Positions 1-64,000 of a stretch of 64,000 nt of DNA are shown piece after piece. The notes under the pieces were generated by a model that was not told the origin of the DNA, ran no database searches, and saw only the letters and a list, made by a program, of their open reading frames with translations. Position 1 is the first letter of the stretch, and each line of letters starts with the position of its first letter. The DNA is from Thermoanaerobaculia bacterium (GTDB taxonomy: Bacteria; Acidobacteriota; Thermoanaerobaculia; Multivoradales; Multivoraceae), in contig OY762911.1 of assembly GCA_963666565.1 (NCBI GenBank), positions 1,216,001-1,280,000 on the forward strand. Direction: 5' to 3'. A program made the translations under genes and the position numbers.

Positions 1-2355
1 CTCCTCCGGGATCAACACGAGTTCGGAACCGATGTCCGTGCCTTCCGGCGCCGGCATCGAGGCGCCGAGCGACAGGAAGCTCCAGAGCGCCTCGATCTGG
101 CCTCCGGTCGTGCCGCCGCCGAGGTCCGGGAAGTTCGCCTCGCCCTCGGGCCAGTAGGCGGGCATCCTCGTTCCCGGCCGGATCGCGGCCGGATCGCGCA
201 GGAACCGCTCGACCCACCCGGGCCGCAGCCGGTCGTAGGCGGTCGCCAGGTCGATCGTGGAGATCCCGGGCGCCGGGTTCACGTGGACATCGTGGCAGGT
301 GACGCAGCCCATTCCGCCGGTGCCGATCAGCTCGCGGCCGTCGTTCGCGGCGGTGGCGGTGACGGCCGGTTCGTCGAGGTCGCCGGCGGAGGCGTCGACG
401 GCTTCCAGCGCCGCCGCCAGCCGCTCGGCCGCGGCGGCGGGGATGCCGGGCATCCGGACCTCCATGAAGTCGCGCCGGACGTGGAGGCGGTCGCCGGCGA
501 GGATCGAACGCAGCGCGCGGGGCTTCAGCTTGCCGCCGGCGCCGTCGAGCGGCGGCGGCAGCCGTCCCTCGTCGCCCAGGTCCTGGTTGCCGACGACCCG
601 GAAGTAGGCGGCGCGGACGGCGTCCGGCCCGCCGACCTCGACGCCGCCGACCCGGCGCCGGTGACACGCGAAGCAGTTGAAGCTGGCCATCGCGTGGACG
701 ATCTCAGCCTCCGGCGGGCGTTCGCCCGGGAGCGCGGAGCGCCCTGGCGGCGACGGCGGCCGTGCTGCGCTCCGCTCCGAAAGCGCCGCGAGCGCGGCCC
801 GGAGTGCCCGCCTCTGGTGGCCGGCCAGCCGGTACCGCGGCGACGTGTCCGCCGCGTGCATGGCGGGTTGCGCAAGCGCCTTGTCCGGGTCGAGCGCGGC
901 GAGCGCCGGCGCCTTCACGCGGGACACGGAGTAGGAGCGGCCGCGCTCCGGATCGACGCCGGGCGACACGTGGCAGGAGGAGCACCCGTAGCGGGCGAAC
1001 AGGGCGCTTCCGTCCTCCTCGTACCGTCGGCCGCCCGCCGCCGGTCCGCCCGCCGGCCGCAGGCGAACGCTCTCGTGGCTGGTCAGTTCGTGAAGCGGCA
1101 CGGGCGTCGGCAGGCCTCCTCCCGCGACGCTCACGTCGACGAACGGCCGCCCGGCGCCGCCGCGGATGGACCGGGTCACTTCGACCGGATGGTCGCCGGC
1201 CGCGAGGTCGAGCGTCGTCTCCGCCCGGCGCCGGCTGAACGGCGGTTTCGAGGCGACGGCTTCGGCGCCCACCCGGAGCGAGGCGGCCGCCCGGCGGTCG
1301 GAGGCGAGGGTGAACGTGTAGCGGCCGGCCGCGGGCAGGCTCAGCAGGCCGCTGAAGCGGTAGGCGTGGTCGCCGTTGCCCGTCGCGACCGGCAGATCGA
1401 GCGACAGGGTGCCGGTCCGGCCGACGGCGGCCGGACGCGGTTCGCCGGGGGCCGGCGCCGGGCGGTCGAAGAAGCCGGCCGCGTCGTCGTCTTCTTCCCG
1501 ATCGGGGAAGTACTCGAACTCGAAGCCGCGGCGGCGCTCGGCGACGAGCGGCGCCTGCCCGCGCAGCAGGTAGACGGCGATGTCCTCCGCCTCTTCGCGG
1601 GCCAGGTGGAGGGGCGGCATCCGGCCCGCCGGCCTCGCGGCGTGAGGGTCGAGCAGGAACTCGGCGAGCGCCGCGACGGACGTCTTGGCCTCCAGGTCGG
1701 GCAACGGGACGGACGGGATGGCCGGCGGGTCGCCGTCGCCATCGCCATCGCCTCCCGGCGAGTGGCAGGCCACGCAGCCGACCGAACGAAAGAGCCTCCG
1801 CCCCCGCTCGACGGTGGCCTGGAAACGGTGGACGGGGAAGTCTCCCAGGACTTCCCCGGCAACCGGCATGTCCGCCGTTCCGCCGCGCTGCCCGGGACTC
1901 TCGGAGTTCGCCCACCTCGACGCGCGGTGAGCGAGGTAGCCGACGAGCGTGCGCACTGCGTCTTCCCGGTCGTCCGGCTCGAGGGAGTGGAGAACTTCGG
2001 GCATCGCCGAGCCCGGTTTCCGCGCGTGGGGCGCCGTCAGGTAGTCCGTCAGCCACTGCCTGGTGGCGCGTACGGCGATCCGGTCCAGGTTCGGCGCGGT
2101 GCGCACGGGGATCCGCCGCACCATTGCCGGGGTCGGCTCGTGGCATGAGAGACAGTTCAGTTCGCCGAGCAGAAGCTCGCCCAGGGCGGCCTCGTCCGCG
2201 GCGCCGGCCAGGCGGAGGTGCTCGTAGCCGGGGACGACGGGCGCTGCCGGATTTGCGGCGCCGGTCTGCGCCTGCAGCGGCCCGGACGCCGCCGTCGCAA
2301 TCACGAGGAGGAGCGGCGCAGTTCGGAAGATCGCGCTGGAGCCGCGGCACTGCAT
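1..2355 (-). CDS. Multiheme c-type cytochrome with PA14-like domain (3' end runs off the window)
   Basis: Not in the ORF track (edge). Hand translation from ATG 2355 gives MQCRGSSAIFRTAPLLLVIATAASGPLQAQ (signal peptide). In-frame heme motifs: CLSCH 2140-2154, CVACH 1762-1776, CSSCH 970-984, CFACH 661-675, CVTCH 292-306. PA14-like stretch YRFSGLLSLPAAGRYTFTLASD. Confidence 0.85.
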   Translation of the reverse strand, partial: MQCRGSSAIFRTAPLLLVIATAASGPLQAQTGAANPAAPVVPGYEHLRLAGAADEAALGELLLGELNCLSCHEPTPAMVRRIPVRTAPNLDRIAVRATRQWLTDYLTAPHARKPGSAMPEVLHSLEPDDREDAVRTLVGYLAHRASRWANSESPGQRGGTADMPVAGEVLGDFPVHRFQATVERGRRLFRSVGCVACHSPGGDGDGDGDPPAIPSVPLPDLEAKTSVAALAEFLLDPHAARPAGRMPPLHLAREEAEDIAVYLLRGQAPLVAERRRGFEFEYFPDREEDDDAAGFFDRPAPAPGEPRPAAVGRTGTLSLDLPVATGNGDHAYRFSGLLSLPAAGRYTFTLASDRRAAASLRVGAEAVASKPPFSRRRAETTLDLAAGDHPVEVTRSIRGGAGRPFVDVSVAGGGLPTPVPLHELTSHESVRLRPAGGPAAGGRRYEEDGSALFARYGCSSCHVSPGVDPERGRSYSVSRVKAPALAALDPDKALAQPAMHAADTSPRYRLAGHQRRALRAALAALSERSAARPPSPPGRSALPGERPPEAEIVHAMASFNCFACHRRRVGGVEVGGPDAVRAAYFRVVGNQDLGDEGRLPPPLDGAGGKLKPRALRSILAGDRLHVRRDFMEVRMPGIPAAAAERLAAALEAVDASAGDLDEPAVTATAANDGRELIGTGGMGCVTCHDVHVNPAPGISTIDLATAYDRLRPGWVERFLRDPAAIRPGTRMPAYWPEGEANFPDLGGGTTGGQIEALWSFLSLGASMPAPEGTDIGSELVLIPEE

Positions 2356-2400
2356 TCAGTCGGTGCGAATCACACTACATGAGCCTCCGCCTTGGCGCGG

Positions 2401-2426
2401 GCGGGTCGGAAGACCCGCGCACCCAG
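2401..2426 (+). repeat. REP-like hairpin copy (intergenic)
   Basis: GCGGGTC-GGAA-GACCCGC-GCACCCAG. Confidence 0.85.
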
Positions 2427-2495
2427 AGATACGTCGATGACGGGGCGCTGCTCCATTCTGCAGGCCGTTCGCTTCGACGGCGTTAGGATCGATCC

Positions 2496-4322
2496 ATGAA
2501 CGGCTCGGCCCGAGCCTTGGGTGTGTGCGTTCGATCGATCGCGGCCGCCCTCCTGCCCGTGGCCCTTCTGGCTTGCGCCGCCGCTCCTGACGAGCCTCCC
2601 GCGTCTCCGGCGGAAGAGGCCATCCCTCACCCGGAGCTCGCGGAACTCGACCCGCCTCTCGCCCGTGAGATCGAGGCCCGGCGCGCGGAGCTCGAGGGTC
2701 TGCTCGCGGGAGACGTCAGCGCCGCCGAGAAGGCCCAGGCCCTCGGCGAACTGGGCCGGCTTTACCAGGCCCACCGCCTGCTGGAACCGGCGCTCGCGTG
2801 CTACCGGCAGGCGCACGCGCTGGATCCCGAGTCGTTCGCCTGGGCCTACTACCTCGGCGTTCAGGCGGCCGGCGCCGGCGACATCGAGACCGCCCGCCCG
2901 GCGTTCCGCCACGCCCTCGAGCTTCGAGCCGGCGACGCGCCGGCCCTTGTCCGGCTCGCCGACCTCGAGCTGGAACATGGCCGGATCGACGAGGCCGAGC
3001 TCCTCTACGTCCGGGCGGCCGCCGTGGACGACTCGGCCGCCGTGGCCTACGGGATGGGCCGGGTCGCCGAGGAGCGAGGCTCGTACGCGGAGGCCATCGG
3101 GCAGTTCCAGCGCGCGCTGGCGCTCCAGCCGCGCGCTGCCGTCGTCCACTACCACCTCGGTCAGGCCTACCGGGAGCTGGGCGAGTTCGACCGGGCCGAG
3201 GAAGCGCTGGCGCGGAGCGGACCGAACCGGGTCGCCATGGCCGACCCGCTGATGCACGAGTTGACGACGCTCGCCATCGGCGCCCTGCCCCACCTGGACC
3301 GGGGCCACGCCGCCGCCCGCGAGGGCCGCATGGCCGATGCGGAGACCGCCTACCGGCAGGCGGTGGCGGCCGACGCAACGAACGTGCGCGCGCACGAGAG
3401 TCTGGCGACGCTGCTGGCGCGCCGCGGCGACGCGGAGGGGGCGATCGAGCACTTCGGCGTCGCGGTCCGGCTGGCGCCGGAGAACGCGCGCGCGCACTCG
3501 GACCTCGGCGTGCTCCTGAGTGAACTGGGGCGCAACGGTCGGGCGCTGGAGCATCTCGGCCGGGCGGTCGAACTCGAGCCGGGGCTGGTGGGGGCGCTGG
3601 CGACGCTCGGCCACGTTCAGACTCGGATGGGCCGGCTCGACGAGGCGGAGGCAACCTACCGCCAGGTTCTGGAGAGCGATGCGGCGAACGCCGATGCCCG
3701 GCTCGGGCTCGGGGCCGTGCTGGCGCAGACCGGCGACTTCGAACAGGCCGTCGTTGAATTGCAGGCGGCCCTGCGGCAGGTCCCCGAAGATGGGCAGACG
3801 CCCCGCGTCCACTTTGGCCTGGCCGAGGCCCTGGTGCGCACCGGCCGGCTCGAGGACGCGCTGCCGCACTATGCTCGGGTTCGCGAAATCGACCCCACCC
3901 AGAGCCTCGCCTGGCTGCGCGAGTCGACCGTGCTGATGGGTCTGGGGCGTTTCGCGGAGGCCAAGGCGACGCTCGAGGCGCGCCTGCGAGTCGACTCGAC
4001 GGACGGCCGGGCCGCCCACTCCCTGGCGAGACTGCTCGCCGGCGCGCCGGACCCGGCTCTCCGCGACGGTCCGCGGGCCATGACCATCGCCGGCGCCCTC
4101 CTCCAGGCCGACGACGCCGCGCCGAACGCCGAGACCGCCGCGATGGCGTTGGCCGAGGTGGGTCGCTTCGAGGAGGCGGTCAGCGTCCAGCGCACCCTCG
4201 TCGAGGAGGCGCGCCGGCAAGGTCGCACCGGCGAAGAGCGACGGCTCGCCCGCAACCTGGAGCGCTACGAACGTGGCGAGGCCTGCTGCGCCCGAGCGGC
4301 GGACGCGTTTCCGCCCTATTGA
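2496..4322 (+). CDS. Tetratricopeptide repeat lipoprotein
   Basis: Lipobox LLAC followed by many TPR units (e.g. AIGQFQRALALQPRAAVVHYHLGQAY). Confidence 0.9.
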   Translation: MNGSARALGVCVRSIAAALLPVALLACAAAPDEPPASPAEEAIPHPELAELDPPLAREIEARRAELEGLLAGDVSAAEKAQALGELGRLYQAHRLLEPALACYRQAHALDPESFAWAYYLGVQAAGAGDIETARPAFRHALELRAGDAPALVRLADLELEHGRIDEAELLYVRAAAVDDSAAVAYGMGRVAEERGSYAEAIGQFQRALALQPRAAVVHYHLGQAYRELGEFDRAEEALARSGPNRVAMADPLMHELTTLAIGALPHLDRGHAAAREGRMADAETAYRQAVAADATNVRAHESLATLLARRGDAEGAIEHFGVAVRLAPENARAHSDLGVLLSELGRNGRALEHLGRAVELEPGLVGALATLGHVQTRMGRLDEAEATYRQVLESDAANADARLGLGAVLAQTGDFEQAVVELQAALRQVPEDGQTPRVHFGLAEALVRTGRLEDALPHYARVREIDPTQSLAWLRESTVLMGLGRFAEAKATLEARLRVDSTDGRAAHSLARLLAGAPDPALRDGPRAMTIAGALLQADDAAPNAETAAMALAEVGRFEEAVSVQRTLVEEARRQGRTGEERRLARNLERYERGEACCARAADAFPPY

Positions 4323-6229
4323 TCTCCTTCGCCCTGGACCAGGGTCCGGTACTCCCCGGGCCGCACATCGGTCCAACGTTCCGCCGCGCCGTCGGGCCAG
4401 CGGACCTCGACTCGGGTGACGGCGGCGTTCGCGCCGTCGCCGAGGCCGACCAGCACCCGCGGGTCGCGGGCGGAGGCGTAGCTGCCGTCGGTGTGGACGT
4501 GGCGCCAGATGGGCGGCGCGCCGTCCCGGTGGATCGTGACCTGCGCGCCCAGGGCGTCGCGGTCGTGGGCCACGAGTCGCAGGCCCAGCCAGGGGCGGTC
4601 CTGGCCGACCTCGTTCCGCAGCAGGCGGGCCGGCCCGTTGCTGTTGACGACGACGGCGTCCAGGTCGCCGTCGTTGTCGACGTCGCCGAAGGCGGCGGCG
4701 CGGCTGACCTCGGACGACTCGAAGATCGCGCCGGCCTCGGCCGTGACCTCCGCGAAGGCGCCGTTGCCGAGGTTGCGGAAGAGCTGGTTCGTCTGCCGCA
4801 GCGGGTACGGATCGCCGGTGCGGATCAGCGCGTCGATGCCGATGACGGCGCCGTTGACGACGAGCACGTCGAGCCGGGAATCGTTGTCGTAGTCGATCCA
4901 GCCGATGCCGAAGGCGGTGAACGGCAGGCTCGGCGGTCCCAGTTGCGTCGATACCGACTCGTCCCGGAACAGACCGGCGCCGCCGTTGACGTAGAGGGTG
5001 TTCGTCTCCTGCTCCAGGTGGCTGAGGACGATGTCGGGTTGGCCGTCGCCGTCGAAGTCGCCGGCGTCGACGCCCATGCCGGCCTCGGGCTGGCCCTCGC
5101 GGTTGACGGCGACTCCAGCCAGCAGGGCGTTGTCGGCGAAGGTGCCGTCGCCCCGGTTGATCCAGAGCCGGTTCCACATCAGGTCGTTCGCCACGTAGAG
5201 GTCGATCCAGCGGTCGCCGTTGAAATCGGCGGCAACGGCGCCGAGGCCGGAACCGGGTTCGGCGCCGATTCCCGACGATGACGACACGTCCTCGAAGGTC
5301 CCGTCGCTCCGGTTGCGGAACAGGCTGTCGGTCGCCGGCCGGTAGGCGCCGGGGGCGCAGTAGGTCAACACCCCGCTCGGCAGCGGGCACGGGGAGTGGT
5401 CCGCCGGCGAGTAGTCGACGTAGTTGCCGACGTAGAGGTCCAGCCAGCCGTCGCGGTCGAAGTCGAAGAACGTAGCGGCGACGGACCAGCGGGGATCGTC
5501 CGCACCCGAGGCGGCGGTGACATCGTCGAAGGTGCCGTCGCCGCGGTTTCGCAGCAACTGGTTGGCGCCGAAGTTCGTGACGTACAGGTCCGTCCAGCCA
5601 TCGTTGTCGAAGTCGCCGGTCGCGACGCCCATGCCGTAGCCGTCGGCTTCGATCCGGCTTTCGCCGGTGACGTCGGTGAAACGAAGCGCGGCGCCGGCGG
5701 CGCCGCCAGCTCCTGGTTTCGGCAGGTCGTTGCGGTAGAGGCGGTCGGTGAGCGGCGTGCCGGGAGGCGGCGGGAAGAGGGTGTCGCCGGGGGACAGGCC
5801 GGGGTTCGGCGTTCCGCCCTGGGCGAGGTACAGGTCGAGGTCGCCGTCGTTGTCGAAGTCGAACAGTGCGGCGCCGCCGCCCATGATCTCGTTGAAGTAG
5901 TGCTCGCCGGACATGCCGTTGAAGTAGGCGAAATCGAGACCAGCTGCGGGGGCGGCGTCGATGAAGATGGGGCGTTCGGTGGTGGAGGTGGGGTCGGGGG
6001 CTGGAGAGCAGGCGATGAGGAGGAGAATGAGGGCGAGGGGATAGCGCGGGCTCGCCGCTGCGCGGCATCGCGCCTGATGCGGGTCAGAAGACCCGCGCAC
6101 CCAGTGGTACGGGCTCGCCGCTTCGCGGCATCGAGACCGGGTGCGCGGGTCTTCCGACCCGCTGCCGCCGGAGGCGGCCAGGAAGACGCGCCGGCCGCCA
6201 GGTCGGCGCCACTCCGGCGAAACGCTCAA
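4316..6229 (-). CDS. CRTAC1-family FG-GAP/VCBS repeat lipoprotein with ASPIC/UnbV C-terminal domain
   Basis: C-terminal part of ORF 4316..8119. Repeated DFDNDGxxDLY motifs; C-terminal GSYASARDPRVLVGLG...VEVRWPDG; lipobox LIAC. Start taken as the TTG overlapping the upstream stop (TTGA); exact start uncertain. Confidence 0.85.
   Translation of the reverse strand: MSVSPEWRRPGGRRVFLAASGGSGSEDPRTRSRCREAASPYHWVRGSSDPHQARCRAAASPRYPLALILLLIACSPAPDPTSTTERPIFIDAAPAAGLDFAYFNGMSGEHYFNEIMGGGAALFDFDNDGDLDLYLAQGGTPNPGLSPGDTLFPPPPGTPLTDRLYRNDLPKPGAGGAAGAALRFTDVTGESRIEADGYGMGVATGDFDNDGWTDLYVTNFGANQLLRNRGDGTFDDVTAASGADDPRWSVAATFFDFDRDGWLDLYVGNYVDYSPADHSPCPLPSGVLTYCAPGAYRPATDSLFRNRSDGTFEDVSSSSGIGAEPGSGLGAVAADFNGDRWIDLYVANDLMWNRLWINRGDGTFADNALLAGVAVNREGQPEAGMGVDAGDFDGDGQPDIVLSHLEQETNTLYVNGGAGLFRDESVSTQLGPPSLPFTAFGIGWIDYDNDSRLDVLVVNGAVIGIDALIRTGDPYPLRQTNQLFRNLGNGAFAEVTAEAGAIFESSEVSRAAAFGDVDNDGDLDAVVVNSNGPARLLRNEVGQDRPWLGLRLVAHDRDALGAQVTIHRDGAPPIWRHVHTDGSYASARDPRVLVGLGDGANAAVTRVEVRWPDGAAERWTDVRPGEYRTLVQGEGDQ
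6047..6197. repeat. Two inverted REP-like copies plus a 24-bp direct repeat in the 5' end of the CRTAC1 gene
   Basis: Cores at 6079-6096 and 6145-6162; direct repeat 6047-6070 / 6110-6133 (23/24 identical). Confidence 0.85.
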
Positions 6230-8655
6230 CCGCTGCGTTCCAGCGCCCGCGCCGCCGCGAGTTCGCGCCGCGCCTCTTCCGGCAGGCCGAGCCTCGTGAA
6301 GATGTCGGCGAGCAGGTAGTGGCCCATCGGCGCCATGTCCGAGCCCGGGTCGAGTTGGAGGCCGGTGCGGGCCAGTTCGATCGCGCGGTCCAGTTGTTCG
6401 TTGCCGTCGACCAGGGACTTGGCCAGGAAGAAGTGGCCGACGGCGAACTCCGGGTTGATCTCGATCGATTGCTCCAGGGCCTGGGTTGCCCCGTAGCGGT
6501 CCCCCAGGCTGTCGAGCAGCCGGCCGAGGTTGAACTGGACCCGGTAGCTCTGCGGGTGGACGTCGAGTTCGCGGCGGTAGAAGTCCACCGCGGCGCGGGG
6601 GTCGCCGCGCTCCTCGGCGAGCAGGGCGAGGTTGAAGTGGGCCAGGCGAACGTCCTCCTGAACGGTCAGGGCCTCCTCGAAGAGCCGCTCCGCGTTGACC
6701 GGATCGGACCGGAGGAGCGCCACGGCGCCTTGGCTGACCACCGCGGCGCCCATCTCCGGTGACAGATCGGCTGCCTCCCTGAGGTGCTCCTCGGCGCCCT
6801 CCAGGTCGCCGAAGTCCACGAGCATGCGCGCCAGTTCGTAGTGGATGATCGCGTTGCGTGGATCGAGCCGCAGGAACTCCCGGTAGCCGAGGATCGCCTC
6901 TTCCTCGGCCCCGGCCCGCCGGTAGGCGTTGGCGAGGTTGATCACGGCGTGGGCGTAGTCGGGCTTCAGTTCGATGGCTCTCCGGTAGCTCTCGATCGCG
7001 GCGCCGGTGTCGTCGCCGCGCACCTGTTCGTCGCCGAGCCGGACCCAGGCGTCGATCACCGACGGGTCCTCGATCAGCACCCGTTCCAGGGCTTCGACGG
7101 CCGCCGGCCGGTTCCCCTTGAGCGAAGCCTCGCGGGCGTCGCGCATCAGGTTGTAGAGATGGATCCGGTCCTTCGGGTCGGCGAGCAGGGCCCGGTCCAC
7201 GCTCTCGTCGGTACTGCCGCCGAAACGGGCCAGATAGCCGAGGGCGGCGAGACGCGCCCGGGTTTCCGGGTCGATCTCCTCGATCGCCGCCGGCCGCGCC
7301 ACGTCGGCCCATCGCGACTCGAGGGACTGGAGCATCGAGGCCATCCGGTCCGCCTCGTCGGGCCGCGCGGCGAACAGGTTGTTCCGCTCGTCCGGGTCGA
7401 CCGCCAGGTCGTACAACTCGGGCCGGGGCGCGGCGACGTACTTCATGTTCTCGACCCGCAGCGCGGCGAGGTCGCTCCAGCCGAAGTGATAGCGCGGATA
7501 GACGGCTTCCGCGTAGGCCGGGAGGCGCGGCCCGGACGCGCCGGTCAGGAGCCGGACGATGCTTGCGCCTTCGAAGGAGGAATCCCGCTCCGCCTGGCCC
7601 GCGTCGACCGCCAGCAGGTCGAGGACGGTCGGGGAGACGTCGACCGCCCTGACCACGTCGCCGATCCGGCGGCCCCGCATCGTGTCGTAGGGCGCGCGGA
7701 GGATGAAGGGAACCCGCGTCGCCCCCTCGTAGATGAAGAAGCCGTGGCCGGATTCGCCGTGCTCGCCGAGACTCTCGCCGTGGTCTCCGATCACGATGAC
7801 GACGGTGTCGTCGGCGCGCCCGTTCCGGTCGAGCCAGTCCAGCAACCGTCCGACCTGCGAGTCGACGTAGGCGATCTCGCCGACGTACGGACGGTTCCGG
7901 TAGCGCTCGGCGAACGGTTCCGGCGGTTCGTAGGGCGAGTGCGGATCGTAGAAGTGGACCCAGGTAAAGAAGCGCGCGTCCGGGGCCTCGTCGAGCCACG
8001 TCAACGCGGCGTCCGTGACCTCGCCCGCCGGCCGTTCGATCTCGTTCAGCGCCAGCCGCACGGTGTCGCTCAGTTCGAAGTCGTCGAAGTAACGGTCGAA
8101 GCCCTGGGCGATCCCCCACTTCGCGTCGAGCACGAACGCCCCGACGAAGCCGCCGGTGCGCAGACCCTCGTCCCGCAGGATCTCGGCCAGGACGACGTGC
8201 TCGTCGCCCAGGTAGAAAGCGCCGTTGTCCCTGACCCCGTGAGCCGGCGGGAACTGCCCGGTGAAGATCGACGCGTGCGCCGGCAAGGTCAGCGGCGCCA
8301 CCGCCTCCGCCTGCTCGAACAGCACCCCCTCCGCCGCCAGCCGGTCCATGTGCGGCGTCTCGATATCAGCGAACCCGTAGGCCCCGATCCGATCCGCCCG
8401 GGTCGTGTCCAGCGTGATGAGCAGAAGACTCAGGTCACCGGGCCCGACCCCGCCCGGAAGCCGACCCAGCACATGCCCCGACGGCGCCGTGACTTCTCCG
8501 CCGGAGGACAGTAGCCGGACCGCCACACCGACCACCGCAACGCCGGCAACGGCCAAGGCCACAGCAAGCCCGATCCACCGACCCAGCTTTGCTCGTTTCG
8601 CTCGGCCAGCGGTCAACTCGCTGGTTTCATCCCGGCGGGGTCGTGCGCTGCCCAT
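6226..8655 (-). CDS. Sulfatase-like hydrolase/transferase with C-terminal TPR repeats
   Basis: LITLDTTRAD, PLTLPAHASIFTG, HFYDPHSPY and GDHGESLGEHGE motifs of the alkaline-phosphatase superfamily; N-terminal TM anchor; TPR tail. Confidence 0.9.
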   Translation of the reverse strand: MGSARPRRDETSELTAGRAKRAKLGRWIGLAVALAVAGVAVVGVAVRLLSSGGEVTAPSGHVLGRLPGGVGPGDLSLLLITLDTTRADRIGAYGFADIETPHMDRLAAEGVLFEQAEAVAPLTLPAHASIFTGQFPPAHGVRDNGAFYLGDEHVVLAEILRDEGLRTGGFVGAFVLDAKWGIAQGFDRYFDDFELSDTVRLALNEIERPAGEVTDAALTWLDEAPDARFFTWVHFYDPHSPYEPPEPFAERYRNRPYVGEIAYVDSQVGRLLDWLDRNGRADDTVVIVIGDHGESLGEHGESGHGFFIYEGATRVPFILRAPYDTMRGRRIGDVVRAVDVSPTVLDLLAVDAGQAERDSSFEGASIVRLLTGASGPRLPAYAEAVYPRYHFGWSDLAALRVENMKYVAAPRPELYDLAVDPDERNNLFAARPDEADRMASMLQSLESRWADVARPAAIEEIDPETRARLAALGYLARFGGSTDESVDRALLADPKDRIHLYNLMRDAREASLKGNRPAAVEALERVLIEDPSVIDAWVRLGDEQVRGDDTGAAIESYRRAIELKPDYAHAVINLANAYRRAGAEEEAILGYREFLRLDPRNAIIHYELARMLVDFGDLEGAEEHLREAADLSPEMGAAVVSQGAVALLRSDPVNAERLFEEALTVQEDVRLAHFNLALLAEERGDPRAAVDFYRRELDVHPQSYRVQFNLGRLLDSLGDRYGATQALEQSIEINPEFAVGHFFLAKSLVDGNEQLDRAIELARTGLQLDPGSDMAPMGHYLLADIFTRLGLPEEARRELAAARALERSG

Positions 8656-8719
8656 GGCGGAGTACGAAGGCTAGCAGCCAGGTTGAGTCGGCGCTCCGTT
8701 CCGGGTGGTCGCCGGCCTT

Positions 8720-8782
8720 CGGCCAGCGGCGTTACTTGGCCGCCTTCGGCGGCAGCGGGTCAGAAGACCCGCGCACCGACAC
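8720..8782 (+). repeat. REP-like copy (full two-hairpin form)
   Basis: GGCCGCCTTCGGCGGCA-GCGGGTC-AGAA-GACCCGC-GCACCGACAC. Confidence 0.85.
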
Positions 8783-8846
8783 CCGGAAGAGCCCGGCGCA
8801 CCGACACGCGGTAGCAGGCGTCGTTCGGATGACTGGAGGACGTCCA

Positions 8847-9021
8847 GCCCACCGAGGGCCTGTGGAGAGGGTCCCAGCGGGCTGGAGGCAAGTGACGCCC
8901 ACCGTCCTCCCATCAACCAACGCCGATGTGAAACGCAGCCGACCGAAGCGAGCGCCGACGTTCCCTCTACTCAGAGAGCGCGAGCGTCCGCTGGGACCCT
9001 CTCCACAGGCCCTCGGCGGGC
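8847..9021. repeat. Long inverted repeat pair (MITE/REPIN-like)
   Basis: CCGAGGGCCTGTGGAGAGGGTCCCAGCGG (8852-8880) is the exact reverse complement of 8988-9016; extends to 34 bp with 1 mismatch; 107-bp spacer. Confidence 0.8.
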
Positions 9022-9063
9022 GGGTGCAACCTCCGTCGCACCCGCCGTGCCGCTACGAGCCGC

Positions 9064-11850
9064 CTAGAAGTGGAAGCGCGCCCCGATTCGCCAGACCCGA
9101 CCGCGTATCAGCCGCCTCGGGGCGCCGAAGGGCCTGTCGCTGTTCAGGGACTGTTCGGCTTCGATGACCGTGTCGGCGTTGCCGACGTTGAAGACATCGA
9201 TGCCGACGCCGAGCCTGCGGTTGTTGCCGATGTTGAAGTCCTTCTCCACCCTCAGATCGAGGTTGATGCCGTCGTCGAGACGGAAGGAGCCCGCCGGGTA
9301 GCCGTAGATGTCCGAAGTCTGATCGACGTCTTCCACCCTGATGAGCTGGTTGTAGGTGTTGCCCGAGAAGTAGCTGAGGTAGCCGCCGACGATGATCCCG
9401 CCCGGGAGTTCCGCGTTGCCCAGAACCTTGATCAGGTGGGTTGGATCGATCGTCAGATTGCCGTAGGCGTTGATCTGGTGGTTCGGGTCGCTGAAGAAGG
9501 TCGAACTGCCGAGCTGGGAGCCTCTTCCCTCCAGGAACTCGTACCAGCCGTTGTTGTCGCTGCCTCTTGCCTCGCCGTATGTCCACGAAGCCTGCATCTG
9601 CCAGTTGTTGCGCCACCGCCTGGCGAGGCTTGCCGTGATCCCGGCGTACTTGCGGATCTTCCTGAAGCAGGTGATTTCCTTGTACGCCTGCCCGTAGTCC
9701 TCGCAGTGGTCGACGTTCGTGAAGTAGTACCGGTTCTCGCCCTCGTTCGTCTGGTTGAGAACGTTGAAGGTCCGTCCGCTGTCGGGATCCGTGTACCGCG
9801 TGGGTTCGAACTCGCCGGTGAGGTTCACGCCGTCCAGGAACTGGTGGTTCGTCCGATAGGTCGCGGTGATGTCGAGCGAGACGGTACGCGAGAGGACCTT
9901 CTCCCAGCCGACGTCCAGGGCGTCCATGTAGGGCACGCCGAGGCTGTCGTCGATCGTCCACTGGCCGGGACCTCGCCCTTCGGTGAAGTCGTGCTCCCAG
10001 ACCTCGTCGTCGGCGTTCCAGATGTAGCCCGTCACGTTGCTCTCGGGCGCCAGCCGGCTGTAGAACAGCGAGATGACCTGGTGGTAGTAGCGCCCCCAGT
10101 GGGCCTTCAGCACGGAGTCGTTGTCGTCTCCGAGGTTGATGTTCAGTCCGATGCGCGGCGCGATCCCGAGTTCGGGCGTGAACACGCTGCCCTGATCGAA
10201 GCGGACGCCGTTCACGTCCGACTCGACGGCCCCGCGCCAGTAGTTGGCCCGCAGGCCGAGGTTCAGCCTCACCCGGTCGTTGATTCCCCAGGAGTCCTGC
10301 ACGTAGCCGACGATCTTGTCGGTGTCGGCATAGGTGTCGTAGCCGGTGCTCTCGAAGAGGATGTAGGGCTCGCCGGCGAAGTCGTAGTAGTACTTGCCGC
10401 CCGCGTACTGGTTGAGCGTGTTGACCAGCGTGTTCTGCAGCTCGACGCCGAACTTGAAGTCGTGCTCGCCGCGGATGAAGTCATCCGTGAAGTGGCTGAC
10501 CGAGGCGATGACCTGGTAGCGCTCGCGGTTGGCATTGAAGGGCCCCCACCAGTTCCCGGAAAGGCGGTCTTCGAAGCCGTCGTAGCGGGCGGGCGTGTCG
10601 CCGCTGTCGGGAAGCTCAGTCTGACGCTGGTGATAGCCGCCGAACTTCAGATCGAGCAGCGTGTCCTGGGACAGCATGTCCGTGTAGTTGAAGTTGAACA
10701 GGTACTGGGTCTGTTCGTTGCTGAAGGTCGCGCCGGGGGCGACGAGGTCGCCCTCGTCCGCGCCCTGGTAGAGCTGGTCGCGGGTGCTGTACTCAAGCAT
10801 GCCGCTGAAGATCTTCTCCTGTGTCGGCGTCCAGTTGATCTTGCCGACCAAGCGGGGCGCCTCGTAGGTCGGGGCATTGACATGGTCCCCGCTGGCCGTC
10901 GAGTCCTCCTGGCGGTACTTGAACGAGGAGAAGAACCACGCCTTGTCGCGCTGCACGGGTCCGCCGATGTCGAAGTGGACATCGGTGTCCGAGCGGTCGC
11001 TGCCGCTGCGCTGCAGATCGGGGTCGTTCGTGTTCTGGGACTGCCAGTCGTTGTCGGAAAGTTGCAGGTCGACCAGACCGTTCAGATCGTTCGAGCCCTG
11101 CTTCGTCGTCACGTTGACGATCACGCCGCTGTAGCCGCCGTACTCGGCCGAGGCGCCGGCGCCGAGGACGGTGACGTCCTCGACCGAGAAGAAGCCGAGA
11201 GGCACCTCGCTCTCGCCCGCCTCCGGGCTGTTGATGACGACGCCGTCGATCGAGAACTGGACGCCCATGCCGGGTGAGCCATAGGCTGAAGGTTGCCTGC
11301 CGTCCGCGTTCTGGGAGTGGACGCCGGGCGCCAACTGCACGACGCCGCGGATGCTGCGCTGGGTCGGCACCTCCATCAGGATCTCGTTGTTGAGTTCCGT
11401 CGTCACAAGCGTCGAACTGCGGACGTCGATGAGCGGCGAGCCCTCGACGATGATGATGTCCTCGACGCTCCCCAACTGCATCGTCAGATCGACGCTCAGG
11501 GTCTTGCCGACGGTGAGGACGATGTCTTCCTGCTGCGCGGTCGAGAAGCCCTCGATCGAGGCCGCGACGGTGTAGGTGGACGGCAGCAGAGCGACGAAGC
11601 GGTAGCGTCCGTTCGCGTCCGTCATCGTTTCGCTCGTCGCGCCGAGTTCTCCCGACGTGAGCGTGACGTTGACGCCCGGCATGCGGTCGCCGTTGGGGTC
11701 AGTGATGGTGCCGGTGATCGAGCCGCGCTCGATCGACTGGGCCCATGCGGCCGCGCAGATGAAGGCGACGAGTACCCCCGAGCCGATGATCCGTGGGAAT
11801 CTTGCCGTCGGGGCAAGAGCGCGAGAACCGACGGTTCCGCCGTGCTTCAT
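9064..11850 (-). CDS. TonB-dependent receptor (Oar-like, carboxypeptidase-regulatory N-domain)
   Basis: Signal peptide, GSITGTITDPNG...PGVNVTL domain, plug motif GASAEYGGYSG, C-terminal RIGARFHF beta-barrel signature. Confidence 0.92.
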   Translation of the reverse strand: MKHGGTVGSRALAPTARFPRIIGSGVLVAFICAAAWAQSIERGSITGTITDPNGDRMPGVNVTLTSGELGATSETMTDANGRYRFVALLPSTYTVAASIEGFSTAQQEDIVLTVGKTLSVDLTMQLGSVEDIIIVEGSPLIDVRSSTLVTTELNNEILMEVPTQRSIRGVVQLAPGVHSQNADGRQPSAYGSPGMGVQFSIDGVVINSPEAGESEVPLGFFSVEDVTVLGAGASAEYGGYSGVIVNVTTKQGSNDLNGLVDLQLSDNDWQSQNTNDPDLQRSGSDRSDTDVHFDIGGPVQRDKAWFFSSFKYRQEDSTASGDHVNAPTYEAPRLVGKINWTPTQEKIFSGMLEYSTRDQLYQGADEGDLVAPGATFSNEQTQYLFNFNYTDMLSQDTLLDLKFGGYHQRQTELPDSGDTPARYDGFEDRLSGNWWGPFNANRERYQVIASVSHFTDDFIRGEHDFKFGVELQNTLVNTLNQYAGGKYYYDFAGEPYILFESTGYDTYADTDKIVGYVQDSWGINDRVRLNLGLRANYWRGAVESDVNGVRFDQGSVFTPELGIAPRIGLNINLGDDNDSVLKAHWGRYYHQVISLFYSRLAPESNVTGYIWNADDEVWEHDFTEGRGPGQWTIDDSLGVPYMDALDVGWEKVLSRTVSLDITATYRTNHQFLDGVNLTGEFEPTRYTDPDSGRTFNVLNQTNEGENRYYFTNVDHCEDYGQAYKEITCFRKIRKYAGITASLARRWRNNWQMQASWTYGEARGSDNNGWYEFLEGRGSQLGSSTFFSDPNHQINAYGNLTIDPTHLIKVLGNAELPGGIIVGGYLSYFSGNTYNQLIRVEDVDQTSDIYGYPAGSFRLDDGINLDLRVEKDFNIGNNRRLGVGIDVFNVGNADTVIEAEQSLNSDRPFGAPRRLIRGRVWRIGARFHF

Positions 11851-11954
11851 GGCCGCCTTCCTTCCTTGGACTGTTCCAATCTCCTCCGGTGACTATGCGC
11901 GGGCCGGTCTGGCGGTCCATGCCGGCCGGACAAACCTGTAGCGGTGTTGCAAAC

Positions 11955-11983
11955 ACGCTAGCGTTACTAAACGCGGTCGTCAA
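11955..11983 (-). promoter_or_regulatory. Putative sigma70 promoter of the TonB receptor, with a palindrome in the spacer
   Basis: Minus strand TTGACG-N17-TAGCGT; spacer holds the palindrome GCGTT-ACTA-AACGC (11961-11974). Confidence 0.55.
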
Positions 11984-12014
11984 ATCGGGTTCAGCCGGTT
12001 GAATCCTCCGTTGC

Positions 12015-12074
12015 CTGGGTGCGCGGGTCTTCCGACCCGCATGCCGCCGAAGGCGGCCAGGAACACGCCGGCCG
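12015..12074 (-). repeat. REP-like copy (full form)
   Basis: Plus strand CTGGGTGC-GCGGGTC-TTCC-GACCCGC-ATGCCGCCGAAGGCGGCCAGGAACACGCCGGCCG. Confidence 0.85.
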
Positions 12075-12096
12075 TCAGGCCGCCGCCACATCGCCT

Positions 12097-13245
12097 CTAC
12101 TGCCGCGCCACTTCCTCGATCGCCTCGATCCCGCCGACCCTCTCCGCGTTGTCGAGATACACCTGCCGCACCTTCTCCTCGAACAGCTCCCGGTCGATCT
12201 CGTTGAACTCGATCCCCAGCTTCTCCAGTTCGACCAGGGCCGCCGCGGTCATCGACGCCATCGCCTCCCGTTCGACCGCGACCGACGCCCGCCCCGCCTC
12301 CAGCACCGCGGCCTGGACCTCGGCCGGCAGATCGTCGTAGAGCTTTCGGCTGAAGACCAGGGCGACGGCCAGGTAGAGGTGCCGGGTGTAGGACACGTAC
12401 CTGGTGACCTCGTAGAAGCGCTCCCCGTAGAGATCGACGTGATCCGTCTCCGCGCCGTCGACGACGCCCTGCTCCAACGCCGAGTAGAGCTCGCCGAACG
12501 ACATCGGGGTCGCCTGCGCGCCGAGGGCGTTGAACGTGTCGACGAGGATCGGCGTCGGGATGACGCGGATCTTCAGACCCTCGAAGTCGGCTGGCACGAC
12601 GATGGGCCGCTCGGCGTTCCAGGCGTTGCGGCGGCCCGCGAACCAGTAGCCGAGCACGACGACGTCGAGTTCTTCCTCGATGCGAGCGGCGACGCGCTCG
12701 CCGACCGGGCCGTCCAGCACCCGGTAGAAGTGGTCGAGGTCGCGGAAGATGAAGGGGAAGTTGAAGATCTCCGCCTCCGGCACGAAGGCCGCGATGCCGC
12801 CGCCGGCGCTGGCCGCCGAGGCCGCCAAAGCCCCCAGCTTCACCATCAGGGTCGCCTCCTCCTCGGTGCCGAGCTGCGCGTTCTCGAAGATCTGGACCTG
12901 CACCGCGCCGCCGGTGCGCTCCTCCAGGACGCGGCGGAACTCCTCGAAGCCGGCCTGGAACGGGTGTCCGGCCGGTCCGTTGTGGGCGACCTTGAGCACG
13001 GTCGCGCCGTCGTTGCCGCGGCAGCCGGCGAGGAGGGCGATGGCGCAGAGCGCGAGGAACGCGGCGGCGCCGCCAGAGTGGAGCCGACCTAACGGCCGGC
13101 GCGTTCTCCTGGCCGCCTTCGGCGGCAGCGGGTCAGAACCCGGCTGGCAGGTCCCCGCGCCAGCCGCGTCACGGTCCGAGCGCCCGTCTTCGGGCGGTCG
13201 GATGTCAGACCCGCGCATCGGCAGGCGTCGCCGAGGGCTACTCAT
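12097..13245 (-). CDS. dctP: TRAP transporter substrate-binding lipoprotein (DctP family)
   Basis: FEGLKIRV and ATPMSFGELYSALEQGVVDGAE motifs; lipobox LAGC; long n-region containing a REP copy. Confidence 0.92.
   Translation of the reverse strand: MSSPRRRLPMRGSDIRPPEDGRSDRDAAGAGTCQPGSDPLPPKAARRTRRPLGRLHSGGAAAFLALCAIALLAGCRGNDGATVLKVAHNGPAGHPFQAGFEEFRRVLEERTGGAVQVQIFENAQLGTEEEATLMVKLGALAASAASAGGGIAAFVPEAEIFNFPFIFRDLDHFYRVLDGPVGERVAARIEEELDVVVLGYWFAGRRNAWNAERPIVVPADFEGLKIRVIPTPILVDTFNALGAQATPMSFGELYSALEQGVVDGAETDHVDLYGERFYEVTRYVSYTRHLYLAVALVFSRKLYDDLPAEVQAAVLEAGRASVAVEREAMASMTAAALVELEKLGIEFNEIDRELFEEKVRQVYLDNAERVGGIEAIEEVARQ
13093..13219 (+). repeat. REP-like copy (apparently split) within the dctP 5' coding region
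   Basis: CGGCCGGCGCGTTCTCCTGGCCGCCTTCGGCGGCAGCGGGTCAGAA at 13093-13138; right half AGACCCGCGCATC at about 13207-13219. Confidence 0.8.
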
Positions 13246-14518
13246 AGCCGAGCGCGCGCGGCAGCCACAGCGTGACCTGCGGCGCGAAAGTCAGGACGAG
13301 AAGCATCGCGAGCAGCAGCGCCAGGAACGGCAGCAGCTTCGGCGTCACCTTCTCGATCGGCGTCTTCCCGACGCCGCAAGCCACGTACAGGCAGATGCCG
13401 ACCGGCGGCGAGATCATGCCGATGCCGACGTTGGCGGCCACCAGAATGCCGAAGTGGAGCGGATCCATGCCGAGCGCCATCGCCGCCGGCAGCAGGATGG
13501 GCATCAGGATGATGATCGGCGGCAGGGCGTCCATCACCATGCCGAGAACGAGGAAGACGAGGTGGACGAAGAGGATGAAGACGATCCAGTTCGGCGCGTG
13601 GGCCGAGATCCCCTCCGCGAGCAGATGCGGCAGCCGCTCGAAGGTCAGCACGAACGAGAACATGGACGCCGTGCCCAGCACGAACAGGACGACGCCGGAG
13701 AGCGAAGCGGTCCGGAGCAGGATCTTGGGGATGTCCTCGAGCTTCAGCTCCCGGTAGACGAAGAAGGAGACCAGGGCGCCGTAGACCACGGCGACCGCCG
13801 ACGCCTCCGTCGGCGTGAAGACGCCGCCGTAGATGCCGCCGAGGATGATGACGATCATGAACAGCGGCAGGATGCCGTCGCGGATCGTGCGCAGCCGCCG
13901 CGGCCAAGTCGTGCGTTCTTCGAGCGGCAGGTCGAGGTCGAGCGCGCGAATCCAGGTGAGCCCCATCAGCGCCAGGCCCAGCACGATGGCCGGCGTGACG
14001 CCGGCCGCGAACAGGGCGCCGATCGACATTCCCGAGACGACGCCGATGACGATCAGGTCGATCGCCGGCGGCACCAGGGTGGAGACGCCGCCGGCCGAAG
14101 CGAACACGGCGGTCGCGAACGCCGGCGGGTACTTCCGCTCTCGCATGGCCGGCAGGGCCACCGAGCCGATCGCGGCGGTGTTTGCGCTCGGCGAGCCCGA
14201 GATGCCGGAGAACAGCATCGTCGAGAGGATGACGACCAGGCCGAGACCGCCGGGCAGGCGGCCGACGAACTGCATGGCCAGGTCCACGATCCGGCGCGCC
14301 ATGCCGCCGTGCGAGATGAGCGCCCCGGCGAGCACGAACAGCGGCACCGCCAGGAGCGGGAACGAGTCGAGCCCGGCGAGGAACTTCTGCGGCAGGACGA
14401 TCAGGAACTCGGGCGAGCTGTAGAGCAGGCCGACCATGGCCGCGAGCGCCAGCGCGATCGCGACCGGCACGCCGAGGAGCAGCGCCGCGACCAGGGTGAG
14501 AACGACCAGGAGCCCCAT
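13238..14518 (-). CDS. dctM: TRAP transporter large permease (DctM)
   Basis: LLAVPLFVLAG, FSGISGS, GGVFTPTEAS and ISPPVG motifs; start at MGLLVVL (14518). Confidence 0.92.
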   Translation of the reverse strand: MGLLVVLTLVAALLLGVPVAIALALAAMVGLLYSSPEFLIVLPQKFLAGLDSFPLLAVPLFVLAGALISHGGMARRIVDLAMQFVGRLPGGLGLVVILSTMLFSGISGSPSANTAAIGSVALPAMRERKYPPAFATAVFASAGGVSTLVPPAIDLIVIGVVSGMSIGALFAAGVTPAIVLGLALMGLTWIRALDLDLPLEERTTWPRRLRTIRDGILPLFMIVIILGGIYGGVFTPTEASAVAVVYGALVSFFVYRELKLEDIPKILLRTASLSGVVLFVLGTASMFSFVLTFERLPHLLAEGISAHAPNWIVFILFVHLVFLVLGMVMDALPPIIILMPILLPAAMALGMDPLHFGILVAANVGIGMISPPVGICLYVACGVGKTPIEKVTPKLLPFLALLLAMLLVLTFAPQVTLWLPRALGYE

Positions 14519-14529
14519 CGGCCGTCCCT

Positions 14530-15015
14530 CTACTCCCCTCGTTCCGCACGGAGCTCGCGGCGCCAGTTGACGAGCGCGTAGTACAGGGTCAGCGTGCTGC
14601 CGGCGAAGGCGGACGAGTAGGGGATCGCCATCGACATCCTCGTGGCCGGCGCCTCCATGCCGCGCACCTCGATGGCGAAGAGGAGCGACTGCGAGGCGAA
14701 GACCGCGAGGAAGACGGCCGTGGCCGCGGCAACGGCGGCGCCGATCCAGCGCCGCGCCGCGGGCGGCGCCCGGTCCACGACGAAGCGGAGCGCGAAGTGG
14801 GCGCCCGTCTTCATCGCGTAGGCGGCGGAGAGAGCCGCCAGCCACATCAGCAGGAAGCGGGCGAGTTCCTCCGACCAGGACAGCGACGCCTGCAGGACGT
14901 ACCGGAAAACGACCTGGGAAAACGTGACCGCGACCAGGGCGACCAGGATCGTGCAGACCGCCGCCTCCAGCGGGTGGCGGACCAGAGTCCGGAGCGCTGC
15001 GCCGATCCGGTTCAA
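14530..15015 (-). CDS. dctQ: TRAP transporter small permease (DctQ)
   Basis: QVVFRYVLQASLSWSEELARFLLMW motif; TTG start overlaps the SDR stop (TTGA). Confidence 0.88.
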   Translation of the reverse strand: MNRIGAALRTLVRHPLEAAVCTILVALVAVTFSQVVFRYVLQASLSWSEELARFLLMWLAALSAAYAMKTGAHFALRFVVDRAPPAARRWIGAAVAAATAVFLAVFASQSLLFAIEVRGMEAPATRMSMAIPYSSAFAGSTLTLYYALVNWRRELRAERGE

Positions 15016-15758
15016 TGCATGTATTGGCCGCCGTTGACGTAGAAGCTGGCGCCGGTCGTGAACTCCGCGTCGATCATGCACTCGACGATCCGGTTCACGT
15101 CCTCGAACTCGCCGAGCCTGCCCATCGGCAGCGAGCCGAGTTCCCTGGCCAGGCCCTCCTCCGTGTCGAGGCGGTAGCGGTCCATCACTTCCTGCGTCCG
15201 GACCGATCCCGGCACCAGGCAGTTGACCCGGATCCGCGGCGCAAGCTCGCGCGCCAGGCACTTCGTCAGCGCCAGGATGCCGCCCTTGGCGCTGCAGAAG
15301 TTGGCGCCGTTCAGCCGCCCGATCTGGCCGCAGGCGGCGGCGACGGTGACGATCGAGCCGGGGCGGTCGGGATTGTGGAACACGTACTCCTGGCAGCAGA
15401 GGAAGTGACCCTTCAGGTGCGCCGAGTGGACCGAGTCCCACATCTCGTCCGTCAGCTCGACGAAGGGGGCGTCGCGGTTGATGCCGGCGAAGTTCAGCAG
15501 GACGTCGACCCGGCCGAAGCGGTCCACCGTCGCGTCGAACATCGCCCGCACCTGCTCCCGGTCGCCGACGTCGGCCCGGTGCTTCATCAGCCGGTCCGGA
15601 TCGACCTGGGCGGCGACGCGGTCGAAGACGGCTTGCCCCCGGCCTTCGTTCAGGCAGTGAATCACCACCCGGAAGCCCCTGAGCGCGAAGTGCTCGGCCA
15701 GTTCGGCGCCGAGGCCGTTCGACGCGCCGGTGATCACCATGACTCTCTCTTCGCTCAT
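15012..15758 (-). CDS. SDR-family oxidoreductase (atypical active site)
   Basis: TGASNGLG, NFAG, IRVNCLVPG and VNGG motifs; the YxxxK position reads FCSAK. Confidence 0.88.
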   Translation of the reverse strand: MSEERVMVITGASNGLGAELAEHFALRGFRVVIHCLNEGRGQAVFDRVAAQVDPDRLMKHRADVGDREQVRAMFDATVDRFGRVDVLLNFAGINRDAPFVELTDEMWDSVHSAHLKGHFLCCQEYVFHNPDRPGSIVTVAAACGQIGRLNGANFCSAKGGILALTKCLARELAPRIRVNCLVPGSVRTQEVMDRYRLDTEEGLARELGSLPMGRLGEFEDVNRIVECMIDAEFTTGASFYVNGGQYMH

Positions 15759-15822
15759 CGCGCTCGTTCCTCCCGATCGCAGCGTACTCGCTGCGCCGCG
15801 GCGGCCGGTTCCGTGCAGCGTG

Positions 15823-16887
15823 CTAGTGGCCGCCCCAGATGTCGCCTACGGTGAAGCCGTTCGGGAACGGATCCTCCGGGTCGACCACGTACTGGGCGAA
15901 GCCGGTAATCCATGCCGTGCCCGCCAGCGTCGGCACCGCGGCGTGGATGTCGCCGACCTTCGTCTCCCGCACCATGCGGCCCGTGAAGGTGGTGCCGAGG
16001 ACGCCCTCGTGCACGAAGTCCTGGCCGAGCGGCAACTCGCCCTTGGCCCACATCGCCGCCATCTTCGCGCAGGTGCCGGTGCCGCAGGGAGAGCGGTCGA
16101 GGGCGCCGGTCCAGGTCAGCGGCCTCTTCCAGTCGAGCTTGCCGGTCGAGACGATCACCGTGTTGCGCCGGTGCGACCCGGGGTTGAGCGGCGGCGCCGA
16201 GAGCTGGCCGATCGTGACGCCGCGGATTTCCGGGTTGAGCGGGTGGACCGGCGGCGGAAGCTGCTCCCGGCAGGCGGCCTTGATCATCTCGCCGACGCGG
16301 GCCGCTTCGGCGGCCTCTTCCGGCGCCAGGGTCAGGCCGACCTGGTCGGCGTCGGCGATGACGTAGAACATGCCGCCGTAGGCGACGTCGACCGTCACCT
16401 TGCCGAGTTCCGGGACGTCGAGTTCGGCGTCGAGGTGGACGGCGAAGGCGGGCACGTTCTCGAACTCGACCCGCTTCACCTTGCCGCGTTCGACGTCGGC
16501 GCGCACCCGGATCAGGCCGGCGGGAGACTCCAGGGTCAACTCCGTGAGCGGCTCGTCGTGCGGCACCATGCCGGTCTCGATCAGCACGGTGACCACGGCG
16601 ATCGTGTTCGTGCCCGACATGCCGGGGTACTCCACCTGCTCCATGATCACGTAGCCGGCCACGGCGTCGGGGTGGGTGGGCGGCAGGATCAGGTTGCAGT
16701 TCGCCGCCGGGTAGCCGCGCGGTTCGCGCAGCATCCGCAGGCGCAGCTCGTCCGCCTCCGTTTCGAGGTAGCGCATCTTCTCGAACATCGTCTCGCCGGG
16801 CACGTCGAGGACGCCGCCGACGATGACCCGGCCCGGCTCGCCGCCGACGTGGGTGTCGACTGCGTGGATGACGTTGGAGACGCGCAC
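15823..16887 (-). CDS. Proline racemase family protein (Ser/Cys catalytic pair)
   Basis: VDTHVGGEPGRV, LREPRG, GMSGTN, DVAYGG and DRSPCGTGT motifs; GTG start at VRVSNVIH. Confidence 0.92.
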   Translation of the reverse strand: MRVSNVIHAVDTHVGGEPGRVIVGGVLDVPGETMFEKMRYLETEADELRLRMLREPRGYPAANCNLILPPTHPDAVAGYVIMEQVEYPGMSGTNTIAVVTVLIETGMVPHDEPLTELTLESPAGLIRVRADVERGKVKRVEFENVPAFAVHLDAELDVPELGKVTVDVAYGGMFYVIADADQVGLTLAPEEAAEAARVGEMIKAACREQLPPPVHPLNPEIRGVTIGQLSAPPLNPGSHRRNTVIVSTGKLDWKRPLTWTGALDRSPCGTGTCAKMAAMWAKGELPLGQDFVHEGVLGTTFTGRMVRETKVGDIHAAVPTLAGTAWITGFAQYVVDPEDPFPNGFTVGDIWGGH

Positions 16888-16889
16888 GC

Positions 16890-17945
16890 TCAGGCGCTCC
16901 CGCCGGGCGGCATGACCGTCATCTTCATCCAGCCCGCCGTGTTGTGGAAGTCGGCGACGACGCTGCCCGGCGGTACCAGCGCGTCGCAGGCGGCGCGCTG
17001 TTCGTCGGTCAGGGCCATGTCGAGCACCGGCAGCAGGTCTTCGAGGTGCCTGAGCGTCCGCGGCCCGATCAGCGGCGCGGTGATGCCGGGCTGGTCCTTG
17101 GTCCAGAGGATCGCGAACTGGGCTGGCGTCAGGCCGGACTCGGCCGCGATCCCGGCGAACCTGCGGCCGATGTCGATGCCGGCCCGCGTGACGCGGTCGG
17201 CGTAGAAGCCGCCGCGCAGCGCGGCGCGGGAGTTCTCGGGGTAGTCGGAATCGCTCAGGTAGCGACCGGCGAGCACGCCCATCGCCATCGGCGCCCAGGT
17301 GATGATGCCGAGCCCGAGGCGCTGGCACATCGGGATCAGTTCGTTCTCGATCCGGCGGTCCAGCAGGTTGTAGGGCGGCTGCTCGCTGGCGAAGCGGGCG
17401 TAGCCCTTCAGTTCGCTCGTCATCACGGCCTCGGCGACCATCCAGGCCGGGTGAGTCGAGCAGCCGATGTAGCGGATCTTCCCGGCCCGGACCAGGTCGT
17501 CCAGCGCCCTCAGGGTCTCGTCGAACGGCATCTCGGGCGAAGGGCGATGCAGTTGATAGAGGTCGATGTAGTCGGTCTGCAGCCTTCGGAGCGAGCCTTC
17601 GCAAGCGCGGATCAGGTTGATCCGCGAGTGACCGTACTCGTTGGGGCCGATGCTGCCGGTGTAGTCGACGACGCTCTGGCCGACGACCCGGCGGCCGTGA
17701 TCGACCTTGGTGGCGATCAGCAGTTCGTGGCGGCGGCCGTTCGCCTTGAGCGCCCGGCCGATGATCCGTTCGCCCTCGCCCTCGGCGTAGACCTCGCCGG
17801 TGTCGATCAGGTTGATGCCGGCGTCCATCGCCGTCTCCAGCATGCGAACGCATTCCGGCTCCGGCGTCGGATCGGCGAAGTTGTCGCTGCCGAAGCAGAG
17901 CGGGGCGACCTTGACGCCGGTCCGTCCCAGGGTGCGGTACTCCAT
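16890..17945 (-). CDS. Aldo/keto reductase
   Basis: MEYRTLGRTGVKV, IDTGEVY, IATK, SLRRLQTDYIDLYQLH and GKIRYIG motifs. Confidence 0.93.
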   Translation of the reverse strand: MEYRTLGRTGVKVAPLCFGSDNFADPTPEPECVRMLETAMDAGINLIDTGEVYAEGEGERIIGRALKANGRRHELLIATKVDHGRRVVGQSVVDYTGSIGPNEYGHSRINLIRACEGSLRRLQTDYIDLYQLHRPSPEMPFDETLRALDDLVRAGKIRYIGCSTHPAWMVAEAVMTSELKGYARFASEQPPYNLLDRRIENELIPMCQRLGLGIITWAPMAMGVLAGRYLSDSDYPENSRAALRGGFYADRVTRAGIDIGRRFAGIAAESGLTPAQFAILWTKDQPGITAPLIGPRTLRHLEDLLPVLDMALTDEQRAACDALVPPGSVVADFHNTAGWMKMTVMPPGGSA

Positions 17946-17977
17946 CGCGTACTCCCGTTGCCCGATCGACCCGGTGG

Positions 17978-19627
17978 TTACTTGTGCCAGCGACGCCCGT
18001 TGGCGAGGCCGTCGGCGCGCGGGAAGAGCTCGTCGCGCATCGCGGCATGGTAGGCGAAGCTGGCCAGGACGACGGACGCTTGCCTGAGGTCGTCGGCGAT
18101 CAGGCGGTCGTAGACGTCCATGTTCGTGTGGAACGTCGCGTTGAAGAACTCCAGGTCGTCCTGGATGAACTGGAAGCCCTGGAGACCCGCTTCGAGAAAG
18201 GCCATGTGGTCCGTGCAGCAGGTGTTGCCGGGCACGATCCAGGTCATGCCCACGTCGTGGAACGGCTCCATCCAGGCTTCGAAGATCGGCCGGGACGCGT
18301 CGTTGCCCTGCAGGTACATGCCGCGGAAGCGGCCGTACCAGTCGACGTTGAAGTAGACGGAGAGGTTGGCGTGGGCGGCCGGCTTCTCCGGGGACGCCGG
18401 GTCGCCGAAGTGCTCGCGGACGTAGGCCCGCGAGCCGAGCAGGCCGCTTTCCTCGGCGCCCCAGAGCGCGGCCCGGATCGTGCGCCGGGGTTCGAGGTCG
18501 GCCGCTCGCAGGAGCCGCATTGCCTCCATCACGATCGCGCTGCCGGCGGCGTTGTCGGTGGCCCCGGTGCCGGCAGGTTCCGCGTCCAGGTGGCCGCCGA
18601 TCATCACGACCTCGTGCGCGAGGTCGCCGCCGGGCAGGTCGGCGATCACGTTGTAGTCGAGCGGATCGTCGTCGCCGAGGACGTTGCGGACTTCGATCTC
18701 CATCTCGACCGGCGTTCCGGCGGCGAGCAGCCGCATCATCCGGTTGTAGTGCTCGGCCGCTACCACGACCCGCGGCATCGGCACCGGTTCGTCCAGCGGC
18801 AGCGGACCGTCGCCCGAGACGTGGACGATTCCCTTGTCCATCGGGCCGACGTTGGAGGAACCGATCTCGACCAGGACGGCGACGCCCTGCCGCTCCAGGA
18901 ACGTCTCGATGTCGCGGCCCGTCAGTTCGGGCGACGCTTCCTGGCCGGCCGCCGCTCGTTCGGCGTCGGGCTCGTCCTCGTCGTCGTCCGTCGACTGGCC
19001 GGGGTTGTTCCGCGGGTCGATCTCGAGGCGGGCCATGCCGCTGAGCTCCTCGTCCGACAGCCGGACCGCCTGCGGCGAGAAGTTGGGAACCAGTTCCCGC
19101 TCGGGCGAGATGAGCAGGATCGAGGTGTCGACGCGTGCCCCCAAGGCTTCCAGGTCGTCGCGTGTTTCGACGCCGCTGAGGTCGACCGCTGCCACCGGAC
19201 CGGCTACCTTGCCGTCCGTGCTCCGGGTTCCCGGCTGCGCGTAGCCGATGACCGGCTGGTACTGCGGCGCCGTGATGTGGACCGAGGTGTGGCGGTTCTC
19301 CCAGGCGTAGCCGAACTCGCCCCAAGGCTCGAGCGTGGCGTCGAGGCCGAACTCCTCCAACGTGTCGCGGGCCCAGTTGGCGGCGCCGTCGTAGGAGGGA
19401 GAGTTCGCGTACCGGGGGCCGTAGAGGTCGGTCAGGACGTGGGCGAACTCCATGACGCGGGAGCGATTGAAGCCCTCGTCGCGGAGTTGGGCGACGACCT
19501 CGAGGTCGACGGTCTCCACCGGACCGGCGCCGCCGGTGCCCTCTTCGCCGGCCGGGACCCCGCACGCCGCGAGCGTCGCTGCGAAAGCGGCGAGTGCGGG
19601 CATCCGGTTGACACCGCGTACGATCAC
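17978..19627 (-). CDS. M28-family metallopeptidase lipoprotein (carboxypeptidase Q-like)
   Basis: Lipobox LAAC; GGHLD, GATDNAAG, WGAEESGLLGS, TDH and HTNMD zinc-binding motifs. Confidence 0.9.
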   Translation of the reverse strand: MIVRGVNRMPALAAFAATLAACGVPAGEEGTGGAGPVETVDLEVVAQLRDEGFNRSRVMEFAHVLTDLYGPRYANSPSYDGAANWARDTLEEFGLDATLEPWGEFGYAWENRHTSVHITAPQYQPVIGYAQPGTRSTDGKVAGPVAAVDLSGVETRDDLEALGARVDTSILLISPERELVPNFSPQAVRLSDEELSGMARLEIDPRNNPGQSTDDDEDEPDAERAAAGQEASPELTGRDIETFLERQGVAVLVEIGSSNVGPMDKGIVHVSGDGPLPLDEPVPMPRVVVAAEHYNRMMRLLAAGTPVEMEIEVRNVLGDDDPLDYNVIADLPGGDLAHEVVMIGGHLDAEPAGTGATDNAAGSAIVMEAMRLLRAADLEPRRTIRAALWGAEESGLLGSRAYVREHFGDPASPEKPAAHANLSVYFNVDWYGRFRGMYLQGNDASRPIFEAWMEPFHDVGMTWIVPGNTCCTDHMAFLEAGLQGFQFIQDDLEFFNATFHTNMDVYDRLIADDLRQASVVLASFAYHAAMRDELFPRADGLANGRRWHK

Positions 19628-19778
19628 CGAGTCTTCGAACCTCCGCGATTTGCTAACCGTTCGGCACTATACAGGCGGCGCCGGGATCGCCATTCCCTCG
19701 ATACACGCTGCCGGCTCGACCCCCGATGGGCTGGTTCCTCGGGCGGTCGGTTGCTGATCCGTCGGAGCGACGGGCGCG

Positions 19779-21254
19779 ATGCGCCTGGGCCACTACACTG
19801 CCGCCGTGTCCGCGATCGGCATCGCCGTTCTCCTCTTCGTCGCTCTCACGCTGTTCATAGGCGTTCGCACCTACGCGAAGATCCGCGGCCGGGCGACGAA
19901 CTACTACGTCGCCGGCAACGCGATGCCGGTTGGCGTCGTCGGCATCACCCTCTGCGCCCAGGCGTTCGACGCGAACGGTTCGGTGGGCAACGCGTCGCTC
20001 GTCCACTCGGGGGGCTTCTGGGCCGGCGCGGTGATCCCGGTCGGGCTTGCCCTGTGCCTGTTCATCGCCGGCACCTGGTTTGCAGAGCCGCTGCACCGCA
20101 TGCGGCTGATGACCCTGGCCGACTTCTACCGGCGGCGCTACAGCGTTTCGACCGAGACGTTGGCCGCTTGCCTGATGCTGCTCAGCAACGTCGTCCTGGT
20201 GGCCGGCAACCTGGCGGGGCTCGGCCTGCTGTTCGAACTCGTCTTCGGAGCGCCCTACCTCGCCATGCTGGTCGCGGTCGCGCTCTGCATCCTCGCCTAC
20301 GCCGTCTCGGGCGGTCTCTACGCCACGATCGCGACCAGCGTGCTCCAGGTCTCGATCTTCATCGTCAGCATCGCGGTGGCCGTCGTCTGGCTGGGCGGCA
20401 GCTACGGCTGGGGCACGCTGCTGAGCGCCGCTCCCAAAGGCGCGATGAGCTTCGCGGGGCTCTTCTCGCGGGAGAGCGGCGCGCTCGTCAACTGGGCGGC
20501 GCTGGGGTCGCTGGCCCTGGGCGACATCGTCGCCATCGACTTCCTCCAGCGGATGATCTCGGCCGATTCCGGCCGCTCGGCGAAGCGCGGCTGCTACCTC
20601 GCCGCCGGCATCACGCTCGTCGTCGGCCTCTCGGTCTCGCTGATCGGCCTGTCGGCCCACTTCTTCGGCCGCGAGGCAGGTTCCTCCCTGCTCGTCGACC
20701 TGGCGCTGACCGACCTGCCGCTGCTGATCGGCGGCGCCGTGCTGCTGGGCATCATCGCGGCCAGCATGTCCACCGCGAGCGGCGTCGTGCTCGACCTGGC
20801 GAACGTGATCACCCGCAACCTGGTCCAGCGTCGCAGCCGATCGACCTGGGACGACGCGCGGATGCTCCGCTTCTCCCGCTGGATCGCCCTGCCGACGATG
20901 GCCGGCGCCGTCGTCTTCGCCTACGTCCGGCCCGAGCCCGGCGTCCTGCTCATCCTCGCCTTCGACATCGTCCTCGCCGGCTGCTTCGTGCCGCTCCTGC
21001 TCGGCCTGTTCTGGCGCAGGGCGAACACGACCGGAGCGCTCGCCGGCGTGATCGCCGGCAGCGCCGCGCGGCTCGTGCTTCACTTCGCCGTCACGGATGC
21101 CTGGCGCGGCCTGGACACGCTGCTTGCTCCGTTGTTCAGCCTGATCGCGATGGTGGCGGTGTCCCTGCTGACGCAAAGGACGCATCGGCCCCGGCACGAC
21201 GAACTGCGGCGCGTCCCGTCTGAACGCGACCTCGTGGCAGGCCTCGACGCCTGA
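19779..21254 (+). CDS. Sodium:solute symporter family transporter
   Basis: Polytopic membrane protein; NYYVAG, TLADFYRRRY and IAASMSTAS motifs of the SSS family. Confidence 0.88.
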   Translation: MRLGHYTAAVSAIGIAVLLFVALTLFIGVRTYAKIRGRATNYYVAGNAMPVGVVGITLCAQAFDANGSVGNASLVHSGGFWAGAVIPVGLALCLFIAGTWFAEPLHRMRLMTLADFYRRRYSVSTETLAACLMLLSNVVLVAGNLAGLGLLFELVFGAPYLAMLVAVALCILAYAVSGGLYATIATSVLQVSIFIVSIAVAVVWLGGSYGWGTLLSAAPKGAMSFAGLFSRESGALVNWAALGSLALGDIVAIDFLQRMISADSGRSAKRGCYLAAGITLVVGLSVSLIGLSAHFFGREAGSSLLVDLALTDLPLLIGGAVLLGIIAASMSTASGVVLDLANVITRNLVQRRSRSTWDDARMLRFSRWIALPTMAGAVVFAYVRPEPGVLLILAFDIVLAGCFVPLLLGLFWRRANTTGALAGVIAGSAARLVLHFAVTDAWRGLDTLLAPLFSLIAMVAVSLLTQRTHRPRHDELRRVPSERDLVAGLDA

Positions 21255-21463
21255 CGGGCGGACGCCCGGCTCCGCCAGGACCGGCACGGACTCCGTGTCT
21301 TGGCCCCAGGCACCGGCGTCCAGCCCAGTCGGGTCAGGAGAGGTCGGCGCCCAGGTGCCTCTGAACGAGCGACGGCCGGCGACGTTGCATCCACCGGCGC
21401 CCAACCGGAGCGAGTGAAGCGGAGCAAGCGCAACCTTGCCCTATCTCCTCTCGAGCGCGCGCG

Positions 21464-22480
21464 TCACCTGGGCGCCGACCTCTCCTGACCCAGGACGGGC
21501 GGGTACCTCCGACGCCGCTGCGGCGCAGCCTCCTGGTCCCCCAATGCCTGCCAGACCGCTTTCGCGATCTGAATGTCCTGCACCGCGACGCCGGTCAGAT
21601 CCGCGATGGTGATCTCATCCTCGTCCGAGCGCCCCGTGGCCCTGCCGGCGATGATGTCGCCCAGTTCGACGAGACCGGTTTCGGCCACGTGGCCGCCCGC
21701 TACCGCGTAGTGCGACTCACCGTGGTCGATGCACTGCGACAGTGAGTCGACGGCACAGATAGCGGCTCTTGCGAACAGCGTCGGGTCCAGTTCCTGTTTG
21801 CCGGGAGCGTCGCTTCCCATCGCGGTGACATGAGTGCCCGGCCGGATCCACTCGCTGCGGACAAGAGCGCTCCTCGCCGCCGTGGCGGTGACGATCAGGT
21901 TGCTGTTCTCGCAGAGGTCCTGGAGAGTCTCGGCTATCTGAACGTCGAAGCCGGAATCCGAGAGCTCGCTCCGGTACGCCGCCGACTGTTCGCGGCGTCG
22001 CGCCCAGACCCGGACCCGGTTGCAATCGCGCGCGTGGCGCAGGTACTGCAACTGCATGCGGGCCTGCACGCCGGCGCCGACGATGCCGATGCACTCGACC
22101 GCGTCGGGCGCGAGCTGGCGGGCCGCGATGCAGCCCGCAATGGCGGTCCGCACGTCGGTCAGGTAGCCCGAGTCGTCCAGCAAGGCCAGCGTCTCGCCGG
22201 TCTTCGCCGACAGGACGATCATCATTCCGTGGCCCGTGGGAAGGCCGCGCGAAGCGTTCTCGTGGAAGCCGGTGGCGATCTTGACGACGAAGACCTCGTC
22301 GCCGTGGATGTGACCGTACTTGATGTGGCAATCGCCCGGCGGCGCGTCGAATCCCAGGTAACCGACGGAAGGCACCGTCGCCGCACCGCTCGACAGCGCC
22401 ACGAATCCGGCCTCGATCGAAGCGATGGCGGCGGGTATGTCGAGAACGGCTTTGATCTCGTCAAGGCCTGCCGTTCGCAT
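21464..22480 (-). CDS. Ornithine cyclodeaminase/mu-crystallin family protein (EutC-like)
   Basis: GYLTDVRTA, GIVGAGVQA, PGTHVTAMGSD and DLTGVAVQD motifs. Confidence 0.92.
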   Translation of the reverse strand: MRTAGLDEIKAVLDIPAAIASIEAGFVALSSGAATVPSVGYLGFDAPPGDCHIKYGHIHGDEVFVVKIATGFHENASRGLPTGHGMMIVLSAKTGETLALLDDSGYLTDVRTAIAGCIAARQLAPDAVECIGIVGAGVQARMQLQYLRHARDCNRVRVWARRREQSAAYRSELSDSGFDVQIAETLQDLCENSNLIVTATAARSALVRSEWIRPGTHVTAMGSDAPGKQELDPTLFARAAICAVDSLSQCIDHGESHYAVAGGHVAETGLVELGDIIAGRATGRSDEDEITIADLTGVAVQDIQIAKAVWQALGDQEAAPQRRRRYPPVLGQERSAPR

Positions 22481-22522
22481 TCCGGCGATACTATGGTGGG
22501 AACAGTCGGGAACGAACGGCCT

Positions 22523-22605
22523 TTGCCGCGTGCGCGCCGCGGGGTCAGCCGCCCCCCGAACCTGCGCCTCCCGGGATGCGCCCTTGCCGCGTGCGCGCCG
22601 CGGGG
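22523..22605. repeat. 22-bp perfect direct repeat in a divergent promoter region
   Basis: TTGCCGCGTGCGCGCCGCGGGG at 22523-22544 and 22584-22605. Confidence 0.75.
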
Positions 22606-22638
22606 CCGGGCCGCCGATCCGTCACCCTTCTTCGCGAC

Positions 22639-23634
22639 ATGACTGACCACCCGACCCTCGGCGACATCGTCCGGGCGCAGCAGCGCCTGGGAAGGCATCT
22701 GCGGCCGACGCCGCTTGAGGACGCCGCCGATCTCGGCGCCGGTACGTTTCTCAAACTGGAGAACGTCAACCTGACGCACTCGTTCAAGATACGAGGAGCG
22801 CTGAACGCCATGCTGTCGCTGGACGAGAAGGCGCTGGCCCGGGGCATCGTCGCCGCGTCTTCGGGCAACTTCGCGATGGCGGTCGCCTACGCCGCGCGTC
22901 TGTGCGGCGCCTCGGCGCGGATTCTGATGCCCGTCGCAACGCCGAAGAAGAAGGTAAACGGAGTGCGCCGGTACGGCGCCGGCGCTGCCGAAGCGGTGCT
23001 CTTCGGTGACAACTTCGATCAGGCCGAGGCCGAAGCCCTGCGCCGGGCCCGGGGCGGCCCGACCTGGCTATCGCCCTACAACGACAGGCGGGTGATCGCC
23101 GGGGCCGGCACCATCGGTGTCGAGATCGTCTCCGAGTTGCCCCGGGTCGAGAGGGTGCTGGTCCCCGTGGGCGGCGGCGGGCTGATTGCCGGCGTTGCCA
23201 CCGCGCTCAAGGAACTCAACCCCGCGGTCGAGGTGATCGGCGTCAGTTCCGAATCGACGCCGGCGATGTTCAACGTCTTCCACAACAGCGACAGACCGCA
23301 GGTCTGGAACACCCTTGCCGAGGCGCTTTCGGGCGACATCGAGCCGGGCTCGATGACGGTGCCGATATGCAAGCTCTACGTGGACGACGTGGTGCTCGTT
23401 GCCGAGGAACGGATCGCGTCGGCGATGCGTTTCCTGGTCGATGAGCAGGGCTGGGTGGTCGAAGGCGGCGGCGCGGTCGGCGTGGCGGCCCTCTTGCAGG
23501 GCGCGATACCCCGCGACGGCAAGATCACCGCGGTGGTCGTCAGCGGCGGCAATGTCGACGGAGAGACGTTGCGGCGGGTTCTCCAGCTTCCTGAGCGCGC
23601 CGGTCGATTGGCGAAGGAGTGGAGGGAGGCATGA
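22639..23634 (+). CDS. PLP-dependent threonine/serine dehydratase family protein (no ACT domain; EutB-like)
   Basis: LKLEN...SFKIRGA (PLP lysine), ASSGN, VPVGGGGL and VVSGGN motifs. Confidence 0.9.
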   Translation: MTDHPTLGDIVRAQQRLGRHLRPTPLEDAADLGAGTFLKLENVNLTHSFKIRGALNAMLSLDEKALARGIVAASSGNFAMAVAYAARLCGASARILMPVATPKKKVNGVRRYGAGAAEAVLFGDNFDQAEAEALRRARGGPTWLSPYNDRRVIAGAGTIGVEIVSELPRVERVLVPVGGGGLIAGVATALKELNPAVEVIGVSSESTPAMFNVFHNSDRPQVWNTLAEALSGDIEPGSMTVPICKLYVDDVVLVAEERIASAMRFLVDEQGWVVEGGGAVGVAALLQGAIPRDGKITAVVVSGGNVDGETLRRVLQLPERAGRLAKEWREA

Positions 23635-23918
23635 CCGAGACATTCACCAAGTGGGATGCGGCCGAGCATCTGGGCAGCCGGGAAGATGCCCGCCTGTACC
23701 TTGAGGCGTGCGCTGAGGAAGACCCGGGCGACGGCAGCCTGATCCGCGCGGCGCTGAACGACATCGCACGGGCAAGGAACATGAGCGGGCTGGCCCGAGA
23801 GGCGGGCTTGAGCCGGGAAGGTCTGTACAAGGCCCTTTCGAAGGACGGCAACCCCACGTTCACGACCGTCATGCGGATCACTCGGGCATTGGGTCTGCAG
23901 CTCCGCGTGACGGCCTAG
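23631..23918 (+). CDS. Addiction module antidote protein (HI1420-like HTH antitoxin)
   Basis: WDAAEHL...ALNDIARARNMSGLAREAGLSREGLYKALSKDGNPTFTTV; RBS GGAGG. Confidence 0.9.
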   Translation: MTETFTKWDAAEHLGSREDARLYLEACAEEDPGDGSLIRAALNDIARARNMSGLAREAGLSREGLYKALSKDGNPTFTTVMRITRALGLQLRVTA

Positions 23919-23936
23919 CTGGACACTCAGAAGGGC

Positions 23937-24248
23937 ATGACGGAGGCCGGCCGGGCCGGTGGAACCGGAGGTTCAGTGGACACTCAGAGCCGGCAGCTTC
24001 GCGATCTGCTCGTTCGCGAGCTTGAGGCGGAAGGCCTGCGGGTCGAGACGACCACTGCCGAGAACGGCGAGCCGGTCCTCGTCGTCGGCGAGATGAAGGT
24101 CTACCCGCGCCGCGTGCTCGAGGGCCAGATCGCCGAGAGCGGCGACCCTCGTGCAGTGGACCTCGACTGGCTCGCCAAGGCCCATCGCGCGTACTTCCGC
24201 AACCTCCGGCGGTTCCATCCGAGCCTGGTTGCCGCGGCGGCCGGTTGA
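23937..24248 (+). CDS. Hypothetical protein
   Basis: Protein-like composition; alternative GTG at 23976 with GGAGG RBS; no motif recognised. Confidence 0.55.
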   Translation: MTEAGRAGGTGGSVDTQSRQLRDLLVRELEAEGLRVETTTAENGEPVLVVGEMKVYPRRVLEGQIAESGDPRAVDLDWLAKAHRAYFRNLRRFHPSLVAAAAG

Positions 24249-24774
24249 GAACGTGACCGCGGCACAGCGTGTCGCCGCGTGGGATTCGGTGGTCGACGGA
24301 CTCGAACCGTCGATCTCCGGGTGGTTCCTTCCAGCGTCTTGCCGTTGGACGAACCACCGAATCCCTCGTTGTCACTCAGACGCGGCTACCTGCTCTTGAC
24401 ACGATCCGTTCTCCTTATCTGGGACGGGTGCCGATCGGACTCCTGCAAAGCGAGATGCCACTCGCCCCGTCGTTCACTCATGCCGATGGATCGTCGCCCC
24501 CGTTTACGGCCGGCTGCGTCGGTGCCTTCACCTTGCGATGAACGACAAGCGCCGGATCGACGTATGGCTGGCTGGAGTCGGCTTCCTCCCGCACTCGGTT
24601 ATGCCGACGGATCGCCGGATCCGTTTACGCCGCGTCTTTGGCGTCTCAGATCGGTGGCGCCGTCGCCAAGACGAGGCTGCACGCTGCCCGGCAGTTGGTG
24701 GAGGCGTCCGGCCCGAAGTCCCGAGGTTGAAGACAGCGACTCCTTCTGTAGCTGTGCGCTAGGGTTTCCGCGAA

Positions 24775-25983
24775 GTGACTCGCAGGATGTCCGCCCTCGT
24801 AGCCGCCGCGTTCGCCGGGTGTCTATCCCTCGGCACGGCCGTTCAGCCCCAGACGGAGACCACGGGCCGGCTGGACCCGTCCGACGCCGCACAATTGCGG
24901 GCCTGGGCCGAGAGAGGGCACGCCGCCTCCGCGCTTCAGCTCGGGGTGACGTACATGCAGACCGACCCCACGGAAGCGGTGAAGTGGATTCGGTTAGCCG
25001 CGGAGCAGGATCATGCCGAGGCCCAAGCCATGCTCGGACGGCTCCACCAGGTCGGGCGCGGCGTGCCACGGGACTACTCGGAAGCGCTGCGGTGGTACCG
25101 GCGCGCTGCCGAGCAGGGCTACGTCGATGCGCAGTTTCTGCTGTGGATGGTCCACCACGAGGGCCGGGGTGTGACGAAGGACCCTGTTGAAGCAGTTCGT
25201 TGGCTCCGCATGGCGGCTGAACAAGGCCACGCGGACGCGCAGTTCAAGCTCGGCATGCTGCACATTGACGGAGACGGTGTTCCTGAAGACGCCACCGAGG
25301 CCATGAGGTGGCTCCGTCGCGCGGCCCAACAGGGCCACACCCGGACGCTTGAGATGTTCGGGGACACACTCGATGAACTCGCCTCGCTGGATGCAACGCT
25401 GGACGATGCAGGAGGCAGCTCCGAAACGCAGGGCGACGTCCGGTTCAATCAACTGCTGGCTGCCGCGGAAGCCGGTGACTCGGAGGCGCAGTACGAACTC
25501 GCTGTCGCGTACGCCGAAGGGCGTGGTGGCGTAGATGACGACGAGAGGACGAAGCAGGTTCTACTCTGGGCGACTCGAGCGGCGAATCAGGGGCACCCTG
25601 GAGCGATGGCCGAACTCGGGTCTTTCTACATGGGGAACGACGACGTGATGGCTTTTCGTTGGCTGCGCCCGGCCGCCGCACAGGGCCACGGAGGAGCACA
25701 AGGCAATCTCGGCTACATGTACCAGCATGGTCATGGCGTTCCCCGAGACGACGATGAAGCCGCCCGGCTCTATCGGCTGGCCGCCGAGCAGGGGATCGCG
25801 CAGGCCCAGCACAACCTCGGCGTGATGTACCGACGCTGGGACTTCGGTCTCGACAACGACGGGACCTTCGACTACATGTTCCGCATCCAGCCCGACGGCA
25901 CCGGTCTCTACGACGATATTCTCGCGCTCAACGGACGGCACCGCCACGCCCAGCCAGACTTACCACTGCGAAGTGGAGGCTGA
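24775..25983 (+). CDS. Secreted Sel1-like repeat protein
   Basis: Signal peptide; repeats such as EALRWYRRAAEQGYVDAQ and AQGNLGYMYQHGHGVPRD; last repeat truncated. Confidence 0.88.
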   Translation: MTRRMSALVAAAFAGCLSLGTAVQPQTETTGRLDPSDAAQLRAWAERGHAASALQLGVTYMQTDPTEAVKWIRLAAEQDHAEAQAMLGRLHQVGRGVPRDYSEALRWYRRAAEQGYVDAQFLLWMVHHEGRGVTKDPVEAVRWLRMAAEQGHADAQFKLGMLHIDGDGVPEDATEAMRWLRRAAQQGHTRTLEMFGDTLDELASLDATLDDAGGSSETQGDVRFNQLLAAAEAGDSEAQYELAVAYAEGRGGVDDDERTKQVLLWATRAANQGHPGAMAELGSFYMGNDDVMAFRWLRPAAAQGHGGAQGNLGYMYQHGHGVPRDDDEAARLYRLAAEQGIAQAQHNLGVMYRRWDFGLDNDGTFDYMFRIQPDGTGLYDDILALNGRHRHAQPDLPLRSGG

Positions 25984-26178
25984 CCGCTGACGGTTGAACT
26001 GGCCTCCAGCAGAGCCGCCCAATCGCCGGTTGGCGTCGTCGTCTGGAAACCTGCCGCAGCCGTGGCGGGCGGCGGCGCCGATGGCAGGACGCCGAAGTGG
26101 GCGATGCCGGGCTGTCGGCGTAGCTGCGCGCGTATCCATAGAGATACTGTTCGTCGGTGGCGAAGACGGAAGCTCTTC

Positions 26179-26515
26179 GTGGCGAAGAGCGACCCACTAC
26201 ACGTACCGGGTTACGTGGTCGGCGGAGGACCAGGAGCATGTGGGCCTGTGCGCCGAGTTTCCGTCACTCAGTTGGCTCGCGTCCACGCCGGACGAAGCTC
26301 TCGCCGGCGTACGCCGTCTTGTAGCCGAGAGCGTCGAAGACATGCGGGCGAACGGTGAGGACCTGCCCGTTCCGTACGCGGACCGCGCATACAGCGGCAA
26401 GTTCATGGTTCGTGTGCCGCCCGAGATGCGCCGGGCGTTGGCCATCCGGGCTGCCGAGGAAGGCGCGAGCATGAACCGCCTCGTCGGGGCGCGGCTCGCG
26501 GAGCGCCCCTTGTAG
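26179..26515 (+). pseudogene. hicB: HicB-family antitoxin, apparent frameshift just after the start
   Basis: HYTYRVTWS...GLCAEFPSLSWLA...YSGKFMVRVPPE is HicB-like. GTG GCG AAG AGC GAC (26179) is one base out of frame with CAC TAC ACG (extra C in GACCCAC). Confidence 0.7.
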
Positions 26516-26611
26516 TACGCCCCGCCCATGGGAACAACGAGGCCGACCGAGCGGTCGAACCGCGCCGCGTCGGGGGGCCGGCTTCCGGCCCTTCTGCCGC
26601 GATGGCCTCAG

Positions 26612-27022
26612 CTAGCCGGGTAGGAGACCGGTGTCAACGAACTCGCGAGGAGTGACGACCTGAATGTTCTGCCGGGATCTCGCCGGGAAGTGCTGGATGT
26701 TCCCGGTGATCAGACGGTCGGCCAGGGCGGCGACGGCGACCTCGAGGAAGGGCTCGTCATCGGGGTCGGGCAGCGGAATCGGCAAGGGCATCGGGGAAGT
26801 CAGTTCGCCGACTGCTTCGAGCTGCAGAAGCAGCGCGTCGACATCCTCTTGGGCGAAAGCGAATCCGGGGCGGCGCAGTACGTCGGCGTACTCGGCGAGG
26901 ATTCGCCCGTCGTAGCAGAGGCGGAGCCTGCCGGCGGCGACCAGCGCCACGATGGTCCCCGGCGGTCCGAACGGGGAGAGCAGGCCGGACACCAGGACGT
27001 TGGTGTCGACGACGACTCTCAT
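26612..27022 (-). CDS. PIN-domain toxin (putative TA toxin)
   Basis: MRVVVDTNVLVSG, DPDDEPFLEVA and LITGN acidic PIN motifs. Confidence 0.92.
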   Translation of the reverse strand: MRVVVDTNVLVSGLLSPFGPPGTIVALVAAGRLRLCYDGRILAEYADVLRRPGFAFAQEDVDALLLQLEAVGELTSPMPLPIPLPDPDDEPFLEVAVAALADRLITGNIQHFPARSRQNIQVVTPREFVDTGLLPG

Positions 27023-27306
27023 CCGCGGCGTTGCCGTCGCGCTTCATCGATCTCCGCGTTGACCTCGTCGAGGCTCCACCGGTCGAGTCCCGCCTTGCGT
27101 GCCTGGCGCTGCATGTTGAGCACGGCCAGTTGGGATCGGGCCTGCCTGAGGGCTGCCAGCGTTGCGTCGACGGTCGATGGGGTCGCGGCGGACAGGATCG
27201 CTACCGGTTTGCCGTTGGACGTGACGACAAGGTCCTTCGCTTCCGCCAGGGACTCCCAGATCGCGGCGGAGCGAGTACGCAGGTCACGGATGCTGACGAA
27301 GTCCAT
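27019..27306 (-). CDS. Phd/YefM-family antitoxin
   Basis: MDFVSIRDLR...VVTSNGKPVAIL; ATGA overlap with the PIN toxin. Confidence 0.88.
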   Translation of the reverse strand: MDFVSIRDLRTRSAAIWESLAEAKDLVVTSNGKPVAILSAATPSTVDATLAALRQARSQLAVLNMQRQARKAGLDRWSLDEVNAEIDEARRQRRG

Positions 27307-27325
27307 GGGGCCAAACTCCTGGAGG

Positions 27326-27372
27326 GTCACAATCGAGTACGCCAGAGTGACACGATTGTGTCCCCTGGTCAA
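27326..27372 (-). promoter_or_regulatory. Putative promoter/autoregulatory operator of the Phd-PIN operon
   Basis: Inverted CACAATCG (27328-27335) / CGATTGTG (27353-27360); palindrome GACAC-GATT-GTGTC; minus-strand TTGACC -35-like hexamer at 27367-27372. Confidence 0.45.
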
Positions 27373-27413
27373 GGCGCCGGCACCGCAACCCGGCCGCGTA
27401 CACTTGGCGGCCG

Positions 27414-28463
27414 ATGCGGAACGCCCTGGCCCTGAGCCTTAGATCCATCCTCCTCGGTCTCGCGGCGGCAGCGGTCGTGGGGGGCTGCGGGGGCGATGGG
27501 CGGACGCCGCTGGTCGTGTACTCGCCGCATGGGCGGGACCTGCTGACCGTCGTCGAGCAGGCGTACGAGCAGGCGCGGCCCGATGTCGACGTCCGCTGGC
27601 TCGACATGGGTTCGCAGGAGGTATACGACCGGATCCGTTCGGAGCGGGCGAACCCGCAGGCGGATGTGTGGTTCGGCGGCCCGGCAACGATCCTGGCGCG
27701 GGGCGCCGCTGAGGGCCTGCTGGCGCCGTCCGAGCCGTCCTGGGCCGCGGCCCTCGATCCGGCCGACCGGCATCCGGAGGGGCTCTACTACACGCTCTAC
27801 CAGACGCCGACGATCATCGTCTACAACCGCGACGCGATCGGCGAGAACGAAGCGCCGGCCGACTGGGACGATCTCCTCGACGAGCGCTGGCATGACGAGG
27901 TCGTGATCCGCGATCCGCTGGCCAGCGGCACGATGCGGACCATCTTCGGGAAGATCCTGGCCGACTCGGTGATCGAGACCGGCAGCACCGAGGCCGGCTT
28001 CGACTGGCTGAGGCGCCTGGACGGCCAGACCCGGGAGTACGTCCACAGCCCTGCGGTCCTCCACGAGAAGCTGACCCGCCAGGAGGGCGTGCTCACGCTT
28101 TGGGAGATGACCGACACGCTCTCCCTGATCGATCGGGGCGCGCCGATCGCGTACCGTTTTCCGGCGAGCGGCACCGCGGTGATCCAGGATTCGGTCGGCG
28201 TGGTCGCGGGCTCGGAAAATGAGGACGAGGCGGAGGCATTCATCGACTGGCTCGGTTCCCCCGAGGCCCTGGGGCTGGCCGTGGCCGAGGCGTTCCGGCT
28301 GCCGGCGCGGGGTGACCTGGATGCGGAGGTGCTCGCCCCGTGGGTGGCCGAGGTGCAGTCGCGACTGCGCCGCGCCGAGGTCGACTGGCGGATGATCGAA
28401 GCGAACGGCGCCGCGTGGATGGCGGAGTGGGACCGGGCCGTTCGCGGCCAGGGCGGAGGATGA
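27414..28463 (+). CDS. ABC transporter substrate-binding lipoprotein (Fe3+/thiamine/polyamine class)
   Basis: Lipobox VGGC; ERANPQADVWFGG, IVYN and DPLASGT motifs. Confidence 0.88.
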   Translation: MRNALALSLRSILLGLAAAAVVGGCGGDGRTPLVVYSPHGRDLLTVVEQAYEQARPDVDVRWLDMGSQEVYDRIRSERANPQADVWFGGPATILARGAAEGLLAPSEPSWAAALDPADRHPEGLYYTLYQTPTIIVYNRDAIGENEAPADWDDLLDERWHDEVVIRDPLASGTMRTIFGKILADSVIETGSTEAGFDWLRRLDGQTREYVHSPAVLHEKLTRQEGVLTLWEMTDTLSLIDRGAPIAYRFPASGTAVIQDSVGVVAGSENEDEAEAFIDWLGSPEALGLAVAEAFRLPARGDLDAEVLAPWVAEVQSRLRRAEVDWRMIEANGAAWMAEWDRAVRGQGGG

Positions 28464-28495
28464 GCCGGGCCCGCGACGCGGCTGTCATCCCGGAT

Positions 28496-28522
28496 GCCGG
28501 CCAGAGGGCCGGCGCACCGACA
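28496..28522 (+). repeat. REP-like variant copy
   Basis: GCCGGCC-AGAG-GGCCGGC-GCACCGACA. Confidence 0.7.
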
Positions 28523-28571
28523 GGCGGCGCGGAGGCGGAGCCGTCGCGATGACTGACGAGTTGGCGTCGAG

Positions 28572-29669
28572 GTGACGGCGTCCGGGGTTTCCGTCCGCTT
28601 CGACGACGTCTTCAAGGCGTTCGACGAGACCGTCGTTCTCGCCGGCGTCTCGCTGACCGTCGAGCCCGGCGAGATCTTCGCGCTGCTCGGCCCGAGCGGC
28701 AGCGGCAAGACGACGATGCTGCGCCTGCTGGCGGGCTTCGAGCAACTCGACCGGGGACGTCTGCTGATCGCGGACGAGGCCGTCGAACACCTGCCGCCGG
28801 CGCGCCGCGGTGTCGGCATGCTGTTCCAGAGCTACGCGCTCTTCCCGCACCTGAGCGTGGCCGAGAACGTCGCCTTCGGGCTGAAGGTCCGTGGCGGGGC
28901 GCAGGGCGAGACGGAGGTCCGGGTCGCCGAGATGCTCGAACTCGTACGCCTCTCCGGCTTCGAGCAGCGGCGGATCGCCGAGCTCTCGGGCGGCCAGCAG
29001 CAGCGGGTGGCTCTCGCCCGGGCGCTGGCGCCGCGGCCGCGGGTGCTGCTGCTCGATGAACCGCTGTCCAATCTCGACCCGGCGTTGCGCGAGGAAACCC
29101 GCGCCGACCTGCGCCGGACGGTCAAGCAGACGGGCATCACGACCGTGCTGGTCACTCACGAGCAGGAGGAGGCCTTCGAGCTCGGCGAGCGGATCGGCCT
29201 GCTGAACGAGGGAGGCCTGGAGCAGGTCGGAGGACCGGCGGAGCTCTACCGGGATCCCGCTTCGCGTTTCGTGGCCACGTTCGTCGGTCGTTGCTCCGTG
29301 CTGGCGGGGGTCGTGAAGGAGCGGCATGGCGGCGACGAACTGACGGTGCGCCTCGAGTCGCAGCCCGAGGTCCCGGTCTGGCGTTGCCGGAGTAGCGGCG
29401 AGCTGGCCGTGAACGACCGGGTCGATGTCTGTGTTCGTCCGGAGTCCGTGAGACTCGAGACGGGCGAGGTCCCGGGTCTTCCGGGTGCGATCGAGGCCGA
29501 GCGCTTCACCGGCAGCAACAGCTTCTACACGGTGCGGCTGGCGGCAGGACCGACCGTCGAGGTGGCGATGCCGGGAACCACGGCGGGCTTGAGGGGTGCC
29601 TGCGTCGTTCGGCAGCTTGCCGGAGAGCTGCCGTCCGCGTTTGCCGCGGCGCCGGAGTCCGGCCCTTGA
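28572..29669 (+). CDS. ABC transporter ATP-binding protein (FbpC/PotA-like)
   Basis: GPSGSGKT, LSGGQQQR, LLLDEP and VTH motifs; TOBE-like tail. Confidence 0.93.
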   Translation: MTASGVSVRFDDVFKAFDETVVLAGVSLTVEPGEIFALLGPSGSGKTTMLRLLAGFEQLDRGRLLIADEAVEHLPPARRGVGMLFQSYALFPHLSVAENVAFGLKVRGGAQGETEVRVAEMLELVRLSGFEQRRIAELSGGQQQRVALARALAPRPRVLLLDEPLSNLDPALREETRADLRRTVKQTGITTVLVTHEQEEAFELGERIGLLNEGGLEQVGGPAELYRDPASRFVATFVGRCSVLAGVVKERHGGDELTVRLESQPEVPVWRCRSSGELAVNDRVDVCVRPESVRLETGEVPGLPGAIEAERFTGSNSFYTVRLAAGPTVEVAMPGTTAGLRGACVVRQLAGELPSAFAAAPESGP

Positions 29670-31354
29670 GCGCCGCCGGCGCGGGCCGCGGTGCGCCGCA
29701 GCTCCGCTCGCTCATGCCGTGGCTGGTGCTCGCCTTCCTCGTCTGGCTGGTCGGCTACCCGCTGCTCGTCGTGGCTGCGGAGGCGTTCGGCATCGGCAGC
29801 CCCGACGGAGGCGGTCCGACCACCGAAGCGTTCCGCTCCTTCTTCACCCGCGCCGACGAGTGGAACGCCATGTGGCGGACTCTCTGGATCTCCGTCCTCT
29901 CCACCCTGGCCGCGGCCGCCATCGGCGTGCCGCTCGGCTTCCTGTTCGAGCGCAACGAGATCCCCGGCCGGCGCCTGCTCGGCGCCCTGGTGGCGCTGCC
30001 GGTGGCGCTGCCCCCGCTGGTCGGCGTCATCGCGTTCCTGTTTCTGTACGGAGAGAGCGGGCTGGCGGCGCGCGGGCTTCAGAGCCTGGGTCTCGACGTG
30101 TCCTGGCGGCTGACCGGCGCCTGGGCGATCCTGCTCGTCCACGCGTACTCGATGTACGTCTACTTCTACCTGTTCACCCGGGCCGGGCTGTCCGGGCAGG
30201 ACGGGGCGGCCATCGAGGCGGCGCAGAGCCTGGGCGCCAGCCGGTCGCAGATCCTCTTCCGGGTCACCCTGCCGCGGCTGCGGCCGGCTCTCGCCGGGGC
30301 GACGCTGCTCACCTTCATGACCTCGCTCGGATCGTTCTCCGCTCCTTACATCTTCGGCGGCGGCTTCCGGGTGATGACGACCCAGATCGTCGCCTCGAAG
30401 CTGAACGGCGAACTGCGGATGGCGTACGTCGAAACGACGATGCTGGCGCTGCTCGCGTTCGCCTCGCTGCTGCTGCTTCGCAGGATCGATCCCGGCCTCG
30501 ACCTGGCCTCGGGCGCGCGGGGCACGCCGCCGGCGCGCCGCCGCCTGCACAGCCGGGGCGCCCGGGTCGCTGCGGCTGCGGGCGGCTGGGTCCTGGCCGG
30601 CGTGCTGCTGCTGCCGCACGCGACGCTCATCCTGATGTCTCTCGTGCCGCCGAACACCTGGACGGTGGAGGCGTTCCCGCCGGTGCTCGGTCTCGTCAAC
30701 TACGGCGATCTCCTGTCGTCGGCCGAACGGCTGAGGCCGGCGCTCAACTCGATCTGGATGGCGGCCGCGGCGACGCTGGCGGCGGTGGTGGTGGGCGTCC
30801 TGGCGGCGCGGCTGTCGCTCCGGCGCGGCGGCCTGCCGGGCCGGGCGCTGGAGGCCATGATGACCCTGCCCTGGGCGATCCCCGGCACCGTGTTCGCCCT
30901 CGCCCTGGCGGCGGCGATGAGCGTCAACGCGCCCTGGGTCGGCCGGTTCGTGCTGGTCGGCACGCTCTGGATCCTGCCGCTGGCGTACCTGGTCCGCTCG
31001 CTGCCGTTGACTGGACGTTCCATCTTCGCCGGCCTGCGCCAGCTCGACCCGCGCCTGGAGGAGGCGGCGGCGAGCCTCGGCGCCGGCGCGTTCAGGACGG
31101 TCGTGCAGATCGTGCTGCCGCTGCTGCGGCCGGCGGTGATCGCCGGCGCCGGCCTCGCCTTCATCACGATGCTCGGCGACTTCGTCACCTCGATCGTGCT
31201 CTACACCTACGACACCCGTCCGATCTCGATCGAGATCCAGTCGAGCCTGCGGATTCAGGAGACGGGCATCGCCGCCGCCTACGGCGTGCTGCTGATGGTG
31301 CTGAGCGCGGCCGCTTTCATCGCCTGGGACGACCGGGCCGGCGGCCGGCTCTGA
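29666..31354 (+). CDS. ABC transporter permease with duplicated domains (FbpB-like)
   Basis: Two EAA motifs (EAAQSLGA, EEAAASLGA). Confidence 0.92.
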   Translation: MSAAGAGRGAPQLRSLMPWLVLAFLVWLVGYPLLVVAAEAFGIGSPDGGGPTTEAFRSFFTRADEWNAMWRTLWISVLSTLAAAAIGVPLGFLFERNEIPGRRLLGALVALPVALPPLVGVIAFLFLYGESGLAARGLQSLGLDVSWRLTGAWAILLVHAYSMYVYFYLFTRAGLSGQDGAAIEAAQSLGASRSQILFRVTLPRLRPALAGATLLTFMTSLGSFSAPYIFGGGFRVMTTQIVASKLNGELRMAYVETTMLALLAFASLLLLRRIDPGLDLASGARGTPPARRRLHSRGARVAAAAGGWVLAGVLLLPHATLILMSLVPPNTWTVEAFPPVLGLVNYGDLLSSAERLRPALNSIWMAAAATLAAVVVGVLAARLSLRRGGLPGRALEAMMTLPWAIPGTVFALALAAAMSVNAPWVGRFVLVGTLWILPLAYLVRSLPLTGRSIFAGLRQLDPRLEEAAASLGAGAFRTVVQIVLPLLRPAVIAGAGLAFITMLGDFVTSIVLYTYDTRPISIEIQSSLRIQETGIAAAYGVLLMVLSAAAFIAWDDRAGGRL

Positions 31355-31356
31355 GG

Positions 31357-31428
31357 TGTCGCGCCTGGCCTGCCGTGAGCTGTCGCCCTTGGGCTGCCGC
31401 GGCCTGTCGCCCTTGACCGCCGCGCGCT
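31357..31428. repeat. Degenerate 24-bp tandem repeat x3
   Basis: TGTCGCGCCTGGCCTGCCGTGAGC / TGTCGCCCTTGGGCTGCCGCGGCC / TGTCGCCCTTGACCGCCGCGCGCT. Confidence 0.65.
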
Positions 31429-31474
31429 TTCGCGCCGCAATTGTCGAGAATCGTCGGGGAAGAGAGACCGCCAG

Positions 31475-32719
31475 ATGTCGCGCTTGATCGACCACCGCCT
31501 GGCGGCGCTCATGGTGGTGGCGTTCGTCAGCACGCTGGGCGAGTTCCTGGTCGTCGCGCTCCTGCCGTTCTACGCCGAGCGCTACGGCGCGACGCCGCTG
31601 GAAGTCGGCGCCCTGGTGTCCGCGTTCGCACTGGCGTCGATGGTGACGGCGCCGCTCTGGGGCCGGCTCGCCGACCGTGCCGGACGCAGGCCAGCACTCT
31701 TGCTCGGCCTCGTGGTCTCGGCCGCGGGCTACCTCCTCTTCGGCCTGGCGCAGTCGCTTGACGCGCTGCTCCTGGCCCGCCTCGTGCATGGCGTCGGCGG
31801 CGGCACGGTGCCTGTGGTGTTCGCCTACATCGCCGACTCGGTGGCCGGCGAGCGCCGCGCCGAGGGCATCGGCTGGGTCACCGCCGTCACGAGTTCCGCG
31901 GCGATGATCGGCCCGGCCGTGGGAGGCTTCGCGGGCCAGCTTCATCCGGCCGGGGCCGGCGCCGTGGCCGCGGCGTTCAGCCTGGCGGCCGCGGCGTTCG
32001 CTCGCTTCTGGCTGCCCGAGTCGCGGCCCCGAGGGGATGGCGCCCAGGCGGAGGACCCCCGCTACTCGATCCTCGCCGCCATCGGCCGGGTGGCCGTTCA
32101 ACCGCTGCGTCCGCTCAACCTGCTGATCTGGATCTACGCCGCCGGCCAGATCGGCATGGCGGGCATGACCGCGATCGTCGGCCTCTACCTGGGGCGGCGC
32201 TTCGGCGTGGACGAGTCGAACATCGGCCTGTTCTTCTTCTACCTGGGCGGCCTGTCCATCGCTTTCCGCGTGCTCGTTCTGGGACGGGCGGTCCGCCGCT
32301 ACGGCGAGCTTGCCGTGCTGCGCGCCGGCGCCGTCAGCTTCGGCGTCGGCCTGATCGCCATCCCGTTCGCCACCGGTCTCTGGACGCTCGGAGCGGCGAT
32401 CTTCCTGGTTCCGCTGGGCACATCCCTGCTCTTCCCCTGCACGACGTCCCAGGTCTCGAAGCGCGCCCCCGGAAGCGGCGTCGTCGGGCAGGTGCTCGGC
32501 GTCCAGCAGGCGTACGGTAACGCCAGCAAGATCGCGGCGCCGCTGGTCGCGGGCTACCTTTTCCAGGCCGTGTCGCCGGAAGCGCCGTTCGTCGTCATCG
32601 GAGCGGTGCTCCTGGTCGCAGCGGCCGCGTCCACCCGCCTTCGCGGCTTGTCGAGCCGACGCGAAGCGGAACGTCGCGCTGCGGCGAACGGATCCGCTCC
32701 CCCCGCGGGAGATCGGTGA
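31475..32719 (+). CDS. MFS transporter (TetA/DHA1-like)
   Basis: MFS motif A (GRLADRAGRRP), AYIAD and GPAVGG motifs; about 12 TM helices. Confidence 0.9.
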   Translation: MSRLIDHRLAALMVVAFVSTLGEFLVVALLPFYAERYGATPLEVGALVSAFALASMVTAPLWGRLADRAGRRPALLLGLVVSAAGYLLFGLAQSLDALLLARLVHGVGGGTVPVVFAYIADSVAGERRAEGIGWVTAVTSSAAMIGPAVGGFAGQLHPAGAGAVAAAFSLAAAAFARFWLPESRPRGDGAQAEDPRYSILAAIGRVAVQPLRPLNLLIWIYAAGQIGMAGMTAIVGLYLGRRFGVDESNIGLFFFYLGGLSIAFRVLVLGRAVRRYGELAVLRAGAVSFGVGLIAIPFATGLWTLGAAIFLVPLGTSLLFPCTTSQVSKRAPGSGVVGQVLGVQQAYGNASKIAAPLVAGYLFQAVSPEAPFVVIGAVLLVAAAASTRLRGLSSRREAERRAAANGSAPPAGDR

Positions 32720-32864
32720 AACACGCGGGCCAGGAGCTTGCGCCGCAGAACGCAGCGAAGCAAGTCTGGGGCGCAGGCGCCGCCGTGCGGACGGGATGGG
32801 CCGAAGCACCGAGTCCGCGAGGGGTTTCGGGGCGCTAGGCTTCCCGTCACAGGAGGTACAGGCC

Positions 32865-33953
32865 ATGCCCGATTTCTCGTTGTCCGCGCTGTCGGCCGGC
32901 GCCCTGCTCGAGGCGGCGGGGATGCTGCTGCTGTTCATCGGGTTTCTCTTCGCGGGCTCGAAGGTTCTGCCGGGGCAGAGGGTTGCCGGACCGGAGCTCG
33001 AGGGGGAAACGCGCGTCTACAAGCTGAACGGCCTTGCCCTGTTCCTGGTCACGGTGACTCTGGGAGTCCTCGCCCAGGGGTTCGGGTGGTTCTCCTTCTC
33101 CGTGCTGCACGCGCGCTTCGCCGCCTTGTTCGTCGTCGCGAACGTGTTCGCGCTTGCGGCGGCCGGCTGGCTTTACCTGCGGGGAGCGCGTGCCCGGAGC
33201 GCCTCGGCGGGAGACGGGCGCGGCTTCCTGATGGGCTCGGAACTCAATCCGACCCTCTTCGGGGTGGATCTGAAGATGTTCAGCTACCGCCCGTCGCTCA
33301 TCGGCCTGGCGGTGTTCAACCTCTCGTTCGGCGCGGTGCAGTACGAGGCCACCGGCCGGCTGACGCTGGCGATGGCCGTCTACCAGGCCATCACCTTCGC
33401 CTACGTGTTCAACTACTTCCAGTTCGAGCACGGCATGGTCCACACCTGGGACATCATCGCCGAGCGTTTCGGGCTCGGGCTGGTCTGGGGCGACTACGTC
33501 CTGGTGCCGTTCTTCTACTGCCTTGCCGGGTGGTGGCTGGTCGACGCGCCGGACACGCTGCCGCCGGCCGCGGCGGCCGGGATCGTCCTTCTCGCCGGCT
33601 TCGGTTTCTGGCTCTTCCGCGGCGCCAACGGGCAGAAGCACCGCTTCAAGCGGGACCCGAACGTCCGGATCTGGGGACGGCCCGCCGAGACCCTGGACGG
33701 TCGCCTGCTGGTGTCCGGCTTCTGGGGAATTGGCCGGCACCTCAACTACACCGGCGAGATCTGCGTCTACTTCGCGTTCACCCTGACCACCGGGTTCGGC
33801 TCGTTCTGGCCCTACCTGCTGCCCGCGTGGCTCACGGGGCTGCTCCTGCACCGTTCCCGGCGGGACGACCGCCGCTGCCGCGCCAAGTACGGCGAACTCT
33901 GGGAGCGCTACACGAAGCGCGTGCGCTACTCGGTGCTGCCGTTCATCCCGTAG
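32865..33953 (+). CDS. ERG4/ERG24-family sterol reductase homolog (delta14-sterol reductase/DHCR7-like)
   Basis: YKLNG, GSELNP, WDIIAERFG...WGD, ANGQKHRFK, LLVSGFWGIGRHLNYTGE and HRSRRDDRRCRAKYG motifs; AGGAGG RBS before ATG 32865. Confidence 0.9.
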   Translation: MPDFSLSALSAGALLEAAGMLLLFIGFLFAGSKVLPGQRVAGPELEGETRVYKLNGLALFLVTVTLGVLAQGFGWFSFSVLHARFAALFVVANVFALAAAGWLYLRGARARSASAGDGRGFLMGSELNPTLFGVDLKMFSYRPSLIGLAVFNLSFGAVQYEATGRLTLAMAVYQAITFAYVFNYFQFEHGMVHTWDIIAERFGLGLVWGDYVLVPFFYCLAGWWLVDAPDTLPPAAAAGIVLLAGFGFWLFRGANGQKHRFKRDPNVRIWGRPAETLDGRLLVSGFWGIGRHLNYTGEICVYFAFTLTTGFGSFWPYLLPAWLTGLLLHRSRRDDRRCRAKYGELWERYTKRVRYSVLPFIP

Positions 33954-33996
33954 CCGCGGAGGCTGCCGGAAACCGCAAGTTCGACCCGGTCGGAGG

Positions 33997-34025
33997 TTGA
34001 CGCGGCGTTCTTCCTGTGAAAGGCT
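33997..34025 (+). promoter_or_regulatory. Putative tRNA promoter
   Basis: TTGACG-N17-AAGGCT (weak -10), 12 nt before the tRNA. Confidence 0.35.
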
Positions 34026-34037
34026 CCTCCGTCCTGA

Positions 34038-34114
<77 letters not shown>

Positions 34115-34123
34115 AGTCTTCAG

Positions 34124-34150
34124 AGGCGCGGCCTTCGGGCCGCGCCCTTT
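34124..34150 (+). terminator. Intrinsic terminator after tRNA-Met
   Basis: GGCGCGGCC-TTCG-GGCCGCGCC followed by CTTT. Confidence 0.7.
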
Positions 34151-34205
34151 CGCATGTAAGCGGGGGCTTCCCGGCGGCGGTTATCGCTCGTGTAGGCTCT
34201 CTCTC

Positions 34206-34556
34206 GTGTCGCCGACGCCGAAAGGGGGGCGCGAACGACTGCGGGAGCGCGTGGATCGTTGGCGCGAGAGGGCTCAGCGTTCGCTGCCGACGCTGATCGG
34301 CGTGGGGCTGGTCCTGGCCCTGCTGTTTCTCGCCAGGGCGGGCAGGGAAAGCTACGCGGGACTGGCCGAACTGGCGGAGCGCGAGGCGGAGCTCGAGATC
34401 GACCTGGAAGAGACGCGGGTGCGAGTGGAGCGCCTCCGGCGGACGGTGGAGCTGCTCCAGGACGATCCGGTGGTGCTGGAGCGGCTCGCGCGCGAGGAGC
34501 TGGGCCTCGTGAGGCCGGGCGACACGGTGGTCGTCCTGCCGCGGACGGACGACTGA
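34206..34556 (+). CDS. ftsB: Septum formation initiator FtsB/DivIC
   Basis: TM helix, coiled coil and LERLAREELGLVRPGD motif. Confidence 0.8.
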   Translation: MSPTPKGGRERLRERVDRWRERAQRSLPTLIGVGLVLALLFLARAGRESYAGLAELAEREAELEIDLEETRVRVERLRRTVELLQDDPVVLERLAREELGLVRPGDTVVVLPRTDD

Positions 34557-34571
34557 CGCCGACGCCCGCCG

Positions 34572-37500
34572 GTGTCCGCGTGGCGTGAACTGGGCCGCCG
34601 CATTCGCTGCGGCCGGGACTACCGCGAGCTGGCGGCGGCGGAGCGGGCGGCGGTCGCCGGTCTTCCGGTCCGTGCGGCGGCGCTCGTGTTCGAGCTGCTG
34701 GCGGACGACCGGGAGGGGCCGCAGCTCGTCGTCGTGCCGAGCGAGAACGAGGTCCTGGCCTGGACGGAGGCCGCGGGCCTGCTGCGCGGGCGGGACCCGG
34801 GGCGGGTCGTCCCCTTCCCGTCGCCGGCGCTGACGCCCTATCAGCAGGCGGAGGCCTCGCTGCTGGTGCGCGCCCAGGAGAGCACCGCCTACGACTCGCT
34901 GCTCAACGCGTCGCGGGTGACCGTCGTCTGCACGCCCCGCGCCCTGTTCCACCGCCTGGCCGAACCGGACGCGTTCCTCGCGTCGGTGGTCGAACTGGAG
35001 GTCGACGGCCAGGCGACGCCCGAGGACCTGTTGCCGCGCCTTCTGGCCCACGGCTACCGGCGGAGCGACCTCGTGGCGGCGGTCGGCGCGGTGGCGCAGC
35101 GCGGCGGCGTGTTCGATCTGTTCGCGCCCGGCGAACCCCGGCCGGCGCGGCTCGACCTGTTCGGCGACACGGTCGAGAGCATCCATCGGTTCGATCCGTC
35201 GACCCAGCGTTCCGAAGAACCGATCGGGTCCCTGCGCGTGCGGCCGCTGACGCCCTTCGCCGCCGGGCCGGAGCAGGCGGCCGCCCTGGCCGGCCTGCTG
35301 CTGGAGGAAGGCGGCGACGCGCTCTCGGACCGGGCCCGGGCCCAGTTGGACGACATGGCCGCGGGTGAGCCCTTCGACGGCTGGGAGAAGTACCTGCCCC
35401 TGCTGGCCCCGAGCACGAGTCTCGGCGAGGCGATGGCGGACGCTCCGGTCGTCGTGGTCGACCCCGAGCGGGTAAGCGGGGAAGTCGAACAGCACGCCGC
35501 GCTGCTCTGGGAGGAGTACGCCCGGCGGCGCGAGGACGGCGACCTCGCGGCCGAGCCCGAGCGGCTGACCGTGCCGGCGGACCAGGTGATGGAACTCGTC
35601 GAGCGGTCGGCCTTCCGGGTGGGCGGGACGTTCGATCCGGCCGCGGGCGGCCGGCGCGCCCGGGTCGACTTCGCCGCCGTCGAGACGGACGTCCTGATCG
35701 ATCAGCTTCCCCGTTTTCCGCGCGAAGTGGAGACGGCCGCCGCGCGCGGCGACGACCTCTGGCTGGTGGCCGGCGCCGAACGGCACGAGGCGCTCCGTCA
35801 GACGCTGGGCCGCCGGGAGATCGACTGGGACGGCGGCGCCGTGCGCCTGGTCGACGGCGAACTGGCCCGGGGCTTCCGCCTGCCGCGGGCGGGCGTGGTG
35901 CTGTACGGCGCCGGCCAGCTCTTCCGCCGGCGCCCCCGGGCGAGGCGCCGGCGCCGGATGGGTCCGTTCGTCTCCGGGCTGAGCGACCTGCGCGTGGGCG
36001 AGTTCGTCGTCCACGAGGACCACGGCATCGGCCAGTTCCTGGGGCTCAAGACCCTCGACGGCCCCTCCGGCGACGGCCCGCAACCCGGCGGGAACGGGCG
36101 CCGCCAGCGGCAGGCGCGCGCGGTCGAAGTGATGGAGCTTCTCTACTCGTCGGGCCGGACGCTGCTCCTGCCGCTGACCCGGCTGGACGAGATCGAGCGC
36201 TACAGCGGCATCGACGGCATCGCGCCCCGTCTCGACCGGTTGGGCGGCAGCAGTTGGGCGAAGAAGAAGAGCCGGATCCGGCGCAGTCTCAAGGCGATCG
36301 CCACCGACCTGCTGAAGCTCTACGCCGAGCGCCGGCTGGCGCAGGCGGTGCCGATGGGCGGGGACAGCGACCGCCAGCTCCAGTTCGAGAGCGCCTTTCC
36401 CTACGAGGAGACGCCCGATCAACTGCAGGCCGTGCGGGAGATCAAGGAGGACCTCGCCCGCGACCGGCCGATGGACCGCCTGCTGTGCGGCGACGTCGGC
36501 TTCGGCAAGACGGAGGTTGCGATGCGGGCGGCGTTCAAGGCGGTCGACAACGGGTTGCAGGTCGCCGTACTGGCGCCGACCACGATCCTCGCCGACCAGC
36601 ACCTGCGGACCTTCCGGCGGCGATTCCAGGGCTTCGGCGTCGAGATCGAGATGGTCTCCCGGTTTCGGTCGGCGGCCGAGATCCGGGCGATCCGGGCCCG
36701 GCTCGCCGCGGGCGAGATCCACGTCCTGATCGGCACCCACCGGTTGCTCGGCCGGGACATCGACATGCCGTGCCTGGGTCTGGTCGTGATCGACGAGGAG
36801 CAGCGCTTCGGCGTAGCCCAGAAGGAGCGGCTGCGCGAACTCCGGCGCAACGTCCACGTGCTGGCCATGTCCGCGACGCCGGTGCCGCGCACGTTGCAGC
36901 TATCTCTCGCCGGGGTGAGGGATCTCTCGCTGATCGAATCGCCGCCCCGCGACCGGATGGCGGTCGAGACCCGCATCCTGCCGTTCTCGGGCGATCTCGT
37001 CCGCGAGGCGATCGAGTTCGAGGTGGAGCGCGGCGGCCAGGTGTTCTACGTTTACAACCGGGTCGAGGACATCGAGGGGGTCCTCCGCTATCTGCGCGAG
37101 CTGGTGCCGGGGCTCAGGATCGCGGTCGGCCACGGGCAACTGGAAGAGGCGGAGCTGGGCCGGCGCATGCGCGCCTTCACGGTGGGCGACTACGACCTGC
37201 TGCTGGCGACGACGATCATCGAGAACGGGATCGACATCCCGAACGTGAACACGATGCTCGTACACCGCGCCGACCGGTTCGGCCTGGCCCAGCTCTACCA
37301 GTTGCGGGGCCGGGTGGGCCGCAGCGATCAGCTCGGCTACTGCTACCTGCTGGCGCCGCCGGACACCGTGCTCTCGGCGGAGGCGCGCAAGCGGCTCGTG
37401 GCGATCCGCGAGTTCACGGAACTCGGGGCGGGATTCCGCATCGCCGCCCGCGACCTGGAGATCCGCGGGGCGGGTAACCTGCTCGGCGCCGAGCAGAGCG

Positions 37501-38051
37501 GTCACATCGCCGAGGTCGGGATCGAGACCTACATGAAGATGCTGGAACAGGCGATCGCCGAACTGCGCGGCGAGGCGCCGTCCGAGGCGCCGTCCGCCAC
37601 GATCAGCCTGCCGTCGTCCATGTCGATCCCGGACGACTACATCGGCGAGGTATCGCTTCGGCTGGAGATCTACCGCCGTCTGGCGGACGTCGCGGAGGAT
37701 CCGGCGACGCTGCTGGCGGAGTTGCGCGACCGCTTCGGGCCGCCGCCGGAACCCGTCCACGCGCTGATTCAGGGCGCCGAACTGAAGCGGATCGCCGAGG
37801 GACTCGGCGTCCAGGCGATCGCGCACCGCAACGACCGGCTGACGATCCGGCTGCGCCGCGACGCGAAGGTCGACGTCGAGCGTCTGATCCGCTTCGTCTC
37901 GGAACGCGACGGCGCCGCCTTCGCGCCCGACGGCGTGCTGACGCTGCGCGACGTCCCGGGACGGGAGTCGATGGAGATCTCGCTCCAGTTGCTGGAACTT
38001 CTGGCGGGCGAACCGCAACGGCGCCTGGGCGGCGCGGAGACGGTCCATTGA
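34572..38051 (+). CDS. mfd: Transcription-repair coupling factor
   Basis: VVHEDHGIG, DRLLCGDVGFGKTE, IDEEQRFG, QLRGRVGRS and DLEIRGAGNLLG motifs. Confidence 0.97.
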   Translation: MSAWRELGRRIRCGRDYRELAAAERAAVAGLPVRAAALVFELLADDREGPQLVVVPSENEVLAWTEAAGLLRGRDPGRVVPFPSPALTPYQQAEASLLVRAQESTAYDSLLNASRVTVVCTPRALFHRLAEPDAFLASVVELEVDGQATPEDLLPRLLAHGYRRSDLVAAVGAVAQRGGVFDLFAPGEPRPARLDLFGDTVESIHRFDPSTQRSEEPIGSLRVRPLTPFAAGPEQAAALAGLLLEEGGDALSDRARAQLDDMAAGEPFDGWEKYLPLLAPSTSLGEAMADAPVVVVDPERVSGEVEQHAALLWEEYARRREDGDLAAEPERLTVPADQVMELVERSAFRVGGTFDPAAGGRRARVDFAAVETDVLIDQLPRFPREVETAAARGDDLWLVAGAERHEALRQTLGRREIDWDGGAVRLVDGELARGFRLPRAGVVLYGAGQLFRRRPRARRRRRMGPFVSGLSDLRVGEFVVHEDHGIGQFLGLKTLDGPSGDGPQPGGNGRRQRQARAVEVMELLYSSGRTLLLPLTRLDEIERYSGIDGIAPRLDRLGGSSWAKKKSRIRRSLKAIATDLLKLYAERRLAQAVPMGGDSDRQLQFESAFPYEETPDQLQAVREIKEDLARDRPMDRLLCGDVGFGKTEVAMRAAFKAVDNGLQVAVLAPTTILADQHLRTFRRRFQGFGVEIEMVSRFRSAAEIRAIRARLAAGEIHVLIGTHRLLGRDIDMPCLGLVVIDEEQRFGVAQKERLRELRRNVHVLAMSATPVPRTLQLSLAGVRDLSLIESPPRDRMAVETRILPFSGDLVREAIEFEVERGGQVFYVYNRVEDIEGVLRYLRELVPGLRIAVGHGQLEEAELGRRMRAFTVGDYDLLLATTIIENGIDIPNVNTMLVHRADRFGLAQLYQLRGRVGRSDQLGYCYLLAPPDTVLSAEARKRLVAIREFTELGAGFRIAARDLEIRGAGNLLGAEQSGHIAEVGIETYMKMLEQAIAELRGEAPSEAPSATISLPSSMSIPDDYIGEVSLRLEIYRRLADVAEDPATLLAELRDRFGPPPEPVHALIQGAELKRIAEGLGVQAIAHRNDRLTIRLRRDAKVDVERLIRFVSERDGAAFAPDGVLTLRDVPGRESMEISLQLLELLAGEPQRRLGGAETVH

Positions 38052-38965
38052 ACTCGCGGCGATTCTCCGCTGGGTGCGCGGGTCTTCTGACCCGCTGCCG
38101 CCGCAGGCGGCGTCAGCCCCGCGCCCCCGGCATGCGGCAAGCGAAGGGGCGACTGTCCGCCTGGCTGCTGGCGGCCACTCTCCTGGCCTGTGCGGGCAGC
38201 CTGCCGGAAGGAGTCGTCGCGCGGATCGGCGGCGAGAACAAGACCTACGAGGACTTCGACCGCTACGTCCTGAGCGTTCTCGGGGTCGACGCCTCCAGGT
38301 CGAGCAGCGAGGTGCTGTCCCGGCTCTTCGAGCGGTTCGTGGACGACGAACTCCTGCTGCGCTGGACCCGGGACCGGGGGCTGGCCGGCGCGGAGGCCGG
38401 CGCCCACGAGGCCGCCGCCGCGCTGCTCGAATCGTCGCCGCCCGAGGTTTCACCGGCGGACGTCGAGCGCCACTACGCGGAGCATCGGAGCGAGTACGAG
38501 CGGCCCGCCCGGGCGCGCCTGCGCCAGATCCTGGTCGAGGACCGGGCCGGCGCCGACCGGGCGCTGGGCGAACTCGAGGCGGGAGTGGACTTCGGCGAAG
38601 TGGCGCGGATCCGTTCGATCGGCCCGAGCGCTCCCGACGGCGGCCTCCAGGGCGAACTGTCGCGGGAGGACCTGCCCGGAGCGCTGGCCGAGGCCGTGTT
38701 CGCGCTCGAGGAAGGGGAGTGGAGCGGCCTGCTGGAGGCCGAGTACGGCTTTCGGATCTTCCAGGTCGAGGGCTACCTGCCGGAGGAGACGCTGTCGCTC
38801 CAGGAGGCGGCGCCGTCCATCCGGTCCCGGCTGGTCGCGGAACGCAGCGACGCGCTGGTCCGCCGGACGGTGGAGGAGGCGAGGCGGGAATACAATCTGC
38901 GGGTAGCCGTTGCACGGTTGCCGTTCGAGTACCGCGGCCGCTACGGCCCACCCGCCGCCGATTGA
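38048..38965 (+). CDS. Parvulin-type peptidyl-prolyl isomerase lipoprotein (PrsA/PpiC-like)
   Basis: Lipobox LLAC; RQILV...FGEVARIRS...GGLQG...YGFRIF rotamase domain; TTG start coupled to the mfd stop (alternative ATG 38132). Confidence 0.85.
   Translation: MNSRRFSAGCAGLLTRCRRRRRQPRAPGMRQAKGRLSAWLLAATLLACAGSLPEGVVARIGGENKTYEDFDRYVLSVLGVDASRSSSEVLSRLFERFVDDELLLRWTRDRGLAGAEAGAHEAAAALLESSPPEVSPADVERHYAEHRSEYERPARARLRQILVEDRAGADRALGELEAGVDFGEVARIRSIGPSAPDGGLQGELSREDLPGALAEAVFALEEGEWSGLLEAEYGFRIFQVEGYLPEETLSLQEAAPSIRSRLVAERSDALVRRTVEEARREYNLRVAVARLPFEYRGRYGPPAAD
38067..38111 (-). repeat. REP-like copy at the PPIase 5' end
   Basis: Plus strand CCGCTGGGTGC-GCGGGTC-TTCT-GACCCGC-TGCCGCCGCAGGCGGC. 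Confidence 0.85.
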
Positions 38966-38975
38966 GGAACACGCC

Positions 38976-40205
38976 ATGACTCCAGTTCGAGCAGCAGACT
39001 GTCTCCGGCCGCCAGGGCGGCGCCGGCCCGACGGCCGGCGCACCCGGTGCGCGGCCAGTTCCATGGGCGATAGCGCGGCCTTGCGGCGGCGATTGCTCGT
39101 GGCGTCGCTGCTGCTGGCGCTGAGCGTCGCTCCCGCCGCCGGGCAGCCGGCGCTCGACGCGGACAACCGCGTCATCCTCCGGGTCAACGACCGGATCGTG
39201 ACCCTTTACGACTACCAGCGGGCCGTCGCCGAACAGATCCGGGGCATCCGGAACACCCCCGGTCTCACCGAGCCGCAACGCCAGGAGCGGCTGGAGCAGG
39301 TCGGCCGTTTGATCATGAAGAGCATGTTCGAGGAGCAGTTGCTCCTCTCGCGGGCGGACCAGCTCGCGGTGGTCGTCGACGAGAGCGACGTCGAGCAGCA
39401 GATCCAGGCGACCTGGGAGCAGTACGGCTTCGAGAACAACGAGCAGTTCCGGGAAGCCCTCGCCCAGTCGGGCATGCGGGAGAAGGACTTCCGGGACCGG
39501 ACGCGCATCCAGTTGCGGTCCAACATCGTGCGCGGCCGCGAGGTGGCGCCCCGGATCGACCTCGCCGACGAGGACCTGCGCCGCTTCTACCGCGACAACC
39601 AGGAGCGCTTCCGCATTCCCGAGCGGGCACGGTTCGAGGAGGTGGTGATTCTCGACGCTGTCGTGCCGGCGGACCGGATGGCGCCGCTGGCGGCGCTGGC
39701 GCGGACCCGGCTGATGTCCGACGCGGTTGCCGCGGACGTGGCGGAGGGGCTTGGCGAAGGCGCGACCGCCGTCGACGTCGGCTGGGTCGCGCCGGGCGAC
39801 CTGGCGGCGGAACTGGACGCCGTCGCCTGGGACCTGCAGCCGGGCGGCGTAGCGGATCCCGTCGCCGCTCGCGGCGGCCTCCACGTGCTGAAGATGCTCG
39901 AGCGCGAACCCGCCTCGGTTGAGCCGTTCGAGGAGGTGCGCGAGGCGATCGAGCGCCAGGAGCGGGGCCGGCTCTTCGACGAGGAGTACGAGCTCTACCT
40001 GGAGGAGCTTGCCGACGCCGCCTACATCGTGGAGCGTCTGCCGGAGGAAGCGGTGGGCTACCGGCCGGTCGCGGCGCCCTCGCTCGACGCCGACGCTCTC
40101 GGACTGCTCAGCCGCTTCGGTCCGGACGCGAGCGCCGAGGCTGCGGAGGAACCCGCGGAGGAACCCGCGGCCGAAGAGACCGGCGACGGCGGCCCCGACG
40201 CCTAG
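38976..40205 (+). CDS. SurA-like chaperone/PPIase
   Basis: RVILRVNDRIVT SurA N-domain; rotamase-like DVGWV...GGLHVLK; alternative ATG 39063. Confidence 0.82.
   Translation: MTPVRAADCLRPPGRRRPDGRRTRCAASSMGDSAALRRRLLVASLLLALSVAPAAGQPALDADNRVILRVNDRIVTLYDYQRAVAEQIRGIRNTPGLTEPQRQERLEQVGRLIMKSMFEEQLLLSRADQLAVVVDESDVEQQIQATWEQYGFENNEQFREALAQSGMREKDFRDRTRIQLRSNIVRGREVAPRIDLADEDLRRFYRDNQERFRIPERARFEEVVILDAVVPADRMAPLAALARTRLMSDAVAADVAEGLGEGATAVDVGWVAPGDLAAELDAVAWDLQPGGVADPVAARGGLHVLKMLEREPASVEPFEEVREAIERQERGRLFDEEYELYLEELADAAYIVERLPEEAVGYRPVAAPSLDADALGLLSRFGPDASAEAAEEPAEEPAAEETGDGGPDA
39005..39047 (+). repeat. REP-like variant copy at the 5' end of the SurA-like gene
   Basis: CCGGCCGCCAGGGCGGC-GCCGGCC-CGAC-GGCCGGC-GCACCCGG. 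Confidence 0.65.
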
Positions 40206-40229
40206 AGCTGACGAGGCAGCGCCTGCCTT

Positions 40230-40292
40230 CGGCCGGCGCTGCTTCCGGCCACCTTCGGCGGGAGCGGGTCAGAAGACCCGCGCACCCAGCGG
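40230..40292 (+). repeat. REP-like copy upstream of mraZ
   Basis: CGGCCGGCGCTGCTTCCGGCCACCTTCGGCGGGA-GCGGGTC-AGAA-GACCCGC-GCACCCAGCGG. Confidence 0.85.
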
Positions 40293-40337
40293 AAAGCCGC
40301 CTCCGGCCGCAGCCGGTTCCATGCAGGCGTTCGGACT

Positions 40338-40371
40338 GTGGAGCAAAGTGGTCTGAAGTAGACAAATATGG
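40338..40371 (+). promoter_or_regulatory. MraZ-binding boxes upstream of the dcw cluster
   Basis: GTGG/GTGG/GTAG/ATGG at exact 10-nt periodicity (40338, 40348, 40358, 40368), matching the known MraZ operator architecture. Confidence 0.75.
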
Positions 40372-40448
40372 CCTAACGGTGCTAGGCTCCCGCGCCTGAG
40401 CGTCAGTTTTGGGCAATTTCGCCCACCCTGACGCTCGGTGCGCGAGCG

Positions 40449-40919
40449 ATGTTTCGAGGGCATGCAGAGGCCAAGATCGACGCCAAGGGCCGGCTCAAGG
40501 TCCCGAGCGTCTTCCTGCGCCCGCTCCAGGAGCGGTTCGGTCCGGACATCTTCACCACGTCGCTGCGCGGCGACTGCGCGTGGATCTACCCCCTGCCGGT
40601 ATGGGAGCAGGAGGAGCAGCGCCTGGGGCGGCTCCCGTCGTCGAACACCCGCCGCCGCGACTACCTCCGGCGGATCAACTACTTCGGCCAGCAGAGCCGG
40701 CTCGACTCCCAGGGCCGGCTGATGGTGCCGGGCCGGTTGCGCGAGCGGGCGGGCATCGATGGCGGCGTCGTCCTCTTCGGCAAGACGGACCACCTGGAGG
40801 TCTGGAACCTCGAGCGGATCGAGAACGAGATCGAGTCCCGGCCGTTCACGGACGAGGACCTCGACGAACTCACGCGGGACCTCGACGCGCTCGAGGCGAA
40901 CGGGAGAAGGGACGGCTAG
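40449..40919 (+). CDS. mraZ: Division/cell-wall cluster transcriptional repressor MraZ
   Basis: MFRG...IDAKGRL, LDSQGRL and HLEVW motifs; first gene of dcw. Confidence 0.95.
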   Translation: MFRGHAEAKIDAKGRLKVPSVFLRPLQERFGPDIFTTSLRGDCAWIYPLPVWEQEEQRLGRLPSSNTRRRDYLRRINYFGQQSRLDSQGRLMVPGRLRERAGIDGGVVLFGKTDHLEVWNLERIENEIESRPFTDEDLDELTRDLDALEANGRRDG

Positions 40920-40923
40920 CGAT

Positions 40924-41895
40924 GTGGCCGAGCGAAGCGCCTCCCACCAGCCCGTCCTCGTCGACGAGACGCTGCGGTTCCTCGCTCCCGAGCGGGGCGG
41001 CTGGTTCGTCGACTGCACGGTCGGCCTGGGCGGCCACGCGGCGGAGTTGCTGCGCCGCCACTCCGCGGCCTCCGTCCTCGGCATCGACCGCGACGCCGAG
41101 GCGCTCCAACGCGCGGCCGCCCGGCTGCGCGAGTTCGGCCGGCGCGCCCGCCTGGTTCACGGCAACTTCGGGTCGATCCGGGAGATCGCGGCCGACGCGG
41201 GGATCGGGAAGCCGGCGGGAGTCCTCGCCGATCTCGGCGTTTCGTCGCTCCAACTGGACCGGCCGGAACGCGGCTTCAGCTTCATGCGGTCCGGGCCGCT
41301 CGACATGCGAATGGACCAGTCGCCCGGATCGGCGGCGAGGACAGCGAGGGACATCGTGAATCTCGAACCCCGGAACGTGTTGGAAACCGTGCTGCGCGAC
41401 TACGGAGAGGAGCGGCAGGCCCGCCGGATCGCGCGCGCGATCGTCGAGCGCCGCCGCCGGCGCCCGATCGAGACGACGGACGACCTGCGCGACCTGGTTC
41501 ACGAGGCGGCCGGCACCTCCAGGGTGCGGCGGGGCCGCGCCGCGCGGCGCGGCGCCCGCTCCATCGACGCCGCGACGAGGACCTTCCAGGCGCTTCGCAT
41601 CGCGGTCAACGAGGAACTGTCGGGCCTCGGAGAGACGCTGGAACGGACGATGAAGCTGCTCGAGCGGGACGGCCGGCTGGTCGTCATCTCGTACCACAGC
41701 CTGGAAGACCGGATCGTCAAGCACCGTCTGCGCGCGGGTGCGCGGGGCGAGGTGGATCCGGTCACCGGCCGGCCCCGCGCCGAGACCCGCCTGATCGAGC
41801 TGATGACGCGGAAACCGATCCGGCCCGAGCCGAGCGAGGTGCAGTACAACCCGAGGTCGCGGTCCGCCCGGTTGCGGGCGGCGAGGCGCCTCTAG
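40924..41895 (+). CDS. rsmH: 16S rRNA m4C1402 methyltransferase
   Basis: HQPVL, DCTVGLGGH, DLGVSSLQLD, PLDMRM, ISYHSLEDRIVK and NPRSRSARLR motifs. Confidence 0.96.
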   Translation: MAERSASHQPVLVDETLRFLAPERGGWFVDCTVGLGGHAAELLRRHSAASVLGIDRDAEALQRAAARLREFGRRARLVHGNFGSIREIAADAGIGKPAGVLADLGVSSLQLDRPERGFSFMRSGPLDMRMDQSPGSAARTARDIVNLEPRNVLETVLRDYGEERQARRIARAIVERRRRRPIETTDDLRDLVHEAAGTSRVRRGRAARRGARSIDAATRTFQALRIAVNEELSGLGETLERTMKLLERDGRLVVISYHSLEDRIVKHRLRAGARGEVDPVTGRPRAETRLIELMTRKPIRPEPSEVQYNPRSRSARLRAARRL

Positions 41896-41926
41896 CGGCG
41901 CGGGCGGAACATCGGGAACCGGGACG

Positions 41927-42310
41927 GTGAAGACCGGCTACAGCGTCAGCAAGGAGATCTCGAATCCCTTCCTGGTGCGCCAGCGGGACCCCGGCCGCCT
42001 GCTCGGGCTGTGGCGGGTGTTCGCGATCCTGCTGCCGTTCGCCGGCGCGGTCTTCGCCTATACCTGGGTACACGAACAGGGCATCGAGGCCGGCTACCGC
42101 ATCGAGGAACTCGAACGGAACCTCGAGGAGATGCGCCAGCAGGAGCTCCGGCTGGAGCTGGAGGCGACCCGGCTCAGCCGCCCGGAGCGGCTCTCGGCCC
42201 TCGCCCTGGAAGAGCTCGGGATGGCGCCGCCGGCGCTCGACCAGATGGTCTTTCTGAACTCCGAAAGCCTGTCCCTGGTCGAGGCCGGGGCGGCGGAGGC
42301 GGCGCCGTGA
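41927..42310 (+). CDS. ftsL: Cell division protein FtsL
   Basis: Single TM plus coiled coil ending ELGM; position between rsmH and ftsI. Confidence 0.85.
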   Translation: MKTGYSVSKEISNPFLVRQRDPGRLLGLWRVFAILLPFAGAVFAYTWVHEQGIEAGYRIEELERNLEEMRQQELRLELEATRLSRPERLSALALEELGMAPPALDQMVFLNSESLSLVEAGAAEAAP

Positions 42311-44166
42311 ACTCTCTGGGGCCGCGAGCCCGGAGCGCCCGCCGGCGCTACGTCGGAAGGCTGGCGGTGCTGGTCGCGGTTTCCGGTCTGTGGATGGGCG
42401 CGATCGCCGTACGGCTCTTCGACCTGCAGGTGCGCGGCGCGGAGAAGTACCGCGAGCAGGCCGCGAGGCAGCAGCGGAGCGAGGTCGTTCTGAACCCGAA
42501 GCGCGGGACCATCTACGACGCGCGCGGCCGCCGGCTCGCGGTCTCGGTGGAGACGCGGACGCTCTACGCCGAGACCGCCAAGGTGGCCGACCCGGCGGCC
42601 GTCGCCGCCGCCATCGCTCCCCTGGTCGGCCGCTCGCGGGAGCGGATCGAGGCGCTGCTCGACAAGCGCGGCCACGTGCCGCTGGCGCGCAAGCTCGACC
42701 GCGAGGTGGCCGACCGGATCGACCTGTCCGAGTTCCCCGGCCTCTACTTCCTCGGCGAGAGCAAGCGCCAGTACCCGATGGGCAGCCTGATGGCCCACGT
42801 GCTCGGCTTCGTCGGCACGGACCGCAGCCTCGCCGGCCTGGAGTACCGCTACGACACGGAAGTGGCGGGCGAGGCGGTCCGCAGGCATGTGCTCCGCGAC
42901 GGCCAGCAGCGGGTCGTCGTGGTCGCCGGTTCGCTGGGCGAACCGAAGCCGGGCGCCGACCTCCACCTGACGGTCGACGCGACGATCCAGCACCTCGCCG
43001 AGCGGGCGCTGCGGGAGACGATCGAGTCGTTCGGCGCCAGCGCCGGCAGCGTCGTCATCCTGGCCCCCGAGGACTCGGCCGTGCTGGCGATGGCCTCCCA
43101 TCCGACCTTCGACCCGAACCGGTTCGGCGACTTCGGCCCGAACGAGCGCCGCAACCGCGCGCTCCAGGACTCGTACGAACCCGGTTCCACCTTCAAGACG
43201 ATCACCGCGGCCGGCGCCTTCGAGCGGGGCGTGGTCCATCCCGACCAGATCATGGACTGCGGCATGGGGCGGATCCGGGTCGGCAAGGCGCTGATCAAGG
43301 ACCACAAGCCGTTTCCCGAGCTGACGTTCCGCACCGCGATCGCCAAGTCCAGCAACGTCTGCGCGATCAAGGCGGGCGGCCTGACCGGATCGGAGACGAT
43401 GCAGCAGCTCGTGACGACATTCGGCTTCGGCGCGGTCACCGGCATCGACCTCGACGGCGAGCACCCCGGCATCGTGCCGCTGCGGGTCTGGGACGAGGAG
43501 ACGACGGCGTACGTCTCGTTCGGCCACGGCCTGGCGGTGACGCCTCTCCAGCTCGCGAACGCTTACGCGGCGATCGCCAACGGCGGGGTCTGGAACCGGC
43601 CCTACCTCGTGCGGTCGATGGAGCGGGAGGGCCAGGTCGTCGACATGCGGCCCGCGGACCGCGGCCATCGCGTGATCTCCAGGTCGACCGCGTACCGGGT
43701 GGTCCGGCTGCTTGAGGAGGTCGTGGTCAGCGGCACCGGCCGGAAGGCCGCGATCGCGGGCTACCGGGTGGCCGGCAAGACGGGCACGGCCGAGAAGTCG
43801 GACGCCTCGGGTTACTCGGAGACCGGCCGCGTCGCCGGCTTCGTCGGCATCGCGCCGGCGCGGGCGCCGCGCCTGGTCTGCCTCGTGATGATCGACGAGC
43901 CGACCGTCTCCACCTCCGGCGGCGAGGTGGCGGCGCCGGCCTTCCAGCGCATCATCAGCGAGGCGCTGTTCTACCTCGGCGCCACGCCGTCGCGCCAGCC
44001 GATGGGCTGGGGCCAGCCGGTCTGGCTTCAGCCGGCCCCCGAGCCGTCCGAGGCGCAGCCGGAAGTCCGGGTGGCCGCCGCGGCGGAGCAGGCGGCGGAA
44101 CAGACGGCGGAACAGGACGACGCGGAGGCGGAGGGCGAGCCGTGGACGGCGGCGGGATCGAGCTGA
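42307..44166 (+). CDS. ftsI: Peptidoglycan transpeptidase FtsI (PBP3)
   Basis: RGTIYD, EPGSTFK (SxxK), SSN and KTGTA motifs. Confidence 0.95.
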   Translation: MNSLGPRARSARRRYVGRLAVLVAVSGLWMGAIAVRLFDLQVRGAEKYREQAARQQRSEVVLNPKRGTIYDARGRRLAVSVETRTLYAETAKVADPAAVAAAIAPLVGRSRERIEALLDKRGHVPLARKLDREVADRIDLSEFPGLYFLGESKRQYPMGSLMAHVLGFVGTDRSLAGLEYRYDTEVAGEAVRRHVLRDGQQRVVVVAGSLGEPKPGADLHLTVDATIQHLAERALRETIESFGASAGSVVILAPEDSAVLAMASHPTFDPNRFGDFGPNERRNRALQDSYEPGSTFKTITAAGAFERGVVHPDQIMDCGMGRIRVGKALIKDHKPFPELTFRTAIAKSSNVCAIKAGGLTGSETMQQLVTTFGFGAVTGIDLDGEHPGIVPLRVWDEETTAYVSFGHGLAVTPLQLANAYAAIANGGVWNRPYLVRSMEREGQVVDMRPADRGHRVISRSTAYRVVRLLEEVVVSGTGRKAAIAGYRVAGKTGTAEKSDASGYSETGRVAGFVGIAPARAPRLVCLVMIDEPTVSTSGGEVAAPAFQRIISEALFYLGATPSRQPMGWGQPVWLQPAPEPSEAQPEVRVAAAAEQAAEQTAEQDDAEAEGEPWTAAGSS

Positions 44167-45731
44167 TGCGGCTCGGCGACGCGGTCGCCGGCCTGCCCCT
44201 GCGCTCCGGGCTGGGCGCACCCGCGGCCGACACCGAGGTCACGGGAATCCAGCACGATTCCCGACGCGTCGGCGGCGGCGACCTGTTCGTGGCGTGGCGC
44301 GGCGAGGTCCACGACGGCCGCGCCTTCGCGGCCGCCGCGGTCGCCCGCGGCGCCGCCGCGGTCCTGGCGTTCGGCCCGCCGCCGGCCGCGACGGCCGCGC
44401 CCGCCGTGCCGTGGCTGGAGGTCGACGATCCGCGGCGCCGAATGGGGCCGGTGGCGGCCAGGCTCCACGGCCACCCCGAGCGGGAACTCCTGACCGTCGG
44501 CGTCACGGGCACGAACGGTAAGAGCACGACCGCGCAGTTGATTGGCGCTTGCCTGAACCGCGCCGGCCGTCCCGCCGCTGTGATCGGGACCCTCGGCCGG
44601 AGCGTGTGCCGGCCGGGCGCCGGGGCGTCCGGGACGACCGCGCTGAGTGCCGCCGCCTCCGGCCGGACGACGCCCGAGAGCAGCGACCTGTTCCGGATGC
44701 TGCGACGGGCCGTCGACCTGGGGGCGCGCTCCGCGGCTGTGGAGGTCTCGTCCCACGGCCTCGACCAGGGCCGCCTGAACGGGATGAGTTTCGACGCCGC
44801 CGTGTTCACGAACCTCACGCGCGACCACCTCGACTACCACGCCTCGATGGAGGCCTACTACGGGGCCAAGCGGCGGCTCTTTTCGCTGCTTCGCTCGGGC
44901 GGCCGCGCGGTCGTCAACGTCGACGACGAGTACGGGCGGCGGCTGGCGGGCGAAGTGGGGGAGGCGGCCGAGGTCTGGCGGTACAGCGCCGCCGGCCGGA
45001 GCGGCGCGGACGTGCGCGTCGTCCGGTCGGAACTCGATCTCCAGGGCATCCGGGCCGAGCTCGAGACGCCCGGGGGCCCTCTCCCGCTGACGAGCCGGCT
45101 GCTGGGCCGGTTCAACCTGGAAAACCTGACGGCGGCGGTGGCCGCCGCGAGCGCCCTGGGGCTGCCGGACGAGGCGGTCCGTGCCGCGGTGGCGGCGGAG
45201 AAGCCGCTGGACGGCCGGCTGGAACCGGTGGACTGTGACCAGGGGTTCCCGGTGCTCGTCGACTACGCCCACACGGACGACGGCCTGCGCGCCGCGATCG
45301 AGGCGATCCGCGAACTCTGCTCGCGCCGCATCCTGGTCGTGTTCGGCTGCGGCGGCGACCGGGACCGGGGCAAGCGGGAGCTGATGGGACGGGCCGTGGG
45401 CGAGGGGGCGGACTTCGCCATCGTCACCGACGACAATCCGCGGACCGAGGACCCGGTGCGGATCCACCGGGCGATCGTGGCCGGCATGGAGGCCGCCGGC
45501 GACTGCCGCCGCGAGGTCGTGCCGGACCGCCGGGAGGCGATCGGCCGCGCCGTGGCGCTGGCCGCGGCCGAACCGGGGTGGGCGGTGCTGATCGCTGGCA
45601 AGGGCCACGAGAGGACGCAGACGATCGGATCGCGGAAGCTGCCCTTCCGCGACCGGGACGAGGCCCGGCGGGCCCTGACCGCGCTGAGCGCCTCCGGGTT
45701 GCCCGGAGGGCGGAAGGCGCCTGCGAGGTGA
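44142..45731 (+). CDS. murE: UDP-MurNAc-tripeptide synthetase (meso-DAP type)
   Basis: GVTGTNGKST, EVSSH, FTNLTRDHLDYH, DYAH, DNPR (DAP specificity) and AGKGHE motifs; alternative ATG 44166. Confidence 0.95.
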   Translation: MDGGGIELMRLGDAVAGLPLRSGLGAPAADTEVTGIQHDSRRVGGGDLFVAWRGEVHDGRAFAAAAVARGAAAVLAFGPPPAATAAPAVPWLEVDDPRRRMGPVAARLHGHPERELLTVGVTGTNGKSTTAQLIGACLNRAGRPAAVIGTLGRSVCRPGAGASGTTALSAAASGRTTPESSDLFRMLRRAVDLGARSAAVEVSSHGLDQGRLNGMSFDAAVFTNLTRDHLDYHASMEAYYGAKRRLFSLLRSGGRAVVNVDDEYGRRLAGEVGEAAEVWRYSAAGRSGADVRVVRSELDLQGIRAELETPGGPLPLTSRLLGRFNLENLTAAVAAASALGLPDEAVRAAVAAEKPLDGRLEPVDCDQGFPVLVDYAHTDDGLRAAIEAIRELCSRRILVVFGCGGDRDRGKRELMGRAVGEGADFAIVTDDNPRTEDPVRIHRAIVAGMEAAGDCRREVVPDRREAIGRAVALAAAEPGWAVLIAGKGHERTQTIGSRKLPFRDRDEARRALTALSASGLPGGRKAPAR

Positions 45732-47242
45732 GACGGCAACTTGCCGACGCGGCCGTGGTCATGAATGGAGCGCTCATCGGAGATGTCGACGCAGGCGCCT
45801 GCTACCGCGGCGCCGCCATCGACTCGCGCCGGGTCGAGGGCGGCGAACTCTTCTTCGCGCTGCCCGGCGAGCGGACCGACGGTCACCGCTTCGTCGCCGC
45901 GGCGCTTGCCGCGGGCGCGGCGGCGGCGGTGGTCAGAACGCCGGTCGAAGACGCTGGCGGCCCGCAGGTCCGGGTCGGCGACGTGACGGAGGCGCTCCAC
46001 GAACTCACCCGCGATCACCGCCGCCTGCTCGACATCCGCGTCGCCGCGGTCACGGGTTCGGCCGGCAAGACGACGACGAAGGACCTGCTCGCCCTGCTGC
46101 TGGGCGAGCGCTGGCGGGTGCGGAAGAGCCTGGGCAACCTGAACAATCTGCTCGGCTTCCCGCTCACCCTGCTGGCCACCGGCGCCGACTGCGAGTGGCT
46201 GGTGGCCGAGATGGGGATGTCGACGCCCGGCGAGCTGGCGGCGGTGAGCCGCCTGGGACAGCCCGACGTGGCGGTGTTCACGAACGTCCGGCCCGCGCAC
46301 CTCGCCGGCTTCGAGGAACCCGGCGGCGACGCCGCGGGCGTCGAGGCGATCGCGCGGGCCAAGGCGGAACTGCTGGAAGGCCTCGCCGAGGACGGACTGA
46401 TCGTCGCCAACGCCGGCGACCCCCGGGTCGTCGGCCTGGTCGAACGCTACCTGGCCGCCCGCGGCGAAGAGCCTGGGGCCGGCGCGGCGGAAGACGGCGA
46501 ACGCCGGAGGCGAGGAGGCGTCGAAGGCGCGCCGGCCGGGGAACGCGTCGTCTGGTACGAGCTGGAACCGGCGGCCGGCGAGACGCCGCGCGCGGCGGTC
46601 GCGGCCCGCGGGGTCGAGCCGCTGGCGGAAGGGCCGGGCACACGGTTCACGCTGGAGCACCGGAGGGCGCCGGCGACGGTCGAGGCGACGGTCGAACTGC
46701 CGCTCCACGGCAGGGTGAACGTCGAGAACTTCCTCGCCGCCGCGGCGTGCGCCCTGACCCTGGGCGTGCCGATCGAAGCCGTCGCGGCGGCGGCGCGCCG
46801 GGCCCCGGCCGCTGCCGGCCGCGGCCAGGTCGTGCCGCTGCCGTCGGGCGCCACCCTGGTCGACGACTCCTACAACTCGAACCCGGAAGCGGCGCGGCTG
46901 GCGCTGGAGGCGGCGCGCCTGCTCGACGGCCGGCGCCACGTGGCGGTCCTGGGCGACATGCTGGAGCTGGGCGCCGCCGAGCGCCGCTACCACCGGGAGC
47001 TGGGCGGCGCCGCGGCGGAACTCGGTTTCGGACTGGTGGCCGGCGTCGGCGAACTCGCGACGGAGACGGTCGCGGCGGCCCGCGAGGCCGGCGTGGAGAC
47101 GGCCTGGTTCGAGGACGCGCGGGTGGCGGCCGCCGGCGTGCCGGCGCTGATCGGCGACGGCGACGTCGTCCTGGTCAAGGGCTCGCGCGGGGCGGCCCTG
47201 GAGCGAGTCGTCGAGGCGCTGGCCGGAGAGAGGCCGAACTGA
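45728..47242 (+). CDS. murF: UDP-MurNAc-pentapeptide synthetase
   Basis: VTGSAGKTTTK, NLNNLLG, EMGMS, DDSYNSNP, LGDMLELG and VKGSR motifs. Confidence 0.95.
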   Translation: MRRQLADAAVVMNGALIGDVDAGACYRGAAIDSRRVEGGELFFALPGERTDGHRFVAAALAAGAAAAVVRTPVEDAGGPQVRVGDVTEALHELTRDHRRLLDIRVAAVTGSAGKTTTKDLLALLLGERWRVRKSLGNLNNLLGFPLTLLATGADCEWLVAEMGMSTPGELAAVSRLGQPDVAVFTNVRPAHLAGFEEPGGDAAGVEAIARAKAELLEGLAEDGLIVANAGDPRVVGLVERYLAARGEEPGAGAAEDGERRRRGGVEGAPAGERVVWYELEPAAGETPRAAVAARGVEPLAEGPGTRFTLEHRRAPATVEATVELPLHGRVNVENFLAAAACALTLGVPIEAVAAAARRAPAAAGRGQVVPLPSGATLVDDSYNSNPEAARLALEAARLLDGRRHVAVLGDMLELGAAERRYHRELGGAAAELGFGLVAGVGELATETVAAAREAGVETAWFEDARVAAAGVPALIGDGDVVLVKGSRGAALERVVEALAGERPN

Positions 47243-48318
47243 TGCTTCTCGACCTGCTGCTGCCGCTCGGCGAGAGGATGGCGCCGTTCAACGTCGTCCA
47301 GTACATCACCTTCCGTTGCGCCTGCGCGGCGCTGACCGGGGTCGTGCTCAGCCTGCTGCTGGGCCCCAGCTTCATCCGGGCGGCGCGCCGGCTCTCGATC
47401 GGCCAGACGATCCGCGAGGAGGGGCCGGAGCGGCACAAGAGCAAGGCGGGCACGCCGACGATGGGCGGACTCCTGATCCTCACCGCCGTCATCGTGCCGA
47501 CGCTGCTGTGGTCGGACCTCTCGAACGTTTACGTCTGGCTGGCCGTCGGGACGACGGTCGCGCTCGGCGCCGTCGGCTTCGCCGACGACCTGATCAAGGT
47601 GAGGCGGCGCCACAACGGCGGGCTGAGCATGAAGGCGAAGTTCGGCCTGCAGCTCGTGGTGGGCGCCGCTCTCGGCGCCGCGCTCGTCAACTTCACGGAA
47701 CTCGACGCGACCCTGAGCTTCCCGTTCTTCAAGACCCTGATCCTCGAACTCGGGGTCTTCTACGTCCCGTTCGTGGCGATCCTGATCGCGGGGTCCTCGA
47801 ACGCGGTGAACCTGACGGACGGTCTGGACGGGCTGGCCATCGGGGCGACGCTGGTCGCCGCCGCCACCTACGCGATCTTCGCCTACATCGCGGGCAACTC
47901 GATCGCCTCCGGCTACCTGCAGGTCTCCTACGTGCCGGGCGCCGGCGAGGTCGCGATCATCTGCTCCGCCCTGGTCGGGGCCAGCCTGGGCTTCCTCTGG
48001 TTCAACGCCCATCCGGCGCAGGTGTTCATGGGCGACGTGGGATCGCTGGCGATCGGCGGCACGATCGGGGCGGTCGCGGTGCTCTCGAAGCAGGAACTGC
48101 TGCTGGTCCTGGTCGGCGGGCTGTTCGTCCTGGAGGCGCTGTCGGTCATCGTCCAGGTAGCGTCGTTCAAGACGACCGGCCGGCGGGTGCTGCGGATGGC
48201 GCCGCTTCACCACCACTTCGAACTCCGTGGCTGGAGCGAGAACCAGGTCATCGTCCGGTTCTGGATCCTCGCCGTCCTGTTCGCGTTCCTGGGTCTCTCG
48301 ACCCTGAAGCTGAGGTAG
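47242..48318 (+). CDS. mraY: Phospho-MurNAc-pentapeptide transferase
   Basis: KAGTPTMGG, NAVNLTDGLDGL, FMGDVGS and MAPLHHHFE motifs. Confidence 0.97.
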   Translation: MLLDLLLPLGERMAPFNVVQYITFRCACAALTGVVLSLLLGPSFIRAARRLSIGQTIREEGPERHKSKAGTPTMGGLLILTAVIVPTLLWSDLSNVYVWLAVGTTVALGAVGFADDLIKVRRRHNGGLSMKAKFGLQLVVGAALGAALVNFTELDATLSFPFFKTLILELGVFYVPFVAILIAGSSNAVNLTDGLDGLAIGATLVAAATYAIFAYIAGNSIASGYLQVSYVPGAGEVAIICSALVGASLGFLWFNAHPAQVFMGDVGSLAIGGTIGAVAVLSKQELLLVLVGGLFVLEALSVIVQVASFKTTGRRVLRMAPLHHHFELRGWSENQVIVRFWILAVLFAFLGLSTLKLR

Positions 48319-48321
48319 CCG

Positions 48322-49776
48322 GTGGGACTCGACGCGAGCCGTTCCGGGAATCCCGCCGCGCCGCCGGTTGCCGCGTGGCGGAACGCGCTGGTCTACGGCC
48401 TGGGCCTGTCGGGGGTCGCCGCCTCGCGGGCGCTCGCCGACCGGAACGTGCGCGTGGCGGCGGTGGACGGCCGCCCCGCCGCCGACCTGGGAGCGGCCGC
48501 CCGCGAACTGCTGCGAACCGGCCGGGTCGACGGTCTCGTCGCCGAGGAGGGGGCCGGGTTGCCGCCCGGCATCGACGCGGTCGTGCTGAGCCCCGGCGTG
48601 CCGCCGGACCGGCCGCTGCTGCGGGCCGCCCGCGCCGCCGGCGTGCCGATCCTGGCCGAGGTCGAGCTCGCCTGGCGCCTCCTGGAAGCGTCGTCGGCGC
48701 CGACCGTGGTCGGGGTGACCGGCAGCAACGGCAAGAGCACGACGACCGCGCTCGCCGGGGCGCTGCTGGAGGCGGCGGGACATCCGGTCGAGGTCTGCGG
48801 CAACATCGGCACGCCGCTCTGCGCGCGGGTCGACGGGCCGCCGGGCCGGGTCTTCGTCGTGGAGCTGTCGAGCTTCCAGTTGGAGGCGGTCGACCGGTTC
48901 CGTCCCCGCGCGGCGGCGCTTCTGAACATCAGCCCCGACCATCTCGACCGCTACGCGAACGTCGCGGACTACGCCGCCGCGAAGGCGCGCATCTTCGGCC
49001 GGCAGGCCGCCGGCGACGTCGCGGTGGTGAATGCCGACGACGGCGAGGCGCGCCGCTGGAGCGACGGGCGAGGCGGCGTGCCGGCCCCGGTCAGGCGGCG
49101 CTTCTTCTCCCGGCTGCGCCAGGTCGAGGACGGCTGCTACCTCGACCGCGACCGGGTGATCGAGGTCGGGCCGGAGTTCCGGCGCGAGCTGTTCCGGCTC
49201 GACGACCTGGCGCTCGACGGCCTGCACAGCGTCGAGAACGCGATGGCGGCCGCCCTCCTCGCCTCGGCGGTCGGCGCCGATCCGGGCCGCTTCCCGCCGG
49301 CGTTGCGCGCGTTCGAGGGCCTGCCGCACCGGATGCGGCTGACGGCGACGGTCGGCGGCGTCCGCTACTACAACGATTCGAAGGCGACGAACCCGGCGGC
49401 GGCGATGAAGGCGCTGGCCGGGTTCGAGGACGGCAGCGTCCACCTGATCCTCGGCGGCCGGGCGAAGGGCGAGAGCGCTGCCTTCGCCGGCCTGGCGTCG
49501 CTGGCCGGGGCGAAGGCGAAGGCGGTCTACCTGATCGGCGAGGCGGCGCCGGCGATCGCCTCCGTGCTTCCCGCCGCCGCCGCGCGCCGCCGGTGCGGCA
49601 CGCTCGACCGGGCGGTCGAGGAGGCGTCGGCGGCCGCGAGCCCGGGAGAGGCGGTGCTGCTCTCGCCGGCCTGCGCCAGCTTCGACCAGTTCGAGGACTT
49701 CGCGCAGCGCGGACGCCGCTTCGAGGAGCGGGTCCGGGCGCTCGCCGCGGCCGGCCGGGAGGGCGCCGATGGCTAG
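48322..49776 (+). CDS. murD: UDP-MurNAc-L-Ala--D-Glu ligase
   Basis: GLGLSG, GSNGKSTT, ELSSFQL, YNDSKATN and LLSPACASFDQF motifs. Confidence 0.96.
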   Translation: MGLDASRSGNPAAPPVAAWRNALVYGLGLSGVAASRALADRNVRVAAVDGRPAADLGAAARELLRTGRVDGLVAEEGAGLPPGIDAVVLSPGVPPDRPLLRAARAAGVPILAEVELAWRLLEASSAPTVVGVTGSNGKSTTTALAGALLEAAGHPVEVCGNIGTPLCARVDGPPGRVFVVELSSFQLEAVDRFRPRAAALLNISPDHLDRYANVADYAAAKARIFGRQAAGDVAVVNADDGEARRWSDGRGGVPAPVRRRFFSRLRQVEDGCYLDRDRVIEVGPEFRRELFRLDDLALDGLHSVENAMAAALLASAVGADPGRFPPALRAFEGLPHRMRLTATVGGVRYYNDSKATNPAAAMKALAGFEDGSVHLILGGRAKGESAAFAGLASLAGAKAKAVYLIGEAAPAIASVLPAAAARRRCGTLDRAVEEASAAASPGEAVLLSPACASFDQFEDFAQRGRRFEERVRALAAAGREGADG

Positions 49777-50845
49777 GAAGCTCGCGACCGACAAGGTCCT
49801 CTTCACGGTCGTCGTGCTGCTGATGGTGGCGGGCCTCGTGATGGTCTACTCCGCCAATCCGCCGGACCCGGACGGCGGCTTCAAGCGCCAGTTCGTCACC
49901 CAGTTGCTGGCGGCGGTCGTCGGCCTCGGGGCGATGCTGGTCCTGATGAACATCGACTACCGGCGCTGGGCGAAGCCGTGGCTCGTCTACGCCGGTCTCG
50001 GCGCGTCGCTCGTGCTGCTCGTCGTCGTGCTGGCGTCGGCGCCGATCAACGGCAGCAGCCGCTGGCTGTCCGTCGGGCCGCTGACCTTCCAGCCCTCCGA
50101 GCTGGCCAAGATCGCGGTCGTCGTCTTCCTCGCCTACCAGATCCACCACTGTCCGGAGGGCGTCAGCCGGCCCCGGGTGCTCGTGCCGTGCGGCATCGCG
50201 GTGGGACTCGTGACGCTGCTCGTCCTCCAGGCGCCCGACTTCGGCAGCGCCGCGCTGATCCTCGGGATCGCCGGCGTCATGCTGTTCCTGGCGGGCCTCT
50301 CGTGGCGCTGGATCGTGCCGGCGATGCTCGTTCTGCCGGCCCTCTTCGCTCTCTTCATCTGGGCCGAGCCCTACCGCAGGGAGCGCCTGCTCGGCTTCCT
50401 CTCGCCCGAGACCGATCCCTCGGGCAACGGCTTCCAGGTGCTGCAGTCGGCGATCGCCATCGGATCGGGCGGCCTGACCGGCCAGGGCCTGGGGGAGAGC
50501 GCCCAGAAGCTCTACTTCCTGCCGCTCGCCACGTCGGACTTCATCTTCTCGATCGTCAGCGAGGAACTGGGGCTGATCGGGGCCGCGGCGGTGCTGGCCG
50601 CGTTCGCGGTGCTGGCCTGGCGTGGCTACGTCGCCGGGCACCGCGCCCCGGACGTGTTCGGCCGCTTCCTCGCCTGGGGGCTGACTTCGGCCGTCCTGAT
50701 CCAGGCCCTCGTCAACGTCAGCGTCACCGTCGGACTCGTTCCGGTGACGGGCACTCCGCTGCCGTTCCTCTCGCACGGGGGTTCGTCCCTCGTCATGACC
50801 CTGGTCGCCTGCGGCCTGCTGTTGAGCGTCTCGGAGCATGGATGA
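49769..50845 (+). CDS. ftsW: SEDS peptidoglycan polymerase FtsW
   Basis: FQPSELAK, PDFG, DFIFSIVSEELG and PFLSHGGSS motifs. Confidence 0.95.
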   Translation: MARKLATDKVLFTVVVLLMVAGLVMVYSANPPDPDGGFKRQFVTQLLAAVVGLGAMLVLMNIDYRRWAKPWLVYAGLGASLVLLVVVLASAPINGSSRWLSVGPLTFQPSELAKIAVVVFLAYQIHHCPEGVSRPRVLVPCGIAVGLVTLLVLQAPDFGSAALILGIAGVMLFLAGLSWRWIVPAMLVLPALFALFIWAEPYRRERLLGFLSPETDPSGNGFQVLQSAIAIGSGGLTGQGLGESAQKLYFLPLATSDFIFSIVSEELGLIGAAAVLAAFAVLAWRGYVAGHRAPDVFGRFLAWGLTSAVLIQALVNVSVTVGLVPVTGTPLPFLSHGGSSLVMTLVACGLLLSVSEHG

Positions 50846-51948
50846 GCGCCGGCAGTCACCGCGGCACGGTCGTCTTTTCGGGCGGCGGCACGGGCGGCCA
50901 CGTGTTTCCCGGCCTGGCGGTCGCGGAGGAGCTCCGGGCGCGCGGCTGGAACGCGGCGTGGATCGGGCGGCGCGGCAGCCTCGAGGAGCGGCTGGTCGCG
51001 GCGGCCGGCGTCGACTTCAGGGCCCTGCCGGCGCGGCCGTTCGTCGACCGCGGCGGTGCCCAGCGGACGGCCGCCCTGGCGGTGCTGCTGCTGTCCACCC
51101 TGCGCGCCGCGGCGGTCCTGCGCCGGTTCCGGGCGGCGCTGGTGTTCGCGACCGGCGGCTACGTCTGCGCGCCGGCGGCGCTGGCGTCCCGGCTCCACGG
51201 CTGCGGGCTCTACCTGCTCGAACCGAACGCGGAGAGCGGCGCCGCGAACCGGCGGCTGTCCCGCATGGCGACGGAGGCGGGCGTGGCCTTCGAGTCGGCG
51301 GCCGGAGGGATGGCGTGCGAGACGCGCCTCGTCGGCGTTCCGGTGCGCCGGGCCTTCCTGGAGGTCGGGGAACCGCGCCCGGCCGGGGACCGGGTGCGGG
51401 TCCTCGTCCTGGGCGGCAGCCAGGGCGCCGAGGCGCTGAACCGGCACTTGCCGGAGCTGTTCGCCCGCGCGGCCCGGCGTCGCCGGGTCGAGGTCACGCA
51501 CCAGTCCGGTCCGGCCTGGGAGGAACGGACGCGCGACCGCTACGAGAGGCTGGCGGCGCCGGGGCTCGCGGCCACGGTGACCGGCTTCGTCGGGGACGCC
51601 GCGGGAGCGATGGCGGCGCACGACCTGATCGTGTCGCGGGCCGGAGCGGTGACGGTGGCGGAGATCGCCGCCGCCGGCCGGCCGGCGGTCTACGTGCCGC
51701 TGCCGATAGCCGCCGGGCACCAGCGGGCGAACGCCCGCGCGATGGTCGAGGCGGGCGGCGCGATCCTGGTCGAGCAGGAGGACCTGCCGGGCGAGGCCGC
51801 CGCGGAACGCTGCGCGCGGCTGTTCCGGGACGGCGGACGCCTTCTGGCCATGGCGCGGGCGGCGCGGGGCGCGAGCCGGAGCGACGCGGCGAGCGAGATC
51901 GCGGCGCGGGTCTGCGACATCGCCGGGCCTCGGGGGAGGACCCGCTGA
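50842..51948 (+). CDS. murG: Lipid II GlcNAc transferase
   Basis: GGGTGGHVFP, TGGY, GGSQGA, SRAGA and HQRANA motifs. Confidence 0.95.
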   Translation: MSAGSHRGTVVFSGGGTGGHVFPGLAVAEELRARGWNAAWIGRRGSLEERLVAAAGVDFRALPARPFVDRGGAQRTAALAVLLLSTLRAAAVLRRFRAALVFATGGYVCAPAALASRLHGCGLYLLEPNAESGAANRRLSRMATEAGVAFESAAGGMACETRLVGVPVRRAFLEVGEPRPAGDRVRVLVLGGSQGAEALNRHLPELFARAARRRRVEVTHQSGPAWEERTRDRYERLAAPGLAATVTGFVGDAAGAMAAHDLIVSRAGAVTVAEIAAAGRPAVYVPLPIAAGHQRANARAMVEAGGAILVEQEDLPGEAAAERCARLFRDGGRLLAMARAARGASRSDAASEIAARVCDIAGPRGRTR

Positions 51949-53372
51949 TGCTCCTCTTCCTGCGAACCGCGGGGCTCGAGCGGGTCCACTTCGTCGGCAT
52001 CGGCGGCGCCGGCATGAGCGGCATCGCCGAGATCCTGCTGAACTACGAACTGGACGTCAGCGGCTCCGACCTGCAGGCGAGCGAGACGACGGAGCGGCTC
52101 GCGGCCCTCGGCGCCCGGATTGCCGTCGGCCACGGCGCGGAGAACGTCGACCGGGCCGACCTGGTCGTCGTGTCGTCGGCGGTGCCGGCCGGCAACGAGG
52201 AGGTCGCGGCGGCCCGGCGGCGCGGCGTGCCGGTCGTGCGCCGCGCCCAGATGCTGGCCGAACTGATGCGGCTCAAGTACGGCATCGCCGTCGCCGGCAC
52301 GCACGGCAAGACGACGACGACGTCGCTCATCGGCAGCGTGCTGACGGACGCCGGCCTCGATCCGACGGTGATCGTCGGCGGCCGCCTTCGCGTCTCCGGC
52401 ACGGGCGCCCGCTTCGGGAGCAGCGACTACCTGGTCGCCGAGGCGGACGAGTTCGACCGCAGCTTCCTCGATCTGGCGCCGGTGGTCGCGGTGATCACGA
52501 ACGTCGACGTCGATCACCTCGACACCTACCGCGACCTGGCCGACATCCAGGACGCCTTCGTGCAGTTCGCCGGTCGCGTGCCGTTCTTCGGCCAGGTGAT
52601 CGCCTGTGCCGACGACGCGAACGTGCGGGAACTGCTGCCGCGGCTCGCCGACCGGCGGATCGTCACCTACGGCTTCGATCCGGGGGCCGACCTGCGGGCG
52701 ATGGACGTGGCGGCGGCGGGCGCGGGCGTCCGGTTCCGGGTCGCCGATACCCAGGCCGGCCCGCTCGGCGCCCTGGAACTGCCGATGCCAGGACGGCACA
52801 ACGTCCTGAATGCCCTGGCGGCCGTGGCCGCGGCGCGCGCGGTCGGCCTCGACTTCGAGGCGGCGGCCGCCGCGCTGTCCCGGTTCCGCGGCGTCCACCG
52901 GCGCTTCGAGCGAGTCGGCGAGTGGCGCGGCGCGACGGTGATCGACGACTACGCGCACCATCCGGCGGAAGTGGAGGCGACGCTGAAGGCGGCCCGCGAG
53001 GCGATCGGCCTCGGCCGCGGCAACGGCGCCGGCGGCGGCCGGATTCACGCCGTCTTCCAGCCCCACCTGTTCAGCCGCACGCGGGACATGGCGGACGACT
53101 TCGGCCGCGCCCTGCTGCTGGCCGACAACGTCCTCGTCGCCGACGTCTACCCGTCGCGCGAGCAGCCGATCCCGGGCGTGGACGCGGGGTTGGTGGTGAC
53201 CGCCGCCGAGCGCGCCGGCCATCCCAGCGTCAGCGGCTGCGGGCCGTGGCGGACGGCGCCCGACCGGCTCCGTTCCGGCGTCGGGGCGGGCGACATGGTC
53301 CTGACCCTGGGTGCGGGCGACATCTACCGGCTGGCTCGCCGGCTGGCGGCCGGCGGGGAGGACGCCGCGTGA
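51948..53372 (+). CDS. murC: UDP-MurNAc--L-alanine ligase
   Basis: HFVGIGGAGMSG, GTHGKTTT, EADEFD, DDYAHHP and FQPH motifs. Confidence 0.96.
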   Translation: MLLFLRTAGLERVHFVGIGGAGMSGIAEILLNYELDVSGSDLQASETTERLAALGARIAVGHGAENVDRADLVVVSSAVPAGNEEVAAARRRGVPVVRRAQMLAELMRLKYGIAVAGTHGKTTTTSLIGSVLTDAGLDPTVIVGGRLRVSGTGARFGSSDYLVAEADEFDRSFLDLAPVVAVITNVDVDHLDTYRDLADIQDAFVQFAGRVPFFGQVIACADDANVRELLPRLADRRIVTYGFDPGADLRAMDVAAAGAGVRFRVADTQAGPLGALELPMPGRHNVLNALAAVAAARAVGLDFEAAAAALSRFRGVHRRFERVGEWRGATVIDDYAHHPAEVEATLKAAREAIGLGRGNGAGGGRIHAVFQPHLFSRTRDMADDFGRALLLADNVLVADVYPSREQPIPGVDAGLVVTAAERAGHPSVSGCGPWRTAPDRLRSGVGAGDMVLTLGAGDIYRLARRLAAGGEDAA

Positions 53373-54274
53373 GCCGGCGAACGAAGCGGCGGCGCGGAGG
53401 CGCCCGCCGGCCCGTGCGCCGGCGCCGGCCGCGCCCGGTCCTCTGGCTGGCGCTGGGCGCCGGCAAGGTCCTGCTCGGCATCGCGCCGGTGGTGGGAGTC
53501 GGCGTGTGGCTGGCGACGGCCCCGGTGTTCGATCTCGAGCTCGACGTCCGGATCGAAGACGCGGAACGGGTGTCCGAAGAGTGGGTCAGAAGCCGGCTCG
53601 CTCCTCTGGAGGGGCGAAACCTGCCGCTTCTCTCCCTGGCGCCCGCCGCCAGACGCCTCGATCACGAGTGGATTCGCGAGGCGAAGCTGGTGAAGCGCCT
53701 GCCGAACGAGCTCGCCGTGCGGGTCGTGGAGCACGAACCGGCCGCGACGTTCGCGGCCGGGGAGCGGGCCTGGGTGATCGACCGCGACGGCCGGGCGATC
53801 GTGACCTGCGAGCGCGCGCCCGACCTCTGCAATGGGGATCTGGTCCGCGTGTCGGTCGAGGGCGCGGCGGCCGGCGAGCGCCTGGCGGACGGCCCGGCGC
53901 GGAACCCGGGCGCCGGCCAGACGCCGCCCAGGGACGTTCCCGGCGAGGTGCTGGCGCGAACGCTGAAGCGGGCGGTCGACGTGGCGACCGAGGTGAAGGC
54001 GTTCGAGTGGGGCCGGCAGGTCCGCGCGGTGGAGGTCATCAGCGACGACGACTACCTGCTCGCCTGCAGCGGCCGTCCGGCGACGGTGCTCGTGCGCGGT
54101 AACGACCTGGCCGCCAAGGCCTCGGTGTTCGAGTTGCTGCACAGCGCGATCCGGGAACACAACGACCCCGAAGTCGTGGACCTGCGGTTCAGGGACCGGA
54201 TCGTCCTGTCGATGGAGGCGCCGGGCGCGGACCGCGGCGCGGCCGTCGACGACGGAGTTCAGGCCCCTTCCTAG
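53369..54274 (+). CDS. ftsQ: Cell division protein FtsQ/DivIB
   Basis: TM plus POTRA-like WIREAKLVKRLPNELAVRVVE; C-terminal VDLRF. Confidence 0.88.
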   Translation: MSRRTKRRRGGARRPVRRRRPRPVLWLALGAGKVLLGIAPVVGVGVWLATAPVFDLELDVRIEDAERVSEEWVRSRLAPLEGRNLPLLSLAPAARRLDHEWIREAKLVKRLPNELAVRVVEHEPAATFAAGERAWVIDRDGRAIVTCERAPDLCNGDLVRVSVEGAAAGERLADGPARNPGAGQTPPRDVPGEVLARTLKRAVDVATEVKAFEWGRQVRAVEVISDDDYLLACSGRPATVLVRGNDLAAKASVFELLHSAIREHNDPEVVDLRFRDRIVLSMEAPGADRGAAVDDGVQAPS

Positions 54275-54293
54275 CGAGAGAGGACGAAGAAGG

Positions 54294-55544
54294 ATGCCGA
54301 AAACGGATACGCACGTGGTTGCCATCGACGTGGGCTCGGCCAAGGTTGGCGTGCTGATCGCCGATCGCGCGGAGGTCGAGGGGGAACGGTCCCTCGAGAT
54401 CGTCGGCGTCGGCCGGGCGCCCAACCGCGGCACGCTGCGGGGCCACATCGTCAACGTCGACGCGACGGTGAGCGCGCTCAAGCGCGCGACCGAGGAAGCC
54501 GAAACGATGGCCGGAGTCGAGATCTCCCGCGCCTTCGTCGGCCTCGGCGGCTCCGACGTGCGGTCGGCGAACAGCCACGGGACGGCCTACGTCGACTGCG
54601 GCGACCGCGGCATCTCGCGCGCCGACATCGACCTCGTGCTGAACGCCGCCCGGGGCGTGCCGCTGCCCCCGGATCGGGAGATCCTGCACGCGATTCCGCA
54701 GGAGTTCGCGGTCGACGATCACGGCGGCATCGCGGATCCGCACGGGATGCTGGGCAGCCGGCTGGAGGCCAGGGTCCACCTGGTGATGGGCCACGCGCCG
54801 CGGACCAGGACGCTCATCCGCTGCCTGAACCGGGCCGGCGTGGAGGCCGAGGAGGTCGTGTTCGAACCGCTCGCGACGGCCGAGGCGGTTCTGCTTCCCG
54901 ACGAGCGCGAACTGGGCGTCCTGCTGCTGGACATCGGGTCCGGCACCTGCGGCTTCGCCTTCTTCCACCAGGCGGAAGTGCAGTACAGCGGCGTCCTGCC
55001 GTTCGGCGCCAGCCACTTCACGGCCGACCTGGCCTCCGTGCTCCGCACCTCGTTCGCTGGCGCCGAGACGCTGAAGCTGCGGGACGGCTGCTGCCTGGTC
55101 GGCCTGATCGACGGCGACGACGGGGTGGCGGTGCCGAGCGTGTCGGGCGGCAGCAGCAGGACGATCGCGCGGGGGAGTCTCGCCGAGATCCTCCAGGCGC
55201 GGGCCGAGGAGATGTTCCAGCTCGTCCAGGCGGAGATCGAGAAGGCCGGCTGTGCCGACCGGCTCCGGGGCGGGGTCGTCCTCACGGGAGGCGGTTCCAA
55301 GCTGGTCGGCCTTGCCGAACTGGCCCAGCAGGTCTTCGCGTGCGACGTCCGTTACGGCGTGCCGCTCGGTCTCGTGAGCGAGATCGAGGGCCTCACCGAT
55401 CCGACCTGGGCCGCGGCCGCGGGTCTCGTCCGCTATGCCGTCGCCTCCGAGGAGGCTCGTCAGCCCATCGCTCGCCGCCGCTCTCTGGGCGGGGTGCGCT
55501 CGGTGATGGGCAATCTGCGCCAGATGTTCAGCGATCTTGTCTGA
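54294..55544 (+). CDS. ftsA: Cell division protein FtsA
   Basis: IDVGSAK, LDIGSGT and VVLTGGGS motifs; C-terminal amphipathic helix. Confidence 0.95.
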   Translation: MPKTDTHVVAIDVGSAKVGVLIADRAEVEGERSLEIVGVGRAPNRGTLRGHIVNVDATVSALKRATEEAETMAGVEISRAFVGLGGSDVRSANSHGTAYVDCGDRGISRADIDLVLNAARGVPLPPDREILHAIPQEFAVDDHGGIADPHGMLGSRLEARVHLVMGHAPRTRTLIRCLNRAGVEAEEVVFEPLATAEAVLLPDERELGVLLLDIGSGTCGFAFFHQAEVQYSGVLPFGASHFTADLASVLRTSFAGAETLKLRDGCCLVGLIDGDDGVAVPSVSGGSSRTIARGSLAEILQARAEEMFQLVQAEIEKAGCADRLRGGVVLTGGGSKLVGLAELAQQVFACDVRYGVPLGLVSEIEGLTDPTWAAAAGLVRYAVASEEARQPIARRRSLGGVRSVMGNLRQMFSDLV

Positions 55545-55586
55545 TTCCGGGTATCGAACGACCAAAGGGTCCGAAAGGGAGAAACC

Positions 55587-56870
55587 ATGATTCTGATGGA
55601 AGGACAGCAGCCGACCGAGATGAAGCCGACCGGGATCGAACCGGCGATCGACGAACCGACGATCGACGAGGGGGTCTCTTCCGAGGAGAACTTCGGACCG
55701 GCGAAGATCGTCGTGGTGGGGGTCGGCGGGGGCGGCGGCAACGCCGTCAACCGGATGATCGCCGCCAATCTGAGCGGCATCGAGTTCATTGCCGCCAACA
55801 CCGACCTGCAGGCCCTGCGGCGTTGCGAGGCGCCGACGAAGCTGCAGCTCGGACGCAAGATCACCCGCGGCCTGGGCGCCGGCGCCGACCCGGAGGTCGG
55901 CCGCAACTCGGCGCTCGAGGACACGGACAAGATCCTGGACCTGCTGAGCGGAGCGGACATGGTGTTCCTGGCGGCCGGCCTGGGCGGCGGCACGGGCACC
56001 GGCGCGGCGCCGATCATCGGTTCCCTGTCGGCCGAGGTCGGCGCCCTGACCGTCGCCGTCGTCACGAAGCCCTTCGCGTTCGAGGGCCGGCGCCGGATGC
56101 GGCTCGCGGAACGCGGACTCGAGGAACTGCACAAGGCCGTCGACACGGTCATCGCCATCCCGAACGAGCGGCTCCTCAGCTTCGTCGACCGGGGCACCTC
56201 GCTCTCCGAGGCGTTCACGACGGCCGACGACGTGCTGCGGCAGTCGGTCCAGGGCATCAGCGACCTGATCACGATGCCGGGCGAGGTGAACGCCGACTTC
56301 GCCGACGTGCGGGCGATCATGTGCGGCCAGGGCATCGCGGTGATGGGCACGGGCGTGGCGTCGGGCGACAGCCGGGCGCTCGAGGCGGCGCAGCGGGCGG
56401 TGTCCTCGCCGCTGCTCGAGGACGCCTCGATCGAGGGCGCCAAGGGGTGTCTCATCAACATCACCGGCGGCAGTTCGCTGACCCTCCACGAGGTGGCGGA
56501 AGCCGCCGGCACGATCTCCGACGCGGTCGACCCGGACGGGACGATCATCTCCGGCCTGGTGGTCGACGAGTCGATGGGAGACGAGGTGAAGGTGACGGTG
56601 ATTGCTACCGGCTTCTCCGAGGACCGGCAGCCGCGCGAAGGCGCCGCGGCCAGCTCCGCCGAGGCCGGAGCGGCGGTCCCCGGCGATCCGGCCATGGCCG
56701 ATGCGGACGCCGCGGAGCAGGAGGCCGGCACGGAAGAGGCCGGCCAGCCCGGCTTCCGCGACCGCATGCTGGCCGAGCACCACAAGATCGACCCGGGCGG
56801 CTACGGACCCAACTGGAGGAACGTCGACGACTACGACATCCCGACCGTCCTCCGCAAGCAGATGGACTGA
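55587..56870 (+). CDS. ftsZ: Cell division protein FtsZ
   Basis: [17 protein letters not shown] and NADFADV motifs; C-terminal [11 protein letters not shown]. Confidence 0.98.
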
Positions 56871-56889
56871 GCCGTCCAAGGTCGTCCAC

Positions 56890-57029
56890 CGGGTGCGCGG
56901 GTCCTCTGACCCGCTGCCGGCGTAGCCGGCCGGAAAGACGCGCCGGCCTCGGGCCGGCGTCCGTTCTCCCCGGTCTCCGCCGCTTCGCGGCTGCGGCCGG
57001 AACGCGGGTCAGAAGACCCGCGCACCCGG
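56890..57029. repeat. Inverted REP doublet (REPIN-like) between convergent ftsZ and argS
   Basis: CGGGTGC-GCGGGTC-CTCT-GACCCGC (56890-56914) and GCGGGTC-AGAA-GACCCGC-GCACCCGG (57004-57029) in opposite orientation. Confidence 0.85.
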
Positions 57030-57032
57030 CCG

Positions 57033-59066
57033 CTACATCCGCTCGGGCAGCGGCACGCCGAGCAGTTCCGCCAGCGCCTCGAGCGACCGCTCGAAGATCC
57101 GCGTAACCGCAAGCCGCGCGTCCCGGAGATCCTCGTCCGCCTCGTGCAGGATGGGGTGCCGGTGGTAGATCGCGTGGAACTTCTGCGCCAGGTCCGCCGC
57201 GTGCCGGGCGATGAGCGACAGTTCGAGCGTCGCCGCCGCCCGCTCGACGACTTCCTGGCACTGCGAAGCGAGCAGCACCAGGTCCCATAGATCGTCCGGC
57301 CAGACCTCCGGCGGCAGGCCGGCGATCCGGCTCGCCGGCACCTCCCGGGGCAGACCCTCCTCCCGCAGGCGGCGGCGGATGTTCCGGGCGCGCACGGCGG
57401 AGTACTGGAGATACGGACCCGACTCGCCCTCAAACGAGGTCGCGTCGTCGATGTCGAAGGCGATCACCCGCGTCGTCGTGGCCCGCGCCATGAAGAAACG
57501 CAGCGCGGCGACGGCGATCTGGCGCGCGAGGAGGTCGACGTCCCCCGCGTCGGCGTCCGCGTCGTCGCCGGCGCGGCCGCCCGCCGCGCGCCGCTCCAGG
57601 ATCTCGGCCCGGCTCTTCGCCTCGAGCTGATCGAGCAGGTCGTCCGCCTTCACGCCGATGCCCTTGCGGCCGGACATCTCCAGCCTCGCGTCGCCGGAGA
57701 AGCCCAGGCGTTCGGCGGTCTTCGCCGACAGGGCGACCATCTCGTACGCGAAGTGGATGCTCTCCCTCGCTTCGTCGTGGTGGCCGAGCGCCTCCAGGCC
57801 GGCGCGGACGATCCGCTGCAGGTAGGCCTGCCGCGCGTCGATCACGTTGATTACGCGGCCGCCGGCGCCGAAGTCGGGAACGCGGCCGCCGTCGCCGTCG
57901 TCTTCGCGTGGACTCGCGCCCTCGCGGCCGCTCTCGCCGTCGCGTTCGTCCTCGCCGCCGCCGGCGGTCGCCGCCGCCTGGGCGGTTTCCCATGGCTGGC
58001 CGCCATCGAAGCGGGCGTACTCGAAATCGCGACCCAGCAGGCCGAACTTCCAGAGCTGGTAGGCGATGTCCTTGCCCACATAGGTCACCGTGCCGTCGGA
58101 GCGGACGATCACCTTGTCCGGGTCCTCCAGGCCCTGGAACTCCTCGCTGTCGGCGAGCGGCATGACCCAGCAGCCGGCGTTCTTGCCCGTCTCCTCGAAC
58201 CGCACGGCGCCGGTCGCCTTCAACTGCTCGAAGGCGGCGACGAAGAAGTCGAGGCGGAGGATCTCGCTCTCGCGGGTCAGCAGGTCGTAGTCGATGTCGA
58301 TGCGGGCCATCGTGGCGAGATGCCGCGCGACGATCCGCCGGGCGACCAGCCGGCCGGCCTCGGCGCGGCGGCCCTCGCCCGCTTCCAGGGCGTGGAGCGT
58401 TCGGCGGCGGAGTTCGAGCCGCGCCGCGTCGCCCTCGTACCAGCGGCCGACCTCGGCGTAGACGTCCCAGCAGACGTAGTCGAAGGGCTCGGGCAGCGCC
58501 TCGATGTCGGCGACCGAGCAGCCGCGCAGGTCGACGAAGCCGACGACCACGTCGGCGACCTGGACGCCGGTGTCGTCGATGTAGTTCTGGACCTCCGTCG
58601 CCTGCCCGAGCTGGCGGAGCGAGCGCGCCAGGACGTCGCCAAGCACCGCGTTGCGCAGGTGGCCGATGTGCGCGGCCTTGTTCGGGTTGATGTTCGTGTG
58701 CTCGACGATCACCTTGGCCGGCGAGCCGGCGCCCGCGCCGGCCGCCGCGGACGGCGCCACCGGAACGGCGTCGATCATGGCCGCCGCGAAACGGCTGCGA
58801 GCGAGCCGGAAGTTCACGTAGCCCGGGCCTTCCACCGTCACCCGCTCGAAGCCCTCCGGCAGCTCCAGGCACTCGACGACCCGCTCGGCGATCGCCCGCG
58901 GCGCCTGGCGCAGTTCGCGCGCGAGGTGCAGGGCGCAGGGACTCGCGAGGTCGCCCAGACTTCGCTGTGGCGGCACTTCGACCACCGGATCGTGGTCGAT
59001 GCCGAAGGCTCGCGAGAGGGCGCTTCGCAGCGCGCCTGCAACGGTGGTTCGTTCGCGCTGCAGCAT
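57033..59066 (-). CDS. argS: Arginine--tRNA ligase
   Basis: EHTNINPNKAAHIGHLRN (HIGH), MSGRKG and FEGESGPYLQY motifs; C-terminal PERM. Confidence 0.96.
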   Translation of the reverse strand: MLQRERTTVAGALRSALSRAFGIDHDPVVEVPPQRSLGDLASPCALHLARELRQAPRAIAERVVECLELPEGFERVTVEGPGYVNFRLARSRFAAAMIDAVPVAPSAAAGAGAGSPAKVIVEHTNINPNKAAHIGHLRNAVLGDVLARSLRQLGQATEVQNYIDDTGVQVADVVVGFVDLRGCSVADIEALPEPFDYVCWDVYAEVGRWYEGDAARLELRRRTLHALEAGEGRRAEAGRLVARRIVARHLATMARIDIDYDLLTRESEILRLDFFVAAFEQLKATGAVRFEETGKNAGCWVMPLADSEEFQGLEDPDKVIVRSDGTVTYVGKDIAYQLWKFGLLGRDFEYARFDGGQPWETAQAAATAGGGEDERDGESGREGASPREDDGDGGRVPDFGAGGRVINVIDARQAYLQRIVRAGLEALGHHDEARESIHFAYEMVALSAKTAERLGFSGDARLEMSGRKGIGVKADDLLDQLEAKSRAEILERRAAGGRAGDDADADAGDVDLLARQIAVAALRFFMARATTTRVIAFDIDDATSFEGESGPYLQYSAVRARNIRRRLREEGLPREVPASRIAGLPPEVWPDDLWDLVLLASQCQEVVERAAATLELSLIARHAADLAQKFHAIYHRHPILHEADEDLRDARLAVTRIFERSLEALAELLGVPLPERM

Positions 59067-59110
59067 CGGGGGCGCAGCCTATCCGGTACGGCAGCAAGGC
59101 CGCCCATGCG

Positions 59111-59166
59111 CGGCGCGTCTTCCGGTCGCCTTCGGCGGCAGCCGGCGGGGACGCCGGCGCATCCGG
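59111..59166 (+). repeat. REP-like variant copy between argS and the deacetylase gene
   Basis: CGGCGCGTCTTCCGGTCGCCTTCGGCGGCA-GCCGGCG-GGGA-CGCCGGC-GCATCCGG. Confidence 0.75.
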
Positions 59167-59241
59167 TACGCCGCCCTGCCGCAAAGCTGGCGCCGCTCTG
59201 GCGCGGTTGGGTCAGAATACGGACGTGCAAGGAACGGCGCC

Positions 59242-61053
59242 ATGACCGGACGCGAACGGCCGCTGCCGCCGACCGTGCCGGGTTCGGTCGTCGCCCGGCG
59301 GGTTCTCGTCCTGGCGCCCCACTACGACGACGAGGTGCTCGGCTGCGGCGGCCTGCTCCTGCAACTCGCCGCGGGCGGCGCGGAGATCGCGTGCGCCTTC
59401 CTGAGCGACGGATCGGGAGGCGGCGAGGGACCGCCGGAGGGGATGAGCGGCCGCGACTACTCGGCGCTGCGGCGCGCCGAATCGGAGGCGGCGACGGCCG
59501 CGCTCGGCATCGCCCGGGTGGAGCACGTCGGCCACCGCCACGGCTTCCCGGACGGCGGCCTGGCGCTCGCGCTCGGCGAACTGACCGGCCGGATCGAGGC
59601 GTTGCTCGAGGCCTGCGACCCCGACCTCGTCCTCGTTCCCTCGCCGCTCGAGGTGACGAAGGACCACCGGGCCACGTTCCGCGCCCTGCACGAAGCCCTG
59701 ATCGCCCGCCGCCGGGGCGGAGCGGACGGCAGCGAGCCGCCGGGCGCCCAGGACGACTCCTCGCCCGGCGACCTGCTGCTCCGGGTCCTCTGCTACGAAG
59801 TGAACCACCCCTTCTACCCGGATCTGCTCGTGGACGTGACGGCGGAGATCGACGGGATCGCCGCCGCGATGGCCCACTACCGGAGCCAGCAGGAACGGCA
59901 CGACTACCTCGACTCCTGCCTGGGTCTCCGCCGCTTCCGCGCCCACAGCCTGCCGCGGGAGTGCGGGTCCGCCGAGGGCTACCGCCGGTTGAAGGCGAGC
60001 GACTTCACCACCCGGAGCCCGGCTCAGCTCGTCGCCCACCTGGGAGGCGTGCCGGCGCTGGTCGAGGTGGAGTCGCCGCGCCGGGTGTCGATCGTCGTGA
60101 GAACGTACAACCGGCCGCGGCGGCTGGCCGAGGCGCTCGACAGCCTGGCCCGGAGCACCTGTCGGAACGTCGAGGTCGTGCTGGTGAACGACGGCGGCCG
60201 CACGCCCGAAACGCCGGACGACTTTCCCTTCCCGTTGCGCCGCGTCGAGCACGAGACGAACCGGGGGCGCGCCGCGGCCGCCCAGGCCGGCGTCGACTCC
60301 GCGACCGGCGACTGCATCGGCTTCCTGGACGACGACGACCTGCTGGCGCCGGAGCATCTCGAGTGCCTGACCGCGATGCTCCGCGGCGACGTCGAGGTCG
60401 CCTACAGCGACGCGGCCGTGGTCGTCTACGAGCCGACCGCGAACGGCTACAGGGAGTCGAGCCGCGGCCTTCCCTACAGCCGCGACTTCGACCGCGGGAT
60501 CCTGCTGCTGGACAACTACATTCCGTTCCATACGGTGCTGATGGCCAGGGAGGCCCTGGAACGCGCCGGCCCGTTCGATCTCGACCTGCCGGCCTTCGAG
60601 GACTGGGACCTGCTGATCCGGCTGTCGCGCTCGACGCCTTTCGTCCACCTGGCGCGGACGACCTGCGAGTACCGCCACTTCCTGGGCGGCGCCGCCGGCG
60701 CGTCGGCCGGCGGGCACGCTCTCGGCGGAGCGGCGTCCGGGCGGCACGACTTCGAGGCGCTGAAGGCGCGGGTGATGGCCAGGTACGCGGACGAACTCGA
60801 CGCGGAATCGCTGGCGGGCGCGGTGACCCGGATGCGGCGGGACGCGGTGCTGGCCGCCGGAGCGGCGCGGGCGCTGCTGCGGAAGACGCGGGCGGAGCTC
60901 GAACTCGTCCAGGCGTCGAACCGGGCGCGCGGCGCGGAGGTCGAGCGGCTCCACGTCCGCGAAGGCGAACTGGCGGCCGAGATCGAGAAGATGAAGGCCA
61001 CCCGCGCCTGGCGGCTGCACGAAACCCTGCAATCCTGGCGCGGCTCGGGGTGA
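59242..61053 (+). CDS. PIG-L/LmbE deacetylase - GT2 glycosyltransferase fusion
   Basis: LAPHYDDE...RRAES...DH (LmbE), then VSIVVRTYNR, VNDGG, FLDDDD, FEDWD (GT2); coiled-coil tail. Confidence 0.88.
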   Translation: MTGRERPLPPTVPGSVVARRVLVLAPHYDDEVLGCGGLLLQLAAGGAEIACAFLSDGSGGGEGPPEGMSGRDYSALRRAESEAATAALGIARVEHVGHRHGFPDGGLALALGELTGRIEALLEACDPDLVLVPSPLEVTKDHRATFRALHEALIARRRGGADGSEPPGAQDDSSPGDLLLRVLCYEVNHPFYPDLLVDVTAEIDGIAAAMAHYRSQQERHDYLDSCLGLRRFRAHSLPRECGSAEGYRRLKASDFTTRSPAQLVAHLGGVPALVEVESPRRVSIVVRTYNRPRRLAEALDSLARSTCRNVEVVLVNDGGRTPETPDDFPFPLRRVEHETNRGRAAAAQAGVDSATGDCIGFLDDDDLLAPEHLECLTAMLRGDVEVAYSDAAVVVYEPTANGYRESSRGLPYSRDFDRGILLLDNYIPFHTVLMAREALERAGPFDLDLPAFEDWDLLIRLSRSTPFVHLARTTCEYRHFLGGAAGASAGGHALGGAASGRHDFEALKARVMARYADELDAESLAGAVTRMRRDAVLAAGAARALLRKTRAELELVQASNRARGAEVERLHVREGELAAEIEKMKATRAWRLHETLQSWRGSG

Positions 61054-61075
61054 GGGCGGGGGCGGGAGGCCGCCG

Positions 61076-62353
61076 GTGACCCGCGTCGGCCTGGTGTGCA
61101 GCGAGGCGCTCGGGGAACGGGCGGCCGGCATCGGCATCCGCTACCTGGAGATGGCGCGGCGGCTGCCGGGGTTCGGGTTCGAGGTCGTCCTCGTCTCGCC
61201 CTGGCGTTCCGGCGAACCGCCGGACGTGCCGGCCGGTTCCGTCGAGGCGCGCCGGTTCGACTCCGCGCCGCTGCCGGAGCTGCTGGGGGACTGCGGCGCC
61301 GCCGTCGCCCAGGGACAACTGGCGAACGACGCGCTTCACGAGTTGCCCGAACTGCCTACCGCGATCGACCTCTACGACCCCTTCCTCGTCGAGAACCTCA
61401 CGCATCTCGAGACGCTGGGGCTCGACCCTTACCGGAACGACCACCGGAGCTTCGTCCACCAATTGTCTCGCGGCGATTTCTTCCTCTGTTCCTCGCCCGA
61501 GCAGCGCGCCTGGTACCTCGGCTTCCTGACCGCCCTCGGACGCGTGAACCCGCATCGCTACCGGGACGACCCGACGCTCTCCGGGTTGATCGCCGAAGCG
61601 CCGTTCGGCGTGCCCGATCCGCTCCCCGCGTACCGGCCGCTGCTGCCGCCGCGCGTTCCCGGCGAGCGCCGCGTTCTGTTCGGCGGGCTGTACGACTGGT
61701 ACGACCCGGCGCCCCTGCTTGAGGCGTTCGCCGGCCTGCCCGACCCGAACGCGAGGCTCCTCTTCGTGCGGCAGCCGCCCGGCGCCCAGGCGCCGCAGCG
61801 GCTGCTGGCGGAGGTGGAGGCGCGCAGCCGGAAGGAGGATCCGCTCCGCATCGGTTTCCTCGACTGGGCGCCCTTCGAGCGCCGCTACGACCTGCTGCGC
61901 GACGTCGACGCCCTCGCCGCCTGCCACCGGCCCGGACTGGAGACCGACCTGTCCCTGCGCACGCGGTTCCTCGACGCGCTCGCCGCCGGCTGTCCGGTGC
62001 TGACGACGGAGGGCGGCACAGTGCCGCGGCTGCTGCGGGAGTGGGACGCCGGGCTCGTTGTCCCCTGCGGCGACGTCGAGGCGCTGCGGGCCGGCCTCGC
62101 CGAGCTGGTCGCCGGCGGCCCGGAGGTCGAGGCGCGCGCGCGGCGGGGACGCGAGCGGACGCTGCTCGCCTACTCCTGGGAGCGCGCGCTGGCCCCGCTG
62201 GCTGCTTTCCTGTCTTCTCCGCGCACGGATCCGACGAAGGCCGAGTTCGCCTTCCGGCCGGACACGGCGGCGCCGGCCGACGATCTGGCGTTTCGCCTGC
62301 GGCGCTGGCTGCGGACGCGGCTGGCGGGCGCGCGCCCGGCGGGCATGTCGTGA
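61076..62353 (+). CDS. Glycosyltransferase (GT4-like)
   Basis: GGLYDWYDP and RTRFLDALAAGCPVL GT-B features. Confidence 0.8.
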   Translation: MTRVGLVCSEALGERAAGIGIRYLEMARRLPGFGFEVVLVSPWRSGEPPDVPAGSVEARRFDSAPLPELLGDCGAAVAQGQLANDALHELPELPTAIDLYDPFLVENLTHLETLGLDPYRNDHRSFVHQLSRGDFFLCSSPEQRAWYLGFLTALGRVNPHRYRDDPTLSGLIAEAPFGVPDPLPAYRPLLPPRVPGERRVLFGGLYDWYDPAPLLEAFAGLPDPNARLLFVRQPPGAQAPQRLLAEVEARSRKEDPLRIGFLDWAPFERRYDLLRDVDALAACHRPGLETDLSLRTRFLDALAAGCPVLTTEGGTVPRLLREWDAGLVVPCGDVEALRAGLAELVAGGPEVEARARRGRERTLLAYSWERALAPLAAFLSSPRTDPTKAEFAFRPDTAAPADDLAFRLRRWLRTRLAGARPAGMS

Positions 62354-62417
62354 GCGGGCGAGACGGCGTCGTCGCGGAGTCGCCGCGACGATCAGGGACC
62401 TGCGGCGGGAAGGGCTG

Positions 62418-63815
62418 ATGGCGGGCGCGCGAGGAAGCGGCGGCAACCGCGTCGGCAGCGTCGACGTCCTGGTCGTGAGCTGGAACGGCCGCCGCCACCT
62501 GGAGACGCTGCTGCCGGCGCTCGAGGCGCAGCGCGACCCAGGGGCCGCGGTGGGGATCCGGCTGTTCGACAACGGGTCGACCGACGGCACGGCGGCCTGG
62601 GTGCGGTCGGCGCATCCGCGGGTGGAGGTCGTCGAGCATCCGGCGAACCTCGGGTTCTCCGCCGCGAACAACCGGCTCGCCGAGCGCAGTTCGGCCGACG
62701 CTCTCGCGCTGGTCAACAACGACACCCGGCCCCGGACCGACTGGCTCGCCGAACTCGTCGGCGCGTTGCGGGCGGCGCCACCGGACGCGGCGGCGCTGTC
62801 CGGCTGCATCGTCGACTGGGAAGGGGAGCGCCTGGACTTCGGGCGCGGCGTCATGGCCTTCGACGGCCACGCGTTCCAGCTCGACTACCGCCGGCCCCTG
62901 ACAGAGGCGGACATGCCGGCCGAGGGCGCGGAACTGCTCTTCCCCTGCGGCGGCAACATGATCGTGCGGCGGGAGGCGTTCCTCGCTGCCGGCGGATTCG
63001 ACGAGAGCTACTTCGCCTACCTCGAGGACGTCGACCTCGGCTGGCGTTTCTGGTCGGGCGGCGAACGCGTGCTGTCGGCGCCGCGGGCCGTCGTCCGCCA
63101 TCGCTCGAAGGCGACAAGCGACCTGCTGGGCAACGCGAATCGCGGCCTCCTGTTCGAGCGCAACGCCTACTTCACCGCGTTCAAGAACTACGACGCCGAA
63201 CTTTGGCCGCTGCTCATGCCGGCGGTCCAGTTGACGTTGCTCGCCCGCACGCAGCAGTTGCTGGTGCGCCGCAACCCCGGCGGTGAGGCCTTGGCCCTGG
63301 ACCCGTTCGACATGGTCTCGGGCGGGAGCGCGACGGCTGCCGCCGGAGACGCGATGGCCGCCGCCGGAGGCGCGATGGCCGCCGCCGGGGCCGCGATGGC
63401 TGCCGGCGGTCGCCGCGGACGGCCGGGGGCCGACGGCGGGGCGGCGCCGCGGGGCCTCTGGCAGCGGACGCGGGATGTCGTGGCCTTGCGGACCCGGCTG
63501 AGAAGGCTTGCCCGCCGACTGGGCGGCCTGCCTGCCGGTGCGCCGGCCATCGTCGACGACCAGACCGTCGCCCAGGTGCGGGCGCTTTCGGCGATCGTGC
63601 GGGGCCTGGACGCCGCCGCCGCACGGCGACGCCTCGTCCAGGCCAGGCGGCGGCGGCCGGACCGCGAGATCCTGGAGCGCTTCCCTCTGTACCTGGTGCC
63701 GACCTATCCCGGCGACGAGGATCTGTTCGCCAGCGAGGGCTTCCGGTCCCTGTGGCCGGAGAGCGTCGTGCCGGTCCATCGTCGCCTGGAGGACGTGATG
63801 GAGGTGGAGCGGTGA
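62418..63815 (+). CDS. Glycosyltransferase family 2
   Basis: VVSWNG, DNGSTDG, NLGFSAANN, VNND and FAYLEDVDLGWR motifs. Confidence 0.9.
   Translation: MAGARGSGGNRVGSVDVLVVSWNGRRHLETLLPALEAQRDPGAAVGIRLFDNGSTDGTAAWVRSAHPRVEVVEHPANLGFSAANNRLAERSSADALALVNNDTRPRTDWLAELVGALRAAPPDAAALSGCIVDWEGERLDFGRGVMAFDGHAFQLDYRRPLTEADMPAEGAELLFPCGGNMIVRREAFLAAGGFDESYFAYLEDVDLGWRFWSGGERVLSAPRAVVRHRSKATSDLLGNANRGLLFERNAYFTAFKNYDAELWPLLMPAVQLTLLARTQQLLVRRNPGGEALALDPFDMVSGGSATAAAGDAMAAAGGAMAAAGAAMAAGGRRGRPGADGGAAPRGLWQRTRDVVALRTRLRRLARRLGGLPAGAPAIVDDQTVAQVRALSAIVRGLDAAAARRRLVQARRRRPDREILERFPLYLVPTYPGDEDLFASEGFRSLWPESVVPVHRRLEDVMEVER
63336..63407 (+). repeat. In-frame 21-bp tandem repeat (AAAGxAM)x3 in the GT2 gene
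   Basis: GCTGCCGCCGGAGACGCGATG / GCCGCCGCCGGAGGCGCGATG / GCCGCCGCCGGGGCCGCGATG. Confidence 0.85.
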
Positions 63816-64000
63816 ACGGCTCGCCGGAGTGGAGCGTCGTCATTCCGACCTTCGACCGCCTGCCGGCACTCCGGGAAGTGCTGGAGGCGGTGGACGCCCA
63901 GGAGGGACCGGCCTTCGAGGTCGTCGTGGTCAACGACGGCAGCGCGGACGGGACGGCCGCCTGGCTCGACGAACGGGCCGCCGGCGCCGGCGGCGGGGAG
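63812..64000 (+). CDS. Glycosyltransferase family 2 (partial, runs off the window)
   Basis: Hand translation: VNGSPEWSVVIPTFDRLPALREVLEAV...FEVVVVNDGSADGT; GTGA overlap with the upstream gene. Confidence 0.85.
   Translation, partial: MNGSPEWSVVIPTFDRLPALREVLEAVDAQEGPAFEVVVVNDGSADGTAAWLDERAAGAGGGE

What the first reader, a model, noticed from the sequence alone, without database searches (positions are those of the whole stretch)
6047..39047. REP-like elements translated in frame inside signal-peptide n-regions: a possible 'cleaved-off safe harbour'
Seen: four exported proteins carry the repeat between the likely start and the hydrophobic h-region. CRTAC1 lipoprotein: RRVFLAASGGSGSEDPRTR...WVRGSSDPH...LALILLLIAC. 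DctP: GSDPLPPKAARRTRRP...FLALCAIALLAGC. PrsA-like PPIase: AGCAGLLTRCRRRRR...LLAC. SurA-like: RPPGRRRPDGRRTR. For CRTAC1 and DctP I find no in-frame ATG/GTG/TTG between the repeat and the h-region, so at least part of the repeat must be translated. Three of the four starts overlap the upstream stop (TTGA at 6229 and 38048; ATGAGTAG at 13245). I saw no copy inside a mature protein domain. Known: Rickettsia palindromic elements insert in frame in proteins; n-regions tolerate extra length and Arg-rich sequence and are removed by signal peptidase. Inference: signal-peptide n-regions act as a neutral coding niche for this repeat, and the hairpins may tune translation or export.
Basis: partly seen in the sequence, partly recalled or inferred. 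Interest (0 to 1): 0.8.

Follow-up and report, generated by a model that had tools for sequence, protein, structure and literature searches.

The report
Mobile hairpin repeats translated inside signal peptides
A small selfish hairpin repeat that normally sits between genes has landed several times in the part of exported-protein genes that encodes the cut-off export signal, where it is read as protein; this is a well-supported case of a known behaviour in an unusually tolerant spot.

Summary
The repeat is a REP-type hairpin: tag GGGTGC, stem GCGGGTC, 4-nt loop. I count about 790-990 copies in this 4.79-Mb genome, 86% of them outside genes, and one RAYT transposase gene next to a repeat array.

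In all four window genes the repeat lies between a start codon conserved across the genus and the hydrophobic core. The genes are a CRTAC1-like lipoprotein, DctP, a PPIase lipoprotein and a SurA-like protein. Relatives without the repeat have short n-regions. Of 31 insert-bearing alleles of three of these genes, 30 keep the frame from the conserved start. A noncoding spacer in the same loci does so in only 14 of 27.

Genome-wide, 53 genes have a repeat with no later possible start codon. Of these, 32 (60%) have an N-terminal hydrophobic segment, against 33% of genes without a nearby repeat.

The niche is not exclusive. Twenty-six genes, among them GlmM, PurH and HisD, carry in-frame internal copies, as with Rickettsia RPEs.

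Likely cause: repeats settle just after stop codons. Where the next gene starts at that stop, only cleavable signal peptides tolerate them. Neutrality and any tuning role are untested.

This scan's earlier notes report the same thing in other genomes.

The parts
4316..6229 (-). CRTAC1-like lipoprotein gene (FG-GAP_3 plus UnbV_ASPIC), read from TTG 6229, which overlaps the upstream sulfatase-TPR stop
   Evidence: Frame and translation. Pfam. Orthologues at 80-90% identity.
6044..6229 (-). Repeat-derived n-region coding stretch of the CRTAC1-like gene. It holds two inverted REP hairpins (6079-6096 and 6145-6162) and two copies of a second module (about 6047-6071 and 6112-6136). GTG 6104 in the REP tag is the last possible start.
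   Evidence: The repeat-free orthologue L011 reads MSARSALALALVLGAC from a GTGA start. Nine of 10 insert-bearing alleles are in frame.
12097..13245 (-). TRAP-transporter solute-binding lipoprotein DctP, read from ATG 13245, which overlaps the DctM stop
   Evidence: The ATG is conserved in 28 of 28 evaluable orthologues.
13024..13245 (-). DctP n-region plus h-region, 222 nt from the ATG to the lipobox Cys against 60-66 nt in repeat-free relatives. It holds a REP whose hairpin is split by a nested element.
13138..13206 (-). 69-nt nested element inserted into the loop of the DctP REP hairpin, in frame
   Evidence: Comparison of G000 with L013. Similar nested inserts of 72 and 87 nt occur in L030 and L014.
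38048..38965 (+). PPIase (Rotamase_2) lipoprotein gene. The genus-wide start TTG 38048 overlaps the Mfd stop. REP hairpin at 38078-38095. An alternative ATG at 38132 lies in the inserted DNA. Lipobox Cys at 38189-38191.
38976..40205 (+). SurA-like chaperone gene. The conserved ATG 38976 has GAGGAA upstream. A variant REP hairpin lies at 39022-39039, with its tag running to 39045. Alternative starts at 39063 and 39081.
2401..2418 (.). Intergenic REP hairpin
8755..8772 (.). Intergenic REP hairpin upstream of the sulfatase-TPR gene (ATG 8655)
12023..12040 (.). Intergenic REP hairpin between the DctP stop and the next gene (ATG 11850)
40264..40281 (.). Intergenic REP hairpin 59 nt after the SurA-like stop
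56897..57021 (.). Two REP hairpins (56897-56914 and 57004-57021) between two convergent genes that end at 56870 and 57033

Best explanation
The repeat is a REP/REPIN-type palindrome, probably mobilised by the genome's single RAYT-like tyrosine transposase. Like other REPs it accumulates a few tens of bases downstream of stop codons. In tightly packed operons the next gene's start codon overlaps or abuts that stop (ATGA, TTGA, GTGA). There, 'just after the stop' is already the first codons of the next gene.

The element has almost no stop codons in any of its six frames and encodes Arg-rich peptides. An insert whose length is a multiple of three therefore only lengthens the N-terminus. Such inserts survive mainly where the N-terminus is a signal peptide, because the added residues fall in the positively charged n-region and are removed with the signal by signal peptidase I or II.

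Shown here:
- the insertion sites relative to conserved starts;
- that the frame is kept;
- that no later start codons exist;
- the enrichment in genes with hydrophobic N-termini;
- the link to stop-overlapping starts.

Inferred, not shown: actual translation and cleavage, near-neutrality, and mobilisation by the RAYT.
For: 1. Element class.
- 790 exact copies and 988 with variants; 851 of the 988 lie in the 12.3% of the genome outside my gene bodies.
- The tag GGGTGC is conserved.
- A PF01797 match at G000:749427-749648 lies about 70 nt from a 4-copy array.

2. DctP.
- 15 orthologues have 60-66 nt from the conserved ATG to the lipobox Cys.
- 13 carry inserts (144-231 nt, 10 distinct lengths). 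All 13 are multiples of three with no stops.
- L015 has no other in-frame start at all.
- Nested inserts of 69, 72 and 87 nt are also in frame.

3. CRTAC1-like gene. One orthologue is repeat-free. Nine of 10 insert-bearing alleles are in frame with the [T/G]TGA start.

4. PPIase. The TTGA start is in frame in 29 of 29 evaluable alleles, and all 8 insert-bearing ones are multiples of three.

5. SurA-like gene. The conserved ATG lies upstream of an insert found only in this genome.

6. Two further genes chosen from the genome-wide list show the same pattern.

7. Control. A noncoding spacer in the same DctP loci is a multiple of three in 14 of 27 loci.

8. Genome-wide, with the same rule for all genes (no start up to onset+30 nt), 32 of 53 'forced' genes have a hydrophobic N-segment. 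The figure is 162 of 379 for genes with a 5' repeat and a later start (p=0.018), and 982 of 2984 for genes without a nearby repeat (p=5e-5).

9. Of 49 forced genes, 43 have a same-strand upstream neighbour. Of those 43, 30 have an in-frame start within -12 to +15 nt of its stop. Among non-forced genes the figure is 52 of 231.

10. Repeat-bearing n-regions have median length 39 aa and median charge +7; ordinary ones have 9 aa and +2. Only 1 of 39 has a net charge of zero or below.
Against: - There is no direct evidence of translation or cleavage. The one RNA run found held only short contigs of a relative.
- Gene calls, coding onsets and 'signal peptides' come from my own crude codon-score and hydropathy scripts, not from a gene finder or SignalP.
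- With the strictest symmetric rule (onset+90 nt) the enrichment over other repeat-flanked genes is marginal: 18 of 28 against 179 of 414, p=0.048. My first run gave p=0.15.
- The 80% figure (39 of 49) comes from a rule that favours hydrophobic genes.
- 5'-proximal repeats as a whole show no frame bias, so most are simply intergenic.
- One CRTAC1 allele (L009) is out of frame with the conserved start.
- In this genome the PPIase and SurA-like genes have good downstream starts (38132, 39063) that may be the ones actually used.
- Alleles from related species are not independent.
- Some repeat-free orthologues of one test gene also lack any canonical start within 85 codons. Unusual starts may therefore exist in this group.
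Confidence: 0.8

Rival explanations
1. The repeats are extragenic and the true starts lie downstream. On this view the long N-termini are annotation artefacts, which is the caution Di Nocera et al. 2013 give for NH2-terminal REPs.
For: - ATG 38132 and ATG 39063 give canonical signal peptides without the repeat.
- Coding potential begins after the repeats in all four genes.
- 5' repeats show no overall frame bias.
- Passages of PMC3733652 say most NH2-terminal REPs 'may be extragenic'.
Against: - CRTAC1-like and DctP have no ATG, GTG or TTG between the last hairpin and the lipobox.
- 30 of 31 insert-bearing alleles keep the frame from the conserved start, against 14 of 27 for a real spacer.
- In this genome's PPIase the ancestral n-region residues (RRFSA) lie upstream of the repeat.
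Confidence: 0.07
2. The repeat supplies the start codon. Translation would begin at the GTG in the REP tag (GGGTGCGC...), for example GTG 6104 or the ATG variant at 13218, so only the 3' part of the insert is translated.
For: - GTG 6104 and ATG 13218 are in frame and occupy the same position of the repeat.
- By my reading of the list, 12 of 39 forced hydrophobic genes have the tag's GTG as their last possible start.
Against: - GTG-in-frame is not over-represented among forward-oriented 5' repeats: 65, 60 and 56 in the three frames.
- The frame is kept upstream of these GTGs as far as the conserved start.
- L015 and L003 have no usable GTG in the last repeat.
- I saw no Shine-Dalgarno-like sequence before the tag (by eye).
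Confidence: 0.1
3. The inserts are selected for a function. An extended, highly cationic n-region, or a stable mRNA hairpin just after a coupled start, would tune export or translation.
For: - The same genes acquired different inserts in different species: DctP shows at least four architectures and CRTAC1 shows eight in-frame lengths.
- Net charge rises from +2 to +7.
Against: - Presence and absence vary among close relatives. Fifteen of 28 DctP alleles and 21 of 29 PPIase alleles lack an insert.
- All six frames and both orientations are used.
- Insert sequences are heterogeneous and decaying.
- No functional test was possible.
Confidence: 0.1

Closest known systems
REP/REPIN elements with RAYT (TnpA-REP) transposases, including the intragenic REPs surveyed by Di Nocera, De Gregorio and Rocco 2013 (PMC3733652; passages read)
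   Same: - Short GC-rich hairpin with a conserved tag at one end.
- Hundreds of copies, mostly extragenic and close to the 3' ends of genes.
- Tandem and inverted groups.
- One Y1-transposase gene beside an array.
- Some copies read through in frame.
   Different: - The tag reads GGGTGC, not GTAG or CGTC.
- That paper treats most NH2-terminal copies as probably extragenic and does not contain the words 'signal peptide' (0 occurrences).
- Here orthologue comparison shows real in-frame residence in signal-peptide n-regions.
Rickettsia palindromic elements (RPE), the 'coding palindromes' of Ogata et al. as summarised in PMC10969869 (passages read)
   Same: Selfish palindromes inserted in frame in genes for functional proteins, including housekeeping enzymes. 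Here these are GlmM, PurH, HisD and others.
   Different: - RPEs are about 100-150 bp, and no sequence relationship to them was tested here.
- The units here are 18-bp hairpins within modules of 25-90 nt.
- The host is a free-replicating 4.8-Mb sponge-associated acidobacterium, not a reduced intracellular genome.
- The strongest niche here is the cleaved signal peptide.
Extended signal peptide region (ESPR) of autotransporters and long Tat n-regions (recalled from general knowledge, not from any call)
   Same: Signal peptides with N-terminal extensions of tens of residues can still work, and in known cases the extension affects targeting kinetics.
   Different: ESPR is a conserved, inherited motif. 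The extensions here are recent, variable and derived from mobile elements. No twin-arginine consensus was seen by eye.

Membership tests
REP/REPIN (RAYT-associated repetitive extragenic palindromes) | Short imperfect palindrome (about 20-40 bp) in high copy number | tested here: met
   An 18-bp hairpin plus a 6-nt tag. 790 exact copies, 894 with up to 1 mismatch per arm, and 988 with stem variants.
REP/REPIN (RAYT-associated repetitive extragenic palindromes) | Predominantly extragenic | tested here: met
   851 of 988 copies lie in the 586,978 bp (12.3%) outside my gene bodies.
REP/REPIN (RAYT-associated repetitive extragenic palindromes) | Conserved GTAG or CGTC tetranucleotide tag at one end (Di Nocera 2013) | tested here: inconclusive
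   A conserved tag exists at one end, but it reads GGGTGC (core GTGC), not GTAG or CGTC.
REP/REPIN (RAYT-associated repetitive extragenic palindromes) | A RAYT (Y1_Tnp, PF01797) gene flanked by the repeats | tested here: met
   One PF01797 match (36.3 bits against a cut-off of 23) at G000:749427-749648. Four hairpins follow at 749718-749817. Only the downstream side was looked at. Catalytic residues were not checked.
REP/REPIN (RAYT-associated repetitive extragenic palindromes) | Inverted doublets (REPINs) | tested here: inconclusive
   Spacings peak at 25-28 and 107-109 nt, and there is an inverted pair at 6079/6145. Orientation was not tallied genome-wide.
Rickettsia palindromic elements (RPE) | In-frame insertion in genes for functional proteins | tested here: met
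   27 supported internal loci in 26 genes. Pfam domains continue on both sides of the insert in GlmM-like, PurH, HisD, OCD and M16 proteins.
Rickettsia palindromic elements (RPE) | Element of about 100-150 bp homologous to RPE families | not tested
   The units here are much shorter. No comparison with RPE sequences was made. This is a likeness in behaviour, not membership.
Sec / lipoprotein signal peptides | Positive n-region, hydrophobic h-region, and a lipobox or AxA-type cleavage site downstream of the insert | tested here: inconclusive
   By eye and by a hydropathy window only. The lipoboxes are LIAC (CRTAC1-like), LAGC (DctP) and LLAC (PPIase); SurA-like has APAAG-QP. The lipobox pattern is recalled. 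No SignalP or LipoP was available.

The most novel reading that the evidence does not exclude
Signal-peptide n-regions of genes whose start overlaps the preceding stop codon are a general sink for REP-type elements across phyla. They would be filled at about the same density as intergenic DNA because the elements home to just-after-stop positions. The resulting Arg-rich extensions of tens of residues would not be inert. They would alter translational coupling or export kinetics, making mobile palindromes a recurrent source of signal-peptide diversity.
Probability: 0.2. Interest if true: 0.65.

Novelty: new member of a known kind. Interest (0 to 1): 0.45.

Why it matters
It gives comparative evidence that REP copies at the 5' ends of genes can be truly coding. 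Such copies are usually dismissed as start-codon misannotation.

It also offers a simple rule for where they survive: landing just after a stop, an overlapping start, and a cleavable leader.

Practical consequences:
- Gene finders will tend to mis-set starts or miss signal peptides in REP-rich genomes.
- Signal-peptide predictors will meet n-regions of 40-120 residues.
- By my rough estimate, repeat density in n-regions is about 1 locus per kb, the same as in intergenic DNA, against about 0.006 per kb in the rest of coding sequence. That is a direct read-out of how little constraint an n-region carries.

Tried and rejected
- RNA evidence. One metatranscriptome run held 7% of the sampled words. 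Laid on 12000-14600 it gave only short contigs, 90-99% alike, on the repeats and on DctM, with none bridging the start to the h-region. This gives no information on expression or start sites.
- REP-donated start codon as a general rule. Rejected because forward-oriented 5' repeats are spread evenly over the three frames.
- Spacing of adjacent hairpins as a frame test. 23 of 32 spacings inside gene bodies are multiples of three, against 108 of 266 outside. Arrays count many times, so I do not lean on this.
- My first enrichment test was not significant against repeat-flanked genes (19/34 against 149/352, p=0.15). The later test with 39/49 hydrophobic uses a rule that favours hydrophobic genes and is given only as a list.
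- The control spacer is noisy. Many loci have about 1080 nt, possibly an extra gene. Five of 32 loci gave no anchor.
- Literature searches found no paper on REPs in signal peptides. One listed paper turned out to be irrelevant. Supplementary table 3 of PMC3733652, which lists intragenic REPs, was not opened and could hold signal-peptide cases.
- Pseudogene reading. Rejected because the orthologues are 80-90% identical with no internal stops.
Full report
**What the repeat is**

The window is 70% GC and lies in a single-contig 4.79-Mb genome. Its relatives carry public titles such as 'Candidatus Multivorans' and Thermoanaerobaculia/Acidobacteriota MAGs.

The repeat core is an 18-nt hairpin, GCGGGTC-NNNN-GACCCGC. 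It occurs at 9 places in the window, where shuffles give 0.10 matches. Genome-wide there are 790 exact copies and 894 if one mismatch per arm is allowed.

Aligning 764 oriented copies shows a conserved tag, (CT)GGGTGC, on one side and a looser second hairpin on the other. The same tag precedes stem variants that keep base pairing: GCCGGCG 69, GCCGGCC 16, GCGGACC 12 and GCGGGCC 7.

In the expanded set of 988 hairpins, 851 lie in the 586,978 bp (12.3%) outside my gene bodies.

The genome has one match to the Y1 transposase family PF01797, at G000:749427-749648 (36.3 bits, cut-off 23). Four hairpins at 27-nt spacing follow it at 749718-749817.

The tag, however, is neither GTAG nor CGTC.

**Methods caveat**

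No gene finder or SignalP was available. I called 3430 genes with a codon log-odds score trained on long high-GC3 ORFs. The 'onset' of a gene is the start of its best-scoring suffix. I flagged an N-terminal hydrophobic segment ('H') with a 10-residue hydropathy window. All genome-wide numbers rest on these crude tools.

**The four window genes**

Pfam confirms the names:
- a FG-GAP_3/UnbV_ASPIC (CRTAC1-like) protein;
- DctP;
- a Rotamase_2 PPIase;
- a SurA-like protein.

Their upstream neighbours are a sulfatase-TPR protein, DctM, Mfd and the PPIase itself.

*(1) CRTAC1-like gene.* The real frame is that of TTG 6229, which overlaps the neighbour's TGA. The ATG at 6068 that the ORF listing reports belongs to another frame.
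- After TTG 6229 the only in-frame start is GTG 6104, inside the repeat tag. There is none between hairpin 6079-6096 and the lipobox LIAC.
- I compared the upstream regions of 11 same-genus orthologues.
- L011 has no repeat and reads MSARSALALALVLGAC from a GTGA start.
- L004 is cut by its contig end.
- Including this genome, 10 evaluable alleles carry one to three repeat modules. Their lengths from the [T/G]TGA start to a fixed anchor are 165-276 nt, against 102 in L011.
- Nine of the 10 are multiples of three with no stop. L009 (212 nt) is out of frame but has an in-frame ATG within its insert.

*(2) DctP.* ATG 13245 (ATGAGTAG) overlaps the DctM stop. The only other in-frame start is ATG 13218, in a degenerate repeat.
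- I examined 32 of the 52 related loci. Of the loci tested, 28 plus this genome gave both landmarks. L038, L041 and L042 lacked the ATGA motif and were dropped. Short loci and more distant loci were not examined.
- Fifteen alleles have 60-66 nt from the ATG to the lipobox Cys, for example MSSPRRAAAFFALGVLALLHPGC.
- Thirteen have 144-231 nt (10 distinct lengths). All 13 are multiples of three with no stops.
- L015 has no other in-frame start at all.
- The inserts differ in make-up, with at least four architectures.
- In three lineages a further element of 69, 72 or 87 nt sits inside a REP loop, still in frame. In this genome it is at 13138-13206.

*(3) PPIase.* TTG 38048 overlaps the Mfd stop.
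- The same TTGA start is in frame in all 29 evaluable alleles of 30. L073 was missed by my regex, but one search shows its TTG in frame.
- Twenty-one repeat-free alleles have 63, 78 or 93 nt to the anchor. Eight insert-bearing ones have 120-177 nt, all multiples of three. Six of the eight have a hairpin my regex recognises.
- In this genome the ancestral residues RRFSA lie upstream of the repeat, and ATG 38132 lies within the inserted DNA.
- So the repeat did land in the ancestral n-region. Which start is used now is open.

*(4) SurA-like gene.* ATG 38976, with GAGGAA upstream, is the start shared with the 20 closer orthologues (L067-L086); the 9 more distant ones have a different upstream region. 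Only this genome has about 24 extra residues, which include the variant hairpin at 39022-39045. Downstream starts at 39063 and 39081 could also serve.

**Control and pooled count**

Across the three genes with several insert-bearing alleles, 30 of 31 keep the frame from the conserved start.

As a control I measured the noncoding spacer between the DctP stop and the next gene in the same loci. It is a multiple of three in 14 of 27 loci, and in 11 of 22 distinct lengths. This control is noisy.

Related species are not independent. Even so, there are 25 distinct in-frame lengths against one out-of-frame length.

**Two further genes from the genome-wide list**
- For the peptidase-like gene at G000:3133804-3136458, 7 of 29 orthologues carry REP inserts after a conserved TTG, all in frame. 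Two more have an insert preceded by an in-frame ATG. Most of the others read M-PVRPLAV... directly.
- For the lipoprotein at G000:2211263-2213632, all 29 orthologues lack repeats. This genome has an insert in frame after the conserved MRAASGAGC.

**Genome-wide pattern**

I called a gene 'forced' if a hairpin lies at or before its onset and no in-frame ATG, GTG or TTG follows it up to a limit. With the same limit for all genes the results are:

| Limit | Forced genes with H | Repeat-flanked, later start | No nearby repeat | p vs flanked | p vs none |
|---|---|---|---|---|---|
| onset+30 | 32 of 53 | 162 of 379 | 982 of 2984 | 0.018 | 5e-5 |
| onset+90 | 18 of 28 | 179 of 414 | 982 of 2984 | 0.048 | 9e-4 |

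- An earlier run gave 19/34, 149/352 and 1012/3044, with p=0.15 and 0.009.
- A rule that stops the search at the h-region gives 39 H of 49, but that rule favours H genes.
- The ORF is open through the repeat in 140 of 178 H genes against 139 of 215 others (p=0.003).
- In the 39 forced-H genes the n-region is 14-119 aa long, median 39, counted from the last possible start. Median net charge is +7, and only one has a charge of zero or below. For 946 H genes without a repeat the medians are 9 aa and +2.
- All six frames of the element are open and used. Four of the six carry a net positive charge.

**Why there**

Of the 49 forced genes, 43 have a same-strand upstream neighbour. For 30 of those 43 an in-frame start lies within -12 to +15 nt of the neighbour's stop. 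Among non-forced genes this is 52 of 231.

The first hairpin lies a median of 56 nt after the upstream stop in forced genes and 41 nt in the others. The repeats therefore sit where REPs usually sit, just after a stop, whether or not a gene has already begun there.

A note from this scan on another genome suggested this reading. I tested it here.

5'-proximal repeats as a whole show no frame preference. Most of them are plainly intergenic, and the repeat's own GTG is not generally recruited as a start.

**Not only signal peptides**

Clustering hairpins inside gene bodies gives:
- 27 internal loci in 26 genes with coding signal on both sides;
- 23 doubtful internal loci;
- 29 loci within 60 nt of a stop;
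- 26 loci within 150 nt of the onset.

Examples of internal inserts:
- a GlmM-like mutase, with the insert between Pfam domains I and II;
- PurH, HisD, an ornithine cyclodeaminase and an M16 peptidase;
- tandem in-frame arrays of 7 x 36 nt, 5 x 27 nt and 4 x 51 nt.

This is RPE-like behaviour.

A rough density comparison:
- 1180 H genes x 27 nt gives about 32 kb of n-region, holding 32-39 loci, or about 1 per kb.
- Intergenic DNA has 561 loci in 587 kb, also about 1 per kb.
- The rest of coding sequence has 27 loci in 4.2 Mb, about 0.006 per kb.

The n-region is thus about as permissive as noncoding DNA, but it is not the only coding site.

**Literature**
- Di Nocera et al. 2013 (PMC3733652; abstract and passages read) describe intragenic REPs. 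They note that many lie at the NH2 terminus but say these 'may be extragenic'. 'Signal peptide' occurs 0 times in that paper.
- A 2024 MITE review (PMC10969869; passages read) covers RPE in-frame fusions and also has 0 occurrences.
- Searches for REP, RPE or MITE together with signal peptide found nothing relevant.
- 'Candidatus Multivorans' gave no paper.
- I did not open the supplementary table of intragenic REPs in PMC3733652.

**Earlier notes of this scan**

At least eight earlier AI notes report REP-like repeats in frame in signal peptides of other genomes: Acidobacteriota, Anaerolineales, Patescibacteria, Seleniivibrio and others. One note reports an in-frame REP array in this genome. 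They are unchecked leads. My scores rest on the tests above.

**Verdict**

The repeats are very probably translated within n-regions, and such copies are enriched in proteins with hydrophobic N-termini. The niche is not exclusive, however, and neutrality and any regulatory role remain untested.

The kind of event, REP/RPE palindromes read in frame, is known. What this case adds is firm comparative evidence for 5' copies and a simple positional explanation.

Noticed in passing
window 13138-13206; also L014, L030, L037 (DctP loci): A second kind of element (69, 72 and 87 nt in three comparisons) is inserted into the loop of a REP hairpin and splits its stem. It looks like a small mobile element that targets REP loops.
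   Followed up: partly
G000 genome-wide: REP stem variants that keep base pairing share the same GGTGC tag: GCCGGCG 69, GCCGGCC 16, GCGGACC 12 and GCGGGCC 7 copies, beside GCGGGTC with 727.
   Followed up: partly
window 6047-6071 and 6112-6136; 72-81 copies in G000: A second repeat module...GATGCCGCG(A/C)AGCGGCGAGCC..., with a hairpin GCCGC-NNN-GCGGC. It often accompanies the main REP and is also translated in the CRTAC1-like and DctP n-regions of several species.
   Followed up: partly
G000:742556-744934, 752819-755230, 2331162-2332868: Tandem in-frame REP arrays inside long ORFs (7 x 36 nt, 5 x 27 nt, 4 x 51 nt), giving repeats such as AGRKTRAPSGAD and WVRGSSDPH.
   Followed up: partly
G000:781941-783206, 801721-803295, 1655609-1657195, 2321646-2322632, 342091-343389: Single in-frame REP inserts inside a GlmM-like mutase, PurH, HisD, an ornithine cyclodeaminase and an M16 peptidase. 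Pfam domains are intact on both sides.
   Followed up: partly
L121, L122, L127, L130, L131; L123 has only one TTG, inside the h-region (orthologues of G000:3133804-3136458): These repeat-free orthologues show no usable in-frame ATG, GTG or TTG within 85 codons upstream of the signal peptide. This could mean an unusual start codon, a fusion, or a frame problem.
   Followed up: no
window 42349-56870: By eye, the gene order looks like a division and cell-wall (dcw) cluster; no family search was run on these genes. Two REP hairpins follow the last gene of this run, which ends at 56870.
   Followed up: no
L075 versus L076 (PPIase loci): Closely related alleles differ by decay of the REP hairpin (it is still recognisable in L076 but not in L075), while the frame is kept. 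Translated copies therefore appear to erode in place.
   Followed up: no
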